Shown: one piece after another, positions 1 through 64,000 of the stretch
Numbering within the stretch: position 1 is the stretch's first letter
How the letters are laid out: the number at the start of each line of letters is the position of its first letter
Origin: an uncultured Chloroflexia bacterium
GTDB lineage: Bacteria > Chloroflexota > Limnocylindria > Limnocylindrales > CSP1-4
Assembly (NCBI GenBank): GCA_963825545.1
Contig: CAWGTR010000006.1
Location: 223,475 to 287,474 of the forward strand
Length of the DNA: 64,000 nt
Direction of reading: 5' to 3'
Made by a program: the position numbers and the translations under genes
The notes under the pieces: generated by a model
Told to the model about the DNA's origin: nothing
Databases searched by the model: none
What the model saw: the letters and a program-made list of their open reading frames with translations, nothing else

Positions 1-225
1 CGGACCGAGGACCTGGCCTCGGGCGAGAACCTGGTCTTCGCGGCGACCGGGGTCACGAGCGGCGACCTGCTGCACGGCGTCCGCTTCTTCGGCGGCGGGG
101 CGCGGACGCACTCGCTCGTGATGGCCTACCAGTCGAAGCAGGTCCGCTTCGTCGACACCGTCCGCGATGTTCGACCGGGATCGGCCGCCGGCGGTTCGGC
201 TCTAGGAGGCGCGATCGATGGCTGA
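1..225 (+). CDS. glpX: fructose-1,6-bisphosphatase class II (GlpX), C-terminal fragment; 5' end outside window
   Basis: Frame 1 is open from the window edge to TGA 223-225. Translation ...[45 protein letters not shown]... matches the conserved GlpX C-terminus. Confidence 0.8.
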
Positions 226-418
226 ACGACCGCAGCGCGGGTGGCGTGACCGCCTCCGACGGTGGCTCGACGGCGTGCTTCCGACACCACCGGACATCGA
301 CGAAGCCCGCGCGGAGCAGGCACTCGAGGACGAAGGCCTGACACCGGCCGAAGCCGAGGAACGTCGAGCGCTCCGCATCAAGGCCCAGGAGAAGGAAGGG
401 AAGGGGTCCTACCGCTAG
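218..418 (+). CDS. small hypothetical protein (66 aa)
   Basis: ATG overlaps the glpX stop (ATGGCTGA). Codons are mostly GC3-rich and the sequence is charged/helical. No recognisable family. Confidence 0.4.
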
Positions 419-457
419 GTTGCCGTGAGCCCGGCGGCCTCGGCTGCAGAACCGGCA

Positions 458-1081
458 TCAGTCGAGAGGCTGCCAGGTCCGAAGCGACCGGCCCCAGCGC
501 GCGATCGGGACGGCCGCGTCGGGGCCCTCGGCGATCGAGCGGCGGGCACGGGCAGTGGCGACGCTCTCGCCCCAGCCGGGCGGGACGAGACCCGACGCAA
601 GGTCGGCGAGCGGGGCCAGGACGAACAGCCGCTCGCGCGCCTCGGGGTGCGGCACGACGAGCAGCCGGGCGGCCTTCGCCGGGTCAGTTCGGGCTTCGAC
701 CGAGCGACCCTCGGGCGGCCGCTCGACGGCGAGGCGGGCGCGGCCGAACACGAGCAGGTCCAGGTCGAGCTCGCGCGGTCCCCAGCGCCGCCGCGGGCGC
801 CGCCCGAACGCCCGCTCGAGGCCCTTGAGCGCGATGAGCAGCGCGAGGGCGCCCGTCGAGGGGTGCGGACCGGCCGGTACGTCGAGCGCCACGGCGGCGT
901 TGCGGAACGGAGGCTGGTCGGTCACGCCGACGGGCGTCGTCGTGTACAGCCGGGATACGCCGACAAGACGCACGCCCGGCAACGCCGCGAGCGCACGGAT
1001 CGCCGCCGCCATGGTGGCCGGCGCGTCGCCGACGTTCGCGCCCAGACCGACGTAGGCGCGTGTCCGTCTCGGCCTGGCCAT
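458..1081 (-). CDS. folK: 2-amino-4-hydroxy-6-hydroxymethyldihydropteridine diphosphokinase (HPPK)
   Basis: AYVGLGANVGD...QPPFRNAAVAL...RWGPRELDLDLL...VVPHPEARERLFVLAPLADL are HPPK landmarks. Confidence 0.85.
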   Translation of the reverse strand: MARPRRTRAYVGLGANVGDAPATMAAAIRALAALPGVRLVGVSRLYTTTPVGVTDQPPFRNAAVALDVPAGPHPSTGALALLIALKGLERAFGRRPRRRWGPRELDLDLLVFGRARLAVERPPEGRSVEARTDPAKAARLLVVPHPEARERLFVLAPLADLASGLVPPGWGESVATARARRSIAEGPDAAVPIARWGRSLRTWQPLD

Positions 1082-1128
1082 CCGCCGCTGCCCTCCGTCG
1101 GCGCCCGCACCGTCGCTAGACTCGCCCG

Positions 1129-2231
1129 ATGGGTGCCGTCGAGGTCATCATCCTCCACCCGCTGCCGGGCCCGGCGAGCGGACCGCTCGAACGCGCCCTG
1201 GCTGAGACACGCGCCGAGGTAGCCGAGCGGAACCGGGCCGGGTTCGAGCCGCCGGGGCCGCCCGGGTCACGATCGTCGGCGGCGCTCCCGACGGCCGCCC
1301 GTTCGGATCCCGCCTGCCCGAGCTGCTCGCCACGGTCCGCCGCGGCCACGGGCTCGTCCTCCTGGGGTCGGGGGCGCTGCCGCTGGCGACGACCACCGAT
1401 CGCCGGGCGTTCGTCGCCGCGGCGGCCGCGGCCGCGCCTCGGGCGCTCGCGAACAACCGCTACTCCGCCGACGTCGTTGCAGTCTCCGCGTCGACGCTTC
1501 CCATCCTCGCCCGTCTGCCGCGCGAGTTCCCGGCCGACAACGCGCTGCCGCGCTGGCTGGTGGAGATCGGCGCAGTGCCGGTCGAAGACCTGCGGCGGCG
1601 CTGGCGGCTGGCGGTCGACCTCGACTCGCCACTCGATGCGATCCTCGTCGCCGCCGCCCGACGCCCGGGTCGGTCGGACCCGTACGTGCCGGCTGAGCTG
1701 GGGGACCGCGGCGAGGCCGTCGTCGCGCGGATCGAACGGCTCCGGTCGATCCTCGCGGACGCGCGCGCCGAGCTCGTCGTGGCCGGCCGGACCTCCGCGG
1801 CCACGCTCGTCTGGCTGGAGCGCTCCGCGCGCTGCCGGATCCGGGCGGTCGTCGAGGAGCGTGGCCTCCGGGCGTCGAGCCGCCTGGCGCTCGGGCCGGC
1901 CAGCCGGGCGCCGGCCCGCCGCCCACGGTCGCTCCTGGCGATGGCGCTCGAGCACGACGGCCCGGCGGCGCTCGGAGCGCGGCTCGCCGAACTCGGTGAC
2001 GGCGCACTCGTCGACACCCGGGTCCTGCTGGCCGACCGGCTTGGTGCGGACGAGGCGGCCTGGCCGCGACCGGAAGCGCGCTACGCGTCGGACCTGCTCG
2101 ATGCGACGGCCGTCGGCGAGCCGTGGCTCGCGGCCCTGACCGCAGCGGCGGCCGGCGCGACGATCCCGATCCTCCTGGGCGGCCACTCGCTTGTCGGACC
2201 GGGCATCCGGTTGATCGGTTCGCGGCGCTGA
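1129..2231 (+). CDS. hypothetical protein; reading frame broken near 1250
   Basis: A protein-like N-terminus (MGAVEVIILHPLPGPASGPLERALAETRAEVAERNRAGFE) runs from ATG 1129 in one frame. The protein-like continuation (ARVTIVGGAPDGRPFGSRLPELLATVRRGHGLVLLGSGALPL...) lies in the -1 frame, which has no start codon before GTG 1560 and runs to TGA 2229-2231. The two frames meet at the G/C run around 1245-1262. Confidence 0.5.
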
Positions 2232-2233
2232 GG

Positions 2234-3451
2234 ATGGACGGGTTCGAGGCCGGCCTGCGGCGCGTCCCCGGGCCGGAGCCGCTGCCCGTCAAGGGCGAGC
2301 CACGGCTTGTCGAGCGGATCCGCGCCGAGATCGCTTCGACCGGGCCACTGACGTTCGACCGATTCATGGAGCTCGCGCTCTACGAGCCGGATCTCGGCTA
2401 CTACCGCTCGCCGGCCGAGCGACCCGGTCGGGGTGGCGACTTCCTCACCGCGCCCGAGACGCACCCGATCTTCGGGGCGACGCTCGCCCGTCAGCTCGAC
2501 GAGGTTTACCGGCGGCTCGGCTCGCCGGGCCGGTTCGTCGTCCGCGAGTACGGCGCCGGGTCGGGGACGCTCGGACTGACGATCCTCCAGGCGATCGCCG
2601 GCGAGGGCCGTCTCGGCGAGGTCGCCGCGTCCCCGGCGCTTGCCCGGGCGATCCGCTACGCCCCGGTCGAGATCAACCCCTACCGTCGGGCAGAGCTCAT
2701 CGATCGGCTCACGGGCGCCGGGTTCGGCGGCGCCCTCGAGCTCGACCTCACGCCCGGCGTCGCCGTGCCCGGGGCGGTCGTCGCCAACGAGTTCCTCGAC
2801 GCGCTGCCGGTCCATCGCGTCGTCGGCCGGGCGGGCGGTGTGCGCGAGCTCCGGGTCGACTGGGCGGGTGACGGGTTCGCCGAGGTCGAGGCGGACCCAT
2901 CGACCCCGGCGATCGAGGCGCGGCTCGCGGCGGAGGGGATCGTGCTCGAGGACGGCATCCGGGCGGAGGTCTGTCTCGCGATCGACGGCTGGGTGGACGA
3001 AGTCGCGGCCGGCCTGGAGGGCGGGATCGTCGTCGTAATCGACTACGGCCGGGTGGCGATCGAGCTGTACGGCAGGCAGCGCCCGGCGGGCACGCTGATG
3101 GCCTACGCCGGCCATCGCGCGCACGACGATTGGGCCGTCGCCGTGGGTCGCCAGGACCTGACCGCCCACGTCGACTTCAGCGCCGTCGAGCGGGCCGCCG
3201 GCGCGGTCGGGCTCGACCAGCTGGGGCTGACCACCCAGGCCGAGTTCCTCGTCGGGGCCGGGATCGAGGAGCTGCTCGAATCGATCCGCTCCGATCCGTC
3301 GACCACGATCGAGTCCTGGCTGGCCGTCCGCTCGGCCGTCCGGCGACTGCTCGATCCGCGCGCGACCGGTGGCTTCCGCGTGGCGTTGCTCGGTCGTGGG
3401 ATCCCGATCGAGCCAGCGCTGCACGGCCTCGCCTACCGCCTCGGGCGCTGA
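2234..3451 (+). CDS. MidA/NDUFAF7-family (DUF185) SAM-dependent methyltransferase
   Basis: GGDFLTAPETHPIFGATLARQLDEVY...VREYGAGSGTLGLTIL and the C-terminal DLTAHVDFS motif are typical of the family. ATG 2234 follows the upstream stop (TGAGGATG). The ORF-track start at 2123 lies inside the previous gene. Confidence 0.8.
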   Translation: MDGFEAGLRRVPGPEPLPVKGEPRLVERIRAEIASTGPLTFDRFMELALYEPDLGYYRSPAERPGRGGDFLTAPETHPIFGATLARQLDEVYRRLGSPGRFVVREYGAGSGTLGLTILQAIAGEGRLGEVAASPALARAIRYAPVEINPYRRAELIDRLTGAGFGGALELDLTPGVAVPGAVVANEFLDALPVHRVVGRAGGVRELRVDWAGDGFAEVEADPSTPAIEARLAAEGIVLEDGIRAEVCLAIDGWVDEVAAGLEGGIVVVIDYGRVAIELYGRQRPAGTLMAYAGHRAHDDWAVAVGRQDLTAHVDFSAVERAAGAVGLDQLGLTTQAEFLVGAGIEELLESIRSDPSTTIESWLAVRSAVRRLLDPRATGGFRVALLGRGIPIEPALHGLAYRLGR

Positions 3452-3650
3452 TTCGGGGGCCCCGAAGTACGGCATTCGCCCTATTGTCGGCGGACCCGCG
3501 AGGGGCGCAGGCTGGACTCGCCGGGGGGCGGCTCGCATCCCTGCTACGCGCGCTCGGCGCGAGTCGTCCCCCGGTATCCCATACCCCCTCCGGACCGTTC
3601 GGCGAGTACGCCCGGCGGTGCCTCGCCCGGGCGCCCGCGAGGGCGACCGC

Positions 3651-3659
3651 TGCTAGAAT
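3651..3659 (+). promoter_or_regulatory. candidate extended -10 element (TGcTAGAAT) upstream of nuoA
   Basis: This is the only AT-rich hexamer in the 328-bp gap before nuoA and it has a TG at -15/-14. There is no convincing -35. Confidence 0.3.
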
Positions 3660-3779
3660 TGAGCGGCGTGGACCGCCCGGTCCCGTATGTCGTCCCGTGC
3701 CCGCACGGTTCCACATTCGCCGCGTCATGGAAACGCCGCCCAGCCGCCACAGCAAGCGGGGCGTGTCCGCGAGGTTGGA

Positions 3780-4136
3780 TTGACCGCCATCTGGTACGTC
3801 GTCGGGTTCGCCTTCGCCGGCGTCTCGTTCGTCCTGCTGACGATCGGCGCGGCCTGGCTGATCTCGCATCGGAACCGCGGGGACGAGCACAAGGGCCTCC
3901 CCTACGAGTCGGGGATCGACACCTTCGGCGACACCCACGGGCGGTTCGGGCTGTCGTTCTACATCTACGCCTTGCTGTTCGTGGCGTTCGACATCGAGGT
4001 GGTCTTCATCTACCTCTGGGCGATCGTCTTCCGGGATCTCCTCATCGGCGGCTTCGTGAGCATGCTCGTGTTCGTGGCGGTCCTGCTGCTCGGGCTGGCC
4101 TACGCCTGGCGGAAGGGCGTCCTCACGTGGCGCTGA
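3780..4136 (+). CDS. nuoA: NADH-quinone oxidoreductase subunit A
   Basis: Three TM segments plus YESGI...FDIEVVFIYLWA motifs. TTG 3780 is preceded by GAGG. The longer ORF-track start at 3687 adds a non-conserved leader. Confidence 0.85.
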   Translation: MTAIWYVVGFAFAGVSFVLLTIGAAWLISHRNRGDEHKGLPYESGIDTFGDTHGRFGLSFYIYALLFVAFDIEVVFIYLWAIVFRDLLIGGFVSMLVFVAVLLLGLAYAWRKGVLTWR

Positions 4137-4858
4137 AGGGCAACCCCCCGGCGGCGGACCTTCCCGCGCCGGCAGCGCCCGACGCAGCGACGAACGCGGT
4201 CGTGGTCGCCGGCGGGCGCGACCTGATCGTGCCGATCGTGGTCCCGAACACGCTCTGGGAATCGCCCACCACGGCGGCGTACGGCGGCCAGCCCGTCGGC
4301 GACACCCACCTGCGCGAGTTCGGGGCGACCGAGCTGGGGCGCCACGACGACGCCCGCTGGGGCGCCCTCGAGGTGATCCCGACGAAGGCGGACATCGTCC
4401 TCGACCTGATCCGGGCCAACAGCCTCTGGCCGCTGCTGTCGGGGCTGGCCTGCTGCGCGATCGAGATGATGTCGGCGGCGACCTCGAAGAACGACATGGA
4501 CCGCTGGGGCATGTTCCCGTTCCGGGCCAGCCCGCGCCAGGCCGACGTGCTGATCGTCGCCGGCACGCTGACGACGAAGATGGCCGGTCCGCTCATCCGC
4601 CTGTGGGAGCAGATGCCCGAGCCGAAGTGGTGTGTCGCGATGGGCGACTGCACCTGCTCGGGCGGCCGCTACAAGCGCAGCTACTCGACGATCCAGGGGA
4701 TCGACCGGGTCCTCCCGGTCGACGTCTACGTGCCCGGCTGCCCGCCCCGCCCGGAAGGGCTGATCTACGGGATGATGCGGCTCCAGCAGCTCGTCCTGGA
4801 GCGGCGCGGCCACTGGCCGGAGCGAGCGATCGGCCCGACGGTCCCGGACGGGGTCTGA
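4127..4858 (+). CDS. nuoB: NADH-quinone oxidoreductase subunit B (N2 cluster subunit) with an N-terminal extension
   Basis: SLWPLLSGLACCAIEMM, ASPRQADVLIVAGT, GDCTCSGG and VPGCPPRPE. GTG 4127 overlaps the nuoA stop. The start is uncertain because several in-frame GTGs lie downstream. Confidence 0.85.
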   Translation: MALKGNPPAADLPAPAAPDAATNAVVVAGGRDLIVPIVVPNTLWESPTTAAYGGQPVGDTHLREFGATELGRHDDARWGALEVIPTKADIVLDLIRANSLWPLLSGLACCAIEMMSAATSKNDMDRWGMFPFRASPRQADVLIVAGTLTTKMAGPLIRLWEQMPEPKWCVAMGDCTCSGGRYKRSYSTIQGIDRVLPVDVYVPGCPPRPEGLIYGMMRLQQLVLERRGHWPERAIGPTVPDGV

Positions 4859-4863
4859 GCGCG

Positions 4864-5416
4864 ATGGATCGAGCCCTCAAGCGCCGCCTCGAGGCCCGCT
4901 TCGGAGAGCGGCTGCTCGGACCCGTCCGGCAGCGCCACGACGAGACCGAGATCCGGGTCGCGCCGGGCGACCTGCCCGAGGTGATGCGCGCCCTCCACGA
5001 CGAGCCCGACCTGCGCTTCGAGTCGCTGATGGACCTGTGCGGCGTCGACACCGGGACCGCGATGCAGACGGTCTACCACCTGTGGAGCGCGCACCACCTC
5101 GGACTGGCTCCGGGTGATCGCCGACGGCCTGTCCCGCGACGAGCCTCGGGTCCCGTCGGTCACCTTCCTGTGGAAGGGCGCCGAGTGGCAGGAGCGCGAG
5201 GCGTACGACATGTTCGGGATCGCGTTCGAGGGGAACCGCGACCTGCGCCGGATCTATATGCCGCCGGACTACACGAGCTTCCCGCTGCGCAAGGACTTCT
5301 ACCTGCCCGATGACGCCGCCCGCTCGCCCGGCGGCGGTGTCCGCCAGATGGAGCAGACCCACGCCCCGACGAACGCCACGGCCGAGGCGGCCGTGCGCCG
5401 CGCCAAGGTGAGCTGA
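4864..5416 (+). CDS. nuoC: NADH-quinone oxidoreductase subunit C, interrupted by a +1 frame change near 5095
   Basis: The N-terminal part ([21 protein letters not shown]...[10 protein letters not shown]) is in the frame of ATG 4864. The conserved C-terminal part ([66 protein letters not shown]) is in the next frame, ending at 5416. Confidence 0.8.
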
Positions 5417-5426
5417 GGTCGATCGG

Positions 5427-6644
5427 ATGACCGTCGTTCGCCATCCGTCCGCCGACGACCCGCGGGTCATGCTCGACGAGGAGGTCGGGGTCTTCGAGCC
5501 CGTCCCGCCGTATCCCCCGCGGACCGAGCGTGAGGCCGAGTTCTACTCGCTCGGCGCGGGCGAGATGTTCATCAACATGGGGCCCCAGCACCCATCGACC
5601 CACGGCGTCCTGCGGGTCGTCCTCAAGATCGAGGGCGAGCGGGTCGTGGACCTCGACCCGGTCCTCGGCTACCTCCACCGCGGGGTCGAGAAGCTGTGCG
5701 AGAACGCCGACTACCACCACACGATCGCCTACACCGACCCGCTCGAGTACGTCAGCGCGCTGTTCAACGAATGGGCGCCGGTGATGGCCTTCGAGAAGCT
5801 GCTCGACGTCGAGGTGCCCCGCCGGGCCGAATACATCCGGGTCCTGTCCGGGGAGCTCAACCGGGTCGCCAGCCACGCCCTGTTCATGGGCTGGATGGCG
5901 CTCGACCTGGGCGGCCTCACCCCGATCCTGTGGAGCTTCATCGAGCGCGACGACATCGTCGACATGCTCGCCTCGCTGACCGGCCAGCGGATGCTCTTCA
6001 ACTACTTCCGGATCGGCGGCGTCAACGGCGACCTGAACCACGAGTTCATGAGCCGGCTCGGGACGTGGATGAGCAAGGCGACCGAGCAGATCGAGGCGAA
6101 CATCACGCTGCTCAACGAGAACGAGATCTTCGTCCGGCGGATGCGCGGCCTGGGAATCCTCGACCGTGAGACGGCCTTCCGGATGTGCATGACCGGCCCG
6201 AACATCCGCGCCTCGGGCGTGCCGCTCGACATGCGCCGCTCGCACCCGTACAGCGTTTACCCGGAGCTCGAGTTCGACATCCCGACCCGCCAGGAGGGCG
6301 ACTGCCTGGCGCGCTACCTCCTCCGCCTCGAGGAGATCAAGCAGAGCCTCCGGATCATCGACCAGTGCCTGAACCAGATGCCCGACGGGCCGATCATGGC
6401 CAAGCTGCCGCGGCTCATGCGACCCCGACCCGGGCGGGCCTACGCGGCCGTCGAGGGTCCGCGCGGCCAGTACGCGACCTATGCGATCAGTGACGGGACG
6501 GACCAGCCGTACCGGATGCGGATCCACGACCCGAGCTTCGTCCACCTCCAGGCCGTCGGGCTGCTGACGCCCGGCAACCTGATCGCCGACACGATGGCGA
6601 TCATGGCCTCGCTCGATCCGATCATGGGCGGCGTCGACAAGTAG
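5427..6644 (+). CDS. nuoD: NADH-quinone oxidoreductase subunit D
   Basis: NMGPQHPSTHGVLR, LGYLHRGVEKL and the C-terminal SLDPIMGGVDK. 405 aa. Confidence 0.95.
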   Translation: MTVVRHPSADDPRVMLDEEVGVFEPVPPYPPRTEREAEFYSLGAGEMFINMGPQHPSTHGVLRVVLKIEGERVVDLDPVLGYLHRGVEKLCENADYHHTIAYTDPLEYVSALFNEWAPVMAFEKLLDVEVPRRAEYIRVLSGELNRVASHALFMGWMALDLGGLTPILWSFIERDDIVDMLASLTGQRMLFNYFRIGGVNGDLNHEFMSRLGTWMSKATEQIEANITLLNENEIFVRRMRGLGILDRETAFRMCMTGPNIRASGVPLDMRRSHPYSVYPELEFDIPTRQEGDCLARYLLRLEEIKQSLRIIDQCLNQMPDGPIMAKLPRLMRPRPGRAYAAVEGPRGQYATYAISDGTDQPYRMRIHDPSFVHLQAVGLLTPGNLIADTMAIMASLDPIMGGVDK

Positions 6645-7991
6645 ATGACGATGCTCAGCCGCTCGTTCGGCCGCCTGACCCTGCCGGGCAAGATCATCTT
6701 CACGGTCGTCCCCCTCGTCCTCATCGTCGGCGGGGTGGCCACGGCGGCCGCGATCATCGCCGCGCCGCTCGTCATCGACTTCGTCGGGGCGAACCTGCCG
6801 CTCTTCCGGTTCGTGCTGGCGGCGACGGTCGTGCTGCTGATGACCGTCCCGACGGCGTTCCTGATCATCTACATGGAGATGAAGGTCATCGCCCTGATGA
6901 ACCTTCGCTACGGGCCGGACCGGGTGGGCCCGTTCGGCTCGCTCCTGTCGGTCGTGCACGGGCTCAAGGTCCTGATGAAGGAGGACTTCACCCCGACCGG
7001 TGCCGACTCGGTGGTCTTCACCTGGGCGCCGGTGGTCGTCTACATGGCCAGCGTGATGACCCTGCTGGTGCTGCCGTTCGCCCCGGGCCTGTTCGGGCAG
7101 GACCTCAACATCGGGCTGCTGTACTTCTTCGCGATGGGCGGGCTGGGCGTCGTCGGGCTGCTCATGGCCGGCTGGTCGAGCTTCAACAAGTACTCGCTGC
7201 TCGGCGGGCTGCGCTCGGCGGCGCAGGTCGTCAGCTACGAGATTCCGCTGACCCTGTCGGTCGTCGGGATCATCCTCCTTGCCGGGACCCTGAGCCTCAA
7301 CAAGATCACGCTCGACCAGTCCGGCAGCCTGTTCGACTGGTTCGTGTTCAAGCAGCCGCTGGCGTTCCTCATCTTCTTCATCGCCGCTACGGCCGAGGCC
7401 AACCGGACGCCGTTCGACCTGACCGAGGCCGACTCGGAGATCGTGGCCGGGTTCGCCACCGAGTACTCGGGGATGCGCTTCGGGTTCTTCTTCTTCGCCG
7501 AGTACGTGAACGTGTTCATCATCTCGGGGCTCACCGTCGCGCTCTTCTTCGGCGGCTGGAACGCCCCGTTCGACTGGCCCTGGCCGATCACGCCGCACCC
7601 GGATCCGGGCGGCATGGGGGTCGGCCTGCTCGTCGCCATCGGGCTCGTGCCGCCGATCCTGATCCTCGTCCTCGGGCTGCCGTTCTATCTCGTCAACAGC
7701 CGGACGAAGCTGTGGCAGGCCCTGGTGATCGGGTTCGTCCTGTTCAACGTCCTCGCGGTCGCCGCGCTCATCGGGCTTGCCTTCCTCAGCTTCGACTGGG
7801 TCGTCGGCCTGTTCTGGTTCCTGATGAAGACGTACGCCTTCGTGTTCATGTTCGTCTGGATGCGCGGCACGCTGCCGCGGGTCCGGATCGACCAGCTCAT
7901 GGGCTTCGCCTGGAAGTGGCTGCTGCCCGCCTCGCTGCTCAACCTGTTCGTGACCGCCCTGGCGATCGTGCTCGTCGAGGGCGTTCGATGA
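6645..7991 (+). CDS. nuoH: NADH-quinone oxidoreductase subunit H, enlarged (448 aa; extra N-terminal and internal TM segments)
   Basis: EMKVIALMNLRYGPDRVGPFG, AAQVVSYEIPL, AEANRTPFDLTEADSEIVAGFATEYSG and RGTLPRVRIDQLM. Confidence 0.9.
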   Translation: MTMLSRSFGRLTLPGKIIFTVVPLVLIVGGVATAAAIIAAPLVIDFVGANLPLFRFVLAATVVLLMTVPTAFLIIYMEMKVIALMNLRYGPDRVGPFGSLLSVVHGLKVLMKEDFTPTGADSVVFTWAPVVVYMASVMTLLVLPFAPGLFGQDLNIGLLYFFAMGGLGVVGLLMAGWSSFNKYSLLGGLRSAAQVVSYEIPLTLSVVGIILLAGTLSLNKITLDQSGSLFDWFVFKQPLAFLIFFIAATAEANRTPFDLTEADSEIVAGFATEYSGMRFGFFFFAEYVNVFIISGLTVALFFGGWNAPFDWPWPITPHPDPGGMGVGLLVAIGLVPPILILVLGLPFYLVNSRTKLWQALVIGFVLFNVLAVAALIGLAFLSFDWVVGLFWFLMKTYAFVFMFVWMRGTLPRVRIDQLMGFAWKWLLPASLLNLFVTALAIVLVEGVR

Positions 7992-8001
7992 GCGCCGGGC
8001 G

Positions 8002-8664
8002 ATGACGTTCGTCCCGGGCCTTGGCCTCGTCAAGGGGATGGCGCTGACCCTGCGCCGCTTCTTCGAGCCGAAGGTGACGAACCTGTACCCGGAGGTCCCC
8101 GCCCAGATCCCGCCCAAGTTCCGCGGCCGGCTGCAGCTCCTGTACGACGAGTGGGGCACGCTCAAGTGCGAGACCTGCTTCCAGTGCGCCCAGGCCTGCC
8201 CGATCGAGTGCATCGACATGGGCGGTACCGACACCAAGGGCCGTTACGCCGTCCACTGGGGGGCGCCCGAGACGTACGGCGAACGGCGCGAGGAGTCGGC
8301 CCTCCGGCGGTCGGGCCGGACCGTGCCCGACCCCGCTTACGAGCACTTCCACGGGATCGATCTGGCGGCCGTGGATGCCGTTCTCGACGAGGTCGACCAC
8401 GATCCGCGCGAGATGCTCCGGATCCTGGCCGCGATCCAGGACGCGTACGGCTACGTACCCGTGGCCGCGCTCAAGCGGGTCAGCGAGGCGACCGGCGCGT
8501 GGTACGCGATGCTGTATGGCACGGCGACCTACTACGACCACCTCGCGGTCGGGGCACGGGAGACGGCGCCGAGCGCCGACGACGCCTACGTCGGAGCGCT
8601 CGAGGGGGCCCTCCACGGTGGCATCGACGACGGGGCGGCGAGCCGGGACGCGGGCGCCCGATGA
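8002..8664 (+). CDS. nuoI: NuoI-like ferredoxin half fused to a NuoE N-terminal helical domain (I::E' chimera)
   Basis: The N-terminal half carries NLYPEVPAQIPPKFRGR and one CETCFQCAQACP motif, as in NuoI. The C-terminal half carries MLRILAAIQDAYGYVPVAALKRVSEATGAWYAMLYGTATYYDHL, as in the NuoE four-helix domain. I see only 5 Cys in total, no second CxxCxxCxxxCP, and no thioredoxin-like 2Fe-2S part. Confidence 0.75.
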   Translation: MTFVPGLGLVKGMALTLRRFFEPKVTNLYPEVPAQIPPKFRGRLQLLYDEWGTLKCETCFQCAQACPIECIDMGGTDTKGRYAVHWGAPETYGERREESALRRSGRTVPDPAYEHFHGIDLAAVDAVLDEVDHDPREMLRILAAIQDAYGYVPVAALKRVSEATGAWYAMLYGTATYYDHLAVGARETAPSADDAYVGALEGALHGGIDDGAASRDAGAR

Positions 8665-10004
8665 CCGGCCTCCTGAAGACTCCGACCGGCTGGCCGAAGG
8701 TCCTCATCGAGTCGCCCCAGGCCGTCGACCCGACCGACCTCGATCGAGCCGTCCGCGATGGCGCCTTCGAGGCGCTCCGGACCGCGGTCCGGGCGATGAC
8801 CCCGAGCCAGGTCATCGGGGCGGTGGTCGGCTCCGGCCTGCGCGGTCGCGGCGGCAGCGGCTTCCCGACCGGGGCGAAGTGGCGGGTCGCGGCGAGCGCC
8901 CCCGGACCCACCCGCTACGTCGTCGCCAACGGCTACGGCGCCGACCCGGCGGTCCAGACCGACCGGACGCTCATGGAGCTGGCCCCGTATGCCGTGGTCG
9001 AGGGGGTCGCCCTGGCGGCCTATGCGATCGGGGCCGGCGAGGCGATCATTGCCGTCCGGGCCGATGCCGCCGAGGCGATCCGCCGGCTTGACGCGGCGAT
9101 CGGCGCCGCCGAGGAGGCCGGCTTCGCGGGGCCCGACGTCCTGGAGTCCGGCTGGGACCTGTCGATCCAGGTCCGCCCCGTCCAGGGTGCCTACATGCTC
9201 GGCGAGGAGACCGTCCTGCTCAAGGCGCTCGAGGGCAAGCGGGGCCAGCCCGAGCAGCGGCCGCCGCACCCGGCGGAGCGCGGGCTGTTCGGCCGCCCGA
9301 CGGTCGTCGACAACGTCCAGACCCTGGCGAGCGTGCCCTGGATCGTCCGCAACGGACCCGAGGCATACGCCGCGATCGGCTCGACGGCGAGCCCAGGGAC
9401 GATCCTCGTCCAGCTCCGCGCGCCGGCCGGCGGTGGGATCGCCGAGGTGCCGCTCGGGACCCCGCTCCGGGAGCTCATCGCGCTCGCCGGCCCGCGGGCC
9501 GGCCGATCGGACGGCGGCCGGCCGGTCAAGGCGGTCCTCGTCGGCGGACCCGCGGGTGGGTTCCTGCCGGCGGACCTGCTCGACACGCCGTTCGACTTCG
9601 AGTCGCTCCGCGACGTCGGGGCGCACGTCGGATCCGGCTCCATCGTCGTCGCCGACGACCGGGCCTGCGTCGTCGACCTGGCCCGGCTGCTCAGCCGCTT
9701 CTGCGCCGATCAGGCCTGTGGCAAGTCGATCCCCTGCCGGATCGGCACCCGTCGCCTGTCCGAGATCGCCGACCGGATCGCGGTCGGCACGCCGCGCCCG
9801 ACCGATGCCGGGCTGGCCGCCGACCTGGCCGCCGACATCCAGGGTTCCGGCCTGTGCGACCACGAGCGGCTGGCGACGCTGCCGATGACCAGCGCGATGC
9901 GATACTTCCGTGCCGAGCTCGACGACCATCTCCTCCGCAGCACCTGCCCCGCCGGCGTCTGCCACCCGATCAAGGTGGCCGTCGGGGCCGACCGAGGCGC
10001 TTGA
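8661..10004 (+). CDS. nuoF: divergent NuoF-like flavoprotein subunit (F')
   Basis: GLRGRGGSGFPTGAKW and GAYMLGEETVLLKALEG are present. ATG 8661 overlaps the upstream stop (ATGA). The dinucleotide-site segment reads ANGYGADPA rather than CNADE-type, and the N3 region reads FCADQACGKSIPC...GLC. Confidence 0.8.
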   Translation: MTGLLKTPTGWPKVLIESPQAVDPTDLDRAVRDGAFEALRTAVRAMTPSQVIGAVVGSGLRGRGGSGFPTGAKWRVAASAPGPTRYVVANGYGADPAVQTDRTLMELAPYAVVEGVALAAYAIGAGEAIIAVRADAAEAIRRLDAAIGAAEEAGFAGPDVLESGWDLSIQVRPVQGAYMLGEETVLLKALEGKRGQPEQRPPHPAERGLFGRPTVVDNVQTLASVPWIVRNGPEAYAAIGSTASPGTILVQLRAPAGGGIAEVPLGTPLRELIALAGPRAGRSDGGRPVKAVLVGGPAGGFLPADLLDTPFDFESLRDVGAHVGSGSIVVADDRACVVDLARLLSRFCADQACGKSIPCRIGTRRLSEIADRIAVGTPRPTDAGLAADLAADIQGSGLCDHERLATLPMTSAMRYFRAELDDHLLRSTCPAGVCHPIKVAVGADRGA

Positions 10005-12640
10005 TGACCGACCTGATCGTCCGACCCGAAGGCGCCCCGCCCGCCGAGCCGGGCGTCGCCGAGACCCTCGCGGAGCGACTGCTCGACGTGTCGGCGCCGC
10101 AGCGCCCGATGAGCGCCCCGGTGATCCGGATCGAGGTCGACGGGCGGGTCGTCGAGGGTCGCGACGGCCAGACGATCCTCGAGGTCTGCCGCGACAACGG
10201 GATCGAGGTCCCGACGCTGTGCTACGAGCCGAAGCTGCCCGGCTTCGGCGCCTGCCGGATGTGCGTCGTCGAGGTCGAGGGCGAAGAGCACCCGCCGATC
10301 AGCTGCTCGCGCGCGGCAGAGGCCGGCATGAAGGTCCAGACCCAGACCGACGAGGTGCGCCGCCTGCGGGCCACGAACCTCGAGCTGATCTTCAGCGACC
10401 ACAACGCCTACTGCCTGCCGCCCTGCCAGAACAAGTGCCCGAGCCACATCGACATTCCCGGCTTCCTCAAGCAGAACGCCGAGGGCGAGTGGCGCGAGTC
10501 GACCCGGATCTTCAAGCGGACGATCCCCTTCCCGAGCGTGCTCGGACGGGTCTGCCCGGCGCCGTGCGAGGAGCACTGCCGGCGCGACGAGGTCGATGAG
10601 GCGATCGCCATCCGTGACAGCCACCGCTACGCCGGGGACCAGGTCATCAAGGCGATGCTCGACGACGGGATCGACCCGCCGCTGCCATTCGAGCCCCAGC
10701 CGAAGACGGGTCGCCGGGCGGCCGTCATCGGGTCCGGCCCGGCCGGGATGAGCGCCGCCTACTACCTCCTCCTGGCCGGTCACGACGTGACCGTCTTCGA
10801 GCGCGACCCGGCGCCCGGCGGGATGCTCCGCTACGGGATCCCGCAGTACCGGCTCCCGAAGATCGAGGTCCTCGAGGCGGAGTACGAGTCGGTCAGCCGG
10901 CTGGGCGGGAAGATCGTATGCAACCAGGCCCTCGGGCGCGACTTCACCCTCGACGACCTCCAGGGCCAGGGCTACGACGCCGTCCTGGTGGCGATCGGCT
11001 GCTACGACACGAACAAGCTGGGCATCCCGAACGAGGACGCCGACGGCGTCATCGACGGCCTCGAATACCTCCAGACGGCCACCCTCGGCCTGCCCTACCC
11101 CGGGCACCGCGGGAAGCGCGTCGTCGTGATCGGCGGGGGGTTCACCTCGATGGACTGCTCGCGGACGTCGATCCGCCAGGGTGCCGCCGAGGTGACCCTC
11201 GTCTATCGCCGGGACATGAAGGACATGCCCGCCTCGAACGAGGTCCACGAGGCGATCGAGGAAGGCGTCCAGGCGATCTTCCAGGCCGCCCCGACGCGGG
11301 TCATCGTCGACGAGAAGACCGGCCGGGTGAGCGGCGTCGAGTTCATCCGCAACAAGCTCGGCGAGCCCGACGCGTCGGGCCGGCGGCGGCCCGAGCCGTC
11401 GCCCGGCACGGAGTTCACAATCGATTGCGACCGGGTCCTCCTGGCGATCGGCCAGGGCCCCGACCTGACCTGGATCGGGCCGGGCTCGGAGGGTCCCGAG
11501 GCGACGAAGCAGCGCCGGCTGAAGGCCGACCCGGTGACGTTCGAGACCGGACGGCCCGGCGTGTTCGGGACCGGCGACGTGCGGGTCGGCGCGGCCACCG
11601 TCGTCCAGGCGATCGCCGAGGGCCGCCGGGCGTCGTACGCCGCGGACGCCTACCTGCGTGGGATGGACCTCGGGACGATCCGGGCCCGCCAGACGCTCGC
11701 CGAGCCGCAGCCCGAGTTCCTGTCGATCGTGCCATTTACGAGCGAGGTCAAGGAACCCCGCTACCGGCTCAAGGCGATGGACGCCGAGGTCCGCAACAAG
11801 AGCTACCTCGAGTACGAGATCCCGTACACCCCCGCGGAGGCGGTCGCGGAGTCGACCCGCTGCCTGCAGTGCACCTGCGAGGCGATTGGGTTCTGCGACC
11901 TGCGCCGGCTCGGAATCGAGTACGGGACGACACTGCGCACGCTCGAGCCGCAGTTCCACCAGGGCGCGGGCTACCGGAGCGTCACCGAGAACCGCTTCAC
12001 CGGGATCAACCACGACTACGTGCGCGACGACAGCCACGCCTTCATCCTCCGCGAGCCGTCGCGCTGCATCGACTGCGGCCGCTGCGCCCAGGTCTGCTCC
12101 GAGGTCGTCGGGGCCGCCTGCTACGACTTCATGCGGATCGGCTTCGACACGCTCGTGACGACCCCGCTCGACATGAGCCTCAACGACACCCCGTGCGTGT
12201 CCTGTGGGCGCTGCGCCGAGACCTGCCCGACCGGGGCGCTGATGCCGAAGCCACGGGTGCTCGAGAAGTACGAGGTCGACGAGAGCCGCTGCATCCTGTG
12301 CGGGATCTGCGTCGATGCCTGTCCGTACGACGCCCTCCGCGACGGCGCCGACTTCGAGCTCAGCCACGTCGATCGCTCCGAGCCGATGGTCGACCTGATC
12401 GCCCTGGCGGCCATCGACCGGGAGACGGAGGCGACCTACATCCGCCGCGAGCGCGACTGGGTCGCCCGCGCCACCGCCGCCGGGCGTCCACCGGATCCGT
12501 CGCGCCTCCTGCCGGTCCTGCCGCCATCCGTCACCGGGGGCGGGGCGGGCCTGGCCGCCGCGCGCCACGGAGAGCGAACGGGCGGCAACGGCGCCTCCGG
12601 CAACGGCGCGGCCGGCGCCGGCCACGCCCATCACGAGTAG
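10004..12640 (+). CDS. NuoG-type Fe-S protein with an inserted GltD-like FAD/NAD(P)H oxidoreductase module and no molybdopterin-like domain (G'::GltD)
   Basis: Domain order: a 2Fe-2S motif (CYEPKLPGFGACRMCVVEVEG...ISC); GltD-type Fe-S sites (YCLPPCQNKCPSHIDIPGFLK, GRVCPAPCEEHC); GxGxxG sites (AVIGSGPAGMSAAYYL, VVVIGGGFTSMD); then CIDCGRCAQVC, CVSCGRCAETCPTGAL and CILCGICVDACPYDAL. The start overlaps the nuoF' stop (TGATG). Confidence 0.8.
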   Translation: MTDLIVRPEGAPPAEPGVAETLAERLLDVSAPQRPMSAPVIRIEVDGRVVEGRDGQTILEVCRDNGIEVPTLCYEPKLPGFGACRMCVVEVEGEEHPPISCSRAAEAGMKVQTQTDEVRRLRATNLELIFSDHNAYCLPPCQNKCPSHIDIPGFLKQNAEGEWRESTRIFKRTIPFPSVLGRVCPAPCEEHCRRDEVDEAIAIRDSHRYAGDQVIKAMLDDGIDPPLPFEPQPKTGRRAAVIGSGPAGMSAAYYLLLAGHDVTVFERDPAPGGMLRYGIPQYRLPKIEVLEAEYESVSRLGGKIVCNQALGRDFTLDDLQGQGYDAVLVAIGCYDTNKLGIPNEDADGVIDGLEYLQTATLGLPYPGHRGKRVVVIGGGFTSMDCSRTSIRQGAAEVTLVYRRDMKDMPASNEVHEAIEEGVQAIFQAAPTRVIVDEKTGRVSGVEFIRNKLGEPDASGRRRPEPSPGTEFTIDCDRVLLAIGQGPDLTWIGPGSEGPEATKQRRLKADPVTFETGRPGVFGTGDVRVGAATVVQAIAEGRRASYAADAYLRGMDLGTIRARQTLAEPQPEFLSIVPFTSEVKEPRYRLKAMDAEVRNKSYLEYEIPYTPAEAVAESTRCLQCTCEAIGFCDLRRLGIEYGTTLRTLEPQFHQGAGYRSVTENRFTGINHDYVRDDSHAFILREPSRCIDCGRCAQVCSEVVGAACYDFMRIGFDTLVTTPLDMSLNDTPCVSCGRCAETCPTGALMPKPRVLEKYEVDESRCILCGICVDACPYDALRDGADFELSHVDRSEPMVDLIALAAIDRETEATYIRRERDWVARATAAGRPPDPSRLLPVLPPSVTGGGAGLAAARHGERTGGNGASGNGAAGAGHAHHE

Positions 12641-12652
12641 GGAGGAGCGCGG

Positions 12653-13204
12653 GTGCCGATCCCGGACACGATCCCGGTCATCGGGGCGACTTGGAACGAC
12701 GCCCTGTTCGTGATCTTCGCCGGGATCCTCCTCGGATCCGGGCTGCTCGTCGTCACCCTCCGCGACATCATCCGCTGCGGGCTGGCGATGATCGTCTGCT
12801 TCGGCGCCCTGGCCGGCATCTACGTCATCCTCGGCGCACCGCTCATCGCCGGGGCCCAGGTGCTCGTCTACATCGGCGCGATCAGCGTGCTCATCCTGTT
12901 CGCCATCATGCTCACCCAGACGAAGGCCGCCCCGGCCCGCCTCGTGTTCCAGACCCAGGCGGTCCCGGCGGCGATCGCCGCGCTCGTCCTGGCAGTGATC
13001 CTCGCGCTCGTGGTCGTGTCGACGGACTGGGGTGCCGCGGCGGCGGTCGCGCGGACGGCGACGGACGACATGGCCCGCCTCCTGTTCCACGACTATGTCC
13101 TGCCGTTCGAGGTCGTGAGCGTCCTGCTCCTCGCGGCGGTCGTCGGCGGGGTCTACCTTGCCAAGCGCGAGGTCGACGCGACCGAGGAGCGCGGCCCGCG
13201 ATGA
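12653..13204 (+). CDS. nuoJ: NADH-quinone oxidoreductase subunit J
   Basis: GTG follows GGAGGAG. TM-rich, with AGAQVLVYIGAISVLILFAIML and a C-terminal GGVYLAKRE. Confidence 0.9.
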   Translation: MPIPDTIPVIGATWNDALFVIFAGILLGSGLLVVTLRDIIRCGLAMIVCFGALAGIYVILGAPLIAGAQVLVYIGAISVLILFAIMLTQTKAAPARLVFQTQAVPAAIAALVLAVILALVVVSTDWGAAAAVARTATDDMARLLFHDYVLPFEVVSVLLLAAVVGGVYLAKREVDATEERGPR

Positions 13205-13512
13205 CGAACTCCCTCGATGCCTACCTGATCCTGTCCGGCCTGCTGTTCTGCCTCGGGACCTTCGGCTTCCTTGCCCGCCGCAACGCGATCAGCATGCTCA
13301 TGTCGATCGAGCTGATGCTCAACGCCGTCAACCTCTCGATCGTCGCCTTCGGGGCGTTCGTGCCCAAGCTCCAGGGCCAGGGCTCGATCATCGCCCTGGT
13401 GGTGATGGCCGTGGCGGCGGGTGAGGCGACGGTCGGGCTGGCCATCGTCATGGCGATCTTCCGCAACCGGCGGACGCCGCTCGTCGACGAGTACGACTCG
13501 ATGCGGCAGTAA
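13201..13512 (+). CDS. nuoK: NADH-quinone oxidoreductase subunit K
   Basis: ATGA overlap with nuoJ. LMSIELMLNAVNLSIVAF...AAGEATVGLAIVMAIFRNRRT. Confidence 0.95.
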   Translation: MTNSLDAYLILSGLLFCLGTFGFLARRNAISMLMSIELMLNAVNLSIVAFGAFVPKLQGQGSIIALVVMAVAAGEATVGLAIVMAIFRNRRTPLVDEYDSMRQ

Positions 13513-13516
13513 GCCG

Positions 13517-15487
13517 ATGCCGTACGACGCGCTGATCGTCGCCATCCCGGCGCTGCCGATCGCCGGCTTCGCCTTCACCGCCCTGTTCGGCCGGCGCATC
13601 CAGGCGCGGCTCGGCCGGAACGCGGCCAGCGCCGTCCCGCTCGCCGTGGTGATCCTGAGCTGGCTGGCGGCGATGATCGTCGTGGTCCCCGCGCTCGGGC
13701 ATGCCGAGCCATTCGGCGAGCGCGGTCTCGACTTCACGCTGTACACCTGGATCCCGGCCGGGAACTTCGTCGTCGACGTCGGGTTCCACGTCGACGCCCT
13801 GACGGCCTGCCTCCTGATCGTGGTGACGACGATCGGGATGCTCGTCCACGTCTACTCGGTCGGGTACATGGCCCACGACCCCGGGACGTGGCGGTTCTTC
13901 GCCTACCTCAACCTGTTCATGTTCTCGATGCTGCTGCTCGTGCTGGCCGACAGCTTCCTCGTGATCTTCGTGGCCTGGGAGCTGGTCGGGCTGTCGAGCT
14001 ACCTGCTGATCGGGTTCTGGTACCGCAAGCCGACCGCGGCGCTCGCCGCGAAGAAGGCGTTCATCGTCAACCGTGTCGGGGACGTCGGCTTCGCGCTCGG
14101 GATCATGCTCATCTTCGTGAGCCTCGGGACGCTCAACGTCCAGGCGGTGCTCGGGTCGATCGGGACGCTCGACCAGTTCACGATCGTGGCCATCGCGCTG
14201 CTCGTGTTCTGTGGCGCAGTCGGCAAGAGCGCCCAGTTCCCGCTCCACGTCTGGCTGCCCGACGCGATGGAGGGCCCGACCCCCGTCTCGGCGCTGATCC
14301 ATGCCGCGACGATGGTCAACGCCGGGGTCTACCTGATCGCGCGGGTCAACCCGATCTTCGGCCACGCCCAGGGCGCGATGGTCGTGGTGGCGGCGATCGG
14401 GATCTTCACCGCGCTGCTCGCCGCGTCGATCGCGTTCACCCAGACCGACATCAAGCGCGTCCTCGCCTACTCGACGTTGTCCCAGCTCGGCTACATGTTC
14501 GCCGCGCTCGGCGTCGGCGCCTGGATCGGCGCCATCTTCCACCTCATGGCCCACGGTTTCTTCAAGGGCCTCCTGTTCCTCGATTCGGGGTCGGTGATCC
14601 ACGCCGTCCACGAGGAGCAGGACATGCGCCGGATGGGCGGGCTGTGGCGCAAGATCCCGATCACGTACTGGACGATGCTCATCGGCGCGCTGGCGATCTC
14701 GGGGATCCCGCCGCTGGCCGGCTTCTTCAGCAAGGACGAGATCCTCGGCGAGGCGTTCAAGAACGGCTTCCTCGTCGTCTGGGCGATCGGCTTCGCGGTC
14801 GCCGGGATGACCGCCTTCTACATGTTCCGGCTGATGGGGATGACCTTCTGGGGCCCGAGCCACGTCGACCCGAAGGTGGAGCCCACGATCCATGAGTCGC
14901 CCCGCTCGATGACCGTGCCGCTCATCCTGCTGGCGATCGCGTCGATCTTCCTCGGGCTCGTGATCGGCGTGCCGCTCGGTGCCGGCCTGATCAACACCTG
15001 GCTCGAGCCGGTGTTCGCCGAGACGATCGCGCTGACTGGCGGCGAGGCGGCTCCGTTCGGCCCGCTTGACGTAGCCCTGATCCTGGCCAGCGTGTCGATC
15101 GCGACGATCGGGATCATCGTCGCCTGGCGCTTCTTCGGGGTCGAGCTCGGCGCCCTCCGCCGCGCTCCGCGGCCGAAGGAGGTCACGGCGATCGCCACGG
15201 CCAGCCCCCTGACCCGGTTCCTCTACCGCGCTTCGCTCAACAAGTGGTGGTTCGACGACCTCAACGACCTGTTGTTCATCCGGATCGGCGGGCGGATCGC
15301 GGCCGCGGCCTGGTGGTTCGACCGGACGATCATCGACGGCACGGTCAACGAGATCGGCACAATCGCTGTCGGCGTCGGCCGGGAGCTGCGCCGGGTCCAG
15401 ACCGGTCGGGTCCAGAACTACGCCCTCGGGATCGCCATCGGGCTGATCGTGATGGCCGGCTCGTACCTCGTGATCGTGGGGCGCTGA
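13517..15487 (+). CDS. nuoL: NADH-quinone oxidoreductase subunit L
   Basis: WELVGLSSYLLIGFW, KSAQFPLHVWLPDAMEGPTPVSALIHAATMV and YSTLSQLGYMF. 656 aa. Confidence 0.95.
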   Translation: MPYDALIVAIPALPIAGFAFTALFGRRIQARLGRNAASAVPLAVVILSWLAAMIVVVPALGHAEPFGERGLDFTLYTWIPAGNFVVDVGFHVDALTACLLIVVTTIGMLVHVYSVGYMAHDPGTWRFFAYLNLFMFSMLLLVLADSFLVIFVAWELVGLSSYLLIGFWYRKPTAALAAKKAFIVNRVGDVGFALGIMLIFVSLGTLNVQAVLGSIGTLDQFTIVAIALLVFCGAVGKSAQFPLHVWLPDAMEGPTPVSALIHAATMVNAGVYLIARVNPIFGHAQGAMVVVAAIGIFTALLAASIAFTQTDIKRVLAYSTLSQLGYMFAALGVGAWIGAIFHLMAHGFFKGLLFLDSGSVIHAVHEEQDMRRMGGLWRKIPITYWTMLIGALAISGIPPLAGFFSKDEILGEAFKNGFLVVWAIGFAVAGMTAFYMFRLMGMTFWGPSHVDPKVEPTIHESPRSMTVPLILLAIASIFLGLVIGVPLGAGLINTWLEPVFAETIALTGGEAAPFGPLDVALILASVSIATIGIIVAWRFFGVELGALRRAPRPKEVTAIATASPLTRFLYRASLNKWWFDDLNDLLFIRIGGRIAAAAWWFDRTIIDGTVNEIGTIAVGVGRELRRVQTGRVQNYALGIAIGLIVMAGSYLVIVGR

Positions 15488-15491
15488 GCCG

Positions 15492-17039
15492 ATGGGCGAC
15501 CTGACCATCCCGCTGCTCAGCGCGATCACCTTCACGCCGCTCGTCGGGGCGCTGGTCATCGCGGTCGTCCCGCGCACCGCCGAACGGGCGATCCGCTGGA
15601 TCGCGCTGGCGACGTCGCTGATCGCGTTCGGGCTGTCGCTCGTGCTGCTGGCGGCGTTCGACCCGCTCAAGCCGGGCTTCTCGTTCGTCGAGCAGGTGGA
15701 CTGGATCCCCGTCTTCGGGATCCAGTACAAGGTCGGGGTCGACGGCCTGTCGGCCGTGCTCGTGGTGCTCACGACGACGCTGTCGTGGATCAGCATCCTC
15801 GCCTCGTTCGGGCCGATCCACGAGCGGATCAAGGAGTACATGATCTCGTTCCTGATCCTCGAGGTCGGCCTGATCGGCGTGTTCGTGGCGCTCGACCTGT
15901 TCCTGTTCTACGTGTTCTGGGAGGTCGTCCTCGTCCCGATGTACCTGATCATCGGGATCTGGGGCGGCTCAAACCGGGTGTACGCGACGATCAAGTTCGT
16001 GCTGTACACGCTCGTCGGGTCGCTGCTGATGCTGGTCGCGATCCTGGCCACGGCCTTCACCTACCAGTCGGCGACCGGCAGCTGGGACCACGCCTTCGAC
16101 TTCGAGTACCTGCGCAGCTTCGCCGCGACAGTCGGGTTCGCGAATGGGCTCCAGGTGTTCGCGTTCCTGGCCTTCTTCCTCGCCTTCGCGATCAAGGTCC
16201 CCATGTTCCCGTTCCACACCTGGCTGCCGGATGCCCACGTCGAGGCCCCGACGGCCGGGTCGGTGATCCTCGCGGCGATCATGCTCAAGCTCGGCGCCTA
16301 CGGGTTCATCCGCTTCGCGGTGCCGCTGTTCCCCGATGCGGCCCACACGTTCGCGGTACCGATCATCGTGCTCAGCCTCATCGCGATCATCTATGGCGCG
16401 GTCGTCGCCCTCGTCCAGCCCGACCTCAAGAAGCTCATCGCCTACTCGTCGGTCAGCCACATGGGCTTCGTGACCCTCGGGATCTTCGTGTTCCAGCAGC
16501 AGGGCCTGCAGGGGGCGATCCTGCAGATGGTCAACCACGGGCTGATCACCGGGGCCCTGTTCCTCCTGGTCGGGGTGATCTACGAGCGGACCCACGACCG
16601 GACGATCGCCAGGATGGGCGGGCTGTCGGGCCGAACTCCGGTGTACGCCGCCGCATTCGGCTTCTTTGTCTTCGCCAGCGCCGGGCTGCCCGGGCTGTCC
16701 GGGTTCGTCGGCGAGTTCCTGGTGCTGGTCGGGACCTTCGCGGCCAGCCCGTACGCCGCGGCCATCGCCACGTTCTGCATGATCCTGGCGGCCGGCTACC
16801 TGCTCTGGATGTTCCAGCGCGTCTTCACGGGCGAGCTGTCCGACTTCCTGGCCGGCCTCGGCCAGCACCTGACCGACATCCGTCCGATCGAGATCGCGAC
16901 GCTCGCCCCGCTCGGGGCGATGATCGTCGTGTTCGGGCTCTTCCCCGGCCTCCTCCTGACGATCATCCAGGGCACCGTGGCGACCTTCACCGCGAGCGTC
17001 GGCGCCCACGACGTCGCCGTCCACCTGATGGTCCGGTAG
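15492..17039 (+). CDS. nuoM: NADH-quinone oxidoreductase subunit M
   Basis: FYVFWEVVLVPMYLIIGIWGG, FPFHTWLPDAHVEAPTAGSVILA and YSSVSHMGFV. Confidence 0.95.
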   Translation: MGDLTIPLLSAITFTPLVGALVIAVVPRTAERAIRWIALATSLIAFGLSLVLLAAFDPLKPGFSFVEQVDWIPVFGIQYKVGVDGLSAVLVVLTTTLSWISILASFGPIHERIKEYMISFLILEVGLIGVFVALDLFLFYVFWEVVLVPMYLIIGIWGGSNRVYATIKFVLYTLVGSLLMLVAILATAFTYQSATGSWDHAFDFEYLRSFAATVGFANGLQVFAFLAFFLAFAIKVPMFPFHTWLPDAHVEAPTAGSVILAAIMLKLGAYGFIRFAVPLFPDAAHTFAVPIIVLSLIAIIYGAVVALVQPDLKKLIAYSSVSHMGFVTLGIFVFQQQGLQGAILQMVNHGLITGALFLLVGVIYERTHDRTIARMGGLSGRTPVYAAAFGFFVFASAGLPGLSGFVGEFLVLVGTFAASPYAAAIATFCMILAAGYLLWMFQRVFTGELSDFLAGLGQHLTDIRPIEIATLAPLGAMIVVFGLFPGLLLTIIQGTVATFTASVGAHDVAVHLMVR

Positions 17040-17046
17040 GCGGGCG

Positions 17047-18519
17047 ATGAGCTCGCAGGAACTCCTCACGATCGCCCCGCTCGTGACGGCCATCCTGGTA
17101 GCCGCGGCGGTCATCGTCGTCGACCTCGTACGGCCCGGCGCGCGCACCGAGCCACTCGTCGTCGCGCTGGTCGGGCTGGCGATCGTCGCCGCGGTCACGG
17201 TCGTGTCCGGGGCGAACCCGGGCGACGCCTTCGGCGGCGCCTACCGGGTGGACGCGCTGACGACGCTGCTCGACCTGCTGTTCGTCGCGATCATCGCCTT
17301 CACGCTGCTCTTCGCGCCCGACTACCTGGCGGCCCGGAACCTGCCGCTGGCCGAGTTCGCGGCCGTGCTCGTGTTCGCGATGACCGGGGCGATGCTCATC
17401 TCCGCGTCGATGGACCTGCTCGTGCTCTTCCTCGGGCTCGAGTTGATGGTCCTGCCAGGCTACCTGCTGGCCGGGTTCGCCAAGCGCGACTCGCTGTCGA
17501 CGGAAGGCGCGATCAAGTACTTCCTCCTCGGCTCGTTCAGCTCGGCGATCTTCCTGTTCGGGCTGTCGTTCGTCTGGGGCCTCACCGGGTCGACCCGGAT
17601 CGCCGCGGTCGCGTCGAGCCTCGGCGCGGTGGTCGCGGGCACCGCGCCGCTGTCCCCGGGGCTGGCAATGGGGCTCGCGTTCCTGACGACCGGCGTGGCG
17701 TTCAAGATCGCCGCGGTGCCGTTCCACTACTGGACGCCGGACGCCTACCAGGGCTCGCCCACGCCGGTCACCGGCTACCTGTCGGTCGGCCCCAAGATCG
17801 GCGCCTTCGCGCTGATCCTGCGCCTGTTCGTGGGCGCCCTCGGTCCGCTCCACGCCGACTGGCTGGTGGTGATCGTGATCCTGTCGACGATCACGATGAC
17901 GCTCGGCAACTTCGTGGCCATCACCCAGGACAACGTCAAGCGGATGCTCGCCTACTCGTCGATCGCGCACACGGGCTACATGCTCGTCGGGCTGGCCGCC
18001 TGGGCGAGCCCGAACTCGCGCATCGAGGGCATCGAGGGCCTGCTCTTCTACGCGGTCGCCTACAGCTTCATGAACCTCGGCGCGTTCGCCGTCGTGGCCG
18101 CGCTCCAGCGCCGGCGCGGGGTCACCAGCAGCATCGACACGTTCGCCGGCCTCGGCGCCCGCGAGCCCGCGCTGGCGATCCTGATGACCCTGTTCCTGCT
18201 GTCCCTGACCGGGATCCCGCCGACGGCCGGCTTCTTCGCCAAGGCGTTTGTGATCCTGGCCGGCGTCGAAGCCGGTGGGGCGGCGGCCGTGCTGGCGGTC
18301 ATCGCAGTGCTCAACGCCGCGGTCGCCGCGTTCTACTACCTGCGCGTCGTCGTCTACATGTTCATGCGCGACGCCAAGGGCGAGCCGGTGCCCCTCGAGA
18401 AGAGCGGCATCCTGCGGGTGGGCCTCGCCGGCACGGCGTTCCTGACGATCGTCCTCGGGCTGTTCCCCGGAGCGCTCGTCCAGGTCGTCGAGAACGCCGC
18501 GCGCGCCCTCGTCTCCTAG
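17047..18519 (+). CDS. nuoN: NADH-quinone oxidoreductase subunit N
   Basis: LGLELMVLPGYLLAGF, VPFHYWTPDAYQGSPTPVTGYLS and AYSSIAHTGYML. Confidence 0.95.
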   Translation: MSSQELLTIAPLVTAILVAAAVIVVDLVRPGARTEPLVVALVGLAIVAAVTVVSGANPGDAFGGAYRVDALTTLLDLLFVAIIAFTLLFAPDYLAARNLPLAEFAAVLVFAMTGAMLISASMDLLVLFLGLELMVLPGYLLAGFAKRDSLSTEGAIKYFLLGSFSSAIFLFGLSFVWGLTGSTRIAAVASSLGAVVAGTAPLSPGLAMGLAFLTTGVAFKIAAVPFHYWTPDAYQGSPTPVTGYLSVGPKIGAFALILRLFVGALGPLHADWLVVIVILSTITMTLGNFVAITQDNVKRMLAYSSIAHTGYMLVGLAAWASPNSRIEGIEGLLFYAVAYSFMNLGAFAVVAALQRRRGVTSSIDTFAGLGAREPALAILMTLFLLSLTGIPPTAGFFAKAFVILAGVEAGGAAAVLAVIAVLNAAVAAFYYLRVVVYMFMRDAKGEPVPLEKSGILRVGLAGTAFLTIVLGLFPGALVQVVENAARALVS

Positions 18520-18552
18520 CCCGCGGTCTCCCCGCCCCGCGGCGGCGCGCCG

Positions 18553-19485
18553 TCAACCGGCCTCGGCTTCGATCGTACTGGCGACCAGCGACAGGACGCG
18601 TGCCGCGTCGTGCGGCGTGGCCAGGAAGCCGTCGGCGCGCTCCACGACCTCCGGCGGCGTCTCGTAGGCGCCGTGCACGGCGAGCGCGAGGCCCTGGGGC
18701 AGCCGGCCGGCGGCCCGCGCCTCGGCGATCGCGGCGAAGGCCTCGGCGTCGCTCCGGTCGTCGCCGAGGACGATCGCGGCACCGAACGGCCGGCTCGCCA
18801 GGAGCCGGGCGACCGCCGCTCCCTTCCCCCCGGCACCGGCCGGACGGAGCTCGACGATCCGGCGGCCGCGGAAGCGGGTGAGACGGTCGTGCCCGGTCTC
18901 GGGACCGAGCACCCGGTCCAGGGCGGCCTCGACCGACCGACCGGCGACGTCGGGATCCGGCGCGGCGCGGAAGTGGAACGCGACGGATGGGCCCTTGTCC
19001 TCGACGTACAGCCAGGCCGGCGAGCCAAGCTCACGGGCGACGGCCGTCCCGACCTCACGGGCGACGGCCGTCCCGACCTCGCGGGCGAGAGCCGTCGTCG
19101 CGTCGAGCGCCGGGTCCACGGCCAGCGACAGGCCGGCGATCCGGCCGCCCCTGGCCAGCCGCCCCTCCTGGAGCCCGTGGTCGCCGAGGTAGCCGACGCC
19201 ACCGACCCGGACCCGGGCGACGAGATCGGCCACCGTCCGTCCGCTCAGGACGACGACGCCCAGGCGCGCCGGTCGCGCGTCCGCGAGCCGGGCCAGCCGG
19301 CGCAGGGCGGTCCGCCCGAGCGGATCGATGGCCGCCGCCATCGGGTCGGGTGAGACCCGGGCGAGGGTCCCGTCGAAATCGGTCACGACCAGGAGCGGAC
19401 CGGGCGCCGCGGCGACGGCCCGGACAAGTCCGCGGATGTTCGGCCAGGGCTCTACCGGTGGGCCGGCCGCCGCGGCCGGGTTCAG
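18553..19485 (-). CDS. otsB: trehalose-6-phosphate phosphatase (HAD-IIB) domain region; no usable start codon in its own frame
   Basis: LLVVTDFDGTLARV, VVLSGRTV and LGDDRSDAEAF are HAD motifs. Upstream of the HAD motif this frame has no ATG/GTG/TTG until 19827, and that stretch is Arg-rich junk overlapping a better frame. Confidence 0.7.
   Translation of the reverse strand: MNPAAAAGPPVEPWPNIRGLVRAVAAAPGPLLVVTDFDGTLARVSPDPMAAAIDPLGRTALRRLARLADARPARLGVVVLSGRTVADLVARVRVGGVGYLGDHGLQEGRLARGGRIAGLSLAVDPALDATTALAREVGTAVAREVGTAVARELGSPAWLYVEDKGPSVAFHFRAAPDPDVAGRSVEAALDRVLGPETGHDRLTRFRGRRIVELRPAGAGGKGAAVARLLASRPFGAAIVLGDDRSDAEAFAAIAEARAAGRLPQGLALAVHGAYETPPEVVERADGFLATPHDAARVLSLVASTIEAEAG
19030..19101. 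repeat. 24-bp tandem duplication inside otsB (2 perfect units plus 1 degenerate)
   Basis: CTCACGGGCGACGGCCGTCCCGAC occurs at 19030-19053 and 19054-19077, followed by a diverged third unit. It encodes AREVGTAV-AREVGTAV-ARELG. Confidence 0.85.
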
Positions 19486-19805
19486 GGCGACGCCGACGCT
19501 CCGCCGCTCGGGGCGGCCGAGCCGGACGGGGCGACGGACGGGAGCAGCGGGCTCGGGGAGGTCGACCCGGGGATCGCCGACGCGCCGCCCGACGGCAGCG
19601 CGGACGGGGAGGGCAGCGCCGATCCCGAGGCCGAGGGCATGGCCGACGGGCTCGGGGATGCCGAGCTGGACGGCGCGACGGTCGGCGTCGGGGTCGGGGT
19701 CGGGTGGACGGGCCCCGGAACGAAGGCCACGGCCGCCGCGATCAGCAGCGCCGCCGCCGCGGCGCCGGCGAGCAGCGCGAGGACAAGGGCAAGGCGCGGC
19801 GGCAT
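19482..19805 (-). CDS. TM anchor plus Pro/Ser/Thr/Ala-rich linker ORF (107 aa), possibly the true N-terminus of otsB
   Basis: MPPRLALVLALLAGAAAAALLIAAAVAF followed by PTPTPTPT/PS-rich sequence. GC3-rich codons make this the coding frame between 19485 and 19805. It ends at a TGA created directly after a CCC run. Confidence 0.5.
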   Translation of the reverse strand: MPPRLALVLALLAGAAAAALLIAAAVAFVPGPVHPTPTPTPTVAPSSSASPSPSAMPSASGSALPSPSALPSGGASAIPGSTSPSPLLPSVAPSGSAAPSGGASASP

Positions 19806-19872
19806 GGCGGGAGGGTACCAGTACCATGCGGCCGCGGCGCCCTCATCGGGGAACGGCTAGGATGACGGCCCC

Positions 19873-20583
19873 ATGCGCACCGTCTTCGACCGGGTCCAGC
19901 GCCGCCTGGTGCCCGCCCTCCTGGCAGCACTCGGCGTCTCGCTCATCGCGGCCGGTCTGCTCAGCTACACCGCCCCGGTCGACGCCACCCCGGCGCCGTC
20001 GGGGAGTCAGTCCGTCGCCGGCGCGAGCCCGACGGCGAGCGCGCTGTTGACGTTCCCGCCGCTCGTCAGCCCGAGCCCGTCGGCCAGCGCCGGCGCCTCG
20101 CCGGGCAAGGTCGCGGTGGCCTCCCGGGTGGTCGTCCCGGCGCTGGACATCGACCTGCCGATCATCCGCCAGCCCGGCGGCGCGAACGCGTTCCCGCCGT
20201 GCAACGTGGCGATGTACCTCCAGCAGCTCCACCAGCCGGGGCAGCCGGGTCCGACGTACATCTACGCTCACGCGCGGACGGGCATGTTCCTGCCGATCCT
20301 GACCGCGTCGAAGATCGACAACGGCCGGCGGATGATCGGGATGCTCGTCGAGGTCTACACGACCGACGACCAGCTCTACCTGTACGAGGTGATCCAGGTC
20401 CGGCGCCACGTCACGACGCTCGACGGCGCGATGGCGGAGAAGCGCGAGACGCTCTGGCTGCAGACCTCGGAGGGACCGGTCGGGACGATCGAGAAGACCC
20501 AGCTCGTGGCCCTCCCGCTCGGTCATGCCCCGGCCGACCACAAGGAGGCGAACCCGAAGCCGAACCCGGTCTTCTGCCACTGA
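19873..20583 (+). CDS. membrane-anchored exported protein with a sortase-like domain (tentative)
   Basis: N-terminal TM (LVPALLAALGVSLIAAGLL), a PSA-rich linker, then RVVVPALDIDLPII, YIYAHARTGMF and ETLWLQTSEGP, which resemble sortase landmarks but with Ser at the TLxTC Cys position. Confidence 0.55.
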   Translation: MRTVFDRVQRRLVPALLAALGVSLIAAGLLSYTAPVDATPAPSGSQSVAGASPTASALLTFPPLVSPSPSASAGASPGKVAVASRVVVPALDIDLPIIRQPGGANAFPPCNVAMYLQQLHQPGQPGPTYIYAHARTGMFLPILTASKIDNGRRMIGMLVEVYTTDDQLYLYEVIQVRRHVTTLDGAMAEKRETLWLQTSEGPVGTIEKTQLVALPLGHAPADHKEANPKPNPVFCH

Positions 20584-20626
20584 GCCGTGCTGGGTGCGGG
20601 GTCGCCCGCGGGCCGCGATCGGGTCG

Positions 20627-21688
20627 CTAGATCCAGTTGATCCGGCGGAGGAGGTAGGCCATCAGGAACGCCAGCCCGATGATCGCGGCGGTCACCAGCC
20701 AGAAGCCGGCCGCCTCGGTGCCGGCGAATGCCGCGCCAGCCTCACTCATCCCGAAGATCCCGCCGAGCGCGCCAATCCCCGCCAGCACGACCGTCACCCC
20801 GGTCAGCCGCTTCATGATCAGCGACAGGTTGTTGTTGACCGTCGAGAGGTAGACGTCGAGGGTCCCGCTGACGAGTTCGCGGTAGGTGTCGAGCTCGTCG
20901 GTGAGGCGGATCAGGTGGTCATAGACGTCGCGGAAGTAGACGATCTCCGCGCTGTCGACGAGCGCGAGGTCGCGGTTCGTGAGCTGGTTGAAGATCTCGC
21001 GGACGGGCCCCGCCGCGCGACGGATCGCGACGAGCTCCCGCTTGAGCTCGAACAGCCGCTCGAGGGTCTGCGGGTCGCCCTTCTCGATCACGGCATCCTG
21101 GATCAGGTCGATCTCGTCGCCGAGCTTGTCCATGAGCGGGAAGTAGCCGTCGACGAGGTCGTCGCAGATCGCCCACAGCAGGTGGTCGGGGCCATGCGCC
21201 AGGACGAGCTCGAAGCCACCGGCCTTGAGGTGGTGGATCGCCCGGGGGTCCCAGTCTGAATCGTGGACCGTGAGCAGGAATCCTTCGCCGAGCACGACGT
21301 CGATCTCGCTCGGCACGATCGGGTCGCCGTACTCGAGCGCGAACAGCACGATGTGGATCAGGTCGTCGGTGACCTCGATCTTCGCCCGCTGGTTACCCTC
21401 GAGGATGTCCTCCGCGATGAGCTCGTGCAGCCCGAGCGCCTGGGTGATCGCAGCGACCTGGTCGGGCGACGGCCCGCTCGCGTCGATCCAGACGGAGCCG
21501 TCGGCCGGGATGGATGTCGGGATCGACGCGAGCCCTTCGGCCTCGCGGACCGCGGACCCGGCCCGCTCGAAGACGCGGATCCGCCCGTCGCCCGCGCCGA
21601 CGGCGTCGTGGTGGACACGATGAGCGAACCCGTCGAGCGGATCCGAGCGCGGCTCAGAGCGCGAGGGTCGGCTCCGTTTCCTCGCCAT
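20627..21688 (-). CDS. corA: CorA-family divalent cation transporter (signature reads GMS instead of GMN)
   Basis: Cytoplasmic CorA domain (LHELIAEDILEGNQRAKIEV...) with two C-terminal TMs and GGIFGMSE. ATG 21688 was chosen; the longer ORF start at 21928 is Arg-rich junk. Confidence 0.8.
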   Translation of the reverse strand: MARKRSRPSRSEPRSDPLDGFAHRVHHDAVGAGDGRIRVFERAGSAVREAEGLASIPTSIPADGSVWIDASGPSPDQVAAITQALGLHELIAEDILEGNQRAKIEVTDDLIHIVLFALEYGDPIVPSEIDVVLGEGFLLTVHDSDWDPRAIHHLKAGGFELVLAHGPDHLLWAICDDLVDGYFPLMDKLGDEIDLIQDAVIEKGDPQTLERLFELKRELVAIRRAAGPVREIFNQLTNRDLALVDSAEIVYFRDVYDHLIRLTDELDTYRELVSGTLDVYLSTVNNNLSLIMKRLTGVTVVLAGIGALGGIFGMSEAGAAFAGTEAAGFWLVTAAIIGLAFLMAYLLRRINWI

Positions 21689-23366
21689 CGATCGTCCGCG
21701 AGCCTCCCTCGTGGCGAGTGCCCTCGCCGACGTCGCCGGACCCGACCGCCGGCGAGTCGTCCGCCAGCATACGCGTCCGGCGGGTCCCGAGCGCGAGCGC
21801 CGGGAGGACCGCGGCGGCGACCACGATCGCCGCAGCGAGGAACAGCCCGACCATGATCCGGGACGCCTCGCCCGACGCCCAGCGCTCGAGGGCGGCCACC
21901 ACCAGCCCGTCGTCGAACGGCCGGCCAACGAGGTTGGGCGGGAGGAACTGCTGGTACGCGTCGGGCGTGGCGCTGATCGCCTGGCTCAGCCGATCGATCG
22001 TCGTCGAGCCATACGCCGTGAGCACGGCGAGCCCGACCGCCATCCCCATCATCCGGGCGACGGTCACGGTCGCCGAAGCCATCCCGAATGCCGCCCGGCC
22101 GGCGGCCTCGACCGCGGCCGTGGAGCGCGGCGTCACGGTCAGCCCGAACCCGGCCCCGAACAACGCCACCGCCAGGGCCGCGCTGGGGATCGTGGTCGCC
22201 GGCGTCCAGCCGGCCATGGCGACCAGACCGACCCCGCAGGCCAGCAGGCCGGCGAGGGTCACCAGCCGGAGCGACAGCCGGCGCACGGCGAAGCCGGCCA
22301 CGAGGGCCCCGATCGCGGTCGTGGCGGCCAGCGAGCCGAGCACGACCTGCTGCTCGGCCGGGCCGCCGTAGAGCACCCGATCGACGAACACAGCGGCCCC
22401 CACGATCGCCGTCGCGAACGCGTACCCGGTGAGGAGCGAGATCAGCGCGGCCGACGAGAACTCCACCGAGCGGAACAGCCGGACGTCGATGAACGGATCC
22501 CGCCGGACCAGTCCACCGGCGATCGCCAGCCCGAGGCCGGCGACCGCGACGACGAACAAGCCGGCGATCAGGACTGGCGTGGGCACGCCCAGCGTCGTGC
22601 CGTCCGCCGGACTGCCGAGCAGGGTCAGCCCGAGCAGCCCCGCTCCGAGCCCGAGCGTGAACGCGACGGCCCCGCCGATGTCGACCCGGCCGGCCCGGCG
22701 CGGCGTCTCCCAGCCGGTGTCGGCGGCCCAGGCGATCGCCAGGGCGACGATCCCGATCGGGACGTTGATGTAGAAGACCCAGCGCCACGCCGGCACGAGC
22801 AGCGAGCCGAGCGGCCCGCCGGCGACGCCGGCCGCCGCCAGGGCCGATTCGGCGTGGATCGTCCGGAGCAGGGCGGCGCCGAGGAATGGGCCGGCGGCCA
22901 TGCCCAGGAAGGTCAGGGCACCGATCGCGCCGAGCGCCCGCGGTCGCGCCGAGCCGCCGTACAGGTGCGCCGCGGCGGCGGTGGCCACGGGTACGAGCGC
23001 CCCGCCACCGACCGCCTGGATGAGCCGCGCCGCAATCAGCCAGTCGAGGCTCTGGGCCGCGCCGGCGAGGAGCGATCCGAAGGTGAACGCCACGAGGGCC
23101 CCGAGGAACAGCCGCCGGGTCCCCCAGATGTCGGCGAGCCGGCCGGCCAACGGCATCGTCGCGACGTACACGAGGAGGTAGCCGTTGACGATCCAGGATG
23201 CCCGGCGTAGCTGGGTCCAGGCATCGATCTCGGCGATCCCCTCCTTGTGCGCCATGTCGACGATGATCGACGGCAGGGCGACGGCGGTGATCATCAGCTC
23301 GAGGCCGGCGAGGAAGACCCCGACGCCGAGCACGCCGAGCAGCAGGAGATTCTCGCGGCGTCGCAT
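21654..23366 (-). CDS. MFS transporter, 14-TMS DHA2/EmrB-like
   Basis: MRRRENLLLLGVLGVGVFLAGLELMITAVALPSI..., MPLAGRLADIWGTRR and many TM segments. This is the C-terminal part of a 972-aa composite track ORF. Confidence 0.85.
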   Translation of the reverse strand: MRRRENLLLLGVLGVGVFLAGLELMITAVALPSIIVDMAHKEGIAEIDAWTQLRRASWIVNGYLLVYVATMPLAGRLADIWGTRRLFLGALVAFTFGSLLAGAAQSLDWLIAARLIQAVGGGALVPVATAAAAHLYGGSARPRALGAIGALTFLGMAAGPFLGAALLRTIHAESALAAAGVAGGPLGSLLVPAWRWVFYINVPIGIVALAIAWAADTGWETPRRAGRVDIGGAVAFTLGLGAGLLGLTLLGSPADGTTLGVPTPVLIAGLFVVAVAGLGLAIAGGLVRRDPFIDVRLFRSVEFSSAALISLLTGYAFATAIVGAAVFVDRVLYGGPAEQQVVLGSLAATTAIGALVAGFAVRRLSLRLVTLAGLLACGVGLVAMAGWTPATTIPSAALAVALFGAGFGLTVTPRSTAAVEAAGRAAFGMASATVTVARMMGMAVGLAVLTAYGSTTIDRLSQAISATPDAYQQFLPPNLVGRPFDDGLVVAALERWASGEASRIMVGLFLAAAIVVAAAVLPALALGTRRTRMLADDSPAVGSGDVGEGTRHEGGSRTIDGEETEPTLAL

Positions 23367-23421
23367 CGGCCGAGTGTAGCCGGGCGACCCCGAAGCACCG
23401 TCCGCGGGGCGCCGGCGATGG

Positions 23422-23450
23422 TTGACACACGCGGTTCCCGGTCGTAGCAT
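23422..23450 (+). promoter_or_regulatory. sigma-70-like promoter: TTGACA, 17 nt spacer, TAGCAT
   Basis: TTGACA at 23422-23427 and TAGCAT at 23445-23450 with an exact 17-nt spacer, in the MFS/arsR divergent gap. Confidence 0.6.
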
Positions 23451-23478
23451 CAACAGCGATTTATATAAATCCGTGTTG
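23451..23478. promoter_or_regulatory. AT-rich inverted repeat, candidate ArsR-type operator
   Basis: CAACAgcGATTTATATAAATCcgTGTTG. The core GATTTATATAAATC (23458-23471) is a perfect 14-bp palindrome and the outer CAACA/TGTTG arms also pair. It sits just downstream of the -10 and spans the likely arsR start. Confidence 0.6.
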
Positions 23479-23898
23479 AGCCATCCGTCGCTCGACGCCC
23501 CTCGGAGCCGTCTCCTGAGCCCCTCCCCGGTCCGCATCCGCTCGACCATCGCGTCCGTCGTCGACCAGCCCGACGAGCTGCGCCAGGTGCGCCAGTTCCA
23601 CCGGGCGCTGGCCGACGTCAACCGGCTGCGGATCGTCCAGCGGCTGGCAGACGGCGCGGCGACCGTGACCGAGCTCATCGAGCACGTCGGACTGTCCCAG
23701 CCGCTCGTCAGCTGGCACCTCGGCAAGCTCCGCGCATCGGGCATCGTCACCACCCGCCGGAGCGGCCGCGAGACGCTGTGCAGCCTCCGCCGGGACGCCT
23801 TCGACGAGGCGCTCGCCCGGGAACGAGCCCTGCTCGGTCTCGGCCTCCCCGTGCTGCCCGGCCGAACCGCCGGCACGACGGACGAGCCGGCGTCATGA
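23473..23898 (+). CDS. ArsR/SmtB-family winged-helix transcriptional regulator
   Basis: FHRALADVNRLRIVQRLADGAATVTELIEHVGLSQPLVSWHLGKLRASGIV. The start is uncertain: GTG 23473 was chosen because TTG 23422 is the -35 box. The stop overlaps the next start (ATGA). Confidence 0.75.
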   Translation: MLSHPSLDAPRSRLLSPSPVRIRSTIASVVDQPDELRQVRQFHRALADVNRLRIVQRLADGAATVTELIEHVGLSQPLVSWHLGKLRASGIVTTRRSGRETLCSLRRDAFDEALARERALLGLGLPVLPGRTAGTTDEPAS

Positions 23899-24608
23899 CC
23901 GCCACGAAGCCGACGGGCGGCGGCTCGCTCGTCCGGCCCGAGACCCGGACGAGGGTCAAGAAGCTGGGCGAGCCCGTCGCTCTGTTCTTCGGCCGTCTCG
24001 GGCTCACCCCGAACGGGCTCACCCTGATCGGATTCGGCATCACCGTCCTTGGCGCGGTGCTGGTGGGCTTCCAGTACTGGCTGATCGGCGGGATCGTCGT
24101 CTTCCTCGGCGGGGTGTTCGACATGTTCGACGGGACACTGGCCCGGGCGACCGGCAAGGTCAGCCCGCTCGGCGCGTTCATGGACTCGGTCTTCGATCGC
24201 TGGGGCGAGGCCTTCGTCTATGTCGGCGTCATCGCCGGCCTGGCCGGGGCCGGCTGGGACGTCGGCGGACCGGTCCTGGCCGCCGCTGCCATGGGCTCGG
24301 CGTTCATGGTCAGCTACACCCGCGCCAAGTCCGAAGGGCTTGGGTTCACCGAGGGGACCGGGATGGCCGCGGTCGGATTGATGCCCCGCGAGGTGCGGCT
24401 CATTGTCCTGTCGGCTGGGCTCATCCTCGGTGGGATCGTTGGGACCGAGGTGATTGACCGCGGCTTCTCGATCGGCGGGACCACGGTTCCGGCGGGCATC
24501 GTCCTCATCGAGGTCGCGCTGGGCATCATCACCCTGGGCGCGACCATCACCGTCATCCAGCGCATCCTCCATGTCAGGCAGCAGGCCGTCGCGCGCGACG
24601 GGAAGTAG
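23895..24608 (+). CDS. pgsA: CDP-alcohol phosphatidyltransferase, phosphatidylinositol-phosphate synthase-like
   Basis: DMFDGTLARATGKVSPLGAFMDSVFDR matches the D-x2-DG-x2-AR...G-x3-D-x3-D motif. Polytopic, and immediately upstream of ino1. Confidence 0.8.
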   Translation: MTATKPTGGGSLVRPETRTRVKKLGEPVALFFGRLGLTPNGLTLIGFGITVLGAVLVGFQYWLIGGIVVFLGGVFDMFDGTLARATGKVSPLGAFMDSVFDRWGEAFVYVGVIAGLAGAGWDVGGPVLAAAAMGSAFMVSYTRAKSEGLGFTEGTGMAAVGLMPREVRLIVLSAGLILGGIVGTEVIDRGFSIGGTTVPAGIVLIEVALGIITLGATITVIQRILHVRQQAVARDGK

Positions 24609-24620
24609 GGAGACAGTCAG

Positions 24621-25859
24621 GTGGCCAAGACCGGGAAGAACGGAACCAACGGCACGAACGGCGCGAAGCCGGCTGCCGGCGCGGCGCGCCGGACCGACGG
24701 CAAGATCCGGGTCGCGATCGTCGGGGTGGGGAACTGCGCCAGCAGCCTCGTCCAGGGTCGTTACTACTACGAGAACGCGAAGAAGGAGGACTTCGTCCCC
24801 GGCCTAATGCACGTCGAGCTCGGCGGGTACCACGTTCGCGACATCGAGTTCGTCGCCGCGTTCGACATCGACAAGAACAAGGTCGGCAAGGACCTCTCCG
24901 AGGCGATCTACCAGAAGCCGAACAACACCTACGTCTTCCAGCAGGTCCCGCACATCGGGGTGACCGTCGACCGCGGAATGACCCACGACGGGCTCGGCAA
25001 GTACCTCAGCCAGATCATCGAAAAGGCGCCCGGCCCGACGGCCGACGTCGTCGGGATCCTCCGCGAGCGCGAGGTCGACGTGATGGTCTCCTACCTGCCG
25101 GTCGGCAGCGAGGAGGCCACGAAGTGGTACGTCGAGCAGGCGCTCAAGGCGGGCGTCGGGTTCGTGAACGCCATCCCGGTGTTCATCGGCCGCGAGCCGT
25201 ACTGGCAGCGGCGCTTCGCCGAGGAGGGCCTGCCGGTCATCGGTGACGACATCAAGAGCCAGGTCGGGGCCACGATCAGCCACCGCGTCCTGACCCGCCT
25301 GTTCATGGACCGCGGCGTCCGCCTCGACCGGACCTACCAGCTCAACTTCGGCGGCAACACCGACTTCCTCAACATGCTCGAGCGCGAGCGTCTCGAGTCG
25401 AAGAAGATCTCGAAGACGAACGCGGTCACGAGCATGCTCGACTACGAGGTCGACCCCGATGACGTCCACGTCGGCCCGAGCGACCACGTTCCGTGGCTGC
25501 TCGACCGGAAGTGGTGCTACATCCGGATGGAGGGCACGACCTACGGCGACGTGCCGCTCAACGCCGAGCTCAAGCTCGAGGTCTGGGACAGCCCGAACAG
25601 CGCCGGCGTGATCACCGACGCGATCCGCTGCCTCAAGCTCGGCCTCGACCGCGGGCTCACCGGAACCCTGGTCGCGCCGTCGAGCTACTTCATGAAGAGC
25701 CCGCCAATCCAGATCCACGACGACATCGCGTTCAACCGGGTCGAGGCGTTCATCCGGGGCGAGGACAACGAGACCCTCGTCGGCACGGAGGCTCCGCAGA
25801 AGCGGACGCTCAGGCGGCTGGCCGGGCCGAAGGCGAAGGTGGCGGCCGGAGCCCGGTGA
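24621..25859 (+). CDS. ino1: myo-inositol-1-phosphate synthase
   Basis: [53 protein letters not shown] and [11 protein letters not shown]. Confidence 0.95.
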
Positions 25860-26872
25860 CCTCGGTCCCGGATCGGCCCGTGGCCGGCGGGCCGATCGAC
25901 CCTGGACCGCGACCCGCACTCGAGAGGCCCAACCGGCGCGTCGCGAGCGCGCCACGGGTCGTCGAGAAGACGGCGGTGCTCGCCTACCGGCTGGCCGAAT
26001 GGCTCGTCGCCCGGCTGCCGACCGGGCCGACGGCGCGTGTCGTCGGCTGGTTCGTCCAGGGGTCCTACCTGCTCTGGCCGACGAAGCGGCGCTGGTCCAA
26101 CCGCAACTTCGGCCATGTCCTCGGGCTGCCGCCCGACGACCCGGCGGTGCGGCGGATGGCGCTCCGGGCGTACCGGAGCTACGCCCGCTACCTCGTCGAG
26201 CTCCTTCAGCTCCCGTCGCTGAGCCAGGAGCGGGCGATCGGCCTGATCGACCAGGCCGCCGTCGACGACGTCGAGCGGCTGTGGCGGGGCTCGAACGGGC
26301 TGATCTTCGCGGCCTGCCACGTCGGGAACAACGAGATCATCGCCGCGGCCATCGGGTGGCGCGGCTGGCCGTTGGCGGGGCTGGCCGACGACTCGACGTT
26401 CCCCGAGCTGTTCGAGCATCTCCGCGCGGAGCGAGCCCGCTGGAACGCCCGGGTGATCCCGTGGCGCAACCTGCGCGAGGTCTACGCGGTCCTCCGACGG
26501 CGCGAGATGCTCGCCCTGCTGGTCGACTGGGGCTATCGGGCGGATGACGTCCCGGTCCGCCTGTTCGGCGCCTGGACGACCCTGCCGGCCGGACCGGCGA
26601 CGCTCGCCGGAAAGACCGGAGCGCTCATCGTGCCGGTCGCCATCCGGCGGCTGCCCGACGGCCGGTTCCACGCCTCGACCGAGCCACCGATCCAGGTGGC
26701 GTCGACCGAGCCGGCCGAGGTCCTGCGCGCTACGCAGGCCATCGCCGACGCGATCGAAGGGGTGATCGCGGCCGCTCCCGAGCAGTGGTACAGCTTCAAG
26801 CCGATATGGCCCGAGACCGCGGCCGAGGCCGCCGAGCTGGAGCGGCGTGCCGCCCGGATGGCCGCCGGATGA
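25856..26872 (+). CDS. LpxL/HtrB-PatA-type lysophospholipid/glycolipid acyltransferase (paralog 1)
   Basis: GTGA overlap with ino1. AACHVGNNE (HX4-acidic motif) and the C-terminal [12 protein letters not shown] typical of the family. Confidence 0.7.
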
Positions 26873-27870
26873 GCCGCGCAACGGCCGCCCCGGCCGCCGG
26901 GATCCCGGCGAGCGAGCGATCCACCGCCCGGCAGCGGATCGTCGCCGACGCCGTGACCGCCGCGTCGTGGCTCGCCTGCCATCTGCCCGAGCGACCGCTC
27001 GTCGGGCTGGCCGAGCTCGTCGGCGAGCTGTGGTACCTGGTCGACCGGCGGCGTGCCGAGCAGGCTCGCCGCAACCTGCGCCGGGTGACCGGCTGGATGG
27101 TGGCCGAGGGTCTTGCCGACGCACGGATCCGCGCGGCGTCCCGCGGCGGGCGGGCGCTCGACCGGTTGGTCCGGGCGGCGTTCCGCCACTACGCCACCTA
27201 TTACCTCGACGTTGCCCGGGCACCCGCGCTGACGCCCGCCTATCTCGCCGAGCGGCTGACGATCGAGACGCCGGAAGCGTTCGACGACGCCTTTGGCGAG
27301 CCCGGGCCGCGGATCTTCCTCGGGCTCCACTTCGGAGCGATCGAGCTGCAGGCGTACGTCGCCGCCGTCCACGCCGCGCGGCCGCTGACCACGCCGATGG
27401 AGACGGTCGACGATCCGGCTCTCCAGCGCTACTTCGTCCGGACGCGCGGCGCGCTCGGGATCCGGATCGTCGGGCTGCGCGAGGCGCGCCGCGAGGTCCT
27501 CGCCGCCCTCGGCCGTGGCGAGCCCGTCGGGATCGTCGGGGACCGCGACCTGACCGGCGGCGGAATGCCGGTCACGCTGTTCGGATCGCGCGCGTCGCTG
27601 CCCCTCGGCCCGGCGCTCGTGGCCATCGAGAGCGGCGCGCCGACGTTCGCGGTGACGGCGCGCCGGCTGCCGGGCGGGCGCTACGTCGGCCGGCTCGACC
27701 GGCTGGCCATCCCGGCCGCCGGCTCGCGGCGCGAGCGCGTGTCGGCCTTCCTCGACGAGGAGGCGCGCTGGTTCGAGCGCCAGGTCAGCGCCGCCCCGGA
27801 GCAGTGGTGGGCGGTCTTCTTCCCGATCTGGCCCGATCTCGAGGCCGCTCCGGCCGGGATCCGGCGATGA
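26869..27870 (+). CDS. LpxL/HtrB-PatA-type acyltransferase (paralog 2)
   Basis: ATGA overlap. RRAEQARRNLRRV, GLHFGAIEL, GIVGDRDL and APEQWWAVFFPIW. Confidence 0.7.
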   Translation: MSRATAAPAAGIPASERSTARQRIVADAVTAASWLACHLPERPLVGLAELVGELWYLVDRRRAEQARRNLRRVTGWMVAEGLADARIRAASRGGRALDRLVRAAFRHYATYYLDVARAPALTPAYLAERLTIETPEAFDDAFGEPGPRIFLGLHFGAIELQAYVAAVHAARPLTTPMETVDDPALQRYFVRTRGALGIRIVGLREARREVLAALGRGEPVGIVGDRDLTGGGMPVTLFGSRASLPLGPALVAIESGAPTFAVTARRLPGGRYVGRLDRLAIPAAGSRRERVSAFLDEEARWFERQVSAAPEQWWAVFFPIWPDLEAAPAGIRR

Positions 27871-28688
27871 CCGATCGGCTGGGTCGCGCCGACCTGCACA
27901 TCCACACGCTGGCATCGGACGGGATCTCCGGGATCGACGAGATCCTCGACCGGGTCGAGACGGTCGGCGAGCTCGACGTGATCGCCATTACCGACCACGA
28001 GCGGATCGACGCGGCGCTGGCCGCCCGGACGATCGCCCGCGATCGCGGCGCCCCGTTCGAGGTCGTCATCGGCGAGGAGGTCACCACCCGCGGCGGCCAT
28101 CTCCTCGCCCTGTTCATCGAGTCCCCGGTCCGCTCGCTGCGCTCGCTGCGCTCGACGATCGCCGAGATCCACGACCAGGGCGGCCTGGCCATCCCGGCGC
28201 ACCCGCTCGTTCCGTACCCGCTGTGCGCCCAGGGGTTCGTGCTGCGGCGGCTGCTCGGCGAGTCGGACCCGCGCTACCACCCGGACGGGCTCGAGACATT
28301 CAACCCGACGACCCTCGGTCGGCCGCTCCACGCCCGGGTCGTGCGCTTCGCCGTCGACCACGACCTGGCCCAGATCGGCGACAGCGATGCCCATGCGGCG
28401 GTGTCGATCGGTACGGGCTGGACGACCTTCCCGGGCCGTGGCGCCGACGATCTCCGGGCCGCGATCCTCGCGCGCGAGACGCACGCGCACGGGAGCTTCC
28501 ACGGCACCGGCAACCAGGTGTCGACGTTCGGGCGGCAGCTCCGCAAGTACGGCCGCGACGTGCGCGACGAGGTGCGCGGCCGGGTCCGTCGGGACGGCAC
28601 CGGGCGGGACCACGGCTACCCGGGCGGCCGGGCCCGACCGCCACGCTACGAGCCGGGAGCCGTGGCCGGTCCGGAGCACGGACGATGA
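27867..28688 (+). CDS. PHP-domain metal-dependent phosphoesterase
   Basis: ATGA overlap. ADLHIHTLASDG, AITDHERID, IGEEVTTRGGHLLALF, AIPAHP and GDSDAH are PHP His/Asp metal ligand motifs. Confidence 0.8.
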   Translation: MTDRLGRADLHIHTLASDGISGIDEILDRVETVGELDVIAITDHERIDAALAARTIARDRGAPFEVVIGEEVTTRGGHLLALFIESPVRSLRSLRSTIAEIHDQGGLAIPAHPLVPYPLCAQGFVLRRLLGESDPRYHPDGLETFNPTTLGRPLHARVVRFAVDHDLAQIGDSDAHAAVSIGTGWTTFPGRGADDLRAAILARETHAHGSFHGTGNQVSTFGRQLRKYGRDVRDEVRGRVRRDGTGRDHGYPGGRARPPRYEPGAVAGPEHGR

Positions 28689-29917
28689 AGATCGGGCTGG
28701 TGACGCCGTACGTGTACCCGGTTCCGGGCGGCGTCAACGAACACGTCCGCTACCTCTACGAGAACCTGCGCCTGCACGGACACGACGTCCGGATCATCAG
28801 CAGCAGTCACGGCCTCCAGCGCGCCTCCGAGGGCGACATCATCCGGCTCGGGAAGGGCTTCAGCGTCCCGATGAACGGCTCCGTCGGAACGGTTACCCTC
28901 TCGCCGCGCTACGTGGGCCTGGTCGACGAGATGCTCGACCGCGAGCGGTTCGACGTCCTGCACTTCCACGAGCCGTTCGTGCCGTTCCTGTCGCTCATCC
29001 TGCTGCGCCGGTCGCGGAGCGTGAACGTCGCGACGTTCCACGCCTACGCCGGGTTCTCGCTGTCCTACGAGTTCGGGGCGCGCGTCATGCAGGGCCACGC
29101 CCGGCTGCTCCATGGCCGAATCGCCGTCAGCGCAGCGGCGCGGCACTTCATCGACCGCTACTTCCCGGGCGACTACAAGATCATCCCCAACGGCGTCGAC
29201 GTCGACCGCTACCGGAAGGCGGTCCCGATCGCGCGCTGGCAGGACGGCACGCGCAACCTCCTGTTCGTCAGCCGCCTCGAGCCGCGCAAGGGAGTGCTCG
29301 TCCTGCTCAAGGCGTACCGGATCCTGCGCAAGACCGGTTGCCCATGCCGGCTCCTCGTCGTCGGTTCCGGACCGCAGGAGCGCGAGGCTCGGCGCTACGT
29401 GATGACCCGCCGGCTGGCCGGGGTGGAGTTCCTCGGCCGGGTGAGCGACGCGGAGAAGGCCCAGCTGTTCCGCACGGCCGACGTGTTCGTGGCCCCGGCG
29501 ACCGGTCGCGAGTCGTTCGGGATCGTGCTCCTCGAGGCGATGGCCGCCGGCGCGCCGATCGTGGCCTCGGACATCCACGGCTACAAGGGCGTCGTCCGGC
29601 GCGGCGAGCAGGGCCTGCTCGTGCCACCGGGCGAGCCGCGCGAGCTCGCCGCGGCGATCGGGCGGCTCGTCGTCGACGACAGCCTGCGCGCTGACATGAG
29701 CGCGAGCGGGATGGCCCGGGCCGAGACGTTCAGCTGGGAGCGGATCACCGAGCGTGTCGAGAGCTACTACGGCTTCGTGATCCGCCGGCTCGCGGCCCAG
29801 GGCGCCTTGCCGGCGGACTTCCGGGCCGAGATCCCGCCCTCGCCGCGCGTCCAGCCCGCGATCGCAGACTCCGACGGAACGGTCGAGGAACCCTCGGTCA
29901 TCGCCCGCCGCGGCTAA
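28685..29917 (+). CDS. pimA: GT4 (GT-B) glycosyltransferase, PimA-like
   Basis: ATGA overlap. MKIGLVTPYVYPVPGGVNEHV, FVSRLEPRKG and ESFGIVLLEAMAAGAPIVASD (E-x7-E). The gene symbol is tentative and rests on operon context. Confidence 0.7.
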   Translation: MKIGLVTPYVYPVPGGVNEHVRYLYENLRLHGHDVRIISSSHGLQRASEGDIIRLGKGFSVPMNGSVGTVTLSPRYVGLVDEMLDRERFDVLHFHEPFVPFLSLILLRRSRSVNVATFHAYAGFSLSYEFGARVMQGHARLLHGRIAVSAAARHFIDRYFPGDYKIIPNGVDVDRYRKAVPIARWQDGTRNLLFVSRLEPRKGVLVLLKAYRILRKTGCPCRLLVVGSGPQEREARRYVMTRRLAGVEFLGRVSDAEKAQLFRTADVFVAPATGRESFGIVLLEAMAAGAPIVASDIHGYKGVVRRGEQGLLVPPGEPRELAAAIGRLVVDDSLRADMSASGMARAETFSWERITERVESYYGFVIRRLAAQGALPADFRAEIPPSPRVQPAIADSDGTVEEPSVIARRG

Positions 29918-29951
29918 CGCTCGCGGCCCGACCCGGACCGGGCAAGGAGCC

Positions 29952-32900
29952 TCAGCCGGCCTGGCCGGTTGTCACGATCGAGCCAGGGTCGCGGCGCGCC
30001 GCCTCGCGCTCGGCCGCGGCGATCCGCCAGGCCCACGCGGCGTAGCCCACGATCACGCTCGTAACGAGCAGCGCGGCCAGGAGCAGGAGCACGTCGGCGA
30101 GGTGAGCCGTGATCGAGAACGGAACGACCTTGTCGGTGTTGACGGGGAACTGGAACGCGTACAGGTAGGTCGGCAGGAGGCCCTGGTACGCGTTCACGAT
30201 CGCGGCCGGCAGCGGGAGCCCCGAGATGTTCGGATACCACGTGACGAACCAGACGACGCAGGCGAGCATGATCCCTGCCGCGAACCGGCGGCTGTCGCGC
30301 GCGGTAGCCACGACCCAGGCGATCGGCGACAGGGCGATGAGGACGACGAGGGCGATCGGCTCGATTCGGAAGCCGTCCTGGCTCAGGATCGCGGTGTCCG
30401 GCAGGAACCCGCCAACGAGGATGAGCCCGATCGCCCCGCCGACGGCGGTCGCGGCGATCTGGAGGAACCGCCGATTCGCCTCCTCGGCCGATCGGTTGCC
30501 CGAACCGAGCCGGAGGATCTGGACGACAAGCAGCGCGCCGGCGACGAGCAGGATCGCGGCCAGCCCGGCGGTCCGCCAGGTCAGGACGATCTGCCCCGGG
30601 GCCGTCGCGACGCAGGCCTCCGAGCCCGGGTTGACCGCCGTGACCCGCACGAACGTGCACAGCGGGCCCTTGAACAGCCACATGAGAGCCGGGCCGAGGA
30701 CCGCGATCGCCGCGCTCACCCGGGCCAGCGCCCAGGTCCGTGCCGACGGCCCGTTCCGGAGCTCCGCGACGAAGTAGGCGAGGGCGATCAGCAGGAACGG
30801 CACCGCCGCGTAGTAGTGGTACTGGAAGGTGGCCCGGTCGATCCGCGCCCAGGGCAGCCACTGGAAGGCAAACGCGACGAAGACGAGCCCGAGGGCCAGG
30901 CTCCGGCGCTTGAACGCCTGCCAGGCCACGAACAACATCGCCGGGATCGACAGCCACCAGGCGACGAGGTTCCCCGCGTCGTAGATCGCCGCGGACGTGT
31001 TGGCCGCGAACGAGTCCTGGTAGAACCAGACCGGCTTGAGGTCGAGCGGCCAGGCCCAGTACGGCGACGACGCCGCATGGGTCGCCCGGAGCCCGTTGTG
31101 GTAGTCGTACATCTGGCGGGTCAGCGCGAGCAGCGTCTGGCCCGTGTTGCCGGGCGGCCACGTATCGGTGAGCCGGTTGCCCAGCGCCACCCAGGGCAGG
31201 TATGAGATCACGTAGACGACGATCGGGACCACCGCCAGGCAGATCACGCCCCATACGATCGGGAGGCCGAGGAGCGTCCCTGGTCGGAGCCAGCCCTCGG
31301 GCGGCGGGGACCCGGGCTCGGTGAGCCGGACCGGGTCGTCCGGGTCGGGCGGCAGCGCCAGCGGCCCGAGCCCCCAGATGCCGGCGAATCGCAGGATCGC
31401 CCAGACCACGCCCGAGCCGAGGATGAGCAGGAGCGAGATCACCGTCGGCGTCAGGGCCGCCGGGCCCGCGCCGATCGGCTTCACGGCGATGCCGAGCGGG
31501 ACCGCGATGAGGAACACCAGGATCCCGATCGCAGCCGGACCCACGATCGCGAGACGGGTCTCCTCGGCCGACCAGGCGATCGGACGGAAGACGGTCACGA
31601 GGACGGCCCCGAGCGTCAGGGCGATCATCAGCGCGACGAAGAGGAAGTTGCCGGCGCTCGTCGAGGCGTCCGGGGCGATGTCGATCGCCATGTAGCCTAG
31701 CACGGCCGTCCCGAGCGCCAGCCCGAGGATGAGCAGGATCCGGCCGAGCGCGGAGCGGCCCAGGATGAGCACGACGACGCCGGCCATGGCGTACAGCCCG
31801 ACCCATTTCGAGGCGAGCGCGAACCCAAGCAGCACGCCCACCGCGGGCAGCACGACCCAGAACGCCCACGGCCGTTTCCAGCGTCCGAGCCAGAGCGGTG
31901 CGAACAGGGTGTAGGCGGCCACGATGAAGAGGCCGACGTAGACGTCGTTCATCGCGATCCGGCTCTGCACGAAGAGCATTCCGTCGACCAGGACGAGAAT
32001 GGCGGCGATGACCGCGATCTCGCGACGCCGGAACAGGATCCGCACGAGCAGGAAGATGAGCCCGGCCGTGAGCGCCCCGGCGAGCATTCCCGGCAGGCGC
32101 CAGGCGAACGCGTGGTTGCCTGAGTCGACCGTGGCGAGCATCCCGTCGGCGGACGTGGCCAGGATCGCCTGGCGGTCGCCGCTCGGGTTCTCCGGGTTGG
32201 CGTCGAGCGCCCAGGCCTGCGCGTCGAACGGCAACCGGGCATCCGCATAGACCGCATTGCCGTGCGGCTCGACGACGTAGATCGTGTCGCTCGTCCCGTC
32301 CGGGGTCCGACCCAACACGTGGACCATCTGGGTCGGCTGGTCGTACACGAGGTCCCGGACGTCACCCGGCATCGGGAACGTCGTCGTCAGGTGCGGCCCC
32401 TCCTTGCCGTCGCCCTGCCCGAGCTGGATGACGGCCACGTTCTTGCCTTCGAGGGCCGCGTACAGGGTGGGCTGGTCGATCCCCGTCACGACGGTCAGGC
32501 CGCGGGCGGCGCCGTCGAGCGTCACGGTGTCCACGATCTGGCCCGTGGCCGGCGAGATGAACGTCACGCCGCCCTCGTCCGCGACCGCGATCCGCGGCAG
32601 CGGCGCGACCGTCAGCCCGGTCAGGCGGCCGTCCGAGATCGCGGTCGAGATGTCCTTCTGTTGCTGGTCGTCGGTGAACCCGCCGAGCAGGACCACCGCG
32701 GCCTCCCCCGCCGACGTGGCGGCCGTCAGTCGAGCCTGGTAGTCGGCGGCGTTCCCGCCGGTGATCGTGGCCAGGGCCGCGGACACGGCGGCCGGGTCGG
32801 TGACGGCCGTCGGGTCTGCCGTCAGCCCGTCGCCCAGTCCGCCGTCGGCGAGATCCGAGACGCCGCCGAGCCGCTGCCGGCCCGTCTCGGCGCCCGTGCT

Positions 32901-35396
32901 CGGGTCGACGAGGACGACCTCGCCACCACTCGTGGCGACCGCCATCCCGGAGGCGTCGGTGGTCAGCCCGAGATGCGTCACCGGCGCCTTCACGTCGGCC
33001 AGCGGCGCCGGCCCGTCGACGCTGGTGATCGGCGTTTCGGCGCTGTACCCGCCTGACGCCCGGGCGTCGTCGAGCACCGTCGTGTCGAGCGCGAGCACCT
33101 GGCCGCTGTCCGTGCCGACGAGGACGCGGTGACCGACGGGATCGAGCGTGAGGGCCGACGCCCCCGGCACCGACCAGGTCGTGATCAGGCCGCGGGTCAC
33201 CAGGTCGTAGGCCCGCAGCTCGTCGCCGCCGGCGACGTAGAAGCGGTCCCCGGACGGCGGGGACGGCCGGCTCGAGTCGACCCACTGCGGCTCGACGAGC
33301 ACGTCGCGGACCGTCGTGCCCAGCGAGCGCTGCGCGGTCACCCGGTCGTCCCCGGCGACGATCAGCCCGGCGGCCATCGCGTACTTGGCGATGTGGGGGT
33401 GGGTCCACTCGTAGATGTCGTGTGGCATCCCGTAGCGCCAGTCCTGGAGGAACTCCGTGGCGGTCCGCGCGTGGTAGACCTCGTCGAAGTGCATGCGGTA
33501 CGGCTCCGACAGCCGGAACGTCCGCGATACCAGGGCGACGAGCACGATCACCACGAGCAGCCACAGGTCGAGCCGGTCGAGCCGCCCGCCGCCCTCGCCG
33601 TGGAGTCGACGCGACCGATCGGGCAGGAGGGTCCGGATCCGGGCCAGCCCGAACGGCAGCGGCAGCCAGCCCGGGTCACGCTCGGCCGCGAACGAGGCTT
33701 CGTCCCACGCGATCGCCGGGCCGGCGCTTGGAGGGGCCGCCACCACCCGTCCGGCGACGGCACCGCCGGCCGCGGTCGTGGCCGCCACCGCCTCGCCGGC
33801 GGTCCCGGGGCCGCCCGAAGGGGCGCTCGTGTCGCCGCCGATCCACCCTCCGTCGGTCGCGTCGGCAGCGACGGCGTCCTCGTCCGCCTCCCAGAGCGCG
33901 GCGTCGATCGCCTCGCGATCCAGCCGTCGGAGCGCGGCGGGACGCAGCTCGGTGACCGCGAACACGAAGGCCGCGAAATGGATCGCCGCGACGGTCGCCA
34001 CCCCGACCGGGGATCGGATCGCGTCGGCCATGCCCAGCCAGTCCTTGATCCCGGGGTTCTGGAAGTACGGGATCAGGAGGACCGCGTACAGGTTCGCGAA
34101 GTTGGCCAGCGAGAGCAGGACGTAGGCCACGCGCCAGCGAACCGACGTGGCGGCGAGGATGGCGCCGAGGATGGCGAACGGGAAGAGGTACCGCTCGTGG
34201 ACCCGGGTGGGCACGACGAAGAACGCGATCGCCATCACCGTCAGCGCGACGAGGAGCAGCCGCCGGTCGTCGACGATGGCCCGGATCCGCTCGCCGCCCG
34301 AGCCTTCGTCGATGGTCACGATCGACGGCCGGTCCAGCCAGCCGACGACGAGGCAGACCGCCGCGATGACGATCAGCAGCAGCGCGGTCCCGACGTACAG
34401 CGCAGGGACGCCGGCGATGAGCGTCGCGACCTCGGCGGCGGTCGCCCCGGCGACGTCGCGCAGCCATTGGCCGTTCTCCGCCAACCCGTTGCCGCCGCGG
34501 CTGATCAGCGCCCACGGGTTATAGGCGTTGACGGTGATGTACGGGTAGCCGCCGGCCGTCTTGCCGACCTGCTCGACGAGCCCCACGATCGACAGGCCGA
34601 ACGGGAGGCACAGGAGGACCGCCGTCGCGAGCCCGACGCCGGCGCTCGTGACCAGCCGCAGCGGACCTTCGCCGAAGCGGTCGAGCCACGGCTCGCCGCG
34701 CGGTCCCGGCTGGGCGTCGGCCAGCGGGACGTCCCCTCCGGCTCCCGCCGGCGCAGGCGGCGCGGGCGGTCGCAGGCGATCCCACACGTGGCGCCGCAGC
34801 AGGACGATCGCCAGGATCGGCAGGAGGATCCCGAGCTGCGGCTTGATGACCGCGGCGAGCACGGCGAAGAACGTCGCCCGCTCGGGCCGGCGCCGCCACA
34901 GGTCGCGCAGGCCGAGCAGCAGGAAGATCACCCCGAAGGCGTCGACCTGGCCCCAGATCGCACTGTCGAACCAGGTGACCGGGTTGACGAGCACGAACGC
35001 GGCGCCGAGCAGGGCGGCCCGGCGCGATCCACCGAGCTCGCGGACCAGGGAGTGGACCAGCCATGCGAGGACGACGTCGGCGAGGATCGGGGGCAGCTTG
35101 ATCAGGTCGCCGATGCCCCCGATCGCGTTCCCGACGATCCCCACGAGCCACAGCACGTAGAGGTAGCCGGGCGTGTAGTCGACGAAGAAGCCCCGGTTGT
35201 AGAAGCCCCCCGGACCGTGCGTCGCGAGCTCGTTCGCCCAGGCCTGGAAGGAGCCGCGGTCCGCTCCGAACCCGGAGCCGGGGAGCAGGACGTATGCGAT
35301 GATGAGGCGGAGGGCGAGGCCGACGATCAGGATCGCGATGAGCGCCAGGGCGGCCTCGAACGACCGCCTCGGCGCCGCGGTGCCTCGGTCGGGCAC
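29952..35396 (-). CDS. giant (1814 aa) polytopic membrane protein: N-terminal GT-C module plus a GT39/PMT-like module split by a beta-propeller-like periplasmic insert
   Basis: Module 1: VDYTPGYLYVLW...VHERYLFPF. Module 2: MHFDEVYHARTA...HPHIAKYAMAAGLIVAGDD, then a roughly 420-aa repeat-rich soluble insert (FYVAGGDELRAYDL..., VLVGTDSGQVLALD...), then HAFAWRLPGMLAG...SRIAMNDVY...PYWAWPLDLKPVWFY...QYHYY. GTG start at 35396. Confidence 0.8.
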   Translation of the reverse strand: MPDRGTAAPRRSFEAALALIAILIVGLALRLIIAYVLLPGSGFGADRGSFQAWANELATHGPGGFYNRGFFVDYTPGYLYVLWLVGIVGNAIGGIGDLIKLPPILADVVLAWLVHSLVRELGGSRRAALLGAAFVLVNPVTWFDSAIWGQVDAFGVIFLLLGLRDLWRRRPERATFFAVLAAVIKPQLGILLPILAIVLLRRHVWDRLRPPAPPAPAGAGGDVPLADAQPGPRGEPWLDRFGEGPLRLVTSAGVGLATAVLLCLPFGLSIVGLVEQVGKTAGGYPYITVNAYNPWALISRGGNGLAENGQWLRDVAGATAAEVATLIAGVPALYVGTALLLIVIAAVCLVVGWLDRPSIVTIDEGSGGERIRAIVDDRRLLLVALTVMAIAFFVVPTRVHERYLFPFAILGAILAATSVRWRVAYVLLSLANFANLYAVLLIPYFQNPGIKDWLGMADAIRSPVGVATVAAIHFAAFVFAVTELRPAALRRLDREAIDAALWEADEDAVAADATDGGWIGGDTSAPSGGPGTAGEAVAATTAAGGAVAGRVVAAPPSAGPAIAWDEASFAAERDPGWLPLPFGLARIRTLLPDRSRRLHGEGGGRLDRLDLWLLVVIVLVALVSRTFRLSEPYRMHFDEVYHARTATEFLQDWRYGMPHDIYEWTHPHIAKYAMAAGLIVAGDDRVTAQRSLGTTVRDVLVEPQWVDSSRPSPPSGDRFYVAGGDELRAYDLVTRGLITTWSVPGASALTLDPVGHRVLVGTDSGQVLALDTTVLDDARASGGYSAETPITSVDGPAPLADVKAPVTHLGLTTDASGMAVATSGGEVVLVDPSTGAETGRQRLGGVSDLADGGLGDGLTADPTAVTDPAAVSAALATITGGNAADYQARLTAATSAGEAAVVLLGGFTDDQQQKDISTAISDGRLTGLTVAPLPRIAVADEGGVTFISPATGQIVDTVTLDGAARGLTVVTGIDQPTLYAALEGKNVAVIQLGQGDGKEGPHLTTTFPMPGDVRDLVYDQPTQMVHVLGRTPDGTSDTIYVVEPHGNAVYADARLPFDAQAWALDANPENPSGDRQAILATSADGMLATVDSGNHAFAWRLPGMLAGALTAGLIFLLVRILFRRREIAVIAAILVLVDGMLFVQSRIAMNDVYVGLFIVAAYTLFAPLWLGRWKRPWAFWVVLPAVGVLLGFALASKWVGLYAMAGVVVLILGRSALGRILLILGLALGTAVLGYMAIDIAPDASTSAGNFLFVALMIALTLGAVLVTVFRPIAWSAEETRLAIVGPAAIGILVFLIAVPLGIAVKPIGAGPAALTPTVISLLLILGSGVVWAILRFAGIWGLGPLALPPDPDDPVRLTEPGSPPPEGWLRPGTLLGLPIVWGVICLAVVPIVVYVISYLPWVALGNRLTDTWPPGNTGQTLLALTRQMYDYHNGLRATHAASSPYWAWPLDLKPVWFYQDSFAANTSAAIYDAGNLVAWWLSIPAMLFVAWQAFKRRSLALGLVFVAFAFQWLPWARIDRATFQYHYYAAVPFLLIALAYFVAELRNGPSARTWALARVSAAIAVLGPALMWLFKGPLCTFVRVTAVNPGSEACVATAPGQIVLTWRTAGLAAILLVAGALLVVQILRLGSGNRSAEEANRRFLQIAATAVGGAIGLILVGGFLPDTAILSQDGFRIEPIALVVLIALSPIAWVVATARDSRRFAAGIMLACVVWFVTWYPNISGLPLPAAIVNAYQGLLPTYLYAFQFPVNTDKVVPFSITAHLADVLLLLAALLVTSVIVGYAAWAWRIAAAEREAARRDPGSIVTTGQAG

Positions 35397-35443
35397 GGAT
35401 GTGGGGGAAGCCAGGGAGGTCCGCCTCCTGCACGGGCGCTGAG

Positions 35444-36847
35444 GTGGAGCGGAGTATAGCGCAGGGTCCCGCGACGGACGCCCGAGCGAGCCGCCTCCCC
35501 GACCTCCGATCCGGGACCGCCAGGACGGTCGCGGTCGGCCTCGCGATCACCGCGTTGATGCTCGCGGTGTATGTCGTCAGCAACCCCACCCGGGACAGCT
35601 ACTACAACCATTTCGTGTGGCAGGCCGAGGCGTTCCTCGACGGCCGCGCCACCATCCGCTACCCGGTCGCGGACCAGCCCGGGATCCACGGCGACAACCT
35701 GTTCCAGGACGTCCTCCTTGCGCCGGGGCCGCACGGCGAGCCAACCGGCTACGCGCTGCTGCCGTTCCCGCCCCTGCCGGCTGTGATCCTCATGCCGTTC
35801 GTCGCGATCTGGGGCCTGGCCACGGACGCCCAGCTGATCGCAGCGATCCTCGGCGCGCTGGTCGTTGGCATCGCCTTCTGGGTCCTCGGACGCCTGCCGA
35901 TCGCTCCGCGGGTCCGGGTCGCCAGCACGCTCTTCCTCGGCCTGGGCACCGTCTTCTGGTACACGTCCGAGCTGGGGACGACGTGGTACCTCGCGCACGT
36001 CGTCGCCGTCGGGTTCACCCTTCTCGCGATCGGGGTCGCGTTGCGCGGCGATCCGCTCGCGGCGGCAGGAGAACCCGATCCCGAGCCCGATTCGACCCGC
36101 CGCCGGCTCGTGCTCGACCCGGGTCAGGTGTTCGCCGGGTTCCTGTTCGGGCTCGCCTGCACCGCCCGGCTGACCGTGGTCTTCGGCCTGCCGTTCTTCG
36201 TGTTCGTCGGCGGGGGCGGCGACCGCCTTCGGCGTGGCGTGTCGGCCGTCGTCGGCATGGCTGTCCCGATCGGTGCCCTGATCGCCTACACCTACGCCAC
36301 GACCGGGCAGCTGATGAACCCGGGCTACGACGTGCTGTACCACCTCGAGACGGTCTTCTATCCCCAGCTCGGCTACCACAGCGGCTGGGGAATCGAGGAT
36401 CCACGTTACCTCGCCCAGAACGTGCCGCTCATGCTCGCCGGGCTTCCGTCGATCCTGCCTGCCTGCCCGCCGGATGCCGTGCGCGGCTGGTTCGATCCGG
36501 CCTGCCCCGTGATCGCGCCGCGCGACGTGGGGATGGGGCTGTTCCTGACCAGCCCGGCCTGGCTGGTGTCGTTCGCGTCGCTGCGCTGGTTCGGCCGGGA
36601 TCGCCTGGTCACCGGGGCGGTCATCGCCGTCGCGCTGATCGCCCTCGTCGACGTGATGCACTTCAGCCAGGGCTGGGTCCAGTTCGGCTACCGGTTCAGC
36701 AACGACTACGCGCCGTTCGCCCTCCTCCTTTTCGCCTTGGCGCTCGAGGCTGGACGCCGGACCCGGCGGCTCGGCTACGTGCTCATCGCGATCTCGATCG
36801 CGATCGTCACCTGGGGCGTGGCCTGGGGCCACCTCTTGGGATGGTGA
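35444..36847 (+). CDS. GT-C-like polytopic membrane protein (ArnT/PMT-like, putative glycosyltransferase)
   Basis: About 12 hydrophobic segments, an N-terminal periplasmic-loop segment YYNHFVWQAEAFLDGR, and operon context. The start is uncertain: the ORF opens at ATG 35399, GTG 35444 is listed, and the first TM begins around 35520. Confidence 0.6.
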   Translation: MERSIAQGPATDARASRLPDLRSGTARTVAVGLAITALMLAVYVVSNPTRDSYYNHFVWQAEAFLDGRATIRYPVADQPGIHGDNLFQDVLLAPGPHGEPTGYALLPFPPLPAVILMPFVAIWGLATDAQLIAAILGALVVGIAFWVLGRLPIAPRVRVASTLFLGLGTVFWYTSELGTTWYLAHVVAVGFTLLAIGVALRGDPLAAAGEPDPEPDSTRRRLVLDPGQVFAGFLFGLACTARLTVVFGLPFFVFVGGGGDRLRRGVSAVVGMAVPIGALIAYTYATTGQLMNPGYDVLYHLETVFYPQLGYHSGWGIEDPRYLAQNVPLMLAGLPSILPACPPDAVRGWFDPACPVIAPRDVGMGLFLTSPAWLVSFASLRWFGRDRLVTGAVIAVALIALVDVMHFSQGWVQFGYRFSNDYAPFALLLFALALEAGRRTRRLGYVLIAISIAIVTWGVAWGHLLGW

Positions 36848-38403
36848 TCGCCGCGCGCCCCGCAGGGCCGACGACCGGGCTCGTCCTCGCCGCGCTGGGG
36901 TCGGCCGTCTTCGCCCTGGCGATCGCCGTCCCGACGCTCCTGCCCGGCGTGTCGTTCTGGGACACGGCCGAGCTGCAGACGGTCGGGCCGCTGCTCGGGA
37001 CGGCGCACCCGACCGGCTTCCCGACCTGGGTGATCCTCGGCTGGCTCGCATCGATCGTGTTCCAGCCGCTCGGCGACCCGGCGTTCCGGATGAACCTGCT
37101 CAACGCCGTCTGCCTGGCCGTGGCCGCCGCCCTGATGGCCGTGCTCGTCCATCGGCTGACCGCGCGCGCCTGGCTCGCCTTCGCCTTCGGCGTGGTCCTG
37201 GCGGCGACACCGATCGCCTGGTCGATCGGGACCCATGCCGACGTTCACGGGCTTCATCTCGTCCTGTGCGCCCTCCTGCTCATCCTGCTCGTCGACTGGG
37301 AACGGCTCGAGCGGTCGGGGGCTGCCGGCGCGGACCGCCGCCTGGTGGCCGCGACGATCGTCTTCGCCCTCGCGCTCGGGAACCACAGCCTCGTGCTCCT
37401 GTTCGTGCCCGGGATCGTCCTGTTCGTGTTCGCGGTCGCGCCGTCGATCCTCGGCCGTCGCCGGCTGGTCGGGGCCTGCGTGGCGGCCCTTGCCGGGACG
37501 CTCGTCGTCGTGTACCTCGAGCTGCCGGTCCGCGCCGGGCTCATGCCGGCGCCGCTGGTGTACGGCCATCCCGACACCTGGGCGGGGTTCTGGTACATCG
37601 TCCTGGCAGAGCAGTTCCAGGGCAGCCTCATCGACCCGCTGGGCGAGCTCCCCCAGAAGGCGGCGACGCTCGTTCGCTTCAGCGGCGACCAGCTCGGACC
37701 ACTCGCCTTGCTGGTCCCGCTCGGGTTCGCGGCGACGATCGTCCGCCGGCCGCGCTACGCGGTGCTGACCGGCCTGACTCTGGCGATCACCTGCTTCTTC
37801 GCGGTGTCCTACGACAACGCCCAGATCGACCGCTACTACCTCGTACCGGCGCTCATCGCGCTGAGCTGGGTGGCGGTCCTCTTGGCGACGGTCGTCGACT
37901 GGCTCGAGCGGCGGATCGTGCCGGGCGGGCTCGATCGCCATGGGGACCGGGCGCCGCGGCCGGTCGTCGGGCTCCTCCTCGCCGCGCTCGTCGTCGTTCC
38001 GACAGCGGTGCTCCTGCCGGCGCGCTGGCAGGCAGTCGACCAGAGCGCGAACCGATCGGGCGACGCATGGCTCGACGCGCTGCTCGACGAGCGGGTCGCC
38101 GGCCCCGGGGCGGTGATCGTCTCGTGGTGGAGCTACTCGACCCCGCTATGGTACGCGCAGCACATCGACGACCGGCGACCGGACATCCGGGTCGTCGACG
38201 ACCGGACCCGCCTCGACGAGAACCTCGGAGCCATCAGCGACGTGATCGACAGCAACCTCGGACGCCACCCCGTCCTCGTCATCCAGGTCGACCCGGCTAT
38301 CGTCGGCTCGCTCATGGAGCGCTACCGGCTGACGCCCCTGCCCGTTCCGGGCTCGCAGGTCGTGTACCGGGTCGACGGGGTCCTCGCCGCGGCCAATCGA
38401 TGA
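36841..38403 (+). CDS. DUF2723/TMEM260-like GT-C membrane protein
   Basis: The start overlaps the upstream stop. GVSFWDTAELQTVGPLLGTAHPTGFPTWVILGW is the family signature. TM-rich N-terminal two thirds and a soluble C-terminal domain. Confidence 0.7.
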   Translation: MVIAARPAGPTTGLVLAALGSAVFALAIAVPTLLPGVSFWDTAELQTVGPLLGTAHPTGFPTWVILGWLASIVFQPLGDPAFRMNLLNAVCLAVAAALMAVLVHRLTARAWLAFAFGVVLAATPIAWSIGTHADVHGLHLVLCALLLILLVDWERLERSGAAGADRRLVAATIVFALALGNHSLVLLFVPGIVLFVFAVAPSILGRRRLVGACVAALAGTLVVVYLELPVRAGLMPAPLVYGHPDTWAGFWYIVLAEQFQGSLIDPLGELPQKAATLVRFSGDQLGPLALLVPLGFAATIVRRPRYAVLTGLTLAITCFFAVSYDNAQIDRYYLVPALIALSWVAVLLATVVDWLERRIVPGGLDRHGDRAPRPVVGLLLAALVVVPTAVLLPARWQAVDQSANRSGDAWLDALLDERVAGPGAVIVSWWSYSTPLWYAQHIDDRRPDIRVVDDRTRLDENLGAISDVIDSNLGRHPVLVIQVDPAIVGSLMERYRLTPLPVPGSQVVYRVDGVLAAANR

Positions 38404-39176
38404 CCGACCCGGCGGCGAACCCGGATCGCCTCGCGGAGCTGTCGTACTTCTTCCCGGCCCACAACGAGGAGGCCAACCTCGAGCCGCTCGTGACGGAGGC
38501 GCTGGCGACCCTGCCCGAGCTCGCCGGCCGTTTCGAGGTCGTGATCGTCGACGACGGCTCGCGCGATGCCACTGCCGAGATCGCCGATCGACTTGCCGCC
38601 GCCCATCCTGACCTCGTCCGTGTGGTCCACCACGAGACGAACCGCGGCTACGGAGCCGCGTTGCGGTCCGGCTTTCGGGCCGCGAGATTCGGCTACGTCG
38701 CCTTCACCGACGGCGACCGGCAGTTCAAGATCGCCGACCTGGCCCGGCTGACGGCCCGGATGGGCGCCCCCGACCGACCCGACGTCGTGATCGGTTTCCG
38801 CATCCGACGGGCGGACCCGATCATCCGGACGATCTACGCCCGGTCCTACCGGCTGGCGAACCGGGTCTTCTTCGGGCTGCGGGCGACCGACGTCGACTGC
38901 GCCTGCAAGCTCTACCGGCGCGAGGCGCTCGACGGGATCCGGGTCGAGTCCGGCGGCGCCTTCCTGTCCGCCGAGCTGCTGATCAAGCTCCGGGCACGCG
39001 GCCGATCCGTCGTCGAGGTCGGCGTCCCGCACTACCCACGCACGGCCGGCTCACCGACCGGGGCCCGGCCGCAGGTGATCGTCCGGGCCGTTCGCGACTT
39101 CTGGATGCTCCGGCTGCGGATGTGGGCGTCGCGGGACCGGGCGCTGTCGCGCGGGGCATCGATCCTGGGCGACTGA
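38400..39176 (+). CDS. GT2 polyprenyl-phosphate sugar synthase (DPM1/Ppm1/GtrB-like)
   Basis: ATGA overlap. LSYFFPAHNEEANL, VVIVDDGSRDAT, NRGYGAALRSGF and FTDGDRQF (DxD-type). Confidence 0.8.
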   Translation: MTDPAANPDRLAELSYFFPAHNEEANLEPLVTEALATLPELAGRFEVVIVDDGSRDATAEIADRLAAAHPDLVRVVHHETNRGYGAALRSGFRAARFGYVAFTDGDRQFKIADLARLTARMGAPDRPDVVIGFRIRRADPIIRTIYARSYRLANRVFFGLRATDVDCACKLYRREALDGIRVESGGAFLSAELLIKLRARGRSVVEVGVPHYPRTAGSPTGARPQVIVRAVRDFWMLRLRMWASRDRALSRGASILGD

Positions 39177-39235
39177 CCGGTGGCCGGAGGGCCGTGGTCC
39201 CTTCGAGGAGCGATCCGGGCCGGCTCGCCGGTCAG
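39173..39235. terminator. candidate bidirectional hairpin between convergent genes
   Basis: CTGACCGG (39173-39180) pairs with CCGGTCAG (39228-39235), with further GGCCGG/CCGGGCC pairing inside. Both stop codons lie in the stem. No U-tract. Confidence 0.3.
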
Positions 39236-39789
39236 TCCGGCCGCGGGCCCTCGCGGGTCCCGGCGTCGCCGCCGAGGTCGAGCGAGTTGATGAAGTCGCG
39301 GAAGACATCGAGCCGCGGGTCGGCCGGCGAGGCCGCCTCACTCGTCGACTCGAGGTCCTCGATCGAGCTGGCCTCGCCGTCGTCCGGCCGCACCCCGGCC
39401 CGGTCCAGGACCTCGTCGGCGGCGAAGATCTGCACCCCGGCCCGGACCGCCAGCGCGAGCGCGTCCGAGGGGCGCGAGTCGACCTCGAGCTCGCGCTCAC
39501 CCGACTGGAGGAAGAGCCGGGCGTGGAACGTCTCCTCGGCCAGCGAGGAGATGACGACGCGCCGGATCGAGACCCCCAGCTCGTCGAGCGTCGAGGAGAA
39601 CAGGTCGTGGGTCAGCGGTCGCTCGGACGACACACCCTGCAGCTTCATGGCGATCGCGTTCGCCTCCCACGGCCCGATCCAGATCGGGAGGTAGCGCTCG
39701 CGGTCGAGCTCCTTGAGGATCACCACGTGCTGGCTCGACGGCATGTGGACCCGCACGCTCTCGACGACCATCTCCACGAGCTGCGCCAT
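39232..39789 (-). CDS. bifunctional nuclease family (BFN/DUF151) protein
   Basis: HVVILKELDRERYLPIWIGPWEANAIAMKLQG...RPLTHDL...AHARLFL...VDSRPSDALALAVRAGVQIFA. Confidence 0.8.
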   Translation of the reverse strand: MAQLVEMVVESVRVHMPSSQHVVILKELDRERYLPIWIGPWEANAIAMKLQGVSSERPLTHDLFSSTLDELGVSIRRVVISSLAEETFHARLFLQSGERELEVDSRPSDALALAVRAGVQIFAADEVLDRAGVRPDDGEASSIEDLESTSEAASPADPRLDVFRDFINSLDLGGDAGTREGPRPD

Positions 39790-39850
39790 GGGCGGATTAT
39801 CCCACGCTCACCGGACGACCGGCCTTCGGGTCGGGCCGCGCCGGCGCTGC

Positions 39851-40555
39851 TCAACCCGAGCCGACCGGGCGCGGCCGGGCGCGACGGACGAGCAGGCCGA
39901 CGAGCATCCCCGTCACGAACCCGCCGATGTGGGCGAAGATCGCGACGCCGCCGACCACGTCCTCGACGCCGAGCGATGCCAGCCCGTCGATGACCTGCAG
40001 GACGAACCACAGGCCGAGCACCAGGATCGACGGGACCTCGGTGAGCTGGAAGAACACGACGAGAAACACGATCGCCAGGACACGTGCCCGCGGGAACAGC
40101 ACGGCGTACGCGCCGAGGACGGCGGCGATCGCCCCCGAGGCACCCACGAGCGGCGTGTCGGAGCGCGGGTCGATCGCAACCTGGGCGAGGCCGGCCACGA
40201 CCCCGCCGGCGAGGAAGAAGGCCAGGTAGGCCGGCCGGCCGAGACGGTCCTCGACGTTGTTGCCGAAGATCCACAGGTAGAGCAGGTTCGCCCCGATGTG
40301 CAGCCAGCCGCCGTGCAGGAACTGGTACGTGATCAGGGTGACGAGCGACCAGTCGAGCAGGTGTCCGGACTGGAGCGCATCGACCAGGTTGCTCGGGACG
40401 AGCCCGAACGTCTCGAAAAGCTTCGTGAGGGCATCCTCGCCACCGGTCGCCTGGACGGCCAGCTCGACCGCGAAGACCACGAAGCAGGCGATGATGATCG
40501 CGGCCGTCACCACCGGGGTCCGGCGGGTCGGGTTCGCGTCCCGGAGGGGGATCAC
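39851..40555 (-). CDS. rhomboid-family intramembrane serine protease
   Basis: FLHGGWLHIGANLLYLWIFGNNVEDRLG and GASGAIAAVLGAY (Ser), plus a downstream H in FAHIGGF. Six or more TM segments. Confidence 0.85.
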   Translation of the reverse strand: MIPLRDANPTRRTPVVTAAIIIACFVVFAVELAVQATGGEDALTKLFETFGLVPSNLVDALQSGHLLDWSLVTLITYQFLHGGWLHIGANLLYLWIFGNNVEDRLGRPAYLAFFLAGGVVAGLAQVAIDPRSDTPLVGASGAIAAVLGAYAVLFPRARVLAIVFLVVFFQLTEVPSILVLGLWFVLQVIDGLASLGVEDVVGGVAIFAHIGGFVTGMLVGLLVRRARPRPVGSG

Positions 40556-40559
40556 GCGA

Positions 40560-42842
40560 TCACGGCTTTGGCGTCCTCTTCGGCTTCTTCGTCGCCTTGG
40601 GCGTCGGCTTCGGCGTCGCCGCCGGGCTCGCCCCGGCGCTCGGGCTGGGGGACGCGGTGGGCGCCTTGACCGCCTCGAGGAGCGAGCTCATGAGCCGGTT
40701 CTTGTCGATCCAGACGACCGAGTCGGGGATGTCGCCCGTCCCCGGCAGGACGTAGAACCCGCGCAGGTCGGACCAGCCGGCGTCGTCGCTCGCGAGACGG
40801 TACTGGGCCTGGACCGCACCGCTGTCCTTCGACAGGGCGATGATCCGGCGGTTCGCCTTGTCGTAGCCGTAGATCGACCCGGTGTCCTTGATCGAGCCGG
40901 TCGCGATGTCGCTGTAGGCGGGCGGCGTGCGCAGGAGACCGTCGCCGGGATCGGCCGGCTTCCAGCCGGTCGTGCCGCCGCGGACGAAGCGGGCGATCGT
41001 GCCCGACCGCGACAGGTAGATGTCGCCGTCGATGACCATCGCGTCGACCGCCGAGACGTCCTGCGGCGCGGCCAGCCAGTTCGTCGGGTCGGCCGGGAAG
41101 CCGGAGCCGTCGAAGGCGGGCGAATAGGCCAGGATCTGCTTGGACGACGGGTCGACGACGTACAGGTTGTAGAGGCCCTGCTCGACGTTCCGGATGAACG
41201 CCCCGATCGCCCGGACGTCGTCGCCCCAGCTCGACGACTGGGTGACGTTGACCCGCCCGAGAGTGCCCCGGCCGGAGGTCTTGTCGGCCGGCCGCCAGCG
41301 CCACAGCACGTTCTTGGCGTCGAGGATCAGGAGATCCGGGCCGGCGAGGGTGATGAACTTCGGGTTGCCGACCTTGGCCGTTGTTCCACGCACGACCTGG
41401 CCGGCGCGCGCGACCGGGACGGCCTTGCCGCCCTTCACGTCGACGCGGTAGACGGAGTTCGTCGCGGCGTCGAGGACGTACGGCGCGCCGTCCGGACCCA
41501 GCGACACCGCCTGGAGGTCGACCGGCGGCTTGGCGTCGGCGAACGAGAACAGCGCCGTCTCGCCGACCGACTGCATCCCGTACAGCTGGTCGAGCCCGTC
41601 GCGGGTCTTGGCCCGCAACGGATCGATCGCGCTGGCCGGGATCCCGGCCTGGGCCGCGGCGTCGAGCTGCTGCCAGGCCGTGGTCAGCAGGTCGGTCGCC
41701 CGAGGCGGGTCGTCCTTGACCAGGTCGACTCCCGGTGCGTACACCTGGTCGATCGCCGTCTTCGCCGACATCAGCGCCTTCTGCCCGGCCGTGAGCGAGC
41801 CCAGGTTGGCGTTCGAGCCGCTGCGGCCGCCGACGTACCAGATCCCGAGCCCCAGGATGGCCACGAAGACGATCAGGGCGAGCGCGGCGACGGCCGCCCG
41901 GCGCTGCGTCTCGCGCCTGGACGACTGGGTTGTCACCCGCCGGTCGGACGGCCCGGATCGCCGCGGCAGGCGGTCCTGGACGCCGCCGAGCAACCGCCCG
42001 GCTGCGCCCCCGGCTGCCGTCCTGGCCTGGCGGGCCGACTGCTGGACCACCGCTGCACCCGCTGTGACGCTGTCGGCAAGCGGGATCGGCGACTTGTCCG
42101 GGGTGCCCGCCAGCGGCTCCGGCGGCTTGACCGGGACGAGCTTGCGCTGCTTCGTCGTCGCCGAGACCTCGGTCGCCTCGAAGGCGATCGCCCCGTCGCT
42201 GCCGGTCCCGTCGGCGGCGATGAAGCGATGGTGGAGGTGCTCCATCGCCGACTGCGGATGGAGCGTGACCATCGCGTCCTTGAGCTCGTCGGGTCCCAGC
42301 CGGCCGACGAGGTTCGGCGAGGCGAGCACGACCGAGTCGCCGACGGAGATCTCGCCGCGCCAGACGTCCGGCTCGATGTCCGTCGTGGGCAGGCCGCGCT
42401 CGCGGTGGGGGTCCGGCAGCGTCGACAGCCGTGCCTGCCGGATCAGGTAGGCCTCGGCCGGCCCGACCGTCACGACGTACAGCTCGTTGCCGCGGACCAC
42501 GGCGGCGGCCACCCCGATCGGGCCGTTCGTCTCGTCGCCGGCCAGCCGCTCGCGCTGGTGGCCGAGCTTCTTGTTTGCCGCCTTGATCGCCTTCTCGAGG
42601 CAGACGACGATCCCGGCCGACTCGTCGTAGTAGTACTCGCGCCGGACCGTCTCGGCGACCTGGCGGGTGACCTCGCGCAGCCGCCCGCCGGGCGTGCGGC
42701 CCGTGACGAGCAGGTAGAGGTTGCCCTTCGAGCGAACGATCGAGCCGATCGTGGGCTCCTCGGGGACGACCGTGTCCGGCGAGTCGGGGAGGCGGTCTTG
42801 CTCGGCCACGAAGCCGAGCTTCATCTGGAGCCGTGCGGCCAA
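40560..42842 (-). CDS. membrane protein: degenerate PP2C-like N-domain, single TM, extracytoplasmic beta-propeller-like domain, Lys/Pro-rich tail
   Basis: GVAAAVVRGNELYVVTVGPAEAYLI is PP2C-like, but VGDSRAY reads VGPAEAY. TM is AAVAALALIVFVAILGLGIWYV. The C-terminal repeats include VYRVDVKGG..., LLILDAKNVLWRW..., LYVVDPSSKQILAY... and IYGYDKANRRIIAL. The tail is PKPTPKATKKPKRTPKP. Confidence 0.7.
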   Translation of the reverse strand: MAARLQMKLGFVAEQDRLPDSPDTVVPEEPTIGSIVRSKGNLYLLVTGRTPGGRLREVTRQVAETVRREYYYDESAGIVVCLEKAIKAANKKLGHQRERLAGDETNGPIGVAAAVVRGNELYVVTVGPAEAYLIRQARLSTLPDPHRERGLPTTDIEPDVWRGEISVGDSVVLASPNLVGRLGPDELKDAMVTLHPQSAMEHLHHRFIAADGTGSDGAIAFEATEVSATTKQRKLVPVKPPEPLAGTPDKSPIPLADSVTAGAAVVQQSARQARTAAGGAAGRLLGGVQDRLPRRSGPSDRRVTTQSSRRETQRRAAVAALALIVFVAILGLGIWYVGGRSGSNANLGSLTAGQKALMSAKTAIDQVYAPGVDLVKDDPPRATDLLTTAWQQLDAAAQAGIPASAIDPLRAKTRDGLDQLYGMQSVGETALFSFADAKPPVDLQAVSLGPDGAPYVLDAATNSVYRVDVKGGKAVPVARAGQVVRGTTAKVGNPKFITLAGPDLLILDAKNVLWRWRPADKTSGRGTLGRVNVTQSSSWGDDVRAIGAFIRNVEQGLYNLYVVDPSSKQILAYSPAFDGSGFPADPTNWLAAPQDVSAVDAMVIDGDIYLSRSGTIARFVRGGTTGWKPADPGDGLLRTPPAYSDIATGSIKDTGSIYGYDKANRRIIALSKDSGAVQAQYRLASDDAGWSDLRGFYVLPGTGDIPDSVVWIDKNRLMSSLLEAVKAPTASPSPSAGASPAATPKPTPKATKKPKRTPKP

Positions 42843-42952
42843 TGGGGGCCTCGTCTCGGATCTGGCGGGCTGGGCGGGTCCGGGCGCCCGGCTGGCTGGT
42901 CGAGGTCTCGAGGACGGGCTCCCGACCCCCGAGCGGCTGGCAGGCCTGCCGG

Positions 42953-42958
42953 ATTATA
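42953..42958 (-). promoter_or_regulatory. perfect TATAAT hexamer upstream of the 760-aa gene
   Basis: The minus strand reads gcgggTATAATccgg and overlaps the DUF721 stop. The -35 is weak (TTCGCG, 15-nt spacer). Confidence 0.3.
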
Positions 42959-43271
42959 CCCGCCGCACCCGGACGCGAAGCCCGCTCGCCCCGAACCCGC
43001 CAGGGGCGTTCCGGAAGGCCCCGAGGAGCTCGGGGCCTCGCATCCGCAGCTCCTGGGCCACGATCGGCGCGTCGGTCTCCACGAGCAGCGCATCGCCCTC
43101 CAGGCCGACCAGGCGGCAGGCACCCGTGGCGGCCGGGACGCGCTCCGCCACGAGGGCGTCCCAGGTCGTCGTCGCGCGTGCCAGGCGGAGTTCGGCCTCG
43201 AGCCCGAGCGCTCGGGCGGCGGCCGGGAGGAGGTCGCCGATCCGCTCCATCGGCCGTCGGCGGGAGGTCAT
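42954..43271 (-). CDS. DUF721-family protein (DciA-like position downstream of recF)
   Basis: 105 aa with a 4-nt overlap with the recF stop. The size, the synteny after dnaA-dnaN-recF, and the pattern ...WDALVAERVPAATGACRLVGLEGDALLVETDAPIVAQELRMRGPELL resemble DUF721. Confidence 0.6.
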   Translation of the reverse strand: MTSRRRPMERIGDLLPAAARALGLEAELRLARATTTWDALVAERVPAATGACRLVGLEGDALLVETDAPIVAQELRMRGPELLGAFRNAPGGFGASGLRVRVRRV

Positions 43272-44434
43272 CGCACGCCCGCGATCGTGCCCGGGCCACC
43301 GAGCGTCGCGCCATCCGGCCCGGCCTCGACGGCCCAGCTGGAGCCGGCGGCGCGGAGGGCCGGATCGAGGTCGTCGAGCGTTGTCGTCGTCACGAACGCC
43401 TGGGGCAGGTCCGCGATCCGACGGACCAGATGGGCCCGTCGCTCCGGATCGAGCTCACTGAAGACGTCGTCGAGCAGGAGCAGTGGCGGGCGTCCGTCGA
43501 CCGTGGTCAGCACGTCGAGCTCGGCGAGCTTGAAGGCGAGGATCGCCGTTCGCTGCTGGCCGCGCGAGGCGAAGCCGGCCAGGTCCCGACCCTCCAGCTC
43601 GAACACGAGGTCGTCGCGGTGGGGCCCGACCAGCGTCGTCCCGTTCCAGACCTCCTTCTCGGCCGTCTCCGTCAGGCGCCGGGTCAGCGCCGCCCGCACC
43701 GACTCACCCGGCCGCGCAGGAGCGTTCGTCTCGTAGCGCACGGCAAGCCGCCCCTCGTCCGGCGCGATCTCCGCATGGGCGCGGGCAAGCGGCTCGGCGA
43801 CCGCGGCGAGCGTCTCGAGACGGCCCTCGACGACCGCGCTGCCGGACTCGAGGAGGGCACCGTCCCAGAAGCGGAGCTCGCCCGGGTCGGCGGTCCCCTC
43901 GCGGATCGCCCGCAACAGGCCGTTGCGCTGCTGGAGCGCTCGCCCATACGTCGCGAGATCCGCCCCGAACCGGGCTGCCCGGCTGGCGGCCAGCGCGTCG
44001 ATCGTGGTGCGGCGGAGACCCGGCGAGCCCGCCACGAGGAGCATGTCCTCGGGCGCGAAGATCACGACCCGCAGCGAGGCCGAGAGCGCCGTCACGCGGC
44101 GGGCCACGCCGTTGACCCGGATCCGCTTGCGCTGGCCGCCGGCGCCTTCCCGCGCGAGCGCGACCTCGACAACCGTCGGATCGGCTGCCGTCGCGCCCGT
44201 CGCCGGCTCGGCTACGAACCGACCCTCAACCCGTGCCAGGTCGCTCCCCCAGCGGATCAGCTCGACGTCGGTGCTGGTTCGGTGGGAGCGGCCCCAGGCC
44301 AGCAGGACGATCGCCTCCAGCAGGCTCGTCTTGCCCGCCGCGTTCGGGCCCCAGACGAGCTGAGGACCAGGGCCGAACTCGGCCTCGAGCGCTCCGTAGC
44401 CGCGCAGGTCGCGCAGGCTGATCGACGCGAGCAG
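43268..44434 (-). CDS. recF: DNA replication and repair protein RecF (no canonical start codon)
   Basis: The Walker A segment GPNAAGKTSLLEAI lies upstream of the first ATG/GTG/TTG (44107) in the open frame. ASRGQQRTAILAFKLAE and LLLLDDVFSELD are present. The N-terminus LLASISLRDLRGY aligns to RecF starts, and CTG 44434 (or GTC 44437) is the only candidate. Confidence 0.8.
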   Translation of the reverse strand: MLASISLRDLRGYGALEAEFGPGPQLVWGPNAAGKTSLLEAIVLLAWGRSHRTSTDVELIRWGSDLARVEGRFVAEPATGATAADPTVVEVALAREGAGGQRKRIRVNGVARRVTALSASLRVVIFAPEDMLLVAGSPGLRRTTIDALAASRAARFGADLATYGRALQQRNGLLRAIREGTADPGELRFWDGALLESGSAVVEGRLETLAAVAEPLARAHAEIAPDEGRLAVRYETNAPARPGESVRAALTRRLTETAEKEVWNGTTLVGPHRDDLVFELEGRDLAGFASRGQQRTAILAFKLAELDVLTTVDGRPPLLLLDDVFSELDPERRAHLVRRIADLPQAFVTTTTLDDLDPALRAAGSSWAVEAGPDGATLGGPGTIAGVR

Positions 44435-44460
44435 GACGCTCCGGGTGCGGACCCGGCCTC

Positions 44461-45579
44461 CTAGGACGTCGTCCGGACGGGCATGACGACGTGGGTGTAG
44501 GTGTCGTCGCCGACCGGCCGGAACACCCCGGGCGACAGCGGCCCGTTGAGCTCGAGTGCGAACTGGTCGACGGTCACGTTCTGGAGCACGTCGACGAGAT
44601 AGCGCGCGTTGAACGCGATCGTGGTCCCGTCGCCCTCGACGGTCGCTTCGACCCGACCCTCGTTGTCGCCCACCTCGGCCGCGGCGGTCACGATCACGCC
44701 GGCCTCGCCGTCAACCCCGACCCCGAGCTTGACGATGTTCGCCGCCGCGCTGGCGATCAGGGCGGCCAGGCGGACGGCCTTCAGCAGCTCCTCACGATCG
44801 AGCACCGACCGGGTGGTATGGCTCTTCGGCAGGACCTGCTCGTAGTTCGGGAACTGGCCGTCGATGAGCCGGCTGACGAGGTCGATGCCCTCGAGATGGA
44901 ACAGGATCTGGTTCTTGCTCGGCGCGAGGACGATGTCGACCGGGTCGTCGACGTCCGCGAGCACCCGGCTCAGCTCGTTGAGCGACCGGGCCGGAACGAC
45001 GATGCTCGTCTCCTCGACCGGATCGAGCGTCTGGACCGTCTTGACCGCGATCCGGTAGTTGTCCGCCGCGGCAAGAGTCAGCACGTCGCCCTCGAACCGG
45101 CAGAGGACCCCGGTCAGGATCGGCCGCGCCTCGTCGCTCGCGGCGGCGAATGTCGTCTCGTTGAGGGCGTCGCGGAGCAGCTTCTGGGGGATCCGCGTCG
45201 TCGGCCGCTCACCGGCGGTCGGGATCGCCGGGAACTCCTCCGCATCGATCCCCTTGACGTGAGTCTCGAACCGGCCCGAGCGGATCCGGAGCGTGTCGCC
45301 GGCCTGGAGCTCGAGATCGACCTTCTCCCCCGCCGGCAGCCCGGCGACGATGTCGGCGAGGAGCTTGGCCGGGACGGTGATCGCGCCGTCGACGTCAATC
45401 TTGCCGGGCACCCAGTAGGTGATCCCGATCTCGAGGTTCGTCGCGGTCAGCTTGAGACCTCCGTCCTCGGTCCGGATGAGGACATTTCCGAGGACCGGCA
45501 GGGTGCTGCGGGATGAGACGGCCCGGCTGACGATCGACAGGCCGCGGGCCAGGTTCTCCTGCATGACCGAGACGTTCAC
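44461..45579 (-). CDS. dnaN: DNA polymerase III beta sliding clamp
   Basis: 372 aa. LARGLSIVSRAVSSRSTLPVLGNVLI... three-domain pattern. GTG start with GGAG upstream. Confidence 0.95.
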   Translation of the reverse strand: MNVSVMQENLARGLSIVSRAVSSRSTLPVLGNVLIRTEDGGLKLTATNLEIGITYWVPGKIDVDGAITVPAKLLADIVAGLPAGEKVDLELQAGDTLRIRSGRFETHVKGIDAEEFPAIPTAGERPTTRIPQKLLRDALNETTFAAASDEARPILTGVLCRFEGDVLTLAAADNYRIAVKTVQTLDPVEETSIVVPARSLNELSRVLADVDDPVDIVLAPSKNQILFHLEGIDLVSRLIDGQFPNYEQVLPKSHTTRSVLDREELLKAVRLAALIASAAANIVKLGVGVDGEAGVIVTAAAEVGDNEGRVEATVEGDGTTIAFNARYLVDVLQNVTVDQFALELNGPLSPGVFRPVGDDTYTHVVMPVRTTS

Positions 45580-45834
45580 GGGCGGTTCACTCCAGGGAGG
45601 CGAAGCTGGTCTCCGGCGGTACGGGCCGCGTCCCGGCGACCCGGCCGGTTCGGCCCTCGGGCCCGATCGATCGGTCCGTGGATCCTCGTTGGGAGATCCT
45701 TCCGTATCTTAGAACGTCATCATCACCATCATGCGGTGGACCGTGTGGATCGTCGTGCATGGCCGAGCGCGACGGAACGGTGCACACGCCCGCCCGATCG
45801 GTGGACGGCAGACTGTCCCGCGGTGGACGGGTCC

Positions 45835-45882
45835 GGGACGGCCGGTGGGCAAATCGGCGGGACGGCCGGTGGGCAAATCGGG
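45835..45882. repeat. 2 x 24-bp direct tandem repeat inside oriC
   Basis: GGGACGGCCGGTGGGCAAATCGGC (45835-45858) and GGGACGGCCGGTGGGCAAATCGGG (45859-45882), 23/24 identical. Confidence 0.9.
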
Positions 45883-45948
45883 GGCCGGCCGATCCGTCCA
45901 CCGCGACCGGCCGGACGTGCCCAACAACCGACGGGATTCGGCGGCGGC

Positions 45949-45957
45949 TTGTCCACA
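45949..45957 (+). promoter_or_regulatory. DnaA box TTGTCCACA
   Basis: One mismatch to TTATCCACA. This is the high-GC (actinobacterial-type) consensus form. Confidence 0.7.
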
Positions 45958-45989
45958 ACGGCCGGTGCTTTTCCACCGAATCGCAGCCG

Positions 45990-45998
45990 TTATCCACA
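45990..45998 (+). promoter_or_regulatory. DnaA box TTATCCACA (perfect consensus)
   Basis: Exact 9-mer, 89 bp from the dnaA stop side of the gap. Confidence 0.8.
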
Positions 45999-46086
45999 GG
46001 ATCGGGCCGAATGGTGCCTCGCCGCACCGGACCGCACCGCTCCCCACCAGCCCGAGACCGGCGTCCGCGATGCCCCGGCTGGGCCG

Positions 46087-47448
46087 TCAGTCGGCGTAGA
46101 TCAGCTCGCGCACGGCGGCGATCTCGCGGCGCAGCTCGTCGTTGACGGCCGACTCGCGGTTGATCTTGTCGCAGGCGTGGAGCACGGTCGAATGGTCGCG
46201 CCCGCCGAGCTCGGCGCCGATCCGCAGGAGCGAGACGTCGGTCTCCTCTCGCATCAGGAACATCGCGATCTGGCGGGGCATGACGATCGCCTTGTCGCGC
46301 TTCTGGCCCTGCAGCGCGTCCATCGGCACCCCGTAGTAGTCGGCCACGACGCGGGCGATCCGCTCCGGCGTCACCTGGCGCTTCTTTGGGTTGTAGATCA
46401 CGTTCGCGAGCACCGCCTGGGCGAGCTCGATGCTGATCGGCACCGCGCTCATGCTCGCGTAGGCCACGATCCGGTTGAGCGCACCCTCGAGCTCGCGGAT
46501 GTTGCTGACCACTTTGCGGGCGATGAACTCGATCACGTCGGACGTGATCGGGACGGCTCCCTCCTCGGCCTTGGCCCGGAGGATCGCGATCCGCGTCTCG
46601 AGATCCGGTGCCGTCAGGTCCGCGATGAGGCCCCACTCGAACCGGCTGCGCAGCCGCTCCTCGAGGGTGACGATCTGCTTCGGCGGCCGGTCGCTCGACA
46701 GGACGATCTGCTTGCCGTCCTCGTGGATCGCATTGAAGGTGTGGAAGAACTCTTCCTGCGTCCGCTCCTTGTCGGCGATGAACTGGATGTCGTCGATGAG
46801 GAGCAGGTCGATCCGCCGGTAGCGCGATCGGAACTCGTCGATCTTGCCCTGCTGGATCGAGGTGATGAACTCGTTGGTGAACTTCTCCGACGTCGCGTAC
46901 ACGACCTTCTTGCGCGGGAACTTGGCGATCACCTGGTTGCCGATCGCATGCATCAGGTGGGTCTTGCCGAGACCGACCCCGCCGTACAGGAAGAGCGGGT
47001 TGTAGGCGTGCCCCGGACGCTCCGCGACCGACAGGCTCGCGGCGTGGGCGAGCCGGTTGGCCGACCCGACGATGAAGTTCGCGAACGTGTACCGGGGATT
47101 GAGGTTCGATGCGCCGCCCTCGCCGCCGACGCGGGTCGGCTCGAGGCGAACCTGCTGGCCGGCCGCGGCGCCGGGATCGACCGCCTTGACGGCCTCCGGC
47201 GGGCTCGAGCGGACGACGAACTCGACCTGGACGCTGTAGCCCACGATCCGGGCGAGCGTCTGCGAGATCAGGGAGCGGTAGCGAGTGTCAAGCCAGTCCT
47301 TGGCGAACCCGTTGGGGACCGAGATCCGAAAGCGATTGTCATCGACGTCGACCAGCTGGGTCTCGCGAAGCCAGGTCTCGAAGTTCGCCGGCGAGAGGGC
47401 GACCTGCAACTCGCCGAGGGCGGCACGCCAGACTTGCTTCGCGTCCAT
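46087..47448 (-). CDS. dnaA: chromosomal replication initiator protein DnaA
   Basis: MDAKQVWRAALGELQ..., NPLFLYGGVGLGKTHLMHAIG, LLIDDIQF, SNIRELEGALNRI and GGRDHSTVLHACDKI. ATG 47448; the longer track ORF start is junk. Confidence 0.95.
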   Translation of the reverse strand: MDAKQVWRAALGELQVALSPANFETWLRETQLVDVDDNRFRISVPNGFAKDWLDTRYRSLISQTLARIVGYSVQVEFVVRSSPPEAVKAVDPGAAAGQQVRLEPTRVGGEGGASNLNPRYTFANFIVGSANRLAHAASLSVAERPGHAYNPLFLYGGVGLGKTHLMHAIGNQVIAKFPRKKVVYATSEKFTNEFITSIQQGKIDEFRSRYRRIDLLLIDDIQFIADKERTQEEFFHTFNAIHEDGKQIVLSSDRPPKQIVTLEERLRSRFEWGLIADLTAPDLETRIAILRAKAEEGAVPITSDVIEFIARKVVSNIRELEGALNRIVAYASMSAVPISIELAQAVLANVIYNPKKRQVTPERIARVVADYYGVPMDALQGQKRDKAIVMPRQIAMFLMREETDVSLLRIGAELGGRDHSTVLHACDKINRESAVNDELRREIAAVRELIYAD

Positions 47449-47820
47449 CGATCGGGTCTGACCTGTTGGCTGTCGGGGTGGCGATGGGTAATGGTCGGCC
47501 AGGGGCGCGGGCTCGGGGGAACCGTGGCGTGGGCTCGTTCGGCGCGCTCTGCAGGCCGGCGGCGGTCCGCTCCAGGGGCTCCTCGGAGGGTCTTCCAGAG
47601 GCTGCCACCGACCTTCCCGGCGCCGGGGGCCCGCGAAGGATAGCACCGGCCGGAGGAGGCTCGCAAGGCGTTCCGGCGCGATTCGCCAGATACTCCCCAG
47701 GGGTATCCGTGCGTGGCCGCCCCGACGGCCCCGACGGGTCCGACCGGGGTCGCCTCGCCGGTCGACGCCAGTCTCGCCGAAACGCGGCACGCAGGCCGGC
47801 GCCGGCGCATCCGACCTCGT

Positions 47821-47850
47821 TTGACACCCCCTTCGCGACCGCCCCATAAT
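47821..47850 (+). promoter_or_regulatory. sigma-70-like promoter upstream of rpmH: TTGACA, 18 nt spacer, CATAAT
   Basis: TTGACA at 47821-47826 and CATAAT at 47845-47850. Confidence 0.55.
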
Positions 47851-47964
47851 CGCGGGAACGTCGACGCGCCCTGCGCTCTCGAGCGCCAGGCGCGTTTACG
47901 TGCCTTTCGGGGGTCGAGAACGGTCGCCCCAGAGGCCGGATGGAGAGGATCGCGCACAGCCCCG

Positions 47965-48099
47965 ATGAAGCAGACCTACCAGCCCAAGAAGCGCCATCGC
48001 GCCAAGGAGCACGGCTTTCGCGCCCGGATGAAGACCACCGGGGGCCGGCGCATCCTGGCCGCTCGCCGCGCGCGCGGTCGCAAACGGCTGACGGTCTGA
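47965..48099 (+). CDS. rpmH: 50S ribosomal protein L34
   Basis: [44 protein letters not shown]. Confidence 0.95.
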
Positions 48100-48131
48100 C
48101 GAGCGAACGCGGGGCCCCGGCGCCGCGGCTC

Positions 48132-48470
48132 GTGATGCTCTCTCGCCCGAAGGATTTCCGAGCCGTCCAGGGGGACGGGACCCCACGGTCCCATCCGCTC
48201 CTCGCAGCCCGGTTCCTGAGGACCGACCTCGAGACGACCAGGATCGGCCTGTCGACCGGTCGGAAGCTCGGCGGCGCCGTCGTGCGCAACCGGGTCCGCC
48301 GCCGACTCCGGGAGGTGCTCAGGGCGATGGCGCCCTCGTTCCGGCCCGGCTGGGACGTCCTGATCATCGCCCGCCCGGCGGTCGTGGAGGCGAGCCACGA
48401 CGAGATGGCCGAGGCGGTTCGGCGGCTCCTCCTCCGCGGGGGAGTGCTGGGAGGACCGACGACCGCGTGA
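48132..48470 (+). CDS. rnpA: ribonuclease P protein component
   Basis: [10 protein letters not shown]...[25 protein letters not shown]...DVLIIARP. Start is GTG 48132 or ATG 48135. Confidence 0.85.
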
Positions 48471-48673
48471 AGACGCTCGGGATCGGCTTGATCAAGCTCT
48501 ATCGGATCGTCTTCTTCTGGCTGCCCTCGAGCTGTCGCTTCGAGCCCACCTGCTCGCGCTACACCGAGCAGGCGATCGCGAAGTACGGCCTGTTCCGTGG
48601 GAGCTGGATGGGCGCCCGCCGGATCGCCCGGTGTCATCCATGGAACCCGGGCGGCTATGACCCGGTCCGCTAG
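48467..48673 (+). CDS. yidD: membrane protein insertion efficiency factor YidD
   Basis: GTGA overlap with rnp[35 protein letters not shown]...RIARCHPW. Confidence 0.9.
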
Positions 48674-49910
48674 CGCGGAGACCGCGCCACGGCACCGCGG
48701 GCGGGTCCGGCCGTGGGTCGTCCCGCTGTTCCTGCTCGGCCTGCTCCTGGCCGCCCTGTCGGCCTGTGCCCCGATCACGGTCACGCCGCCGGCGGCGACC
48801 GCGCCAGCGGCGTCGGCAGCGGCCTCCGGCGCGGCGGCTCCGAGCGCCTCCCCGTCGGTCAAGGCGAGCCCGACGCTCAACCCGGCGGCGGTCCCGTTGG
48901 AGCCGGCGAAGCCCGGCACGGACCCGTTCTCGACGATCGCCTGGCTGTTCACCCCGGTCTTCCAGACCCTCTTCATCACCCTCGTGTTCTTCGAGCAGGC
49001 AACCGGCAGCATCATCCTTGGGATCGTCATCACGACCCTGCTGGTCCGGATCCTGCTGATCCCGCTCTACCGCCGCCAGATCGTGTCCCAGAAGCGGATG
49101 CAGCTGCTGGCGCCCGAGCTCAAGGAGATCCAGCGCCGCTACAAGGGCGACCGGGTCAAGGTCCAGCAGGCCACCGCGGACTTCTACAAGGAGCGGGGAG
49201 TCAACCCGGCGTCCGGCTGTCTGCCGCTGATCCTCCAGTTCGTCCTGCTCATCCCGATGTACACGGTCTTCCGGGACGGACTCCAGAACTTCAACCCGAA
49301 CGCGATGCTCAACGTGTTCGGGGTCCAGCTGATCACCCTGCCGTGCTCCCCCGTGCCGCTCTACACGGCCGCCGGCCAGGTGATCCCGTGCATCAACTCG
49401 ACGGTCTTCGGGATCGACCTCAGCCAGCCGAGCGTTCTGTTCACGACGCCGATCATCGGCATCGGGATCTCGGTCCTGGCGATCTTCTCGGCCCTCCTCC
49501 AGCTCGTCCAGTCGCGGATGACCCTGCCGCCGGCCGGGGCGGTCAGCGACGACCAGAACACCCGGATCCAGCGCCAGACGATGCTGTTCGTCCCGCTCAT
49601 CTCGATCTTCTACGGGGGCTTCCTGCCCGCCGGCCTGTTCGTCTACTGGATCACCTCGACGATCTTCTCGATCGTCCAGCAGTACTTGATCCTCGGCTGG
49701 GGCGGCATGTTCCCCATCTTCGGCTGGTACCCGTCGTTTGCCCGGGACCACACCCCGCGCTTCCCGGTCGCCGTCCCGGCGCCCGATCCAACGAAGCGAG
49801 CACCCACCTCGGTGCTCACCAATACCGACGAGCGAGCCGCCCGAGCGGCCTCGACCGTCCGACCCCGCGAGCGCAGCGGCCGCACGAGCCGCCGAGGGAG
49901 ACGACGCTGA
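48657..49910 (+). CDS. yidC: membrane protein insertase YidC (lipoprotein-type signal)
   Basis: Lipobox LLAALSAC; [38 protein letters not shown]; [22 protein letters not shown]; C-terminal basic tail. Confidence 0.9.
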
Positions 49911-49911
49911 C

Positions 49912-50882
49912 ATGAGTGCCTATCAGGAATTCACCGGCAAGACCGTCGAGGAGGCTCTTCGCAACGCCCGCGAGGCGTTCTCGGTCGGGCTCGACGATCT
50001 CGACTTCGAGATCATGACCCCGGGCAGCCGGGGCGTCCTCGGCATGGGCGCGGAGCCTGCCCGCATCGTGGCCGCGCCGCGCAACGCGCTCGGCGGCGCC
50101 GCGCCGAAGCGCGAGGCGGCCGCCTCCGCACCGCTGCCACCGCCGACCCACGAGGACCGGCCACCGCGCCAGGACGACCGGCCGCCCCGGCGTGACGACC
50201 GGCCACCGCGTCGGGACGCCGAGCGGAGCCAGGCCCCGGCCGACCGGCCACCGCGGCCCGACGACCGGCCACCCCGGCGTGACGATCGGCCACCCCGGCG
50301 TGACGACCGACCGCGTCGTCCGAGCTCCGGCGACCTGACCGAGCGCGACCGGGCCGAGCTGGCCGCCGCCCGCGGCTCGGTCGCCTCCGAGCGCGCGGAG
50401 CTCGATGCGGCCGAGGCTTCCCCGAGGCGCTCGCGGCCGGGAAGGAGATCCTCGAGAAGCTGATGGAGCTGCTCGAGTTCGACGTCCGGGTCGAGGTCCA
50501 GACCGGCGAGACGAGCCGGCTGAACGTCGTCGGCGATGAGAGCGAGAAGGAGGCGCTCGGCGCCCTGATCGGTCGCAAGGGGGAGCGCCTGTCAGCGCTC
50601 CAGCACCTCGTCAACCTGATGCTGTCACGGCGGATGGGCGACTGGACCCGCGTCCTGGTCGACGTCGAGGACTACCGCGGCCGGCGGGAGCGCCAGCTGG
50701 TCGAGATCGCTCGGCGCGCCGCCGAGCGCGTCGTCGAGACCGGCAAGATGCTCCAGCTGGAGCCGATGTCGGCGCTCGAGCGCCGCTGGATCCACATCGC
50801 CCTGCGCGACCATCCCGATGTCGTGACCCAGTCGATCGGCGAGGAGCCAAACCGCCGCATCGTCGTCCTCCCGCGCGCCTGA
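49912..50882 (+). CDS. jag: Jag/KhpB RNA-binding protein (Jag_N, repeat linker, KH, R3H), interrupted by a frame change near 50415
   Basis: The N-terminal part (EFTGKTVEEALRNAREAFSVGLDDLDFEIM) plus linker is in the frame of ATG 49912 and stops at 50463. The KH/R3H part (FPEALAAGKEILEKLMELLEFDVRVEV...LIGRKGERLSALQHL...PMSALERRWIHIAL) is in the -1 frame and ends at 50882. Confidence 0.8.
50152..50316 (+). repeat. tandem 24-nt coding repeats (DRPPRRDD octapeptide, about 6.5 units in two blocks)
   Basis: EDRPPRQD-DRPPRRD-DRPPRRD ... ADRPPRPD-DRPPRRD-DRPPRRD-DRPRRP, with GACCGGCCACC(G/C)CG... units visible at the DNA level. Confidence 0.85.
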
Positions 50883-50982
50883 CACACCCGCCCATGCTCG
50901 CGCGTCTTGCCACCGTCCCAGCGACTGGGAGAACCGTACCGCTGGAATTGGCGAAACTTGCTGGTAGGATGACGCACGCATC

Positions 50983-52827
50983 ATGACCACGACGACCGAG
51001 ACCCAGCTCGTTGAAAGTGGAGTCAGCGTCGCATCGCGCCGCTGGCGGTTCGGCCGCGTCCTGATCGCGTTCGTGATCGGGTTCCTCCTGGTCGCGGTCG
51101 CGGCCGGCGGCTCCATCCTCGCGTACGAGCAGAACTACACGGGCAAGGTGGCCGCCGGGGTGTCGATCGGGGGGGTCGACGTCTCCGGGCTGACCCGCCA
51201 GGACGCGGCGGCCAAGCTCCAGGCGGCCTTCGCATCGGTCGGTACCGGCACCGTCACGCTCGACACGCCGATCGGAGCGAAGACCCTGACCTATGCCCAG
51301 CTCGGACGCCGCCCGGACATCGACGGGATGCTCGACGAGGCGTTCGCGGTCGGCCGGACGGGCAACCCGGTCGAGCGCGTGGTGGAGGAAGCGCGAACGG
51401 CCGTCAACCGGTCGACCGTCGCGCCGCGCGTCGCGATCGACACCGATGTGCTCCAGGCGGCCATCGCCGGGCTCGCGACCTCGATCGACCGCGCGCCAAC
51501 GTCCGCCATCGTGACCCCGAGCCCGACCGGCCTGGCCGACACGGCGGCGGTCTGGGGTCGGACGGTCGACGTGACGGCGATGACGAGCTCGATCTCGGCG
51601 GCGCTCGCCGCCCCGGATGCGCCGAGCACGCTGTCGATCCCGCTGGCCGTCGAACCCGTGGCACCGGCCGTCACCGACGTCGACGCGATGATCGCCCAGT
51701 CGCGGGCCAACCGGATGGTCGCCCCGATCGTCCTCAACCACGGCAAGGACAAGTGGACCATCGCCGACAAGACCGTCCGCACATGGCTGACCTTCGGGAG
51801 CTGGCCCGACGGGAGCTACGGGCCGCTCGTCGATCCGACCAAGGTCCAGGCCGCGGTCGCCGCACTGTCGACGAAGATCGACCAAAAGGCCGTCTCGGCG
51901 ACGTTCTACACGAGCAAGGGCGGATCGGTGGTCGGGGTGAAGCCCGCCAAGACCGGCCGCAAGCTCGACGTCCCCGGCACGGTGACTGCGATCCAGGCAC
52001 TGCTGAACGATCGCGCTGGAGCCGGCAAGGAACCGTCCGCGCCGATCGTTCCCGCGCTGGCCGTACTCCAGCCGCAGCTGACCACCGACCAGGCGGCCAA
52101 GGCCGCACCGCTCATGAGGGCGATCTCCTCGTGGACCACGTACTACGCGGTCGGCGCCCACAACGGCTTCGCCGCGAACATCACGATCCCGTCGATGGCC
52201 ATCAACGGCACGGTCGTCGCCCCCGGCCAGTGGTTCAGCTACTGGAAGACCGTCGGTGAGGTCAGCCTTGCCAAGGGCTACAAGCTCGGCGGCGCGATCA
52301 TCGACGGCCACTCGGTGGAGGGCAAGTCGATCGGCGGCGGGATCTGCTCCTCGTCGACCACGCTGTTCAACGCGGCCCTGCGGGCCGGCCTCCAGATGGG
52401 CGCCCGGAAGAACCACTACTACTACATCTCGCGCTATCCGAAGGGCCTCGACGCCACGGTCTTCAAGAGCGACGGCGGCGGCGCCCAGGACATGACGTTC
52501 CGCAACGACACGAAGTACCCGATCCTCATCCGGACCTACGCCCGGCCGGGCATCGTCCGGTTCACGGTCTTCAGCGTTCCGACGGGCCGGCGGGTCACGT
52601 TCAGCCGGCCGATCGTGAAGAACTACAAGCCGGGCTACACGGTCACGAAGTACGTCACCTCGCTCAGGCCGGGCGTGCACGAGCAGGTCGAGTACCAGGC
52701 GGACGGCCAGGATGTGTGGGTGACCCGCTTCGTCAAGGACAGGACGGGCAAGCTCATCCACAAGGAGACGTTCTACAGCCACTACGCCCAGATGATCGGC
52801 GTCGTCCTGATCGGGCGGAGGAACTGA
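50983..52827 (+). CDS. VanW-family protein (membrane-anchored)
   Basis: N-terminal TM, then GGGICSSSTTLFNAALRAGLQM...HYYYISRYPKGLDATV...MTFRNDTKYPILI. Confidence 0.85.
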   Translation: MTTTTETQLVESGVSVASRRWRFGRVLIAFVIGFLLVAVAAGGSILAYEQNYTGKVAAGVSIGGVDVSGLTRQDAAAKLQAAFASVGTGTVTLDTPIGAKTLTYAQLGRRPDIDGMLDEAFAVGRTGNPVERVVEEARTAVNRSTVAPRVAIDTDVLQAAIAGLATSIDRAPTSAIVTPSPTGLADTAAVWGRTVDVTAMTSSISAALAAPDAPSTLSIPLAVEPVAPAVTDVDAMIAQSRANRMVAPIVLNHGKDKWTIADKTVRTWLTFGSWPDGSYGPLVDPTKVQAAVAALSTKIDQKAVSATFYTSKGGSVVGVKPAKTGRKLDVPGTVTAIQALLNDRAGAGKEPSAPIVPALAVLQPQLTTDQAAKAAPLMRAISSWTTYYAVGAHNGFAANITIPSMAINGTVVAPGQWFSYWKTVGEVSLAKGYKLGGAIIDGHSVEGKSIGGGICSSSTTLFNAALRAGLQMGARKNHYYYISRYPKGLDATVFKSDGGGAQDMTFRNDTKYPILIRTYARPGIVRFTVFSVPTGRRVTFSRPIVKNYKPGYTVTKYVTSLRPGVHEQVEYQADGQDVWVTRFVKDRTGKLIHKETFYSHYAQMIGVVLIGRRN

Positions 52828-53047
52828 GCCCCGGCCGGCCACCCGCCGGCCCGCCTGTCGTCGACGCCCTCCCATCCGCGCCCGCATTCGGATGCCTGCG
52901 ACCCGCATCGCCTGCGCGGTCGGTCCCTGCCGGGACGGTCCGATCGGCTCTGGTGGGCCCAGGTCGGTCCGGGCATCGTGACCTCGTCGACGCCAGCGGC
53001 GGATTCGAGCCGGGTCGATCGGCTGCTCGCGGGAAGGAAGGTCGCAG

Positions 53048-53545
53048 ATGAAGGTGCTGGTCAGCGCCGCCTCGAAGCACGGTGCCACCCTCGGGATCGC
53101 CGACGCGATCAGCCGCGGTCTCGCCAGGGGGGACATCGAGGCCGAGATCGTGGCACCCGACGACGTACGCAGCCTCAAGGGCTACGACGCCGTGGTCATC
53201 GGGAGTGCCGTGTACGCGGGTCGCTGGATGGATGACGCCAAGCGGCTGGTCGACCGCGAGGCCGCGGCGCTGAAGGAGCTCCCGGTCTGGATCTTCTCGA
53301 GCGGGCCGATCGGGGATCCGCCCAAGCCCGAGGAGGAGCCGGTCGACGTCGAAGCGATCCGGGTGGCGATCCGTCCGCGTGACCACCGCATGTTCGCGGG
53401 GCTGCTCGACAAGAGCCGGCTCGGCTTCGGCGAGCGCGCGATCGTGAAGGTCGTGCGGGCCGAGGAGGGCGACTACCGCCCCTGGGCGGACGTCGAGGCG
53501 TGGGTCGCCGGGATCGCCGAGGCGCTCAAGGCGCCGGTCGCCTAG
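53048..53545 (+). CDS. flavodoxin-like domain protein (HemG/flavodoxin family)
   Basis: MKVLVSAASKHGAT...YDAVVIGSAVYAGRW...PVWIFSSGP. Confidence 0.7.
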   Translation: MKVLVSAASKHGATLGIADAISRGLARGDIEAEIVAPDDVRSLKGYDAVVIGSAVYAGRWMDDAKRLVDREAAALKELPVWIFSSGPIGDPPKPEEEPVDVEAIRVAIRPRDHRMFAGLLDKSRLGFGERAIVKVVRAEEGDYRPWADVEAWVAGIAEALKAPVA

Positions 53546-53606
53546 CCCGCGCCCGGTCTGAGCCGGCAACCCGGGGCGGCGCTACGCGAGCGCACGCCGG
53601 ATCGGT

Positions 53607-53980
53607 TGGTGGAGATGGGGGAGAGTCGAACTCCCCGTCCAGAACCCGTCGCCCGGGACCACTACGAGCGTGTCCGATGGTTTGTCGTCGACCGCCCGAG
53701 CGCCCATCGGCAGGCTACCGGACGGTCCAGTCACGTGTCCCTAGATCGGGCTTGGTCCGACGTTACGCGACGCTTGCGCCGGCTGCATCCTCGCTGAATG
53801 ACGCTTCCACAGCCCGCGAGGAGGAGGCTGCTTCCACGCTCACCTTACCGCCTAAGCGGCGAGGGCGAGAGTCGACTGGCGGTTGCCAGGTACTTCGTTT
53901 TGCCGCCTGTTTAACGAGGCCTGACGGCACCTCGGCTCGCACTCCCGGGTAGCTGGACCCTGTCGAATCCACGCATCCCC
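53607..53980 (-). ncRNA. ssrA: tmRNA (SsrA), 374 nt
   Basis: 5' GGGGAUGCGUGGAUUCGACAGGG and 3' GGAGUUCGACUCUCCCCCAUCUCCACCA. The 7-bp acceptor stem has a G3:U pair. The internal tag frame GGC AAC CGC CAG UCG ACU CUC GCC CUC GCC GCU UAG encodes (A)GNRQSTLALAA. Adjacent to smpB. Confidence 0.9.
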
Positions 53981-53988
53981 GTTCCCCC

Positions 53989-54017
53989 AGTGTAGCGTGG
54001 CCGCCTCGTTCGGCCAA
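53989..54017 (-). promoter_or_regulatory. candidate ssrA promoter: TTGGCC, 17 nt spacer, TACACT
   Basis: The -10 TACACT (53994-53989) ends 8 nt before the mature 5' G. The -35 TTGGCC (54017-54012) is at exact 17-nt spacing. Confidence 0.5.
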
Positions 54018-54048
54018 TCTGCCCGCCCGTGGACGCCGCCGCGGTGCG

Positions 54049-54516
54049 TCAGGATCGGCCGCGCTGGACGTCGGCGAGCTCGCGGGCGACGTCGCGTCGC
54101 GAGTCGCGATCGGCGATATCGCGCCGGCGATCGTGGAGCTGCTTGCCACGGGCGAGCCCGATCTCGAGCTTGGCCCGGCCGCGCTCGGTCAGGTAGAGCT
54201 TGAGCGGGACCATGGTCTGGCCCTTCTGCTTCGTCCGGGACAGCAGCTGGGTGATCTGCGCCCGGTGGAGGAGCAGCTTGCGCTGGCGCTTGGCCTCGTG
54301 GTTGTAGCGGTTGCCCGTCTCCCACGGCGCGATGTGCATGCCGAAGACCCAGGCCTCGCCGCGGTCGATCCGGACGTAGGCGTCGGCCAGGTTCACCTTC
54401 CGCGCACGGATCGACTTGATCTCGGTGCCGGTCAGGACGAGACCGGCCTCGAACGTGTCGTCGATCGTGAACTCGTGGCGTGCTCTTCGGTTGTGGGCGA
54501 TCGTCTCCTCGCCCAT
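54049..54516 (-). CDS. smpB: SsrA-binding protein SmpB
   Basis: IAHNRRARHEFTIDDTFEAGLVLTGTEIKSIR...NHEAKRQRKLLLHRAQI...VPLKLYL...AKLEIGLARGKQLHDRR. ATG 54516 is preceded by AAGGAG. Confidence 0.95.
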   Translation of the reverse strand: MGEETIAHNRRARHEFTIDDTFEAGLVLTGTEIKSIRARKVNLADAYVRIDRGEAWVFGMHIAPWETGNRYNHEAKRQRKLLLHRAQITQLLSRTKQKGQTMVPLKLYLTERGRAKLEIGLARGKQLHDRRRDIADRDSRRDVARELADVQRGRS

Positions 54517-54695
54517 GCGGGACTCCTTGATGTGAGGCGCCGTGCCGGGCCGCGGCCCGACCGGATCGCGCCGGCCGATCGCGAGAACGGACAGTGTGCG
54601 CCGGATGCCGGCCGCCGGGGCCGCGATCCGGACCGCGAACTGCCCGGCGCCGATGGGAGCCGGATCGGGCTGGACCCGACTCCCGGCGGACGCAC

Positions 54696-54723
54696 GAACG
54701 CCGGCCCTCTCGGACCGGCGTTC
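54696..54723 (-). terminator. strong hairpin GAACGCCGG, 10 nt loop, CCGGCGTTC (no U-tract)
   Basis: Perfect 9-bp GC-rich stem about 150 nt downstream of the ctpA stop. It is the third of three consecutive hairpins. Confidence 0.4.
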
Positions 54724-54872
54724 GAAAGCTTCATCCACCCGCAGGGGTGTCCGCTTAGACGGCCATCTCCTGCGAGGTGGTGCAGCTACGTGGTTCGATC
54801 ACTGCACATCACCTCCTTTCGTTCGCGGCAACCCTACTGGAACCGGCCGCGGAGCGCAACCGGTAGCCGAGC

Positions 54873-56255
54873 TCAGGCCGCGGGGTCCAGGGCCATCACT
54901 CCCGTCGGTGGCTCGCCGAGCACGCTGAGGGCGCGGTCAAGCACCGGATCGGTGCCCGGCGCGGCCCCGCTGCCGTCGACCGGAACGTCGGGGGTGAGCC
55001 CGACGTGGTGGATCCAGCGACCCTTGGGCGTCAGCCACTTCGCGATCGTCAGCCGATAGCCGCCGTTGTCGTCGGCCAGCTGCTGCCAGACCTGGATCGT
55101 GCCCTTGCCGTACGACTTCGCCCCGACGAGCGTGGCCCGTCCGAGGTCCTGCAGGGCACCCGCCACGATCTCGCTCGCCGAGGCGCTGCCGCCGTCGATC
55201 AGGACCGCGACCCTGATGGCCGGGTCGGTTGCGGCGCCGCCCGCCTGGGCCAGGGTCGGCGTGCGCGTCCCGGCGGCGTCCTCCTCCGAGAAGATCGTGG
55301 TCCCCGCCGGGACGAACTGGCTGATGACCTGCTGCGCGTCGGTGACGAAGCCGCCGGGGTTGCCGCGCAGGTCGACGACGATCCGCTTCTGGCCGGCCGC
55401 CACGTCCGCCGCGACGTCGGCCGCGAAGTCCCTGGCCGCCTGGTCGCTGAACCCGGCGAGCTTGATGTAGCCAACGGCGCCCCCGGCCAGCGAGCGCGTG
55501 GACACCTCGGGCTGGACGACGACGTCGCGCACGATCGCGAGGTCGAACGGCGCCGCCGAGCCGCGCACGATCGCCAGGGTGACGGTGGTCCCCTTGGGGC
55601 CGCGAACCTTCGCCAGGGCGGCGTCGGCGGTCAGACCGTCGACGGTGACCCCGTCGATCGCCGTGATCTGGTCGCCGGCCCGCAGGCCCGCCTTCTCGGC
55701 CGGGGCCCCGGGAATCGGCTGCGTGACGACGAGGGCGCAGCCACGGCCGAGCGTCGGGCAGTCGCCCGCGCCGCTGACCCGGCGCGTCTCGACCTGGGCG
55801 CCGATCCCTTCGAATTGACCCGACAGTCCCTGCAGTGACTGGCGGTACTCGTCCGGGCTCAGGTAGGCGCTGAACGGGTCGCCCAGGGCGGCGATCATGC
55901 CCCGGATCGCGCCGTCAATCAGCGTCTTCCGATCGACCGGCCCGCCCGCATAGTCCTCGGTCACGGACCGGTAGGCGTCCCAGAACGGCTGGAACGCCGC
56001 TTCCTCGCCGGCCGGCGTGCCCGGGGTCGTCGCCTTGAGCGAGCCGAGCGCAAAGCCGGACAGGAACAGCGTGGATCCGGCGACGATCGCGACAAGCCCG
56101 ATGGCGATCCAGCGCGGGGCCGATCGCGACCGCGGGATCGGCGGTGCAGCACGGGCCGCGGAGTCTGGTGGAGCGCCGGCCTCGGCGGCAGGCGGCCGGT
56201 CGGTCTCGACGATGCCGGCAGCCCCCGCGGGCTGGTCGGCGTCGGGTTCGGTCAT
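54873..56255 (-). CDS. ctpA: S41 carboxy-terminal processing peptidase (PDZ-containing)
   Basis: N-terminal TM; GIGAQV...PAEKAGLRAGDQITAIDG (PDZ); VVDLRGNPGGFV; DGGSASASEIVAGALQD...GAKSYGKGT (Ser/Lys dyad). Confidence 0.9.
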   Translation of the reverse strand: MTEPDADQPAGAAGIVETDRPPAAEAGAPPDSAARAAPPIPRSRSAPRWIAIGLVAIVAGSTLFLSGFALGSLKATTPGTPAGEEAAFQPFWDAYRSVTEDYAGGPVDRKTLIDGAIRGMIAALGDPFSAYLSPDEYRQSLQGLSGQFEGIGAQVETRRVSGAGDCPTLGRGCALVVTQPIPGAPAEKAGLRAGDQITAIDGVTVDGLTADAALAKVRGPKGTTVTLAIVRGSAAPFDLAIVRDVVVQPEVSTRSLAGGAVGYIKLAGFSDQAARDFAADVAADVAAGQKRIVVDLRGNPGGFVTDAQQVISQFVPAGTTIFSEEDAAGTRTPTLAQAGGAATDPAIRVAVLIDGGSASASEIVAGALQDLGRATLVGAKSYGKGTIQVWQQLADDNGGYRLTIAKWLTPKGRWIHHVGLTPDVPVDGSGAAPGTDPVLDRALSVLGEPPTGVMALDPAA

Positions 56256-56407
56256 GGTGGTCGTCCTGGTGTGGAGATTCGGGAATGGGGGCGCCAGCGT
56301 ACGACGAGCCCGCGAAACCGTCCGGCGTTGGGTCGGATGGGGGCTCGACGCTCCGAAGGGGGTCGACGGGTCCGGCGGGGCCGACCCGCGCCCGGATCGG
56401 CCGGCGG

Positions 56408-57292
56408 CTACTTGAGCAGGTAGCTCCGGACCGACACCCACGAGCCGAGGACCCCGAGCCCGACCCCGGTCACGAGGACGATGAGCGTCAGGTCGCGACC
56501 GAGCGACCCGAGCTGGAGCGGCAGGACCTGGAAGAAGCCGGTCATGAACCGCCCGAGCGGCTCGGCGCCGAGCGCCAGCAGCGCCAGCGTCGCCACCGCC
56601 CCGATGAGGCCCACGAGCGCCCCTTCGAAGATGAACGGCCAGCGGATGAACGCGTCCGACGCCCCGACGAGACGCATGATCTCGATCTCCTCGGCGCGGG
56701 CCACGACCGCCAGGCGGATCGTGTTCACGATGATGAACAGCACGACGACCCCGACCAGGATGAGCACGATCAGGCCGCCCGTCCGCAGGAGGTTGGTCAC
56801 GGTCAGGACCCGGTCGATCAGGCTCTGGACCTCGATCACCCGGTCGACCGACGGATCCGCGCGCAGGAACTCGACGACGTTGCCGAAGACCTTGGGGTCC
56901 TTGAGCTTGACCTCGATCGACCCGGGCAGCGGGTTCGCGTCGAGGTACTGGGTAAGGTCGCTGCGACCCTGCTCGCGGAGTCGTTCCTGGAAGCGTCGCA
57001 GCGCCTCGCCGGAGGTGACGTACTCGACGCTGGCGACCTCGGGCAGGGCGGCGGTCCGCCGGGTGAGGTCGTCGATCGCCGGGGTCGTGGCCTCGGTCTT
57101 GACGTCGGCCACGATCTGGACCTTCTGCTCGACGAACTCGAGCCCCGCATTCAGCCCGGTGAGGACGACGAAGAACCCGGACAGCAGCAGGAGCATGAAG
57201 ATCATCGTCGCGGTCGCCGCCAGGCTCATCACCGCGTTCCGCCAGAAGCCCTGCCACGCCCGCCGGAGGCTGAAGCCGACGAACGAGATCAT
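56408..57292 (-). CDS. ftsX: cell division permease-like protein FtsX
   Basis: Four TM segments plus a periplasmic domain. NTIRLAVVARAEEIEIMRLVGASDAFIRWPFIFEG. Confidence 0.9.
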   Translation of the reverse strand: MISFVGFSLRRAWQGFWRNAVMSLAATATMIFMLLLLSGFFVVLTGLNAGLEFVEQKVQIVADVKTEATTPAIDDLTRRTAALPEVASVEYVTSGEALRRFQERLREQGRSDLTQYLDANPLPGSIEVKLKDPKVFGNVVEFLRADPSVDRVIEVQSLIDRVLTVTNLLRTGGLIVLILVGVVVLFIIVNTIRLAVVARAEEIEIMRLVGASDAFIRWPFIFEGALVGLIGAVATLALLALGAEPLGRFMTGFFQVLPLQLGSLGRDLTLIVLVTGVGLGVLGSWVSVRSYLLK

Positions 57293-57298
57293 CGTTCG

Positions 57299-58075
57299 CT
57301 AGTCCTCACGGTGGTAGGCCGCGGCCTCCTCGTCGCGGATCACGCGGCCCTCCTCGAGGGCCACGACCCGCTTTCGGAGGGCGGTGACGATCTCGGCGTT
57401 GTGGGTGGCCATGAGGACCGTCACGCCGAGCTCGTTGATCCGCAGCAGCAGCTGGAGGATCTCCCAGCTGATGAGCGGGTCGAGGTTGCCGGTCGGTTCG
57501 TCGGCGATGATCAGCCGGGGATCGTGAACGAGCGCGCGGGCGATCGCCGTCCGCTGCTGCTCGCCACCCGACAGCGTGCTCGGCAGCTGGCGGGCCTGGG
57601 CGGTCAGCCCGACGAGAGCAAGGACCCGGTCGACGGCGGGCCCAATCTCCCGGCTTGGCGTGCCGGTCACCTCGAGCGCGAACGCGACGTTCTCCCAGAC
57701 CGTCTTCGTCGGGAGGAGCTTGAAGTCCTGGAAGATGATCCCGATCTTGCGCCGGATGCGCGGGACCTCGCGGCGGGCGAGCCGGGCAAGGTCCAGGCCG
57801 TCGAGGATGACCACGCCCTCGGTCGCGATCTCGTCGCGGATGAGCAGCTTGATCAGGGTCGACTTGCCGGCTCCGGACGGTCCGACGAGGAACACGAAGT
57901 CGCCCTCGGGGACGACGAGGTCGACGTCGCGCAGGGCGACGTTGCCGTTCGGGAAGGTCTTGGTGACGTCGTGCAGAACGACGACGGCCCCATCGACGGG
58001 GGCCTCGGTCGGGGCGAGACCGACGGGGCGTCCACGGTGGGAGCGAGCGGCGGCTCGGAGGGGGGCCAGGGTCAC
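57299..58075 (-). CDS. ftsE: cell division ATP-binding protein FtsE
   Basis: GPSGAGKSTLIKLL, LSGGEQQRTAIARAL and LIIADEPTGNLD. The start is uncertain: GTG 58075 is listed, TTG 58138 is the ORF opening, and there is no canonical start nearer the conserved N-terminus. Confidence 0.9.
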   Translation of the reverse strand: MTLAPLRAAARSHRGRPVGLAPTEAPVDGAVVVLHDVTKTFPNGNVALRDVDLVVPEGDFVFLVGPSGAGKSTLIKLLIRDEIATEGVVILDGLDLARLARREVPRIRRKIGIIFQDFKLLPTKTVWENVAFALEVTGTPSREIGPAVDRVLALVGLTAQARQLPSTLSGGEQQRTAIARALVHDPRLIIADEPTGNLDPLISWEILQLLLRINELGVTVLMATHNAEIVTALRKRVVALEEGRVIRDEEAAAYHRED

Positions 58076-58204
58076 GATCAGCTCCGCGGCGGCGGTCCGG
58101 ACCGGCGCGGATCGCCGATCACCGGGTCCCGGCTCCAACCCTGGGCACGAACGAGGGAGCCACGTCCTGCGGAGGCTACCACGCTCGGCCGGGATCGGTG
58201 CTCG

Positions 58205-59209
58205 TCAGAGCAGCCCGGGCGAGATCGGGACGTACCGGGAGAAGTCGGCGAATGGGCGGTCCCAGCACAGCATGACGGGATGGCCGTCCACCCGGAGGCC
58301 GGCCGCCAGGAGCGTCGGGATCAGCTTCGGGGCGCCCCCGAGACCCCAGACGGCCTGCGCCCCGCGCGCCGGGACGGCGGCCGCGAGATGGCCGACCACC
58401 GCCTCGAGGAGCGCTCCGTCGCGGACCGCGATCGGGCCGATCCGGCCGATGGCGCCCGCGTAGCCGTAGCCGAGCGGGGTGCCGTCCGGGCCGCGGTACA
58501 GGAATCCCTGGCGGCTTTCCGCGCGCAGGAAGCCGTGATCGACCGGGTGTGCGACCCCGAGCAGCTCGCGATCGAGCGCGTCGACGGTGTCCGCGAGCTC
58601 GCGGTGGCCGGCGCCGCCGGGCGGGCCCGCAGCGATCGTCTCGAACGGGATCGACACGATCCCCGACGGAAGGGCCGGGAACGCCTCCGGCCGGCTGATC
58701 ACCCCGCGGAGGTCGAGGACGGGCATCCGCGGCGCGATCCCGTAGCTCGCGTACAGCGCCGTCGAGATCGGCTGAAGGGTGTCGACCGCGGTCGCCAGCG
58801 AGCCGACCCGCTCCGGCGGCGGGAGCAGGCGCTCGAGCAGCGCGCGGCCGAGCCCCTGGCCCTGCGCCTCGGGGCGGACGAACAGCATCGACAGGAACCA
58901 GAGCGACCCGCGCTCGACGGCCGAGCCGAAGCCGACGATCCGCTCCTTGCCGTCGCCGGGCACGGTCGCGACCACGAAACGGTCGGGGTCACTCGCCAGG
59001 GTGTGGGCGTGCAGCCGGCCGATTGGGCCGAGCTCGTCGGGCACCTCCTCGAGGTGGAGCGGACGCAGGTAGTCGTTGATCGACTCGCGCCAGATGACCG
59101 CGCAGGCGGGAAGGTCGTCCGTGCGGGCGGAACGGAACGCCGTCCCGATCAGCGCCGCCGGCAGCCCCGCGCGACGCCCGATCCGCCGATCCGGTGCGGG
59201 CTCAGCCAC
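58205..59209 (-). CDS. GNAT-family N-acetyltransferase with an extra C-terminal domain
   Basis: LSMLFVRPEAQGQGLGRALLERLL (acetyl-CoA motif A). 334 aa. Confidence 0.65.
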   Translation of the reverse strand: MAEPAPDRRIGRRAGLPAALIGTAFRSARTDDLPACAVIWRESINDYLRPLHLEEVPDELGPIGRLHAHTLASDPDRFVVATVPGDGKERIVGFGSAVERGSLWFLSMLFVRPEAQGQGLGRALLERLLPPPERVGSLATAVDTLQPISTALYASYGIAPRMPVLDLRGVISRPEAFPALPSGIVSIPFETIAAGPPGGAGHRELADTVDALDRELLGVAHPVDHGFLRAESRQGFLYRGPDGTPLGYGYAGAIGRIGPIAVRDGALLEAVVGHLAAAVPARGAQAVWGLGGAPKLIPTLLAAGLRVDGHPVMLCWDRPFADFSRYVPISPGLL

Positions 59210-60342
59210 CGGCGCCCGCCGCCGGCCCGTCCGACGGCTCGTCCCCGACGTCCTCGGTCGCGACCCGCTCGAGCTCGGCCAGCATGAACGTGTCGAGGTC
59301 GCCGTCGAGCACCGCCGTGGTGTTGCTCGTCTCGACGTCCGTCCGGAGGTCCTTGACCATCTGGTAGGGGTGGAGCACGTAGCTCCGGATCTGGTTGCCC
59401 CAGCCGGCCTCGACGTGCTCGCCCTTGAGCGCCCGTAGCTCGGCCTCCTTCTCCTCGAGCGCGCGCTCGAGGAGGCGGGCCTTGAGGACCTTGATCGCCG
59501 TCTCCTTGTTCTGGGTCTGCGACCGCTCGTTCTGGCTCTGGGCGACGATGCCGGTCGGGAGATGGGTCAGCCGGACCGCCGAGTCGGTCTTGTTGACGTG
59601 CTGGCCGCCGGCGCCCTGGCTCCGGTACGTGTCGACCCGGATCTCGTCCCAGTCGAGCTCGATCTCGACGTCGTCGTCGACCTCCGGCAGGACCTCGACG
59701 AGGGCGAACGTCGTCTGGCGCCGGTTCTGGGCGTCGAACGGGCTGATCCGGACGAGGCGATGGACGCCTCGCTCGGCGCGCAGGAAGCCGTACGCGCGAC
59801 GGCCGTTGATCTCGATCGTGGCGCTCTTGATCCCGGCCTGCTCGCCCTCCTGGCGGTCGACGATCTCGGTCTTGAAGCGATGCCGGTCCGCCCAGCGGAG
59901 GTACATCCGCAGCAGCATGTCGGCCCAGTCGGTGGCCTCGGTCCCGCCAGCGCCGGCGCTGATCGACAGGATCGCCGACCGGTCGTCGTAGGCGCCCGAG
60001 AAGAGGAGCTGCGCCCGGGCCGTGACCAGATCGCGGTCGAGCTGGCGCGACTTCGACTCGAGCTCGGCCTCGAGCTCCGGATCGGCGGACTCCTCGATGA
60101 GCTCGATGAGGGTGGGCAGCTCGTCGGCGCGCGACTCGAGGTCGCGCCAAAGGCCGATCTCCTCGCGCAGCCCGTCGGCTTCGCGGAGGACGGCCTGCGC
60201 CGTCTGCGGGTCGTCCCAGAACCCCGGTTCCTGGGTCAGCGCCTCGAGCTGAGCGACCCGCGACGCCTTGGCGTCGAGGTCAAAGACGCCCCGAGGTCGA
60301 CCGGATCCGCTCGGCCAGGTCCCGAACGGCTGAGGCGTCCAC
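59202..60342 (-). CDS. prfB: peptide chain release factor 2, with programmed +1 frameshift
   Basis: ORF1 is GTG 60342 ... GGG CGT CTT TGA (20 codons). The +1 frame continues DLDAKASRVAQLEALTQEPGFWDD...SAGAGGTEATDWADML...SQGAGGQHVNKTDSAVRLTHLPTG...SYVL. 60281-59202 is in frame (360 codons). Confidence 0.95.
60279..60292 (-). promoter_or_regulatory. prfB recoding site: GGGG cgu CUU UGA C
   Basis: A Shine-Dalgarno-like GGGG lies 3 nt before the CUU UGA C slippery/stop context, the same layout as the classical RF2 autoregulatory site. Confidence 0.9.
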
Positions 60343-60570
60343 CTAGGACCGGCTCGCCTGGGCTTCCTGGAGCAGGATCGGGCGGAGCTCGATGAGCCGC
60401 AGGGCGGTCTTGCTCCGGGCGACGACGGGGTTCACGCAGGGGCAGTAGCTGTTGTGGGGGCAGATGCCGCAGTTGCCATCACAGTCCAGGGCGGCGGCGT
60501 AGCTGCAGTTCCGACAATCGCGCTCGCAGGCGATGAGATCGATGAAGGACGCTTCCTCGGCCTGCTTCAC
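60343..60570 (-). CDS. small Cys-rich protein (75 aa) with twin CX3CX2C motifs
   Basis: GTG 60570 is preceded by AGAGGGA. The sequence is MKQAEEASFIDLIACERDCRNCSYAAALDCDGNCGICPHNSYCPCVNPVV..., with GC3-rich codons only from this GTG on. The TAG stop abuts the prfB GTG (TAGGTG). Confidence 0.6.
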   Translation of the reverse strand: MKQAEEASFIDLIACERDCRNCSYAAALDCDGNCGICPHNSYCPCVNPVVARSKTALRLIELRPILLQEAQASRS

Positions 60571-60664
60571 GAGTCCCTCTCTAAGTGGGCGGGGAACATC
60601 GGCGCGGTGTCTCGGGGAGTGATCGGAACCGGCCCCCTCCGGGCGGTCCGACGCAACTTGGCCC

Positions 60665-60693
60665 AGTATACCGGCGCAATCCCGCCACGCCAA
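60665..60693 (-). promoter_or_regulatory. sigma-70-like promoter: TTGGCG, 17 nt spacer, TATACT
   Basis: -35 at 60693-60688 and -10 at 60670-60665, in the 150-nt gap upstream of the small Cys-rich gene and prfB. Confidence 0.5.
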
Positions 60694-60719
60694 GAGGGGA
60701 AACGATTTCACGCGCCGAT

Positions 60720-61340
60720 TCAGCGCGGTTCGTTGAGCTCTCCTGCGGGTGACCCGCCGACGGTGAAATAGAGCGCGAGTGCGCCGAGCTCGTGGACGTA
60801 GGCGGCCGCCAGGCGCCCCGGGTTCGCGGCGACCGGGCTCGTCGGAGTCGCTGAGCCCCAGCCCTGGATGCCGAGGTCCGCGGCCATCCGCAGGACGCGC
60901 AGCATGTGCGGCGGGTCGGACACGAAGACCGCGTCGTCGACCGACTTCTGGCGCAGGATCGCGGCCACCGACTGGAGCGACTCGAGCGTGCTCCGTCCGT
61001 GGTCCTCGACGAGGATTCGATCCTCGGGCACGCCCCGCTCGAGGGCGTACTTGCGGGCGACCGCGGCCTCGGTCGTCCGGTCGCCGTCGGCCTTGCCGCC
61101 GGTGACCACGAACCAGCGGTAGTTGCCGGTCAGGAACAGGGCGACGGCATGGTCGAGCCGGGCCGCAAGGACCGGCGACGGGCGCCCGTCGTACTGCGCC
61201 GCGCCCAGGACGACGATCGCGTCGGCCGGACGGCGCTCGTCGATCTGCCCCTGGTCCCAGATCCGGTATGCCCCGAACGCGCCCGCGGCGGCGACAATCG
61301 CGAGGCCGACGAAGCAGATGCGGCCGAGATCGCGGATCAC
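60720..61340 (-). CDS. YdcF/ElyC-like DUF218 family protein
   Basis: N-terminal TM; ADAIVVLGAAQYDGRPSPVLAARLDHAVALF...VVTGG...E...VSDPPHMLR. Confidence 0.75.
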   Translation of the reverse strand: MIRDLGRICFVGLAIVAAAGAFGAYRIWDQGQIDERRPADAIVVLGAAQYDGRPSPVLAARLDHAVALFLTGNYRWFVVTGGKADGDRTTEAAVARKYALERGVPEDRILVEDHGRSTLESLQSVAAILRQKSVDDAVFVSDPPHMLRVLRMAADLGIQGWGSATPTSPVAANPGRLAAAYVHELGALALYFTVGGSPAGELNEPR

Positions 61341-61368
61341 GCGATCGGTCGGTGCGGCGAGCCCTCGC

Positions 61369-64000
<2,632 letters not shown>

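Follow-up and report, generated by a model that had tools for sequence, protein, structure and literature searches.

The operon on the plus strand at 3780-18519 is supported as a conserved variant of complex I, with a rebuilt input module that contains two flavin and two dinucleotide sites. It probably encodes a proton-pumping NAD(P)H:quinone oxidoreductase in which NADPH enters at a GltD-type FAD and whose input module is of NfnABC/StnABC descent. In effect, NuoEFG is replaced by relatives of NADPH-linked transhydrogenases placed within nuoI, so the pump may oxidise NADPH directly. No published description of a complex I with a split NuoI and an NADPH module was found in the literature. The window, that is, the whole stretch of DNA analysed (64,000 nt), comprises forward-strand positions 223,475 to 287,474 of contig CAWGTR010000006.1 (GCA_963825545.1), from an uncultured Chloroflexia bacterium (Limnocylindria; Limnocylindrales; CSP1-4). 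Pfam profile calls and an ORF scan over the operon give the order A-B-C-D-H-[I::E']-F'-[G'::GltD]-J-K-L-M-N, as a preliminary description had stated. The observation in that description is partly confirmed and its interpretation partly supported, as discussed below.

The operon opens with nuoA (3780..4136; PF00507, E=5.5e-32), for which a start-codon scan indicates TTG at 3780 as the likely start and ATG at 3687 as the earliest possible one. Among the core subunits, NuoB, NuoD and NuoH each score above a curated NCBIfam cutoff, while the others are assigned by Pfam match. The values are 216 bits against 116 (NF005012) for nuoB (4127..4858; PF01058), 434 against 360 (NF004739) for nuoD (5427..6644; PF00346) and 322 against 305 (NF004741) for nuoH (6645..7991, 448 aa; PF00146, E=2.4e-104). 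The N2 ligand cysteines of NuoB (C109, C110, C175 and C205) are kept in 63-65 of 65 sequences. Profile calls and alignment to the Thermoleophilia homologue L081 also uphold the extensions previously noted in these proteins: about 50-90 aa at the N terminus of NuoB and, in NuoH by pairwise alignment, an N-terminal extension of about 46 aa plus an internal insertion of about 66 aa. Downstream of the input module lie nuoJ (12653..13204; PF00499, E=2.1e-32), nuoK (13201..13512; PF00420, E=4.5e-25), nuoL (13517..15487; PF00361, PF00662 and PF01010), nuoM (15492..17039; PF00361, E=7.9e-82) and nuoN (17047..18519; PF00361, E=9.7e-70), all on the plus strand.

In nuoC (4864..5416, plus strand), one inserted base at about 5089-5092 breaks the frame (GCGCGCACC in the window, GCGC-CACC in relatives), a feature missed previously; the corrected protein matches positions 1-121 of the 124 of PF00329 (E=2e-38). 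If this frameshift were real, the copy of the operon in the window would be non-functional, and the division of nuoC into two frames could be read as a sign that the operon is decaying in its source genome. Nevertheless, such decay is very unlikely, as every other gene of the operon is intact and the insertion is absent from four aligned relatives, namely L001, which is 98% identical, L002, L003 and L042. Since the extra base falls in a run of GC dinucleotides, an assembly error would explain it simply.

The input module begins with the IE gene (8002-8664, plus strand; 220 aa), which joins the first half of NuoI to an E-like helical domain downstream of it. The NuoI part (residues 1-84, 8002..8253) was delimited by alignment to NuoI chains; its residues 9-81 align with the front half of solved chains, for instance residues 23-86 of 7awt_I. 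It has one CxxCxxCxxxCP motif (C56-x2-C59-x2-C62-x3-C66-P), whose cysteines are kept in 74 of 75 relatives and also in L081. A second such motif, C763-x2-C766-x2-C769-x3-C773-P followed by FELS, is found at the C-terminal end of G', where residues ~751-800 (12254..12403) match NuoI chains over residues ~93-152; beyond them, a variable Gly/Ala-rich tail runs to the stop at 12640. The NuoI model TIGR01971 (121 positions) is thus covered by two pieces, 1-65 in IE and 71-116 in G' (E=1e-15). Joining the halves in silico gives an ungapped alignment over E. coli NuoI 23-129 with E=1.2e-23, compared with E=1e-11 for the N-terminal half by itself, although AF2 gives no usable model of the joined protein (pLDDT 34). 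All eight NuoI cysteines are present across the two halves and conserved among relatives. By these alignments, the NuoI sequence is divided between two proteins. No other nuoI was found within the operon or the 64,000-nt window; a separate canonical nuoI or nuoEFG may exist outside it and would count against the main reading.

The gene for G' (10004-12640, plus strand; 878 aa) combines a 2Fe-2S domain, a GltD-type module, an Fe-S relay and the second NuoI half. The N-terminal 2Fe-2S domain (10121..10348; PF13510, E=2.7e-20) is N1b-like, with C73/84/87/101. The GltD/NfnL-type module (10412..11626), found as Fer4_20 plus Pyr_redox_2 (PF14691 and PF07992) at residues 137-540 and by alignment to NfnA 9bov_A, carries two cluster motifs (C137/141/145 and C184/188/192), a GSGPAG FAD site and a second Rossmann fold, GGGFTSMD ... 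VYRRDMKDMPA. The latter stretch, VYRRDMKDMPA, is an NADPH-type motif that aligns with its counterpart in the NADPH-oxidising NfnA, and by this homology NADPH is the most likely donor at this site. Profile calls detected no molybdopterin-like domain in G', and the earlier proposal that this domain had given way to a GltD-type FAD/NAD(P)H module is borne out. The module is not an appendage, a possibility rejected on its position, as it sits inserted behind the N-terminal 2Fe-2S domain.

The relay that follows (11861..12229; PF22117 and Fer4 matches) consists of C620-x2-C623-x-C625-x5-C631 and a two-cluster ferredoxin domain (C688/691/694/698 and C731/734/737/741), motifs common to NfnA and StnC. 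G' has about six cluster motifs of its own, more than NuoG, so the Fe-S wire is not shortened as had been suggested; NuoI is split rather than truncated. The Fe-S cysteines of the 2Fe-2S domain and relay are present in 81 of 81 relatives. The best PDB matches of G' are 9bov_A (5.4e-165), NfnA 9n5u_A (3.7e-144) and StnC 8oh5_C (2e-143), whereas NuoG chains match it solely over the 2Fe-2S domain. In AF2, the GltD-type module has pLDDT mostly of 80-95, and Foldseek on this region matched NfnA, StnC, NfnL and GltD, with 9bov, 9n5u and 8oh5 ranked at the top as in the sequence search. Residues 624-818, which include the Fe-S and NuoI-half region, have pLDDT below 50 and no usable model.

The remaining input subunits are reduced. 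E' comprises a helical domain (8362..8547, plus strand; IE residues ~121-182) that matches positions 2-58 of the 145 of PF01257 and, among PDB entries, best matches NfnC 9bov_C (E=4.5e-8). Its 2Fe-2S domain is absent; an alignment of relatives contains neither 2Fe-2S cysteines nor any further conserved cysteine in IE. F' (8661..10004, plus strand; 447 aa; PF01512 and PF10589) is a NuoF/BfuB-like flavoprotein core, with no N-terminal 2Fe-2S and no C-terminal 2x[4Fe-4S] domain in profile calls. It best matches NfnB 9bov_B (6.7e-112) and also 9n5u_B and StnB; overall, NfnB, StnB and HydB give 1e-112 to 1e-93, against 5e-80 at best for canonical NuoF, and its NuoF equivalog score is 345 bits against a cutoff of 559. 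In fact, IE, F' and G' all score under the NuoI, NuoE, NuoF and NuoG model cutoffs. Homology to this extent indicates that the ancestors of the input module were NADPH-linked transhydrogenases of the NfnABC/StnABC (Bfu) family rather than canonical NuoEFG. The divergent nucleotide site and CxxS-type N3 motif previously ascribed to F' were found as described. Its flavin-site motif is the invariant NGYGADP, where relatives have N(A/G)DEGDPG (D-E to Y-G), and N3 reads C-G-K-S-I-P-C rather than C-G-K-C-x-x-C, with Cys356 replaced by Thr or Ser in 76/76 and the three other cysteines invariant. The GRGG(A/S)GF(P) loop and GEET motif are also invariant, and therefore F' may remain a full NADH site, in which case the main donor would be NADH, not NADPH. 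Stop/start codon overlaps couple IE to F' (ATGA) and F' to G'.

Hundreds of uncultured bacteria from soil and fresh water keep the operon, and relatives are encoded on at least 552 genome stretches. Its pattern is not a product of chance: 80 of 80 Chloroflexota (Limnocylindria) loci share one gene order, and four MAG loci of Thermoleophilia (Actinomycetota; L081, L083-L085) have the same split-NuoI operon. Thus, the site of the input module between nuoH and nuoJ, the canonical place of nuoI, is fixed in two phyla. Within the operon, conservation is highest over the G' Fe-S relay together with the C-terminal NuoI half (mean identity 92.5%), compared with 87% for GltD and 84% for NuoD; G' ranges over 85-92%, and F' (68%) and E' (67%) are the least conserved subunits. 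The Fe-S cysteines of G' and both NuoI halves are invariant or nearly so in 74-81 sequences. The Thermoleophilia loci encode a full 2Fe-2S E subunit and a BfuB-type F of 630-642 aa, that is, complete bifurcating-type E and F, and therefore the form in the window would be a reduced derivative. Compared in this way, the Thermoleophilia arrangement appears as the ancestral form from which the Limnocylindria one was reduced.

In its architecture, the operon has a three-gene module spliced into nuoI, the first half being joined to E' and the second to G'. In known enzymes, the E-like helical domain grips the F subunit. As to mechanism, we infer that the two halves rebuild an ordinary two-cluster NuoI (N6a/N6b), which would fasten the input module to the quinone module and substitute for the docking role of the lost NuoG molybdopterin-like domain. 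On the main path, a hydride from NAD(P)H, most likely NADPH, would reach the FAD of the GltD-type domain, and electrons would pass through the two clusters of that domain, then the C620-C631 cluster and both ferredoxin-domain clusters, to N6a/N6b, N2 (NuoB) and quinone, powering the canonical A/H/J-N pump. On a possible second path, NADH would feed the F' FMN, N3 and the G' 2Fe-2S cluster up to a common junction. The bifurcation-specific clusters of E and F would have been deleted in Limnocylindria, leaving a plain, non-bifurcating NAD(P)H:quinone oxidoreductase, and bifurcation in this lineage is unlikely. Of the resemblance to bifurcating or NADPH-linked enzymes recognised earlier, kinship therefore stands, with NfnABC/StnABC as best matches, and bifurcation does not, as the BfuBC core clusters are absent.

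Other readings place the weight of the evidence differently. One of them, which is possible but doubtful, is that all electrons enter via the GltD-type FAD and that F' and E' are structural relics. All lineage-specific changes do fall on the FMN side, namely the loss of the E 2Fe-2S domain and extra F clusters and the N3 and flavin-site substitutions in F'; the identity of F' and E' is also low relative to G'. By contrast, the invariance of NGYGADP, GRGG(A/S)GF, GEET and three N3 cysteines argues for selection on a cofactor site, and 76/76 sequences still have a full F' of 447 aa. It is rather unlikely that, instead of a forward NADPH dehydrogenase, the complex is an energy-linked connection between nucleotide pools, either by transfer between NADH and NADP+ or by gradient-driven reverse flow from quinol to NADP+. 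Transhydrogenation by the parent enzymes is reversible (PMC10482914, PMC9304861), and one Fe-S junction is common to both nucleotide sites. Nevertheless, the sequence gives no sign of direction, conservation peaks along the path from GltD to NuoI rather than between the flavins, and the remodelled N3 weakens the connection of FMN to the junction.

The version in the preliminary description, with a one-cluster NuoI, a shortened wire and two donors acting through a possibly bifurcating module, has very little chance of being right. IE considered singly does have one cluster motif, the two flavin and two dinucleotide sites are there, and the module is homologous to bifurcating enzymes. Its reduced E was correct (PF01257), but its one-cluster NuoI is rejected on the invariant second motif at the end of G'; in the 2x[4Fe-4S] ferredoxin fold, each cluster draws cysteines from both motifs, so that either cluster needs both. 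The excess of cluster motifs in G' over NuoG and the missing BfuB/BfuC clusters also count against this version. Least credible of all is a separate soluble Nfn-like enzyme, made up of IE, F' and G' and merely located in the nuo operon. Although their nearest solved relatives are soluble, IE and G' carry the halves of an essential NuoI of which neither the operon nor the window contains another copy, the Fdh-like domain through which Stn forms tetramers is missing from G', and the position of the module is the same in both phyla.

The NADPH-fed complex I proposed here can be compared with several known systems. The NfnABC/StnABC structures from Caldicellulosiruptor saccharolyticus (9bov), Thermococcus sibiricus (9n5u) and Sporomusa ovata (8oh5) share its three-subunit set, with NfnB/StnB nearest to F' and NfnC/StnA nearest to E'. 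NfnA/StnC, like G', have an N-terminal 2Fe-2S domain followed directly by a GltD/NfnL-type FAD and NADPH module, and also the C-x2-C-x-C-x5-C cluster and two-cluster ferredoxin domain (39% identity, E=5e-165). The known enzymes are soluble, whereas the module here would be wired into a membrane complex. In addition, G' lacks their Fdh-like C-terminal domain and terminates in a NuoI half, E' lacks the 2Fe-2S domain and opens with the other half, and F' lacks the 2Fe-2S and 2x[4Fe-4S] domains required for bifurcation and ferredoxin reduction. The electron path of Stn leaves a C1/C2 branch unused (PMC10482914); this ferredoxin-domain branch, a dead-end remnant in Stn, would lie on the main path here.

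Compared with canonical complex I (T. thermophilus Nqo, E. coli Nuo), A, B, C, D, H and J-N are all present, as are the N2 ligands, and NuoI content is complete after joining the halves. By contrast, the N1a domain and the NuoG C-terminal domain are missing, there is an extra FAD and NAD(P)H site, and the E/F/G-like genes are placed between the two parts of nuoI, not between nuoD and nuoH. Nuo-Bfu complexes, predicted in Deferribacteres, Proteobacteria, Planctomycetes and Nitrospirae (Schut et al. 2022, PMC9304861), follow the same idea of a Bfu-type ABC input set amid a nuo cluster. The Thermoleophilia relatives fit this idea because they carry full BfuB and BfuC, while the form in the window lacks the BfuBC core clusters. 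In its accessible part, that source describes Nuo-Bfu as a 14-subunit A-N set, without mention of a GltD-type NADPH module or a split NuoI, and contains no report from Chloroflexota or Actinomycetota.

Finally, Mbx-like operons, Fpo with FpoF and cyanobacterial NDH-1 likewise re-use the membrane and quinone modules with another input device. In Mbx-like operons, a GltD-related flavoprotein occupies the place of NuoI (Degli Esposti 2015, PMC4758237). Thus, a GltD-type NAD(P)-binding protein occurs in both, but here NuoI is kept in split form rather than substituted, and the GltD module is a domain within a NuoG/HydA-like Fe-S protein. In contrast to all three of these systems, the form in the window retains a NuoF-like flavoprotein.

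The nuo operon comprises 13 closely packed genes on the + strand (3780-18519; the G+C content of the window is ~71%). Gene identification with Pfam and NCBIfam bore out the order A-B-C-D-H-[IE]-F'-G'-J-K-L-M-N given in the preliminary description. All seven genes of the complex I membrane set are matched by Pfam, namely nuoA (3780-4136), nuoH (6645-7991, which also passes NCBIfam NF004741), nuoJ (12653-13204), nuoK (13201-13512), nuoL (13517-15487), nuoM (15492-17039), and nuoN (17047-18519). The quinone-module set is likewise present: nuoB (4127-4858), with conserved N2 cysteines, and nuoD (5427-6644) have Pfam matches and pass the NCBI curated cutoffs, and nuoC (4864-5416) is matched by Pfam after the removal of one inserted base. 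Between nuoH and nuoJ lie three unusual genes, IE (8002-8664; 220 aa), F' (8661-10004; 447 aa), and G' (10004-12640; 878 aa), whose stop and start codons overlap (ATGA and TGATG). Their products all fall under the curated NuoI, NuoE, NuoF, and NuoG cutoffs. Canonical complex I has an electron-input part, or N-module, with a NuoE that carries cluster N1a, a NuoF with FMN and a four-cysteine N3 site, and a NuoG with a molybdopterin-like C-terminal domain, whereas the operon encodes none of these. We rate the operon as a complex I with an alternative input module, and the encoded complex is predicted to perform redox-driven proton pumping with quinone as the acceptor.

Some features of the operon and its surroundings deserve mention in their own right. 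Compared with its Thermoleophilia (Actinomycetota) homologue, nuoH is longer by ~46 residues at the N-terminus and by a hydrophobic insertion of ~66 residues that lies between 'GGWNAPF' and 'LFWFLMK'; these segments may be additional transmembrane helices. Immediately upstream of nuoA, a gene at 2123-3451 (+) matches PF02636 (Methyltransf_28; E=7.9e-47), the family to which NDUFAF7/MidA belongs, an assembly factor of mitochondrial complex I that methylates the NuoD homologue. Of the 63 Limnocylindria loci that include nuoA, 61 have a homologue of this gene immediately before nuoA, but the Thermoleophilia locus L081 has none in that position. Elsewhere in the window are dnaN (44461-45579, -), dnaA (46087-47847, -), and a YidC/60KD_IMP gene (48597-49910, +), and a chromosomal replication origin is probably located near 47.9-48.6 kb, ~30 kb from the nuo operon. 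Two long reading frames have partial domain coverage. The one at 29952-35396 (-; 1814 aa, GC3 0.95) has only protein-O-mannosyltransferase (PMT) family matches, in residues ~1093-1549, with no Pfam match in its ~1000 N-terminal residues, while that at 21654-24572 (-; 972 aa) contains an MFS transporter domain in residues 416-847 only, and its N-terminal part of ~400 residues may be an over-extended call in high-GC DNA.

In canonical complex I, NuoI is one polypeptide with two CxxCxxCxxxCP motifs, whereas here the motifs are on two proteins, IE and G'. The N-terminus of IE is NuoI-like, has one such motif (C56/59/62/66), and in alignments with solved NuoI/TYKY chains falls on their first half. 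The last motif of G' (residues 763-774) with its flanks, a stretch of 33 residues, aligns with the second half of the same chains (residues ~93-152). Of the 121 positions of the NCBI NuoI model TIGR01971, 1-65 are covered by IE and 71-116 by G'. Single pieces score far under the NuoI cutoffs (for instance, 56.6 bits versus 212), and the N-half alone reaches only E=1e-11. By contrast, IE 1-84 joined to G' 753-815 gives one ungapped alignment to E. coli NuoI 23-129 (E=1.2e-23) and also aligns to plant TYKY 23-143. In the fold of ferredoxins with two [4Fe-4S] clusters, each cluster is held by three cysteines of one motif and one of the other. Neither half could thus hold a cluster alone, since each cluster draws on both motifs, and the simplest reading of the alignments is that the halves would assemble into an ordinary N6a/N6b domain. 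An AF2 run on the joined halves as a single sequence gave a meaningless model (pLDDT 34.5). In the remainder of IE, the 145-position NuoE model PF01257 is matched at positions 2-58 only, and there is no conserved cysteine beyond the four of the NuoI motif. Consequently, the earlier proposal of a NuoE helical domain (E') fused to a piece of NuoI stands, but that of a one-cluster NuoI and a shortened Fe-S wire is not supported, as the second motif is at the C-terminus of G' and the rejoined halves match NuoI. No second copy of nuoE, nuoF, nuoG, or nuoI was found within the 64-kb window.

G' consists of a 2Fe-2S domain (residues 40-115), a GltD-type module (137-540), a C-x2-C-x-C-x5-C motif (620-631), and a two-cluster ferredoxin domain (688-741), with the NuoI half beginning only ~10 residues past the last Cys-Pro of the latter. 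A Pfam search found no molybdopterin-like domain in G', in agreement with the suggestion that NuoG had lost this domain and gained a GltD-type one. It scores 96 bits against the NuoG model (cutoff, 470), and NuoG chains match its 2Fe-2S domain only (~1e-20). Its best matches among solved chains are instead subunits of Nfn and Stn, NADPH-oxidising, electron-bifurcating transhydrogenases of the Bfu family (PMC9304861, PMC10482914, PMC11829005, PMC12018979): NfnA of Caldicellulosiruptor (9bov_A; E=5.4e-165 over residues 40-795), NfnA of Thermococcus sibiricus (9n5u_A; E=3.7e-144), and StnC of Sporomusa ovata (8oh5_C; E=2e-143). An AF2 model of G' built on a 63-sequence alignment is confident for residues ~40-560 only, with pLDDT <50 over 624-818; in a Foldseek search it returned the same three structures on top and, overall, Nfn/Stn/GltD similarity. 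The layout is also shared with the A subunits of Nfn-Bfu and Stn, in which a GltD/NfnL-type FAD and NADPH domain follows an N-terminal 2Fe-2S domain and precedes NuoG/HydA-type clusters. Both the YRR stretch and the second Rossmann motif can be aligned to NfnA, which oxidises NADPH, and are near-invariant, although sequence is no certain guide to specificity. In StnC, electrons pass from FAD through two GltD-domain clusters and another 4Fe-4S cluster to a 2Fe-2S cluster and the flavoprotein, and a side branch of clusters toward an inactive Fdh-like domain is described as a non-functional remnant (PMC10482914). Judging from domain order, without residue-by-residue cluster mapping, the ferredoxin domain at 688-741 would correspond to this branch. 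Stn needs its Fdh-like C-terminal domain for assembly, whereas G' has no such domain.

F' contains only the FMN-binding (PF01512) and N3 (PF10589) domains. It scores 345 bits against the NuoF model (cutoff, 559), and its best matches are NfnB, StnB, and HydB (E=1e-112 to 1e-93), ahead of canonical NuoF (5e-80). The closest relatives of the E' domain are NfnC and StnA, so that all three unusual proteins are closest to Nfn/Stn subunits, as was anticipated when a relation to bifurcating or NADPH-linked enzymes was first suggested. The divergent nucleotide site and CxxS-type N3 motif reported for F' were both confirmed: its flavin-site motif is NGYGADP, compared with N(A/G)DEGDPG in relatives, and its N3 motif is C-G-K-S-I-P-C. 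In Limnocylindria, the GLRGRGG(A/S)GF loop, GEET, and NGYGADP are invariant, while the second N3 ligand is Thr in 53 and Ser in 23 of 76 sequences, and never Cys. F' is thus still under selection, with a remodelled site. The upstream Cys348 was rejected as a general replacement ligand because it is present in only 68 of the 76. BfuB has an extra N-terminal 2Fe-2S domain and a C-terminal domain with two [4Fe-4S] clusters, both of which are missing from F', and BfuC has a 2Fe-2S cluster, whereas E' has none. At the end of F', CPAGVCH (residues 429-435; 9945-9962) is a C-P-A-x-x-C-H motif that 60 of 76 relatives retain; its aligned counterpart in NfnB is 'CPAKQC' (9bov_B, residues ~518-525). The B subunits of Stn/Hyd have a Zn-stabilised linker between their core and a C-terminal ferredoxin domain. 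F' no longer has this domain, and the motif may be a remnant of the linker.

Close relatives of G' (82-98% identity) are encoded by a great many Chloroflexota MAGs with the label Candidatus Limnocylindria or Limnocylindrales, under public database names such as 'FAD-dependent oxidoreductase' or 'formate dehydrogenase major subunit'. A scan with one genome per species yielded at least 552 stretches encoding relatives, and the gene order is identical in all 80 loci kept. The Fe-S cysteines of G' are all invariant (81/81 sequences), the four of IE are present in 74 of 75, and those of NuoB for N2 are conserved. Mean identity to the window is 92.5% for the G' Fe-S relay with the NuoI C-half, 88% for the G' 2Fe-2S domain, 87% for the GltD module, 84% for NuoD, 82% for the NuoI N-half, 68% for F', and 67% for the E' helical domain. 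By these values, selection is strongest on the path from GltD to NuoI and weakest on the FMN side.

Among the best 150 representatives at the 50% clustering level, scanned for the architecture of G', the NuoI C-half was found only in a Limnocylindria fragment and in one Thermoleophilia cluster. Several other matches, of ~810-850 aa, are GltD-containing Fdh-like proteins that all end at 'HCARL', which is taken as a putative truncation at an unread selenocysteine codon. The Thermoleophilia cluster comes from MAGs, with at least 120 clusters (60-88% mutual identity), and four loci (L081 and L083-L085) have the same operon and the same NuoI split point as the window. There, however, a complete E/BfuC subunit, including its 2Fe-2S cysteines, follows the NuoI N-half in one fused protein, and F is a BfuB of 630-642 aa with an N-terminal 2Fe-2S domain, the canonical CNGDEGDPGAF flavin motif, a four-cysteine N3 site, and a C-terminal domain with two [4Fe-4S] clusters. 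Thus, these loci have the BfuBC core of the Bfu family (Schut et al. 2022) that the window lacks. The neighbourhood is also unlike that in Limnocylindria, with tatC (L081, L083, L085) and tatA (L081, L083) called upstream on the opposite strand and a YmdB-like metallophosphoesterase gene downstream (L082-L085). Since identity between the two lineages is 33-49% for all subunits, the whole operon appears to be of common ancestry; these values are also compatible with its passage between the phyla as one unit. The most plausible reading of the window form is that it derives by reduction from a complex I that formerly bore a full Nfn-Bfu module.

On the basis of the architecture, homologies, ligand invariance, and gene coupling established here, an electron path may be proposed. 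The two NuoI halves would rebuild N6a/N6b and tether the input module to the quinone module, and the E' domain would hold F'. NAD(P)H would reduce the FAD of the GltD-type domain, the likely donor being NADPH by homology and by the conserved second Rossmann/YRR stretch. Electrons would then travel by way of the G' clusters and N6a/N6b to N2 and quinone, so that the former Stn-type side branch would now lead out to the quinone module. Since the midpotentials of NADPH and NADH are almost equal, the same proton pump could be powered by NADPH:quinone turnover. Bifurcation is unlikely in the Limnocylindria lineage because the BfuBC-specific clusters are absent.

Other readings of the operon have to be weighed. 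The inserted base in nuoC, at ~5089-5092 in a GCGCGC run, breaks the reading frame, and might be a real lesion in a decaying operon. Nevertheless, it is missing from all four aligned relatives (L001, which is 98% identical, L002, L003, and L042), and decay is accordingly very improbable. Once the base is removed, NuoC matches PF00329 over positions 1-121 of 124. The simplest explanation is probably an assembly error; a programmed frameshift was rejected because all four relatives are in frame. The three unusual genes could also encode a soluble enzyme that is merely located in the operon. Nfn-Bfu and Stn are indeed soluble and perform ferredoxin-dependent NADPH:NAD+ transhydrogenation, whereas F' lacks the ferredoxin-reducing C-terminal domain. 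As all NuoI sequence in the operon and the window is contained in IE and G', this reading is unlikely.

The remaining alternatives concern the role of F'. It may act as an NADH-oxidising site, in line with its invariant motifs, or be a relic in an enzyme that uses NADPH only, as its low mean identity would allow; the latter is a doubtful reading, although one with some weight. A reversible, energy-linked connection between the two nucleotide pools is less probable still. We give about even chances to the overall proposal, which is drawn from sequence comparison, that Limnocylindria and Thermoleophilia, both abundant and uncultured, have an undescribed class of complex I in which an Nfn/Stn-type module is spliced into NuoI, whose halves serve as covalent tethers. 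In Limnocylindria this would be an energy-conserving NADPH (perhaps NADH):quinone oxidoreductase, and in Thermoleophilia, where the bifurcating core is full, it would link NADH, NADPH, ferredoxin, and quinone in one proton pump.

Complex I is usually regarded as strictly NADH-specific, with a fixed N-module. If the proposal is true, connecting a GltD-type NADPH site to the quinone module would allow energy to be conserved directly from NADPH with no need for a transhydrogenase, and the input module would have been exchanged at least one further time in evolution, here by an insertion within the gene of a core subunit. The split NuoI offers a natural experiment for N-module docking and, if the halves assemble, a two-cluster ferredoxin domain can be built from two polypeptides. 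In addition, the full Bfu core of Thermoleophilia and the reduced one of Limnocylindria offer a ready comparison for the role of the bifurcation clusters. The respiratory chains of these widespread soil and freshwater lineages have probably been misread in metabolic reconstructions.

The full-text literature searched describes neither a split NuoI nor a nuo operon with an Nfn-type module, although subscription journals may contain such a description. Related arrangements are known. For instance, Mbx-like operons with a GltD-related protein in place of NuoI have been noted (Degli Esposti 2015, PMC4758237), and a 14-subunit A-N set termed 'Nuo-Bfu' was predicted in other phyla (Schut et al. 2022, PMC9304861). 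The passages of the latter paper that describe Nuo-Bfu mention neither a GltD module nor a split NuoI, both of which are found in the window. As outlined in those passages, Nuo-Bfu is a complete nuoA-N set in which BfuABC replaces nuoEFG, whereas the window operon has no intact nuoI and carries its module inside that gene.

Follow-up and report, generated by a model that had tools for sequence, protein, structure and literature searches.

The joining of the N-module to the 11-subunit core of complex I is a long-standing question, and the operon studied here raises it through one small protein. In the window, i.e., the whole 64-kb stretch of DNA that was analysed, an ORF at 8002-8664 (+ strand) encodes a 220-aa protein, p1, identical to the translation quoted in the preliminary description, which reads as one half of NuoI joined to a part of NuoE. 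Where, then, is the other half of NuoI, and which of the canonical clusters could such an enzyme still hold?

Domain organisation of p1

p1 starts with the N-terminal half of NuoI, which bears one CxxCxxCxxxCP motif. A conserved linker connects this half to the four-helix domain that makes up the N-terminal part of NuoE, the only part of NuoE present, and a tail follows:

8002..8244, + strand: p1 residues 1-81, NuoI N-terminal half (NuoI models, PDB NuoI chains, joined-halves profile)
8245..8355, + strand: p1 residues 82-118, family-specific linker, RYAVHWGAPETYGERREESALRRSGRTVPDPAYEHFHG (falls in the gap of the joined-halves profile)
8356..8544, + strand: p1 residues 119-181, NuoE/NfnC-type N-terminal four-helix domain, E' (PF01257, pLDDT, Foldseek)
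8545..8664, + strand: p1 residues 182-220 and stop codon, Cys-free, poorly conserved tail (dN/dS, identity)

The NuoI half comprises an N-terminal amphipathic helix, the YPE...FRGR segment, the first motif (C56, C59, C62, C66, P67) and the first strand of the inter-motif hairpin. NuoI models cover p1 by this half only: residues 9-81 match positions 13-86 of the 180 in NF004536 (E 1.9e-15), and residues 12-77 match positions 1-65 of the 121 in TIGR01971 (49.7 bits for p1 alone), while residues 23-86 of E. coli NuoI (7awt_I) match p1 with an E of 9.8e-12. There are five cysteines, C56, C59, C62 and C66 within CETCFQCAQACP and C70 behind them, and a reading of the whole translation found none beyond residue 70. 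The preliminary description of a NuoI N-terminus with one motif and one extra Cys is borne out by this count, and the positions exclude a second four-Cys motif in p1 itself.

Residues 125-181 match PF01257, the NuoE family, with 30.1 bits, above its gathering cut-off of 24.8 bits, at positions 2-58 of 145 only. No match past profile position 58 was found in p1, which, together with the Cys-free sequence beyond residue 70, agrees with the earlier claim that both the thioredoxin-like domain and the Cys ligands of N1a are missing; the tail occupies the place of the thioredoxin-like [2Fe-2S] domain of NuoE. In the AlphaFold model, which rests on a 34-sequence alignment, residues 120-180 form a four-helix domain with pLDDT 80-96, and confidence is low in the 37-residue linker, which has no counterpart in canonical NuoI or NuoE. 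The structural superposition suggested at the outset supports the assignment: by Foldseek, the helical domain lies on the N-terminal domain of NfnC (9bp5_C) with an rmsd of 1.0 A over 64 columns at 38% identity and on E. coli NuoE (7nz1_E) with 2.4 A, and it also superposes on HydC, FdsG and StnA. NfnA and the Rossmann fold of NfnB enclose the N-terminal domain of NfnC (PMC11829005), and therefore the proposal that p1 tethers the flavoprotein is a reasonable one by analogy with solved relatives, in which the NuoE N-terminal domain docks the flavoprotein. E' may thus be the docking element for the NuoF-like flavoprotein encoded next to it.

Operon context

The genes around p1 were assigned as follows, those upstream (3687..7991) from the Pfam families Oxidored_q4, Oxidored_q6, Complex1_49kDa and NADHdh and from their ORFs:

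3687-4136, + strand: nuoA, core gene upstream of p1
ends at 4858, + strand: nuoB, core gene upstream of p1
about 4864-5416, + strand: nuoC, read from the frames, frameshifted in the present assembly
5427-6644, + strand: nuoD, core gene upstream of p1
6645-7991, + strand: nuoH, core gene upstream of p1
8661..10004, + strand: NuoF/NfnB-like flavoprotein core, 447 aa (PF01512, PF10589)
10004..12247, + strand: p3 residues 1-748, NfnA-like electron-input and wire protein, G' (Pfam Fer2_4, Fer4_20, Pyr_redox_2, Fer4_Nqo3)
12248..12493, + strand: p3 residues 749-830, NuoI C-terminal half (TIGR01971, PDB NuoI chains, joined-halves profile)
12494..12640, + strand: p3 residues 831-878 and stop codon, low-complexity Gly/Ala-rich tail (read from the translation)
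12653-13204, + strand: nuoJ (Oxidored_q3)
to 13512, + strand: nuoK (ORF, translation)
to 15487, + strand: nuoL (ORF, translation)
15492-17039, + strand: nuoM (ORF, translation)
17047-18519, + strand: nuoN (ORF, translation)

The complex I core is complete, with NuoA, B, D, H and J-N present and NuoC carrying a 1-nt insertion, and the N2 ligand motifs of NuoB (CCAIEM, GDCTCSGG, GCPP) are readable. The insertion, at about nt 5090, occurs in the window only: L001, a locus of 97% identity, and seven further loci are without it, which suggests that it arose very recently or by an error in sequencing. The order is nuoD-H-[I-N+E']-F-[G'+I-C]-J-K; E, F, G and I do not stand as separate genes, nuoEFG is not found between nuoD and nuoH, and no canonical nuoI or nuoE occurs within the 64 kb. 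p1 and the NuoF-like gene overlap by ATGA (8661-8664) and the latter overlaps the p3 gene by TGATG (10002-10006), i.e., the three are translationally coupled.

The NuoF-like protein is predicted from its domains to hold the FMN/NAD(H) site and the N3/B1 [4Fe-4S] cluster, whose motif is the variant FCxxxxCGK[ST]IPC with a non-canonical ligand pattern. Its best solved relative is NfnB of C. saccharolyticus (9bov_B, NfnB residues 106-525), with 378 bits against 273 bits for canonical NuoF. It is without the cluster domains found at both ends of NfnB, and no extra Pfam domains were found.

The C-terminal half of NuoI on p3

p3, two genes downstream of p1, is an 878-aa protein (10004-12640). It begins with a 2Fe-2S domain (residues ~36-130), followed by an FAD-NAD(P)H domain of the GltD/NfnL type that holds two [4Fe-4S] clusters (~131-600), the C620-C631 cluster and a HydA/HoxU-type 2x[4Fe-4S] domain with motifs at C688 and C731. 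The order of domains is that of a subunit of the NfnA/StnC type (PRK12814-like). NF009454 covers residues 41-701 with 541 bits, where its cut-off is 916. Among solved chains, NfnA (9bov_A) matches best at 554 bits, with residues 40-795 aligned to 3-722 as reported, although past the CPTGA motif (~746) NfnA runs into its Fdh-like domain. p3 ends about 130 residues past the HydA-type domain; these residues are taken up by the C-terminal half of NuoI, and no Fdh/NuoG-like (molybdopterin-fold) domain is present.

This half comprises the second hairpin strand (RVLEKYEVDESRC), the second motif (C763, C766, C769, C773, P774) and a NuoI-type FEL... C-terminal segment; the Gly/Ala-rich tail behind it is unconserved in distant relatives. 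Within p3, residues 751-796 match positions 71-116 of the 121 in TIGR01971. When the C-terminal fragment is searched in isolation, NuoI models rank first (TIGR01971 positions 72-116, E 8.8e-12, 44.7 bits), and it matches PDB NuoI chains, e.g., residues 93-152 of 8qby_I. A reading of the last motif as an ordinary third HoxU/HydA-type ferredoxin motif was rejected on this ranking and on a match that runs beyond the motif into the NuoI-specific C-terminal segment.

Scanned in six frames, all 64 kb hold four CxxCxxCxxxC motifs only, at nt 8167, 12065, 12194 and 12290. The same scan excluded a frameshift that would hide the second motif of p1 in another frame. Motifs A (C688) and B (C731) of p3 align to NfnA as a complete two-cluster domain of the HydA/NfnA type, so that motif C (C763) has nothing to pair with on p3, and the single motif of p1 is equally unpaired. 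When the two orphans are joined in silico, they match TIGR01971 in a single stretch over positions 1-116 of 121 with 101 bits, just below the curated cut-off of 113.05 bits, and a family profile built from the joined halves finds 27 solved NuoI/TYKY/Nqo9 sequences, with scores of 87-118 bits. In the solved TYKY chain 9f5x_G, profile positions 9-80 fall on residues 85-156 and positions 127-180 on residues 159-212: the two stretches abut in the chain and are 46 profile positions apart. Judged by sequence, the orphan half-ferredoxins are hence complementary halves of NuoI, and NuoI is broken in the hairpin loop that links its two cluster motifs, since the profile matches the solved chains in two abutting stretches. 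Both motifs do not share one polypeptide, the first lying on p1 and the second on p3; in position, the pair stands where nuoI is expected, with p1 beginning 11 nt past nuoH and p3 stopping 13 nt before nuoJ.

In a 2x[4Fe-4S] ferredoxin fold, each cluster is bound by three Cys of one motif and a fourth of the other. Owing to this sharing, N6a and N6b are expected to be rebuilt by a two-chain NuoI. The earlier conclusions, namely that the second motif is lost and that two or more canonical clusters go with the fusion, are not supported, as the motif forms the p3 C-terminus (TIGR01971 positions 71-116; joined halves 1-116, 101 bits) and complements p1 in trans. Among the canonical clusters, only N1a is without a site. 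Also missing is the large C-terminal domain of NuoG, the site of N7 in those enzymes that possess this cluster. A single-sequence AlphaFold run on the joined halves reached a pLDDT of 41. A database search with the joined halves returned, among its best 120 matches, members of the p1 family only, with neither a canonical NuoI nor an unsplit close relative.

Conservation and distribution

The database proteins matching p1 number 2901, of which the best 120 are all 193-252 aa long with at least 68% identity. At least 514 matches were confirmed in species-representative genomes, nearly all labelled Chloroflexota and mostly Limnocylindria. The locus comparison covered the best 80 loci, all with at least 66% identity and all from MAGs, and distant relatives of about 30% identity (L082, L084, L085/86, L087) were added individually. 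As far as the contigs extend, the order nuoD-H-p1-F-p3-J-K is identical in 80 of 80 loci; nuoJ and nuoK are syntenic in 64 of them, which are all those whose contig extends that far, and p3 bears the NuoI C-terminal half in each of the 65 loci that include its end. p1 is a separate protein of 217-256 aa in 76 species loci; in the remaining four it continues in frame into NuoF. Together with the NuoI and NuoE models, the 2901 matches establish p1 as a real and conserved fusion in which half a NuoI is joined to the helical domain of NuoE, as had been supposed.

The four motif Cys and the Pro of p1 are invariant across the family, including the relatives of about 30% identity, and so are the Cys and Pro of the NuoI half of p3 in all relatives, including L082, L084, L085 and L087; all eight Cys of the two halves are thus invariant. 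C70 is unconserved and is replaced by Ala, Val or other residues. By dN/dS, which is well below 1 for residues 1-181, p1 is under purifying selection. The values are mostly 0.1-0.27 in residues 1-81, 0.03-0.17 in the linker, the most constrained segment with many columns invariant in the close clade, and 0.05-0.46 in E'; in the tail (182-220) they reach 0.4-1.3 with 29-82% identity.

The part behind E' varies. No Cys follows residue 100 in 70 of the 80 p1 orthologues, whereas the deep-branching P0240 and P0243 retain a full thioredoxin-like domain in the position of the tail, and P0128, P0151 and P0239 a degenerate one. L084 and P0240/P0243 have a full NuoE with four Cys, and L084 has in addition a thioredoxin-like N-domain on NuoF. 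The layouts of the module differ among L082, L084, L085/86 and L087, all of which pair a p1-like protein with a G'-like protein that ends in the NuoI C-terminal half. The family forms a graded series, from full NuoE through a degenerate thioredoxin-like domain to the truncated form, with the GltD domain on F or on G.

Comparison with known enzymes

With canonical NuoI/Nqo9/TYKY (NDUFS8), the two halves share the N-terminal helix, the YPE...RG segment, both CxxCxxCxxxCP motifs, the FE(L/F) C-terminal segment and the coding position between nuoH and nuoJ. They differ from it in that the fold is distributed over two polypeptides, each half fused to a different subunit of the input module, with about 4 kb of other coding sequence between them.

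All three module proteins find their closest solved relatives in NfnABC/StnABC (9bov/9bp5, 9n5u, 8oh5), which share the order of 2Fe-2S, GltD/NfnL-type FAD-NADPH and HydA-type clusters in the A subunit, the core of the B subunit and the N-terminal domain of the C subunit. Unlike them, the cassette has neither the NfnC C-terminal domain (C1) nor the Fdh/NuoG-like domain of NfnA, nor the cluster domains that NfnB bears at its N- and C-termini, and it is fused to NuoI halves within the operon of a membrane complex I. The Bfu family is described by a BfuB extended at both termini by cluster domains (B2-B5) and a BfuC whose C1 belongs to the flavobicluster (PMC9304861, PMC11829005); given these missing domains and the fusion to NuoI halves, the cassette lacks the defining features of Bfu enzymes. 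The minimal bifurcation site requires C1, and the ferredoxin branch requires the NfnB C-terminal domain (PMC11829005). As far as can be read from the encoded domains, all elements of Nfn bifurcation and of the ferredoxin branch are missing from the cassette.

The N-module NuoEFG and the proposed 'Nuo-Bfu' complexes of Geobacter and others (PMC9304861) likewise set an E/F/G-type NAD(H) module on a NuoABCDHIJKLMN core. Their operons have free EFG genes between nuoD and nuoH and an intact NuoI, whereas here the module lies within nuoI and is covalently fused to it, E is without its [2Fe-2S] cluster, G is without the molybdopterin-like domain, and a GltD-type NADPH site is added. Once the cassette is removed, the gene order is that of the 11-subunit 'ancestral' operons (nuoABCDHIJKLMN), in which nuoI is intact and a dedicated NAD(P)H module is absent. 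An NDUFAF7-family methyltransferase gene adjoins the operon of the window; such a gene is adjacent to some 11-subunit operons, e.g., those of Actinomarina (10.1101/2021.02.01.429150). The NuoCD and NuoBCD fusions (10.1101/2025.03.13.643058) are also gene-structure variants of core subunits, but they join whole subunits end to end, while here one subunit is fissioned and its fragments are fused to the subunits of another module.

Proposed architecture and alternative explanations

We consider it probable that p1 is one piece of a two-chain NuoI and that an NAD(P)H-oxidising cassette is nested inside nuoI, giving a dual-input, non-bifurcating enzyme. An operon of the 11-subunit type (nuoABCDH-I-JKLMN) would host the three-gene E'-F-G' cassette inside nuoI, with the break at the tip of the beta-hairpin that joins both cluster-binding halves of the ferredoxin fold. 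The upstream half is fused in frame to the N-terminal helical domain of a NuoE/NfnC-like subunit and the downstream half to the C-terminus of an NfnA-like subunit, with the NuoF/NfnB-like gene between them. The halves could reassemble on NuoB/D/H into a normal 2x[4Fe-4S] NuoI with N6a and N6b, while E' would clamp NuoF, and the whole input module would be covalently stitched to NuoI via both of its ends. The domain content suggests that electrons from NADH reach the FMN of NuoF, that those from NADPH are taken up by the FAD of the GltD-type domain, and that both converge on the HydA-type clusters of G' and pass through the split NuoI to N2, where they would serve quinone reduction coupled to proton pumping by NuoL/M/N. 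Such a path from NADH and NADPH to quinone would be that of a non-bifurcating, dual-input oxidoreductase, and the enzyme is most likely a proton-pumping NADH/NADPH:quinone oxidoreductase, its substrates, direction of electron flow and absence of bifurcation being read from domain content only.

The same split architecture could serve a coupled chemistry, either as a membrane NADPH/NAD(H) transhydrogenase with quinone as the third partner (confurcation or bifurcation at FMN) or in reverse, with proton-motive force and quinol driving electrons to NADPH. The kinship of all three module proteins to the bifurcating NfnABC/StnABC fits this explanation, as do the proposal of membrane-bound 'Nuo-Bfu' complexes (PMC9304861) and the four-Cys full NuoE retained in L084 and P0240/P0243, the former with the thioredoxin-like N-domain on its NuoF. 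We nevertheless regard it as unlikely, because the C1 [2Fe-2S] domain and both extra NfnB domains, which make up the minimal flavobicluster and the ferredoxin branch (PMC11829005), are missing in the clade of the window, no ferredoxin-binding domain is left, and the lineage (Ellin6529) is described as aerobic (10.1101/2021.02.01.429150), where oxidation of NAD(P)H by quinone needs no coupling.

Another explanation, close to the original one, takes NuoI as reduced to a single-motif remnant, with N6b and N1a gone, the flavoprotein tethered at the NuoI position and the electron wire shortened. p1 indeed has one CxxCxxCxxxCP only and no thioredoxin-like domain, and C70 could in principle be the fourth ligand of one cluster. 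C70, however, is Ala, Val or another residue in relatives, a lone motif in a ferredoxin fold gives one cluster three ligands only, and the second NuoI half, with invariant Cys, stands on the p3 C-terminus beside p1 in every locus that reaches the end of p3, all of which makes the remnant very improbable. We see a negligible chance that the fusion stems from a chimeric assembly or from a frameshift, or that p1 is a pseudogene in an operon undergoing decay: the nuoC insertion lies nearby and the genome is a MAG, but the insertion is confined to the window and absent from L001 and seven others, p1 recurs at 217-256 aa in 76 of 80 species loci (fused to NuoF in the other 4) with 2901 database matches, and dN/dS is 0.03-0.46 over residues 1-181. 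This leaves the two-chain NuoI with a nested, non-bifurcating cassette as our preferred reading. To its evolutionary extension we give roughly even chances: complex I may have gained an NAD(P)H module a second, independent time, when a trimmed NfnABC-type operon entered an 11-subunit-type core at a surface loop of nuoI. The product may be a proton-pumping enzyme that oxidises both NADH and NADPH and serves as the principal point of entry into respiration for a class of soil and freshwater Chloroflexota that is abundant and uncultured; it would also be a natural two-polypeptide [4Fe-4S] ferredoxin fold.

Significance

The split-NuoI enzyme appears to be an undescribed variant of complex I, as no published description of a split NuoI or of the corresponding operon was found in the open-access papers and preprints searched. 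The family would represent a second solution for docking the N-module, and its graded intermediates open the question to comparative genomics and structural work. It could serve as a natural test of whether N1a and the large C-terminal domain of NuoG are dispensable, whether NADPH drives a proton-pumping complex I, and whether a two-cluster ferredoxin domain split at its hairpin assembles, which is relevant to the engineering of Fe-S proteins. Its reach is that of an environmentally abundant lineage, with at least 514 species-representative matches. The automated names of p1 are 'NAD(P)H-dependent oxidoreductase subunit E' or 'ferredoxin', and none of those returned identifies it as a half of NuoI; reconstructions of Limnocylindria may therefore report a complex I without NuoI, NuoG and a proper NuoE.

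A probable split NuoI in a complex I operon

The flagged open reading frame p1 belongs to a complex I operon with an intact membrane arm and N2 (NuoB cluster) site. The nuoD-nuoH interval of the window is without nuoE, nuoF or nuoG, and its nuoH-nuoJ interval without a conventional nuoI. The p1 frame shares ATGA with the NuoF-like gene, which in turn shares TGATG with p3; such overlaps would be expected of partners translated together.

Features of the operon and its neighbours in the window
458-1081, minus: HPPK (folK), ordinary flanking gene
2123-3451, plus: PF02636 (Methyltransf_28, NDUFAF7/MidA family), directly upstream of nuoA
3687-4136, plus: nuoA
to 4858, plus: nuoB
about 4864-5416, plus: nuoC, split over two frames
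5427-6644, plus: nuoD
6645-7991, plus: nuoH, 448 aa
8002-8664, plus: p1, 220 aa
8661-10004, plus: NuoF-like gene, 447 aa
10004-12640, plus: p3, 878 aa
12653-13204, plus: nuoJ
ending at 18519, plus: nuoK, nuoL, nuoM and nuoN
18553-19827, minus: trehalose-phosphatase-domain protein, ordinary flanking gene
19873-20583, plus: sortase-domain protein, ordinary flanking gene
20627-21928, minus: CorA Mg2+ transporter, ordinary flanking gene

Translation of 8002-8664 reproduced the 220-aa sequence of the preliminary description, and both parts that it had recognized in p1 proved real. Only the first half of NuoI is present, with residues 9-81 matching positions 13-86 of 180 in NF004536 and 1-65 of 121 in TIGR01971, and the same stretch is matched by NuoI chains of E. 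coli, mycobacteria, plant and Thermus. The NuoE-like segment, residues 125-181, matches positions 2-58 of 145 in PF01257 above the gathering score. For structure prediction, AlphaFold was given an alignment of 34 family members, and high confidence was limited to the N-terminal helix and the four-helix domain (120-180). This domain could be superposed on the NfnC N-terminal domain (rmsd 1.0 Å, 38% identity), as well as on HydC, FdsG, StnA and E. coli NuoE. Confidence was low in the linker (residues 82-118, window 8245-8355, containing HWGAPETYGERREESALRRSGRTVPD), for which there is no counterpart in NuoI or NuoE. All five Cys of p1 lie within residues 56-70, and since the window, read in all six frames from end to end, contains only four CxxCxxCxxxC motifs, no second p1 motif is concealed by a frameshift.

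The other three motifs sit near the C-terminus of p3. Two of them, A (C688) and B (C731), correspond in the alignment to the HydA-type domain of NfnA, which binds two clusters; as this domain is then complete, motif C (C763) is left without a partner, and the one motif of p1 is likewise unpaired. Residues 751-796 of p3 match positions 71-116 of 121 in TIGR01971 (NCBIfam), exactly the part absent from p1, and with the last 129 residues alone NuoI models rank ahead of any generic ferredoxin model. PDB NuoI chains are matched not only at the Cys motif but also along the C-terminal segment specific to NuoI (e.g., 8qby_I, residues 93-152 of 163). When p1 1-87 and p3 from 749 were joined in silico, a single alignment to TIGR01971 1-116 resulted (101 bits against a cut-off of 113). 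We also built a profile of joined halves from the natural p1/p3 pairs of 17 genomes. It matched 27 solved sequences of the NuoI/TYKY/Nqo9 type (87-118 bits), each of them in two segments; these adjoin in the solved chain (9f5x_G, 85-156 and 159-212) and lie 46 positions apart in the profile, which places the break at the tip of the beta-hairpin between the cluster motifs. At the break, '...IDMGGTDTKG' of p1 corresponds to '...ITIEAEERED', and 'RVLEKYEVDESRC' of p3 with 'RRTTRYDIDMTKC'.

In the NuoI ferredoxin fold either cluster draws ligands from both motifs, and the p1 motif and motif C are therefore most simply read as partners that would rebuild N6a and N6b. The complementarity of the halves and the invariance of their ligands are evident from the alignments, and a NuoI split in two with a module between its halves is very likely. 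The preliminary description had expected the loss of at least two canonical clusters, which the NuoI half on p3 leaves unsupported; among canonical clusters N1a alone is without a site. The NuoG C-terminal domain, which carries N7 in enzymes possessing N7, is also absent.

Conservation and selection

Database searches for the fusion gave 2901 relatives of p1, the best 120 of which have 193-252 aa (at least 68% identity) and, where an organism is named, come from Chloroflexota or Candidatus Limnocylindrales. A scan of one genome per species confirmed at least 514 p1 matches; the best 80 of these are all MAGs, labelled almost exclusively Chloroflexota, Chloroflexia or Limnocylindria. The order nuoD-nuoH-p1-nuoF-p3-nuoJ-nuoK is kept up to the contig ends in all 80 loci, and p3 carries the NuoI C-half in 65 of the 65 extending that far. 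The p1 orthologues have 217-256 aa and a single motif, apart from four fused in frame to NuoF (571-691 aa), which are either real fusions or stop codons lost to MAG indels.

Measured pairwise against ten orthologues, dN/dS came to about 0.1-0.27 in the NuoI half. The linker, at about 0.03-0.17, is the most constrained part of p1; the values were about 0.05-0.46 in the NuoE-type domain and 0.4-1.3 in the C-terminal tail. Residues 1-181 are thus under purifying selection and functional, and the tail is a remnant under loose constraint.

The Nfn-like module and its possible function

Residues 40-746 of p3 are NfnA-like, with a 2Fe-2S domain, a GltD/NfnL-type FAD-NAD(P)H domain with two [4Fe-4S], a four-Cys site (C620-C631) and the HydA-type two-cluster domain; the closest solved relative is Caldicellulosiruptor NfnA (554 bits). 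The 447-aa flavoprotein is closest to the NfnB core (378 bits over residues 106-525), compared with 315-355 bits for HydB-type proteins and at most 273 for canonical NuoF, and its Pfam domains include no extra N- or C-terminal cluster domains of NfnB. The domain matches therefore describe an NfnABC/StnABC-type unit stripped of the NfnC C-terminal domain bearing the C1 [2Fe-2S], the NfnB terminal domains carrying the ferredoxin branch, and the Fdh/NuoG-like domain of NfnA. Cryo-EM of NfnABC defined FMN+B1+C1 as the minimal bifurcation site and placed the NfnC N-terminal domain as a wedge between NfnA and the NfnB Rossmann fold (PMC11829005); the part surviving in p1 is exactly this anchoring piece. 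The module is thus evidently of Nfn-type origin, and the bifurcation elements are absent. The N3/B1 motif of the flavoprotein (window 9699-9740, residues ~347-360) reads FC-x4-CGK[ST]IPC instead of the canonical CxxCxxC, with the middle Cys gone and an upstream Cys added, which suggests a ligand swap. The variant is kept in 75 of the 78 NuoF orthologues, which were recovered from all but two of the 80 loci, and NuoF of the distant locus L082 keeps the canonical ESCGECVPC.

We hypothesize that the two NuoI halves would come together on the Q-module and form a NuoI with its normal two clusters, and that the NuoE-type domain would clamp NuoF, stitching both ends of the module to NuoI. In NfnABC, NADPH is bound by the GltD-type domain (PMC11829005). 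We read VYRRD, which follows the second Rossmann motif of p3, as a putative match to the NADPH-specific signature of GltD/NfnL proteins. NADH would be oxidized by the NuoF FMN, and NADPH by the FAD in the GltD-type domain; their electrons would merge on the clusters of the NfnA-like part and travel by way of N6a and N6b to N2 and on to quinone, and the enzyme would pump protons. We give this dual-input, non-bifurcating function roughly even chances. Its main rival is a module working in a coupled mode, transhydrogenase-like or in reverse, which is more plausible in deep-branching forms retaining C1 than in the window, where that cluster's domain is lost.

Deeper relatives and origin

Among the representatives of 50%-identity clusters, which were searched exhaustively, are distant full-length p1 members (25-45% identity), from Chloroflexota or Limnocylindria where the organism is named. 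Their loci differ in layout, yet the split NuoI is kept in all.

Loci of distant relatives
L082, 4481-12281: nuoABCDH-p1-F-G' (G', NfnA-like protein), no nuoJKLMN after
L085/86, L085 4693-12917: nuoABCDH-p1-F-G', no nuoJKLMN after
L084, 1321-6023: p1 with complete NuoE (four Cys), NuoF, HoxU-like protein, nuoJKLMN
L087 (Limnocylindria MAG), 3216-10321: only nuoB-nuoD-p1-F-G'-Methyltransf_28

At each of these loci the G'-like protein terminates in the NuoI C-half, and all eight NuoI Cys are invariant. The NuoE part is complete in P0240 and P0243, a degenerate thioredoxin-like domain that has lost Cys in P0128, P0151 and P0239, and truncated in window p1, P0121 and P0199. The split is therefore the old, defining trait, and N1a was lost later, in the clade to which the window belongs. 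L084, with a 1048-aa NuoF (thioredoxin-like N-domain, C-terminal GltD domain) and a 265-aa HoxU-like protein (intact His-ligated cluster motif, NuoI C-half at the end), recalls a module that has undergone less reduction. L087, with none of nuoA, C, H and J-N nearby, may be a soluble relative whose split NuoI links an Nfn-like module to a NuoB/D pair. The antiporter-like subunits of L082 and L085 are either encoded elsewhere or absent; the genes after G' are unrelated, in L082 including flavin reductase and 2-oxoacid:ferredoxin oxidoreductase genes.

Without the cassette the operon reads nuoABCDH-I-JKLMN, the layout of the 11-subunit 'ancestral' complex I. In the simplest history, an Nfn/Stn-like operon with the gene order E-F-G would have entered nuoI at the codons of the hairpin loop and been fused in frame at both ends. 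In surveys of complex I variants one finds NuoCD and NuoBCD fusions as well as forms of 11 to 14 subunits (10.1101/2025.03.13.643058), and a Bfu-family survey proposes 'Nuo-Bfu' enzymes (PMC9304861), in which BfuABC takes the usual EFG position, whereas the module of the window lies between the NuoI halves. In searches of the open-access literature we found no description of a split NuoI or of this operon type, which within that scope is an undescribed variant of complex I. All our conclusions are based on in silico analysis of MAGs.

Other features of the operon

In mitochondria, complex I assembly involves a factor of the NDUFAF7/MidA family, which methylates NDUFS2. Of the 54 loci whose flank is long enough, 53 have the methyltransferase gene upstream of nuoA; in L087 it lies downstream of G'. 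An adjacent NDUFAF7-family gene has likewise been reported for 11-subunit operons of Actinomarina (10.1101/2021.02.01.429150). The G+C content of the window is 71%. The nuoC frame is broken by one surplus G (window 5085-5100), with GCGCGCAC here against GCGC-CAC in the 97%-identical L001, and the base is also gapped in seven further loci; since nuoC is intact in L001, the indel is probably an assembly or sequencing error and not a real pseudogene. The match of NuoH to the 298-position PF00146 profile covers 378 residues, implying about 80 inserted residues besides an N-terminal extension, and these extra residues may form additional transmembrane segments.

Follow-up and report, generated by a model that had tools for sequence, protein, structure and literature searches.

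Respiratory complex I is usually regarded as strictly NADH-specific, with an invariant input module made up of NuoE, NuoF, and NuoG. In the soluble NfnABC and StnABC complexes, whose B subunits belong with HydB to the electron-bifurcating Bfu family, electrons follow the path FAD-A7-A6-A3-A2-A1-B1-FMN, with a side branch A2-A4-A5 (PMC11829005; PMC10482914). The bifurcation site is formed by B1, FMN, and C1, and ferredoxin binds to the C-terminal domains of NfnB and NfnC (PMC11829005, PMC12018979). Residue roles have been derived from structures of T. sibiricus NfnB (D195, E286, R303, the AFM motif, and F281; PMC12018979) and of Csac NfnB (F159, F294, K164, and E274; PMC11829005). E286 of the former contacts the adenosine O2'/O3' and selects NADH over NADPH (PMC12018979). 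The ligands of the B2 site are 3 Cys and 1 His; this His is shared by the Bfu B subunits but missing from homologs that do not bifurcate.

Modules of this kind have also been described next to complex I genes. In the Nuo-Bfu systems proposed for Geobacter and others, with members in Deferribacteres, Proteobacteria, Planctomycetes, and Nitrospirae, a three-gene Bfu-type module lies in the middle of the nuo cluster in place of the canonical NuoEFG input, and a bifurcation-competent BfuBC core was proposed to confurcate NADH and ferredoxin (Schut et al. 2022, PMC9304861). In Mbx-like complexes, which are of the Mbx/Mrp type and lack a NuoF-like subunit, a GltD-related flavoprotein substitutes for NuoI (Degli Esposti 2015, PMC4758237). 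The Chloroflexota locus presented here is like the former in the position of its three-gene module, and like the latter in that a membrane enzyme related to complex I has, where NuoI would sit, an NAD(P)H flavoprotein of the GltD type. Unlike Nuo-Bfu, however, its module is of the Nfn/Stn (GltD-bearing) type and lacks the bifurcation parts, and unlike the Mbx-like complexes, it has kept NuoI, which is split and fused to the module.

The window analyzed is a stretch of 64,000 nucleotides from an uncultured Chloroflexia bacterium (contig CAWGTR010000006.1). It contains a single operon with the order A-B-C-D-H-[NuoI N-half + NuoE N-domain]-F-[NfnA-like with GltD + NuoI C-half]-J-K-L-M-N, in which the genes of the membrane and Q modules of complex I are present (nuoA, B, C, D, H, J, K, L, M, and N):

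3780..4136, forward strand: nuoA, start approximate (tblastn with the nuoA product of locus L082, 81% identity)
4103..4858, forward strand: nuoB, start approximate (Pfam Oxidored_q6; tblastn with L082 nuoB)
4912..5407, forward strand: nuoC, broken by a 1-nt insertion near 5091 (tblastn)
5427..6644, forward strand: nuoD (Pfam Complex1_49kDa, 3e-86)
6645..7991, forward strand: nuoH (Pfam NADHdh, 2e-104)
8002..8664, forward strand: IE, a fusion protein of 220 aa that joins the NuoI N-half to a NuoE/NfnC N-terminal helical domain
8661..10004, forward strand: F-like flavoprotein subunit, 447 aa (Pfam, PDB, Foldseek, AF2)
10004..12640, forward strand: G-like subunit, 878 aa (PDB, Pfam, NCBIfam)
12653-13204, forward strand: nuoJ (ORF and translation)
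about 13201-13512, forward strand: nuoK (ORF and translation)
about 13517-15487, forward strand: nuoL (ORF and translation)
15492-17039, forward strand: nuoM (ORF and translation)
17047-18519, forward strand: nuoN (ORF and translation)

Of 80 loci retrieved from related Chloroflexota, 75 have the order nuoD-H-IE-F-G(GltD)-J-L-M, and the same arrangement was present in relatives just 42-57% identical. Synteny of nuoJ, nuoL, and nuoM across loci was followed by tblastn, and in the syntenic locus L082 the nuoJ-N stretch bears matches to Pfam Oxidored_q3, Oxidored_q2, and Proton_antipo_M. The break in nuoC appears in tblastn as a change from frame 2 (4912-5088) to frame 3 (5087-5407), with one extra G relative to locus L001, where the gene is intact. 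The lineage is large: the genome collection yields 370 stretches that match, and metagenomes yield proteins by the thousands. The hosts of this hybrid complex I are Chloroflexota from soil and freshwater.

The proteins encoded on either side of the F-like subunit are each fused to one half of NuoI, so that the three-gene cassette IE-F-G sits inside a split nuoI. The 121 positions of the NCBIfam NuoI model are divided between IE (1-65) and the G-like subunit (71-116). Residues 9-81 of IE match NuoI 6-86 in PDB entries, with a single CxxCxxCxxxCP motif, while residues 118-181 match the N-domains of NfnC, StnA, and NuoE. The [2Fe-2S] thioredoxin-like domain was not found in IE: Pfam 2Fe-2S_thioredx covers only model positions 2-58 of 145, and there is no Cys past residue 70.

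The G-like subunit consists of an N-terminal [2Fe-2S] domain, a GltD/NfnL-like part with 2x[4Fe-4S], FAD, and NAD(P)H sites, NuoG-type ferredoxin clusters, and the NuoI C-half, which includes CILCGICVDACP (Pfam Fer2_4, Fer4_20, Pyr_redox_2, Fer4_Nqo3, and Fer4_7). The order up to the NuoG-type clusters, with a GltD-like 2x[4Fe-4S]/FAD/NADPH unit, is that of BfuA of the Nfn/Stn type, and the best PDB matches are 9bov_A NfnA (5e-165, residues 40-795), 9n5u_A (4e-144), and 8oh5_C (2e-143). The NuoG model is matched at positions 1-98 of 606 only. Neither Pfam nor PDB searches found a molybdopterin/Fdh domain; the NuoI C-half stands in its place, with the last 131 aa matching NuoI residues 86-152. 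The Lys ligand of the FAD-proximal cluster (K170) aligns with a His in this subunit and in four relatives. Both this GltD-type FAD/NADPH site and the splitting of NuoI around the cassette had escaped the preliminary description, which was made from the letters of the window and dealt with the F-like gene.

That gene begins in an ATGA (8661-8664), in which its start codon shares bases with the stop codon of the upstream gene, and its own TGA (10002-10004) shares one base with the ATG of the downstream gene. The resemblance of its product to known flavoproteins is not due to chance, given Pfam matches to Complex1_51K (E=7e-39) and NADH_4Fe-4S (E=4e-19) and matches to PDB sequences down to E=7e-112. 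The AF2 model has a pLDDT of 91.6. All motifs quoted in the preliminary description were recovered in the translation of 8661-10004 (GRGGSGFPTG, GEETVLLKALEG, ANGYGADPA, ACGKSIPC, and FCADQAC), and the sites align without gaps to Csac NfnB, T. sibiricus NfnB, StnB, and E. coli K-12 NuoF, in which the equivalent columns include CNADEMEPGTYKDR and ESCGWCTPC:

8844..8873, forward strand: Gly-rich FMN/NAD loop GRGGSGFPTG, residues 62-71, retained
8925..8951, forward strand: altered nicotinamide/flavin-side segment ANGYGADPA, residues 89-97
9201..9236, forward strand: GEETVLLKALEG, residues 181-192, retained, containing E183; invariant in 120/120
9699..9737, forward strand: B1/N3 cluster motif F-C348-ADQA-C353-GK-S356-IP-C359, residues 347-359
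9855..9869, forward strand: fourth cluster ligand and follower, C399-D-H-E402-R
9666..9965, forward strand: ligands of a Bfu-type B2 zinc site, C336, H423, C429, and C434 (spread)

The protein had been called NuoF-like, a label that missed its derivation: it is the cut-down core of a BfuB protein of the NfnB/StnB type and not a NuoF ortholog. Orthology to NuoF was judged by the equivalog cut-offs of 3 NCBIfam models, and the F-like protein scored below each of them, at 345 bits against 558.65 for TIGR01959, 260 against 389 for NF010120, and 245 against 749 for NF008436, while E. coli NuoF, used as a control, reached 678, 425, and 1001 bits, respectively. Its top PDB sequence matches were 9bov_B and 9n5u_B, both NfnB, followed by 8oh5_B, and for the NfnB/StnB set as a whole (9bov/9bp5, 9n5u/9n5v, 8oh5) the E-values were about 1e-108 to 1e-112. 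NfnB scored 378 and 367 bits, against 273 for the best NuoF. Similarly, Foldseek gave TM 0.91-0.92 and rmsd 1.4-1.6 A for NfnB, and TM 0.82-0.87 for NuoF. By sequence and fold, the best relatives are the NfnB, StnB, and HydB proteins, and this closeness, the failed cut-offs, and the kept Bfu zinc site together separate the protein from NuoF. A neighbor-joining tree left the origin of the family without support (bootstrap 12/60).

With NfnB and StnB, the F-like protein shares the Rossmann, ubiquitin-like, and four-helix-bundle core, the Gly-rich loop, GEET, GGPxG, and the B2 zinc ligands, and its partners are of like type, one an NfnA-like subunit that carries a GltD insertion, the other an N-domain resembling that of NfnC. 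In contrast to those soluble complexes, the module is wired into complex I, and its partner lacks the C1 [2Fe-2S] domain. Canonical NuoF (Nqo1, the 51-kDa subunit) of E. coli, T. thermophilus, A. aeolicus, and mitochondria has both Pfam domains and the fold in common with the F-like protein, which is about 34% identical to E. coli NuoF. Kept NuoF features are the Complex1_51K FMN domain, the NADH_4Fe-4S domain, the Gly-rich loop, and GEET, including the Tyr of GAY..GEET. Like NuoF, it is a short form without extra ferredoxin domains, is encoded in a nuo operon, and presumably sits at the tip of the peripheral arm. Its gene, however, lies between nuoH/nuoI' and 'nuoI/nuoJ, whereas canonical nuoF lies between nuoE and nuoG, and the protein has no NuoE partner with an N1a cluster. 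It further differs from canonical NuoF in having ANGYGADPA for CNADE(S/G)EPG, a lost middle Cys of N3, and the Bfu zinc site.

Within the clade (120 members), the nucleotide site is strongly conserved. Residues G62, R63, G64, G65, and G67 of the Gly-rich loop, which corresponds to residues 162-171 of T. sibiricus NfnB (PMC12018979), are conserved in 99-100% of the members, and K73, E182, E183, T184, R200, N218, and T221 in all 120; residue 203 is always aromatic. The second Glu of GEET, E183, corresponds to the NADH-selecting E286 in NfnB of T. sibiricus. Since the Gly-rich loop, K73, E183, R200, and aromatic residue 203 are kept, the subunit is predicted to still bind FMN as well as the ADP moiety of NAD(H), and would therefore remain an NADH-type site rather than an NADPH site. 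The proposal that nucleotide specificity had changed, in the sense of a switch from NADH to NADPH, finds no support, given the invariant E183 and the kept adenine and ribose contacts.

Judged from the alignments, the change in the pocket is instead on the flavin/nicotinamide side, where acidic residues have been lost: Asp to Tyr92, Glu to Gly93, and the Glu of NNVET to Gln220. The segment N90, G91, Y92, G93, A94, D95, and P96 is conserved in 97-100% of the clade. At the ANGYGADPA columns, E. coli NuoF has CNADEMEPG, and the Aquifex-type acidic residues D94, E95, and E97 correspond to Tyr92, Gly93, and Asp95. Aquifex NuoF E95, which aligns with G93, and D103 have been described as fully conserved in complex I (PMC9299107). 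Y92 aligns with D195 of T. sibiricus NfnB, the Asp adjoining the flavin, so that NfnB and StnB also differ here, while D95 is as in Bfu enzymes. In sister lineages, position 220 varies among E, A, Q, L, and V.

The B1 (= N3) cluster motif is altered as well: the middle Cys of CxxCxxC is absent in 120/120 members, leaving the four-Cys set of N3 incomplete. The Ser described at this position is present in the window protein but is the minority state of the clade (26 Ser against 94 Thr). In an alignment of 488 relatives, any residue other than Cys at 356 was paired with Glu402 in 186/186 cases, and Cys356 with Gly, Pro, or Ala402 in 302/302, with zero exceptions. Position 402, where Gly has changed to Glu, lies three residues past the fourth Cys (C399). 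On a tree built with columns 356 and 402 masked, the coupled switch occurred at least four times, in four to six independent events. This covariation (Glu402 in 186/186 sequences without Cys356 and in 0/302 with it) and its recurrence point to 3Cys+Glu ligation, in which Glu402 replaces the lost Cys356 and the [4Fe-4S] cluster would be kept with Cys353, Cys359, Cys399, and Glu402 as ligands; NfnB and StnB hold a Cys where this protein has Ser/Thr plus Glu402. The other three Cys ligands did not vary in any of the sequences examined. A carboxylate in place of one Cys has a precedent in the flavin-adjacent, proximal [4Fe-4S] cluster of NfnL, the large subunit of NfnSL, which has 3 Cys and 1 Glu as ligands (PMC12018979); NfnL is another protein and the cluster another one, and Glu ligation in the F-like protein is proposed from covariation only. 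The suggestion of changed cluster ligation was thus supported, with Glu402 as the residue concerned rather than the upstream Cys that had been proposed. That extra Cys is real: it is Cys348, separated from Cys353 by four residues, and like C353 and C359 it is present in 120/120 clade members. However, it occurs in only 123/186 relatives without Cys356, and most of the sister lineages in which the middle Cys is already gone do not have it. By this distribution, Cys348 is a later, subclade-specific addition.

The Bfu origin is also evident in the zinc site. C336, H423, C429, and C434 align with the Zn ligands C437, H524, C529, and C534 of T. sibiricus NfnB and are conserved in 120/120 clade members; E. 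coli NuoF has no C-terminal CPxxxC. The bifurcation parts are lost, however. Of the NfnB chains (584-602 aa), the F-like protein covers residues ~106-531 only; it ends directly past CPxxxC, and Pfam found in it neither Fer4 (C-terminal B3/B4) nor 2Fe-2S_thioredx (N-terminal B5). The AFM motif of Bfu enzymes is replaced by V98-Q99-T100 (variable in the clade, as V/T/A-x-T) and F281 of T. sibiricus NfnB by Y178. The C1 [2Fe-2S] domain of BfuC was not found, IE retaining only the N-terminal helical domain of NfnC/NuoE. With the AFM motif, F281, the C1 cluster, and the B3/B4 ferredoxin domain gone, the site would be unable to bifurcate, and the potential and reactivity of its flavin would be expected to differ.

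The altered motifs are fixed in the clade and under purifying selection. The dN/dS of the F-like gene is 0.14-0.33, and conservation at the flavin/nucleotide and metal-site positions is 0.958, compared with 0.826 for the rest of the protein; out of 10,000 random position sets, 0 reached 0.958. As the motifs are fixed, dN/dS is low, and the pocket is its most conserved part, the F-like protein is not dead, in agreement with the preliminary description. At the same time, it is the fastest-evolving subunit of the peripheral arm, with a dN 2-2.6 times that of the G-like subunit, which is among the lowest of the peripheral subunits, and 3-5 times that of nuoD. Together with the lost [2Fe-2S] partner and the lost conserved residues, this rate would also fit drift toward a structural role.

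If the structures of NfnABC and StnABC are taken as a guide, NADPH would be oxidized at the FAD of the G-like subunit, and electrons would pass along A7-A6-A3-A2 and exit via A4 to the split-NuoI clusters, N2, and quinone. The F branch (FMN-B1-A1) would meet this chain at A2. The F-like subunit is most likely a second, NADH-specific entry, so that the enzyme would work as a dual NADH/NADPH:quinone oxidoreductase. The route from FAD to the NuoI clusters needs no F branch in the NfnABC template. That the hybrid complex I also oxidizes NADPH through the neighboring G-like subunit is probable, and with moderate confidence we favor a BfuB-derived F subunit with an NADH-type FMN site and a Glu402-ligated cluster as the second entry of a dual NADH/NADPH complex I.

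Several other readings were considered. Almost no weight can be given to a pseudogene or an assembly artifact: the 1-nt frameshift in nuoC indicates that the assembly or gene set is not flawless, but the F-like ORF is unbroken and coupled in translation to both neighbors, has 120 close homologs of equal length, is syntenic in 75 loci with a dN/dS well below 1, and gives a confident AF2 model. An ordinary NuoF ortholog in an NADH-specific complex I, its substitutions being neutral lineage drift, is very improbable as well. The place in a nuo operon, the two NuoF Pfam domains, and the name "NADH-quinone oxidoreductase subunit F" carried by relatives in source databases would fit, yet all three cut-offs passed by E. 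coli NuoF are failed, sequence and fold are nearer to NfnB, StnB, and HydB, and a zinc site missing in E. coli NuoF is present. Moreover, the NuoE [2Fe-2S] domain, the NuoG molybdopterin-like domain, and an intact nuoI are all missing, the partners are NfnA-like and fused to NuoI halves, and the substituted residues are invariant rather than drifting. Both readings were contradicted by the tests run. A unit that still bifurcates or confurcates, coupling NAD(P)H and ferredoxin oxidation to quinone reduction, would suit the Bfu origin of the module and the Nuo-Bfu proposal for other phyla, with BfuABC in mid-cluster (PMC9304861), but is improbable with the C1, B3/B4, and B5 domains all absent and with V/T/A-x-T in place of AFM and Tyr in place of F281, both hallmarks of bifurcating members.

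Unlikely, though less so than the foregoing readings, is that the F-like protein has become a catalytically silent structural remnant, which with or without FMN merely stabilizes the G-like subunit and the NuoE N-domain anchor, while electrons come only from NADPH at the GltD-type FAD. The path from FAD to NuoI in the template skips B1 and FMN, the dN of the F-like subunit is the highest and that of the G-like subunit among the lowest, the partner [2Fe-2S] domain is gone, as are the flavin-side Asp and the Aquifex-type E95, and position 220 drifts in sister lineages. An empty pocket is hard to square, however, with nucleotide and flavin contacts being the most conserved positions of the protein. 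The three Cys ligands are invariant, and the lost Cys is always offset by a coupled Glu, which indicates selection for keeping the cluster.

A broader proposal, in line with the dual-entry reading, is put forward tentatively. Chloroflexota of the Limnocylindrales type would have a proton-pumping complex I in which an NADPH site (GltD-type FAD) and an NADH site (a re-tuned FMN, with Tyr for the Asp near the flavin and with a Glu-ligated cluster of the N3 type) feed one Fe-S chain with a two-polypeptide NuoI exit. It could respire NADPH directly and may also equilibrate NADH and NADPH as a built-in transhydrogenase, and its input module would have been recruited independently onto the 11-subunit core of complex I. 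In this lineage, the input module comes from an NADPH-oxidizing transhydrogenase that was welded into a split NuoI, and the NuoF-like subunit no longer has residues that have been called fully conserved in complex I. If these inferences hold, the enzyme would be an energy-conserving route for NADPH into the respiratory chain and a second, independent example of the acquisition of an electron-input module by complex I. It would also serve as a natural experiment in the tuning of reactivity by flavin site and N3 cluster, made directly testable by the recurrent Cys-to-Glu ligand swap. The labels "NuoF", "glutamate synthase small subunit", and "NuoI" on these genes obscure the architecture, and may lead to genomes being scored as lacking NuoG, NuoE, or NuoI.

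What makes this locus chiefly interesting is the hybrid architecture that surrounds the gene for the NuoF-like subunit (F). The gene sits within a nuo operon, and nuoI is found there as two halves in the flanking genes:

about 3.8-18.5 kb, + strand, nuo operon: nuoA, B, C, D, H, three genes, nuoJ, K, L, M, N
8002-8664, + strand, IE, fusion gene preceding F; carries the N-terminal half of nuoI with its first Cys motif
8661-10004, + strand, F, intact open reading frame of 447 codons
10004-12640, + strand, G, NfnA/StnC-like gene following F
12250-12640, + strand, C-terminal half of nuoI with its second Cys motif, the tail of G

The start codon of F overlaps the upstream stop codon (ATGA, 8661-8664), and its stop codon shares one base with the downstream start (TGATG, 10002-10006). 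The first CxxCxxCxxxCP motif of NuoI falls in IE, whose residues 9-81 match NuoI 6-86, while the last 131 residues of G match NuoI 86-152; on the 121 positions of the NCBIfam NuoI model, IE covers 1-65 and G covers 71-116. No intact nuoI was found between nuoH and nuoJ. Together, this shows that the break in nuoI falls between its two cluster motifs and that a three-gene cassette fills the gap and is fused at both ends. No canonical second nuoEFG was found within the 64-kb window. Many Chloroflexi genomes have been reported to appear with 13 of the 14 complex I subunits, NuoG alone missing (Spero et al. 2015, PMC4453560).

Further along IE, residues ~118-181 match the N-terminal helical domain alone of NuoE/NfnC/StnA, covering positions 2-58 of the 145 of Pfam 2Fe-2S_thioredx. 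As no cysteine was found beyond residue 70 of IE, the [2Fe-2S] cluster of this domain (N1a or C1) is absent. G matches NfnA/StnC over residues 40-795 (9bov_A, 5e-165). It has an N-terminal [2Fe-2S] domain, NuoG-type clusters, and a GltD/NfnL-like insertion with two [4Fe-4S] clusters, an FAD and a nucleotide site, in which GGGFTSMD...VYRR aligns with GGGNTAMD...LYRR of Csac. The second NuoI half occupies the place where NfnA has a pterin-less Fdh-like domain. K170 of StnC/NfnA, a Lys ligand of the FAD-proximal [4Fe-4S] cluster that is important for activity, is a His in G (~His203, motif RDSHRY) and also aligns with His in four distant relatives (L081, L082, L084, and L086); StnC C114 aligns with Ile. 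Elsewhere in the operon, an extra single G near 5091 shifts the frame of nuoC (4912-5407), which is intact in L001, the 96-99% identical relative against which the insertion was called. This is most simply, and probably, an assembly error, though it could be a real frameshift.

Homology of F to the Complex1_51K and NADH_4Fe-4S proteins is beyond doubt (Pfam, 7e-39 and 4e-19). All motifs quoted in the preliminary description are present in the translation: GRGGSGFPTG (residues 62-71), ANGYGADPA (89-97), GEETVLLKALEG (181-192), and the cluster motif F-C348-ADQA-C353-GK-S356-IP-C359. These sites align without gaps with three solved chains of BfuB, the B subunit of electron-bifurcating Bfu enzymes (NfnB/StnB/HydB), and with NuoF of E. 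coli K-12, which reads CNADEMEPGTYKDR, GRYICGEET, NNVET, ESCGWCTPC, and CAHAP in the same columns. F is like NuoF in position and domain content, yet scores 345 bits on the NuoF equivalog TIGR01959 (cut-off 558.65) and also falls below the cut-offs of two other NCBIfam NuoF equivalogs, all three of which E. coli NuoF passes. By these curated models, F does not count as a NuoF orthologue.

The top sequence matches of F among solved structures are NfnB of Caldicellulosiruptor (9bov_B, 7e-112) and of Thermococcus sibiricus (9n5u_B, 2e-108), followed by Sporomusa StnB (8oh5_B) and HydB; complex I NuoF matches at 5e-80 or weaker. A confident AlphaFold2 model (55 sequences, pLDDT 91.6) superposes best on NfnB (TM 0.91-0.92, rmsd 1.4-1.6 Å, ~428 columns), with TM 0.82-0.87 for NuoF. 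F corresponds to the BfuB core alone, approximately residues 106-531 of chains of 584-602 residues. It retains the Bfu-specific B2 zinc site: C336, H423, C429, and C434, each present in all of the 120 closest homologues (hereafter the window's clade), align with the zinc ligands C437, H524, C529, and C534 of T. sibiricus NfnB (PMC12018979). E. coli NuoF lacks the C-terminal pair in the alignment. A neighbor-joining (NJ) tree, disturbed by frameshifted fragments, gave a bootstrap of only 12/60 for the position of the short F family relative to Bfu-type and NuoF-type sequences; the assignment to a Bfu origin therefore rests on the match scores together with the zinc site and the NfnA-like partner subunit. 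Judged by these features, the enzyme descends from an NfnABC/StnABC module, and by analogy it is predicted to work like one.

Mapping of site residues through the gap-free alignments onto published structures (roles of Csac residues, PMC11829005; of T. sibiricus residues, PMC12018979) gave the following counterparts, with conservation in the window's clade:

Gly-rich loop: T. sibiricus 162-171; near-invariant
F68: Csac F159, adenine stack; called always aromatic (Phe 99, Tyr 19, His 1 of 120, one residue not listed)
K73: Csac K164, adenine ribose; 120/120
E183: Csac E274 and T. sibiricus E286, binds O2'/O3' and selects NADH over NADPH; 120/120
R200: T. sibiricus R303, beta-phosphate; 120/120
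His203: Csac F294, adenine stack; His 90, Tyr 28, Phe 1 of 120, one not listed
GGPAG: GGPSG motif; near-invariant
HVGSGS: loop 3; mostly conserved

The changed pocket residues all lie on the flavin/nicotinamide side. Y92 replaces a flavin-adjoining Asp, D195 of T. sibiricus, which has been proposed to stabilise the flavosemiquinone (PMC12018979), and G93 replaces E95 of Aquifex NuoF, which makes a water-mediated contact to the nicotinamide and has been described as conserved throughout complex I (PMC9299107, PMC11677225). Q220 replaces the Glu of NNVET, and the Bfu hallmarks A201-F202-M203 and F281 are replaced by V98-Q99-T100, which are variable, and Y178. The segment N90-G91-Y92-G93-A94-D95-P96 is 97-100% conserved in the window's clade. 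Asp does not occur at position 92 in the wider family, which has Tyr, Phe, Ile, Val, or Met there; at position 93 most members carry Glu, and the window's clade, along with a handful of others, carries Gly. The pattern of substitutions indicates a pocket that is remodelled, not decayed. The changed nucleotide specificity suggested at the outset, taken as a switch from NADH to NADPH at this site, is rejected, since the NADPH-excluding determinant E183 is invariant.

Constraint on F was assessed by pairwise dN/dS between the window and six syntenic loci, giving values of 0.14-0.33; F is clearly under purifying selection. Its dN is the highest or near-highest in the operon, exceeding that of G by a factor of 2-2.6 and that of nuoD by a factor of 3-5, and is similar to that of the membrane subunits nuoJ, nuoL, and nuoM. 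At 62 pocket and metal-site positions, the mean frequency of the top residue was 0.958, compared with 0.826 overall, a value reached by none of 10,000 random position sets. This pattern suggests that the surface of F is relatively free, while the active-site region is tightly held. Both measures bear out the initial view that F is not a dead protein.

The ligation of B1, the [4Fe-4S] cluster beside the flavin and the equivalent of N3, was analyzed in the 488 of 506 sequences in which C353, C359, and C399 are present and aligned. No member of the window's clade has Cys at position 356, where 94 carry Thr and 26 Ser, and Cys348 is invariant (120/120). About half of the sister lineages also have Thr at 356, and their residue 348 is usually Met, Leu, Ala, Asp, or Val, so that the upstream Cys is not a general compensation. 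Position 402, three residues past Cys399, covaries perfectly with 356: none of the 302 sequences with Cys356 has Glu402 (Gly 300, Pro 1, Ala 1), whereas all 186 with Thr, Ser, or Ala at 356 do. With these columns masked, an NJ tree showed at least five changes of the coupled state (4-6 in 30 bootstrap trees). Switched lineages include the deep P0125 (Ala356, CGLEA), the window's clade (CDHER), a CNHER clade nested among Cys356 lineages, and a large CGLEY/CGHEI clade. As the coupling is repeated and free of exceptions, the best explanation is that the [4Fe-4S] cluster is retained with Glu402 as its new fourth ligand; ligation of a cluster by three Cys and one Glu is known in NfnL (PMC12018979). 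The change in cluster ligation anticipated in the preliminary description is thus supported by the covariation, but the key residue appears to be Glu402, not the upstream Cys: Cys348, which most sister lineages without Cys356 lack, is demoted as the replacement ligand. An oxygen ligand from Thr/Ser356 is also unlikely, as the P0125 lineage has Ala356 and keeps Glu402.

A scan of a genome collection with one genome per species returned 370 stretches encoding relatives, and synteny was read in the best 80. By title, nearly all of these are MAGs of Chloroflexota, Chloroflexia, or Candidatus Limnocylindrales; one carries the name Methylomirabilota in its title and another Anaerolineaceae. The order nuoD-H-IE-F-G(GltD)-J-L-M was found in 75 of the 80. 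Synteny is not universal: three loci stop at contig edges, and two from one study (SLM_LV1_BS; L016, 9339-9640, and L027, 5921-6220) break off inside G, which stops after about 35 codons and is followed by unrelated sequence, reflecting either a rearrangement or a chimeric assembly. IE-F-G also lies within a nuo cluster in the more distant relatives P0121 (57% identity), P0125 (48%), and P0134 (42%). In P0175 (39% identity in F), only nuoB-IE-F-G is found; in its loci L086 and L087 (7746-12774), no membrane subunit genes are nearby, and the cassette may represent a soluble or differently attached version. The IE proteins of P0121 and P0125 are 281-289 aa long and keep the Cys-bearing C-terminal domain, so its loss is a derived state that, among the lineages compared, appears only in the window's clade. 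Such longer IE genes lie, for example, at 8156-9001 in L082 and 7927-8796 in L084, with a Cys domain of the type ICRCPAC...DCH.

The homologies, domain losses, fusions, and conservation and covariation patterns are observed; the cofactors, substrates, and electron flow discussed here are inferred from sequence. In NfnABC/StnABC, NADPH reduces the FAD and electrons pass through A7-A6-A3-A2-A1-B1 to FMN, with A2-A4-A5 forming a dead-end branch toward the vestigial Fdh domain (PMC11829005, PMC10482914). In the window enzyme, the C-terminal half of NuoI stands in for the A5/Fdh part, which makes the former dead end the obvious exit for electrons. These would run from A2-A4 to N6a/N6b, built from both NuoI halves, and on to N2 and quinone. 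Few parts of the operon are as conserved as the G-like FAD site, with 83-94% identity across loci in the GltD segment of G, and this site probably serves as a principal point where electrons enter, from NADPH. F would feed the same Fe-S chain via B1 and A1.

Since the ADP-binding residues and FMN-binding motifs of F do not vary, we favour a role for F as a second entry point, of NADH type, whose flavin and cluster have been re-tuned. That F has instead become a structural remnant would fit both its faster evolution and the lost partner cluster, but strikes us as unlikely. F lacks most of the features that define a bifurcating BfuB, and bifurcation by the module is very unlikely, since none of C1, B3/B4, B5, or the AFM/F281 hallmarks is present. 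The two closest published ideas are Nuo-Bfu, a predicted complex of other phyla whose BfuBC core would be bifurcation-competent (PMC9304861), and the replacement of NuoI by GltD-like flavoproteins in Mbx-like operons (PMC4758237). A full-text search of the literature available without subscription found no description of a GltD-bearing, NuoI-splitting complex I module, or of a Cys-to-Glu swap at N3.

Further genes identified in the window were:

44461-45579, - strand, dnaN
46087-47847, - strand, dnaA
48597-49910, + strand, yidC
61369-63981, - strand, secA

With dnaN, dnaA, and yidC at 44461-49910, the region of the chromosomal origin of replication lies some 30 kb away from the nuo operon. A 1814-aa ORF (29952-35396, - strand) has protein-O-mannosyltransferase (PMT) domains confined to residues ~1090-1550, and two ORFs with coding-like GC3 (35399-36847, + strand, 482 aa; 40560-42842, - strand, 760 aa) had no Pfam match at E<=1e-5. 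In L082 (57% identity in F), the operon is flanked by HPPK and methyltransferase genes upstream and a trehalose-phosphatase gene downstream. Window ORFs 458-1081 (- strand), HPPK-like by eye, and 18553-19827 (- strand) occupy the equivalent positions; if the flanks correspond, the whole neighbourhood is conserved beyond the operon.
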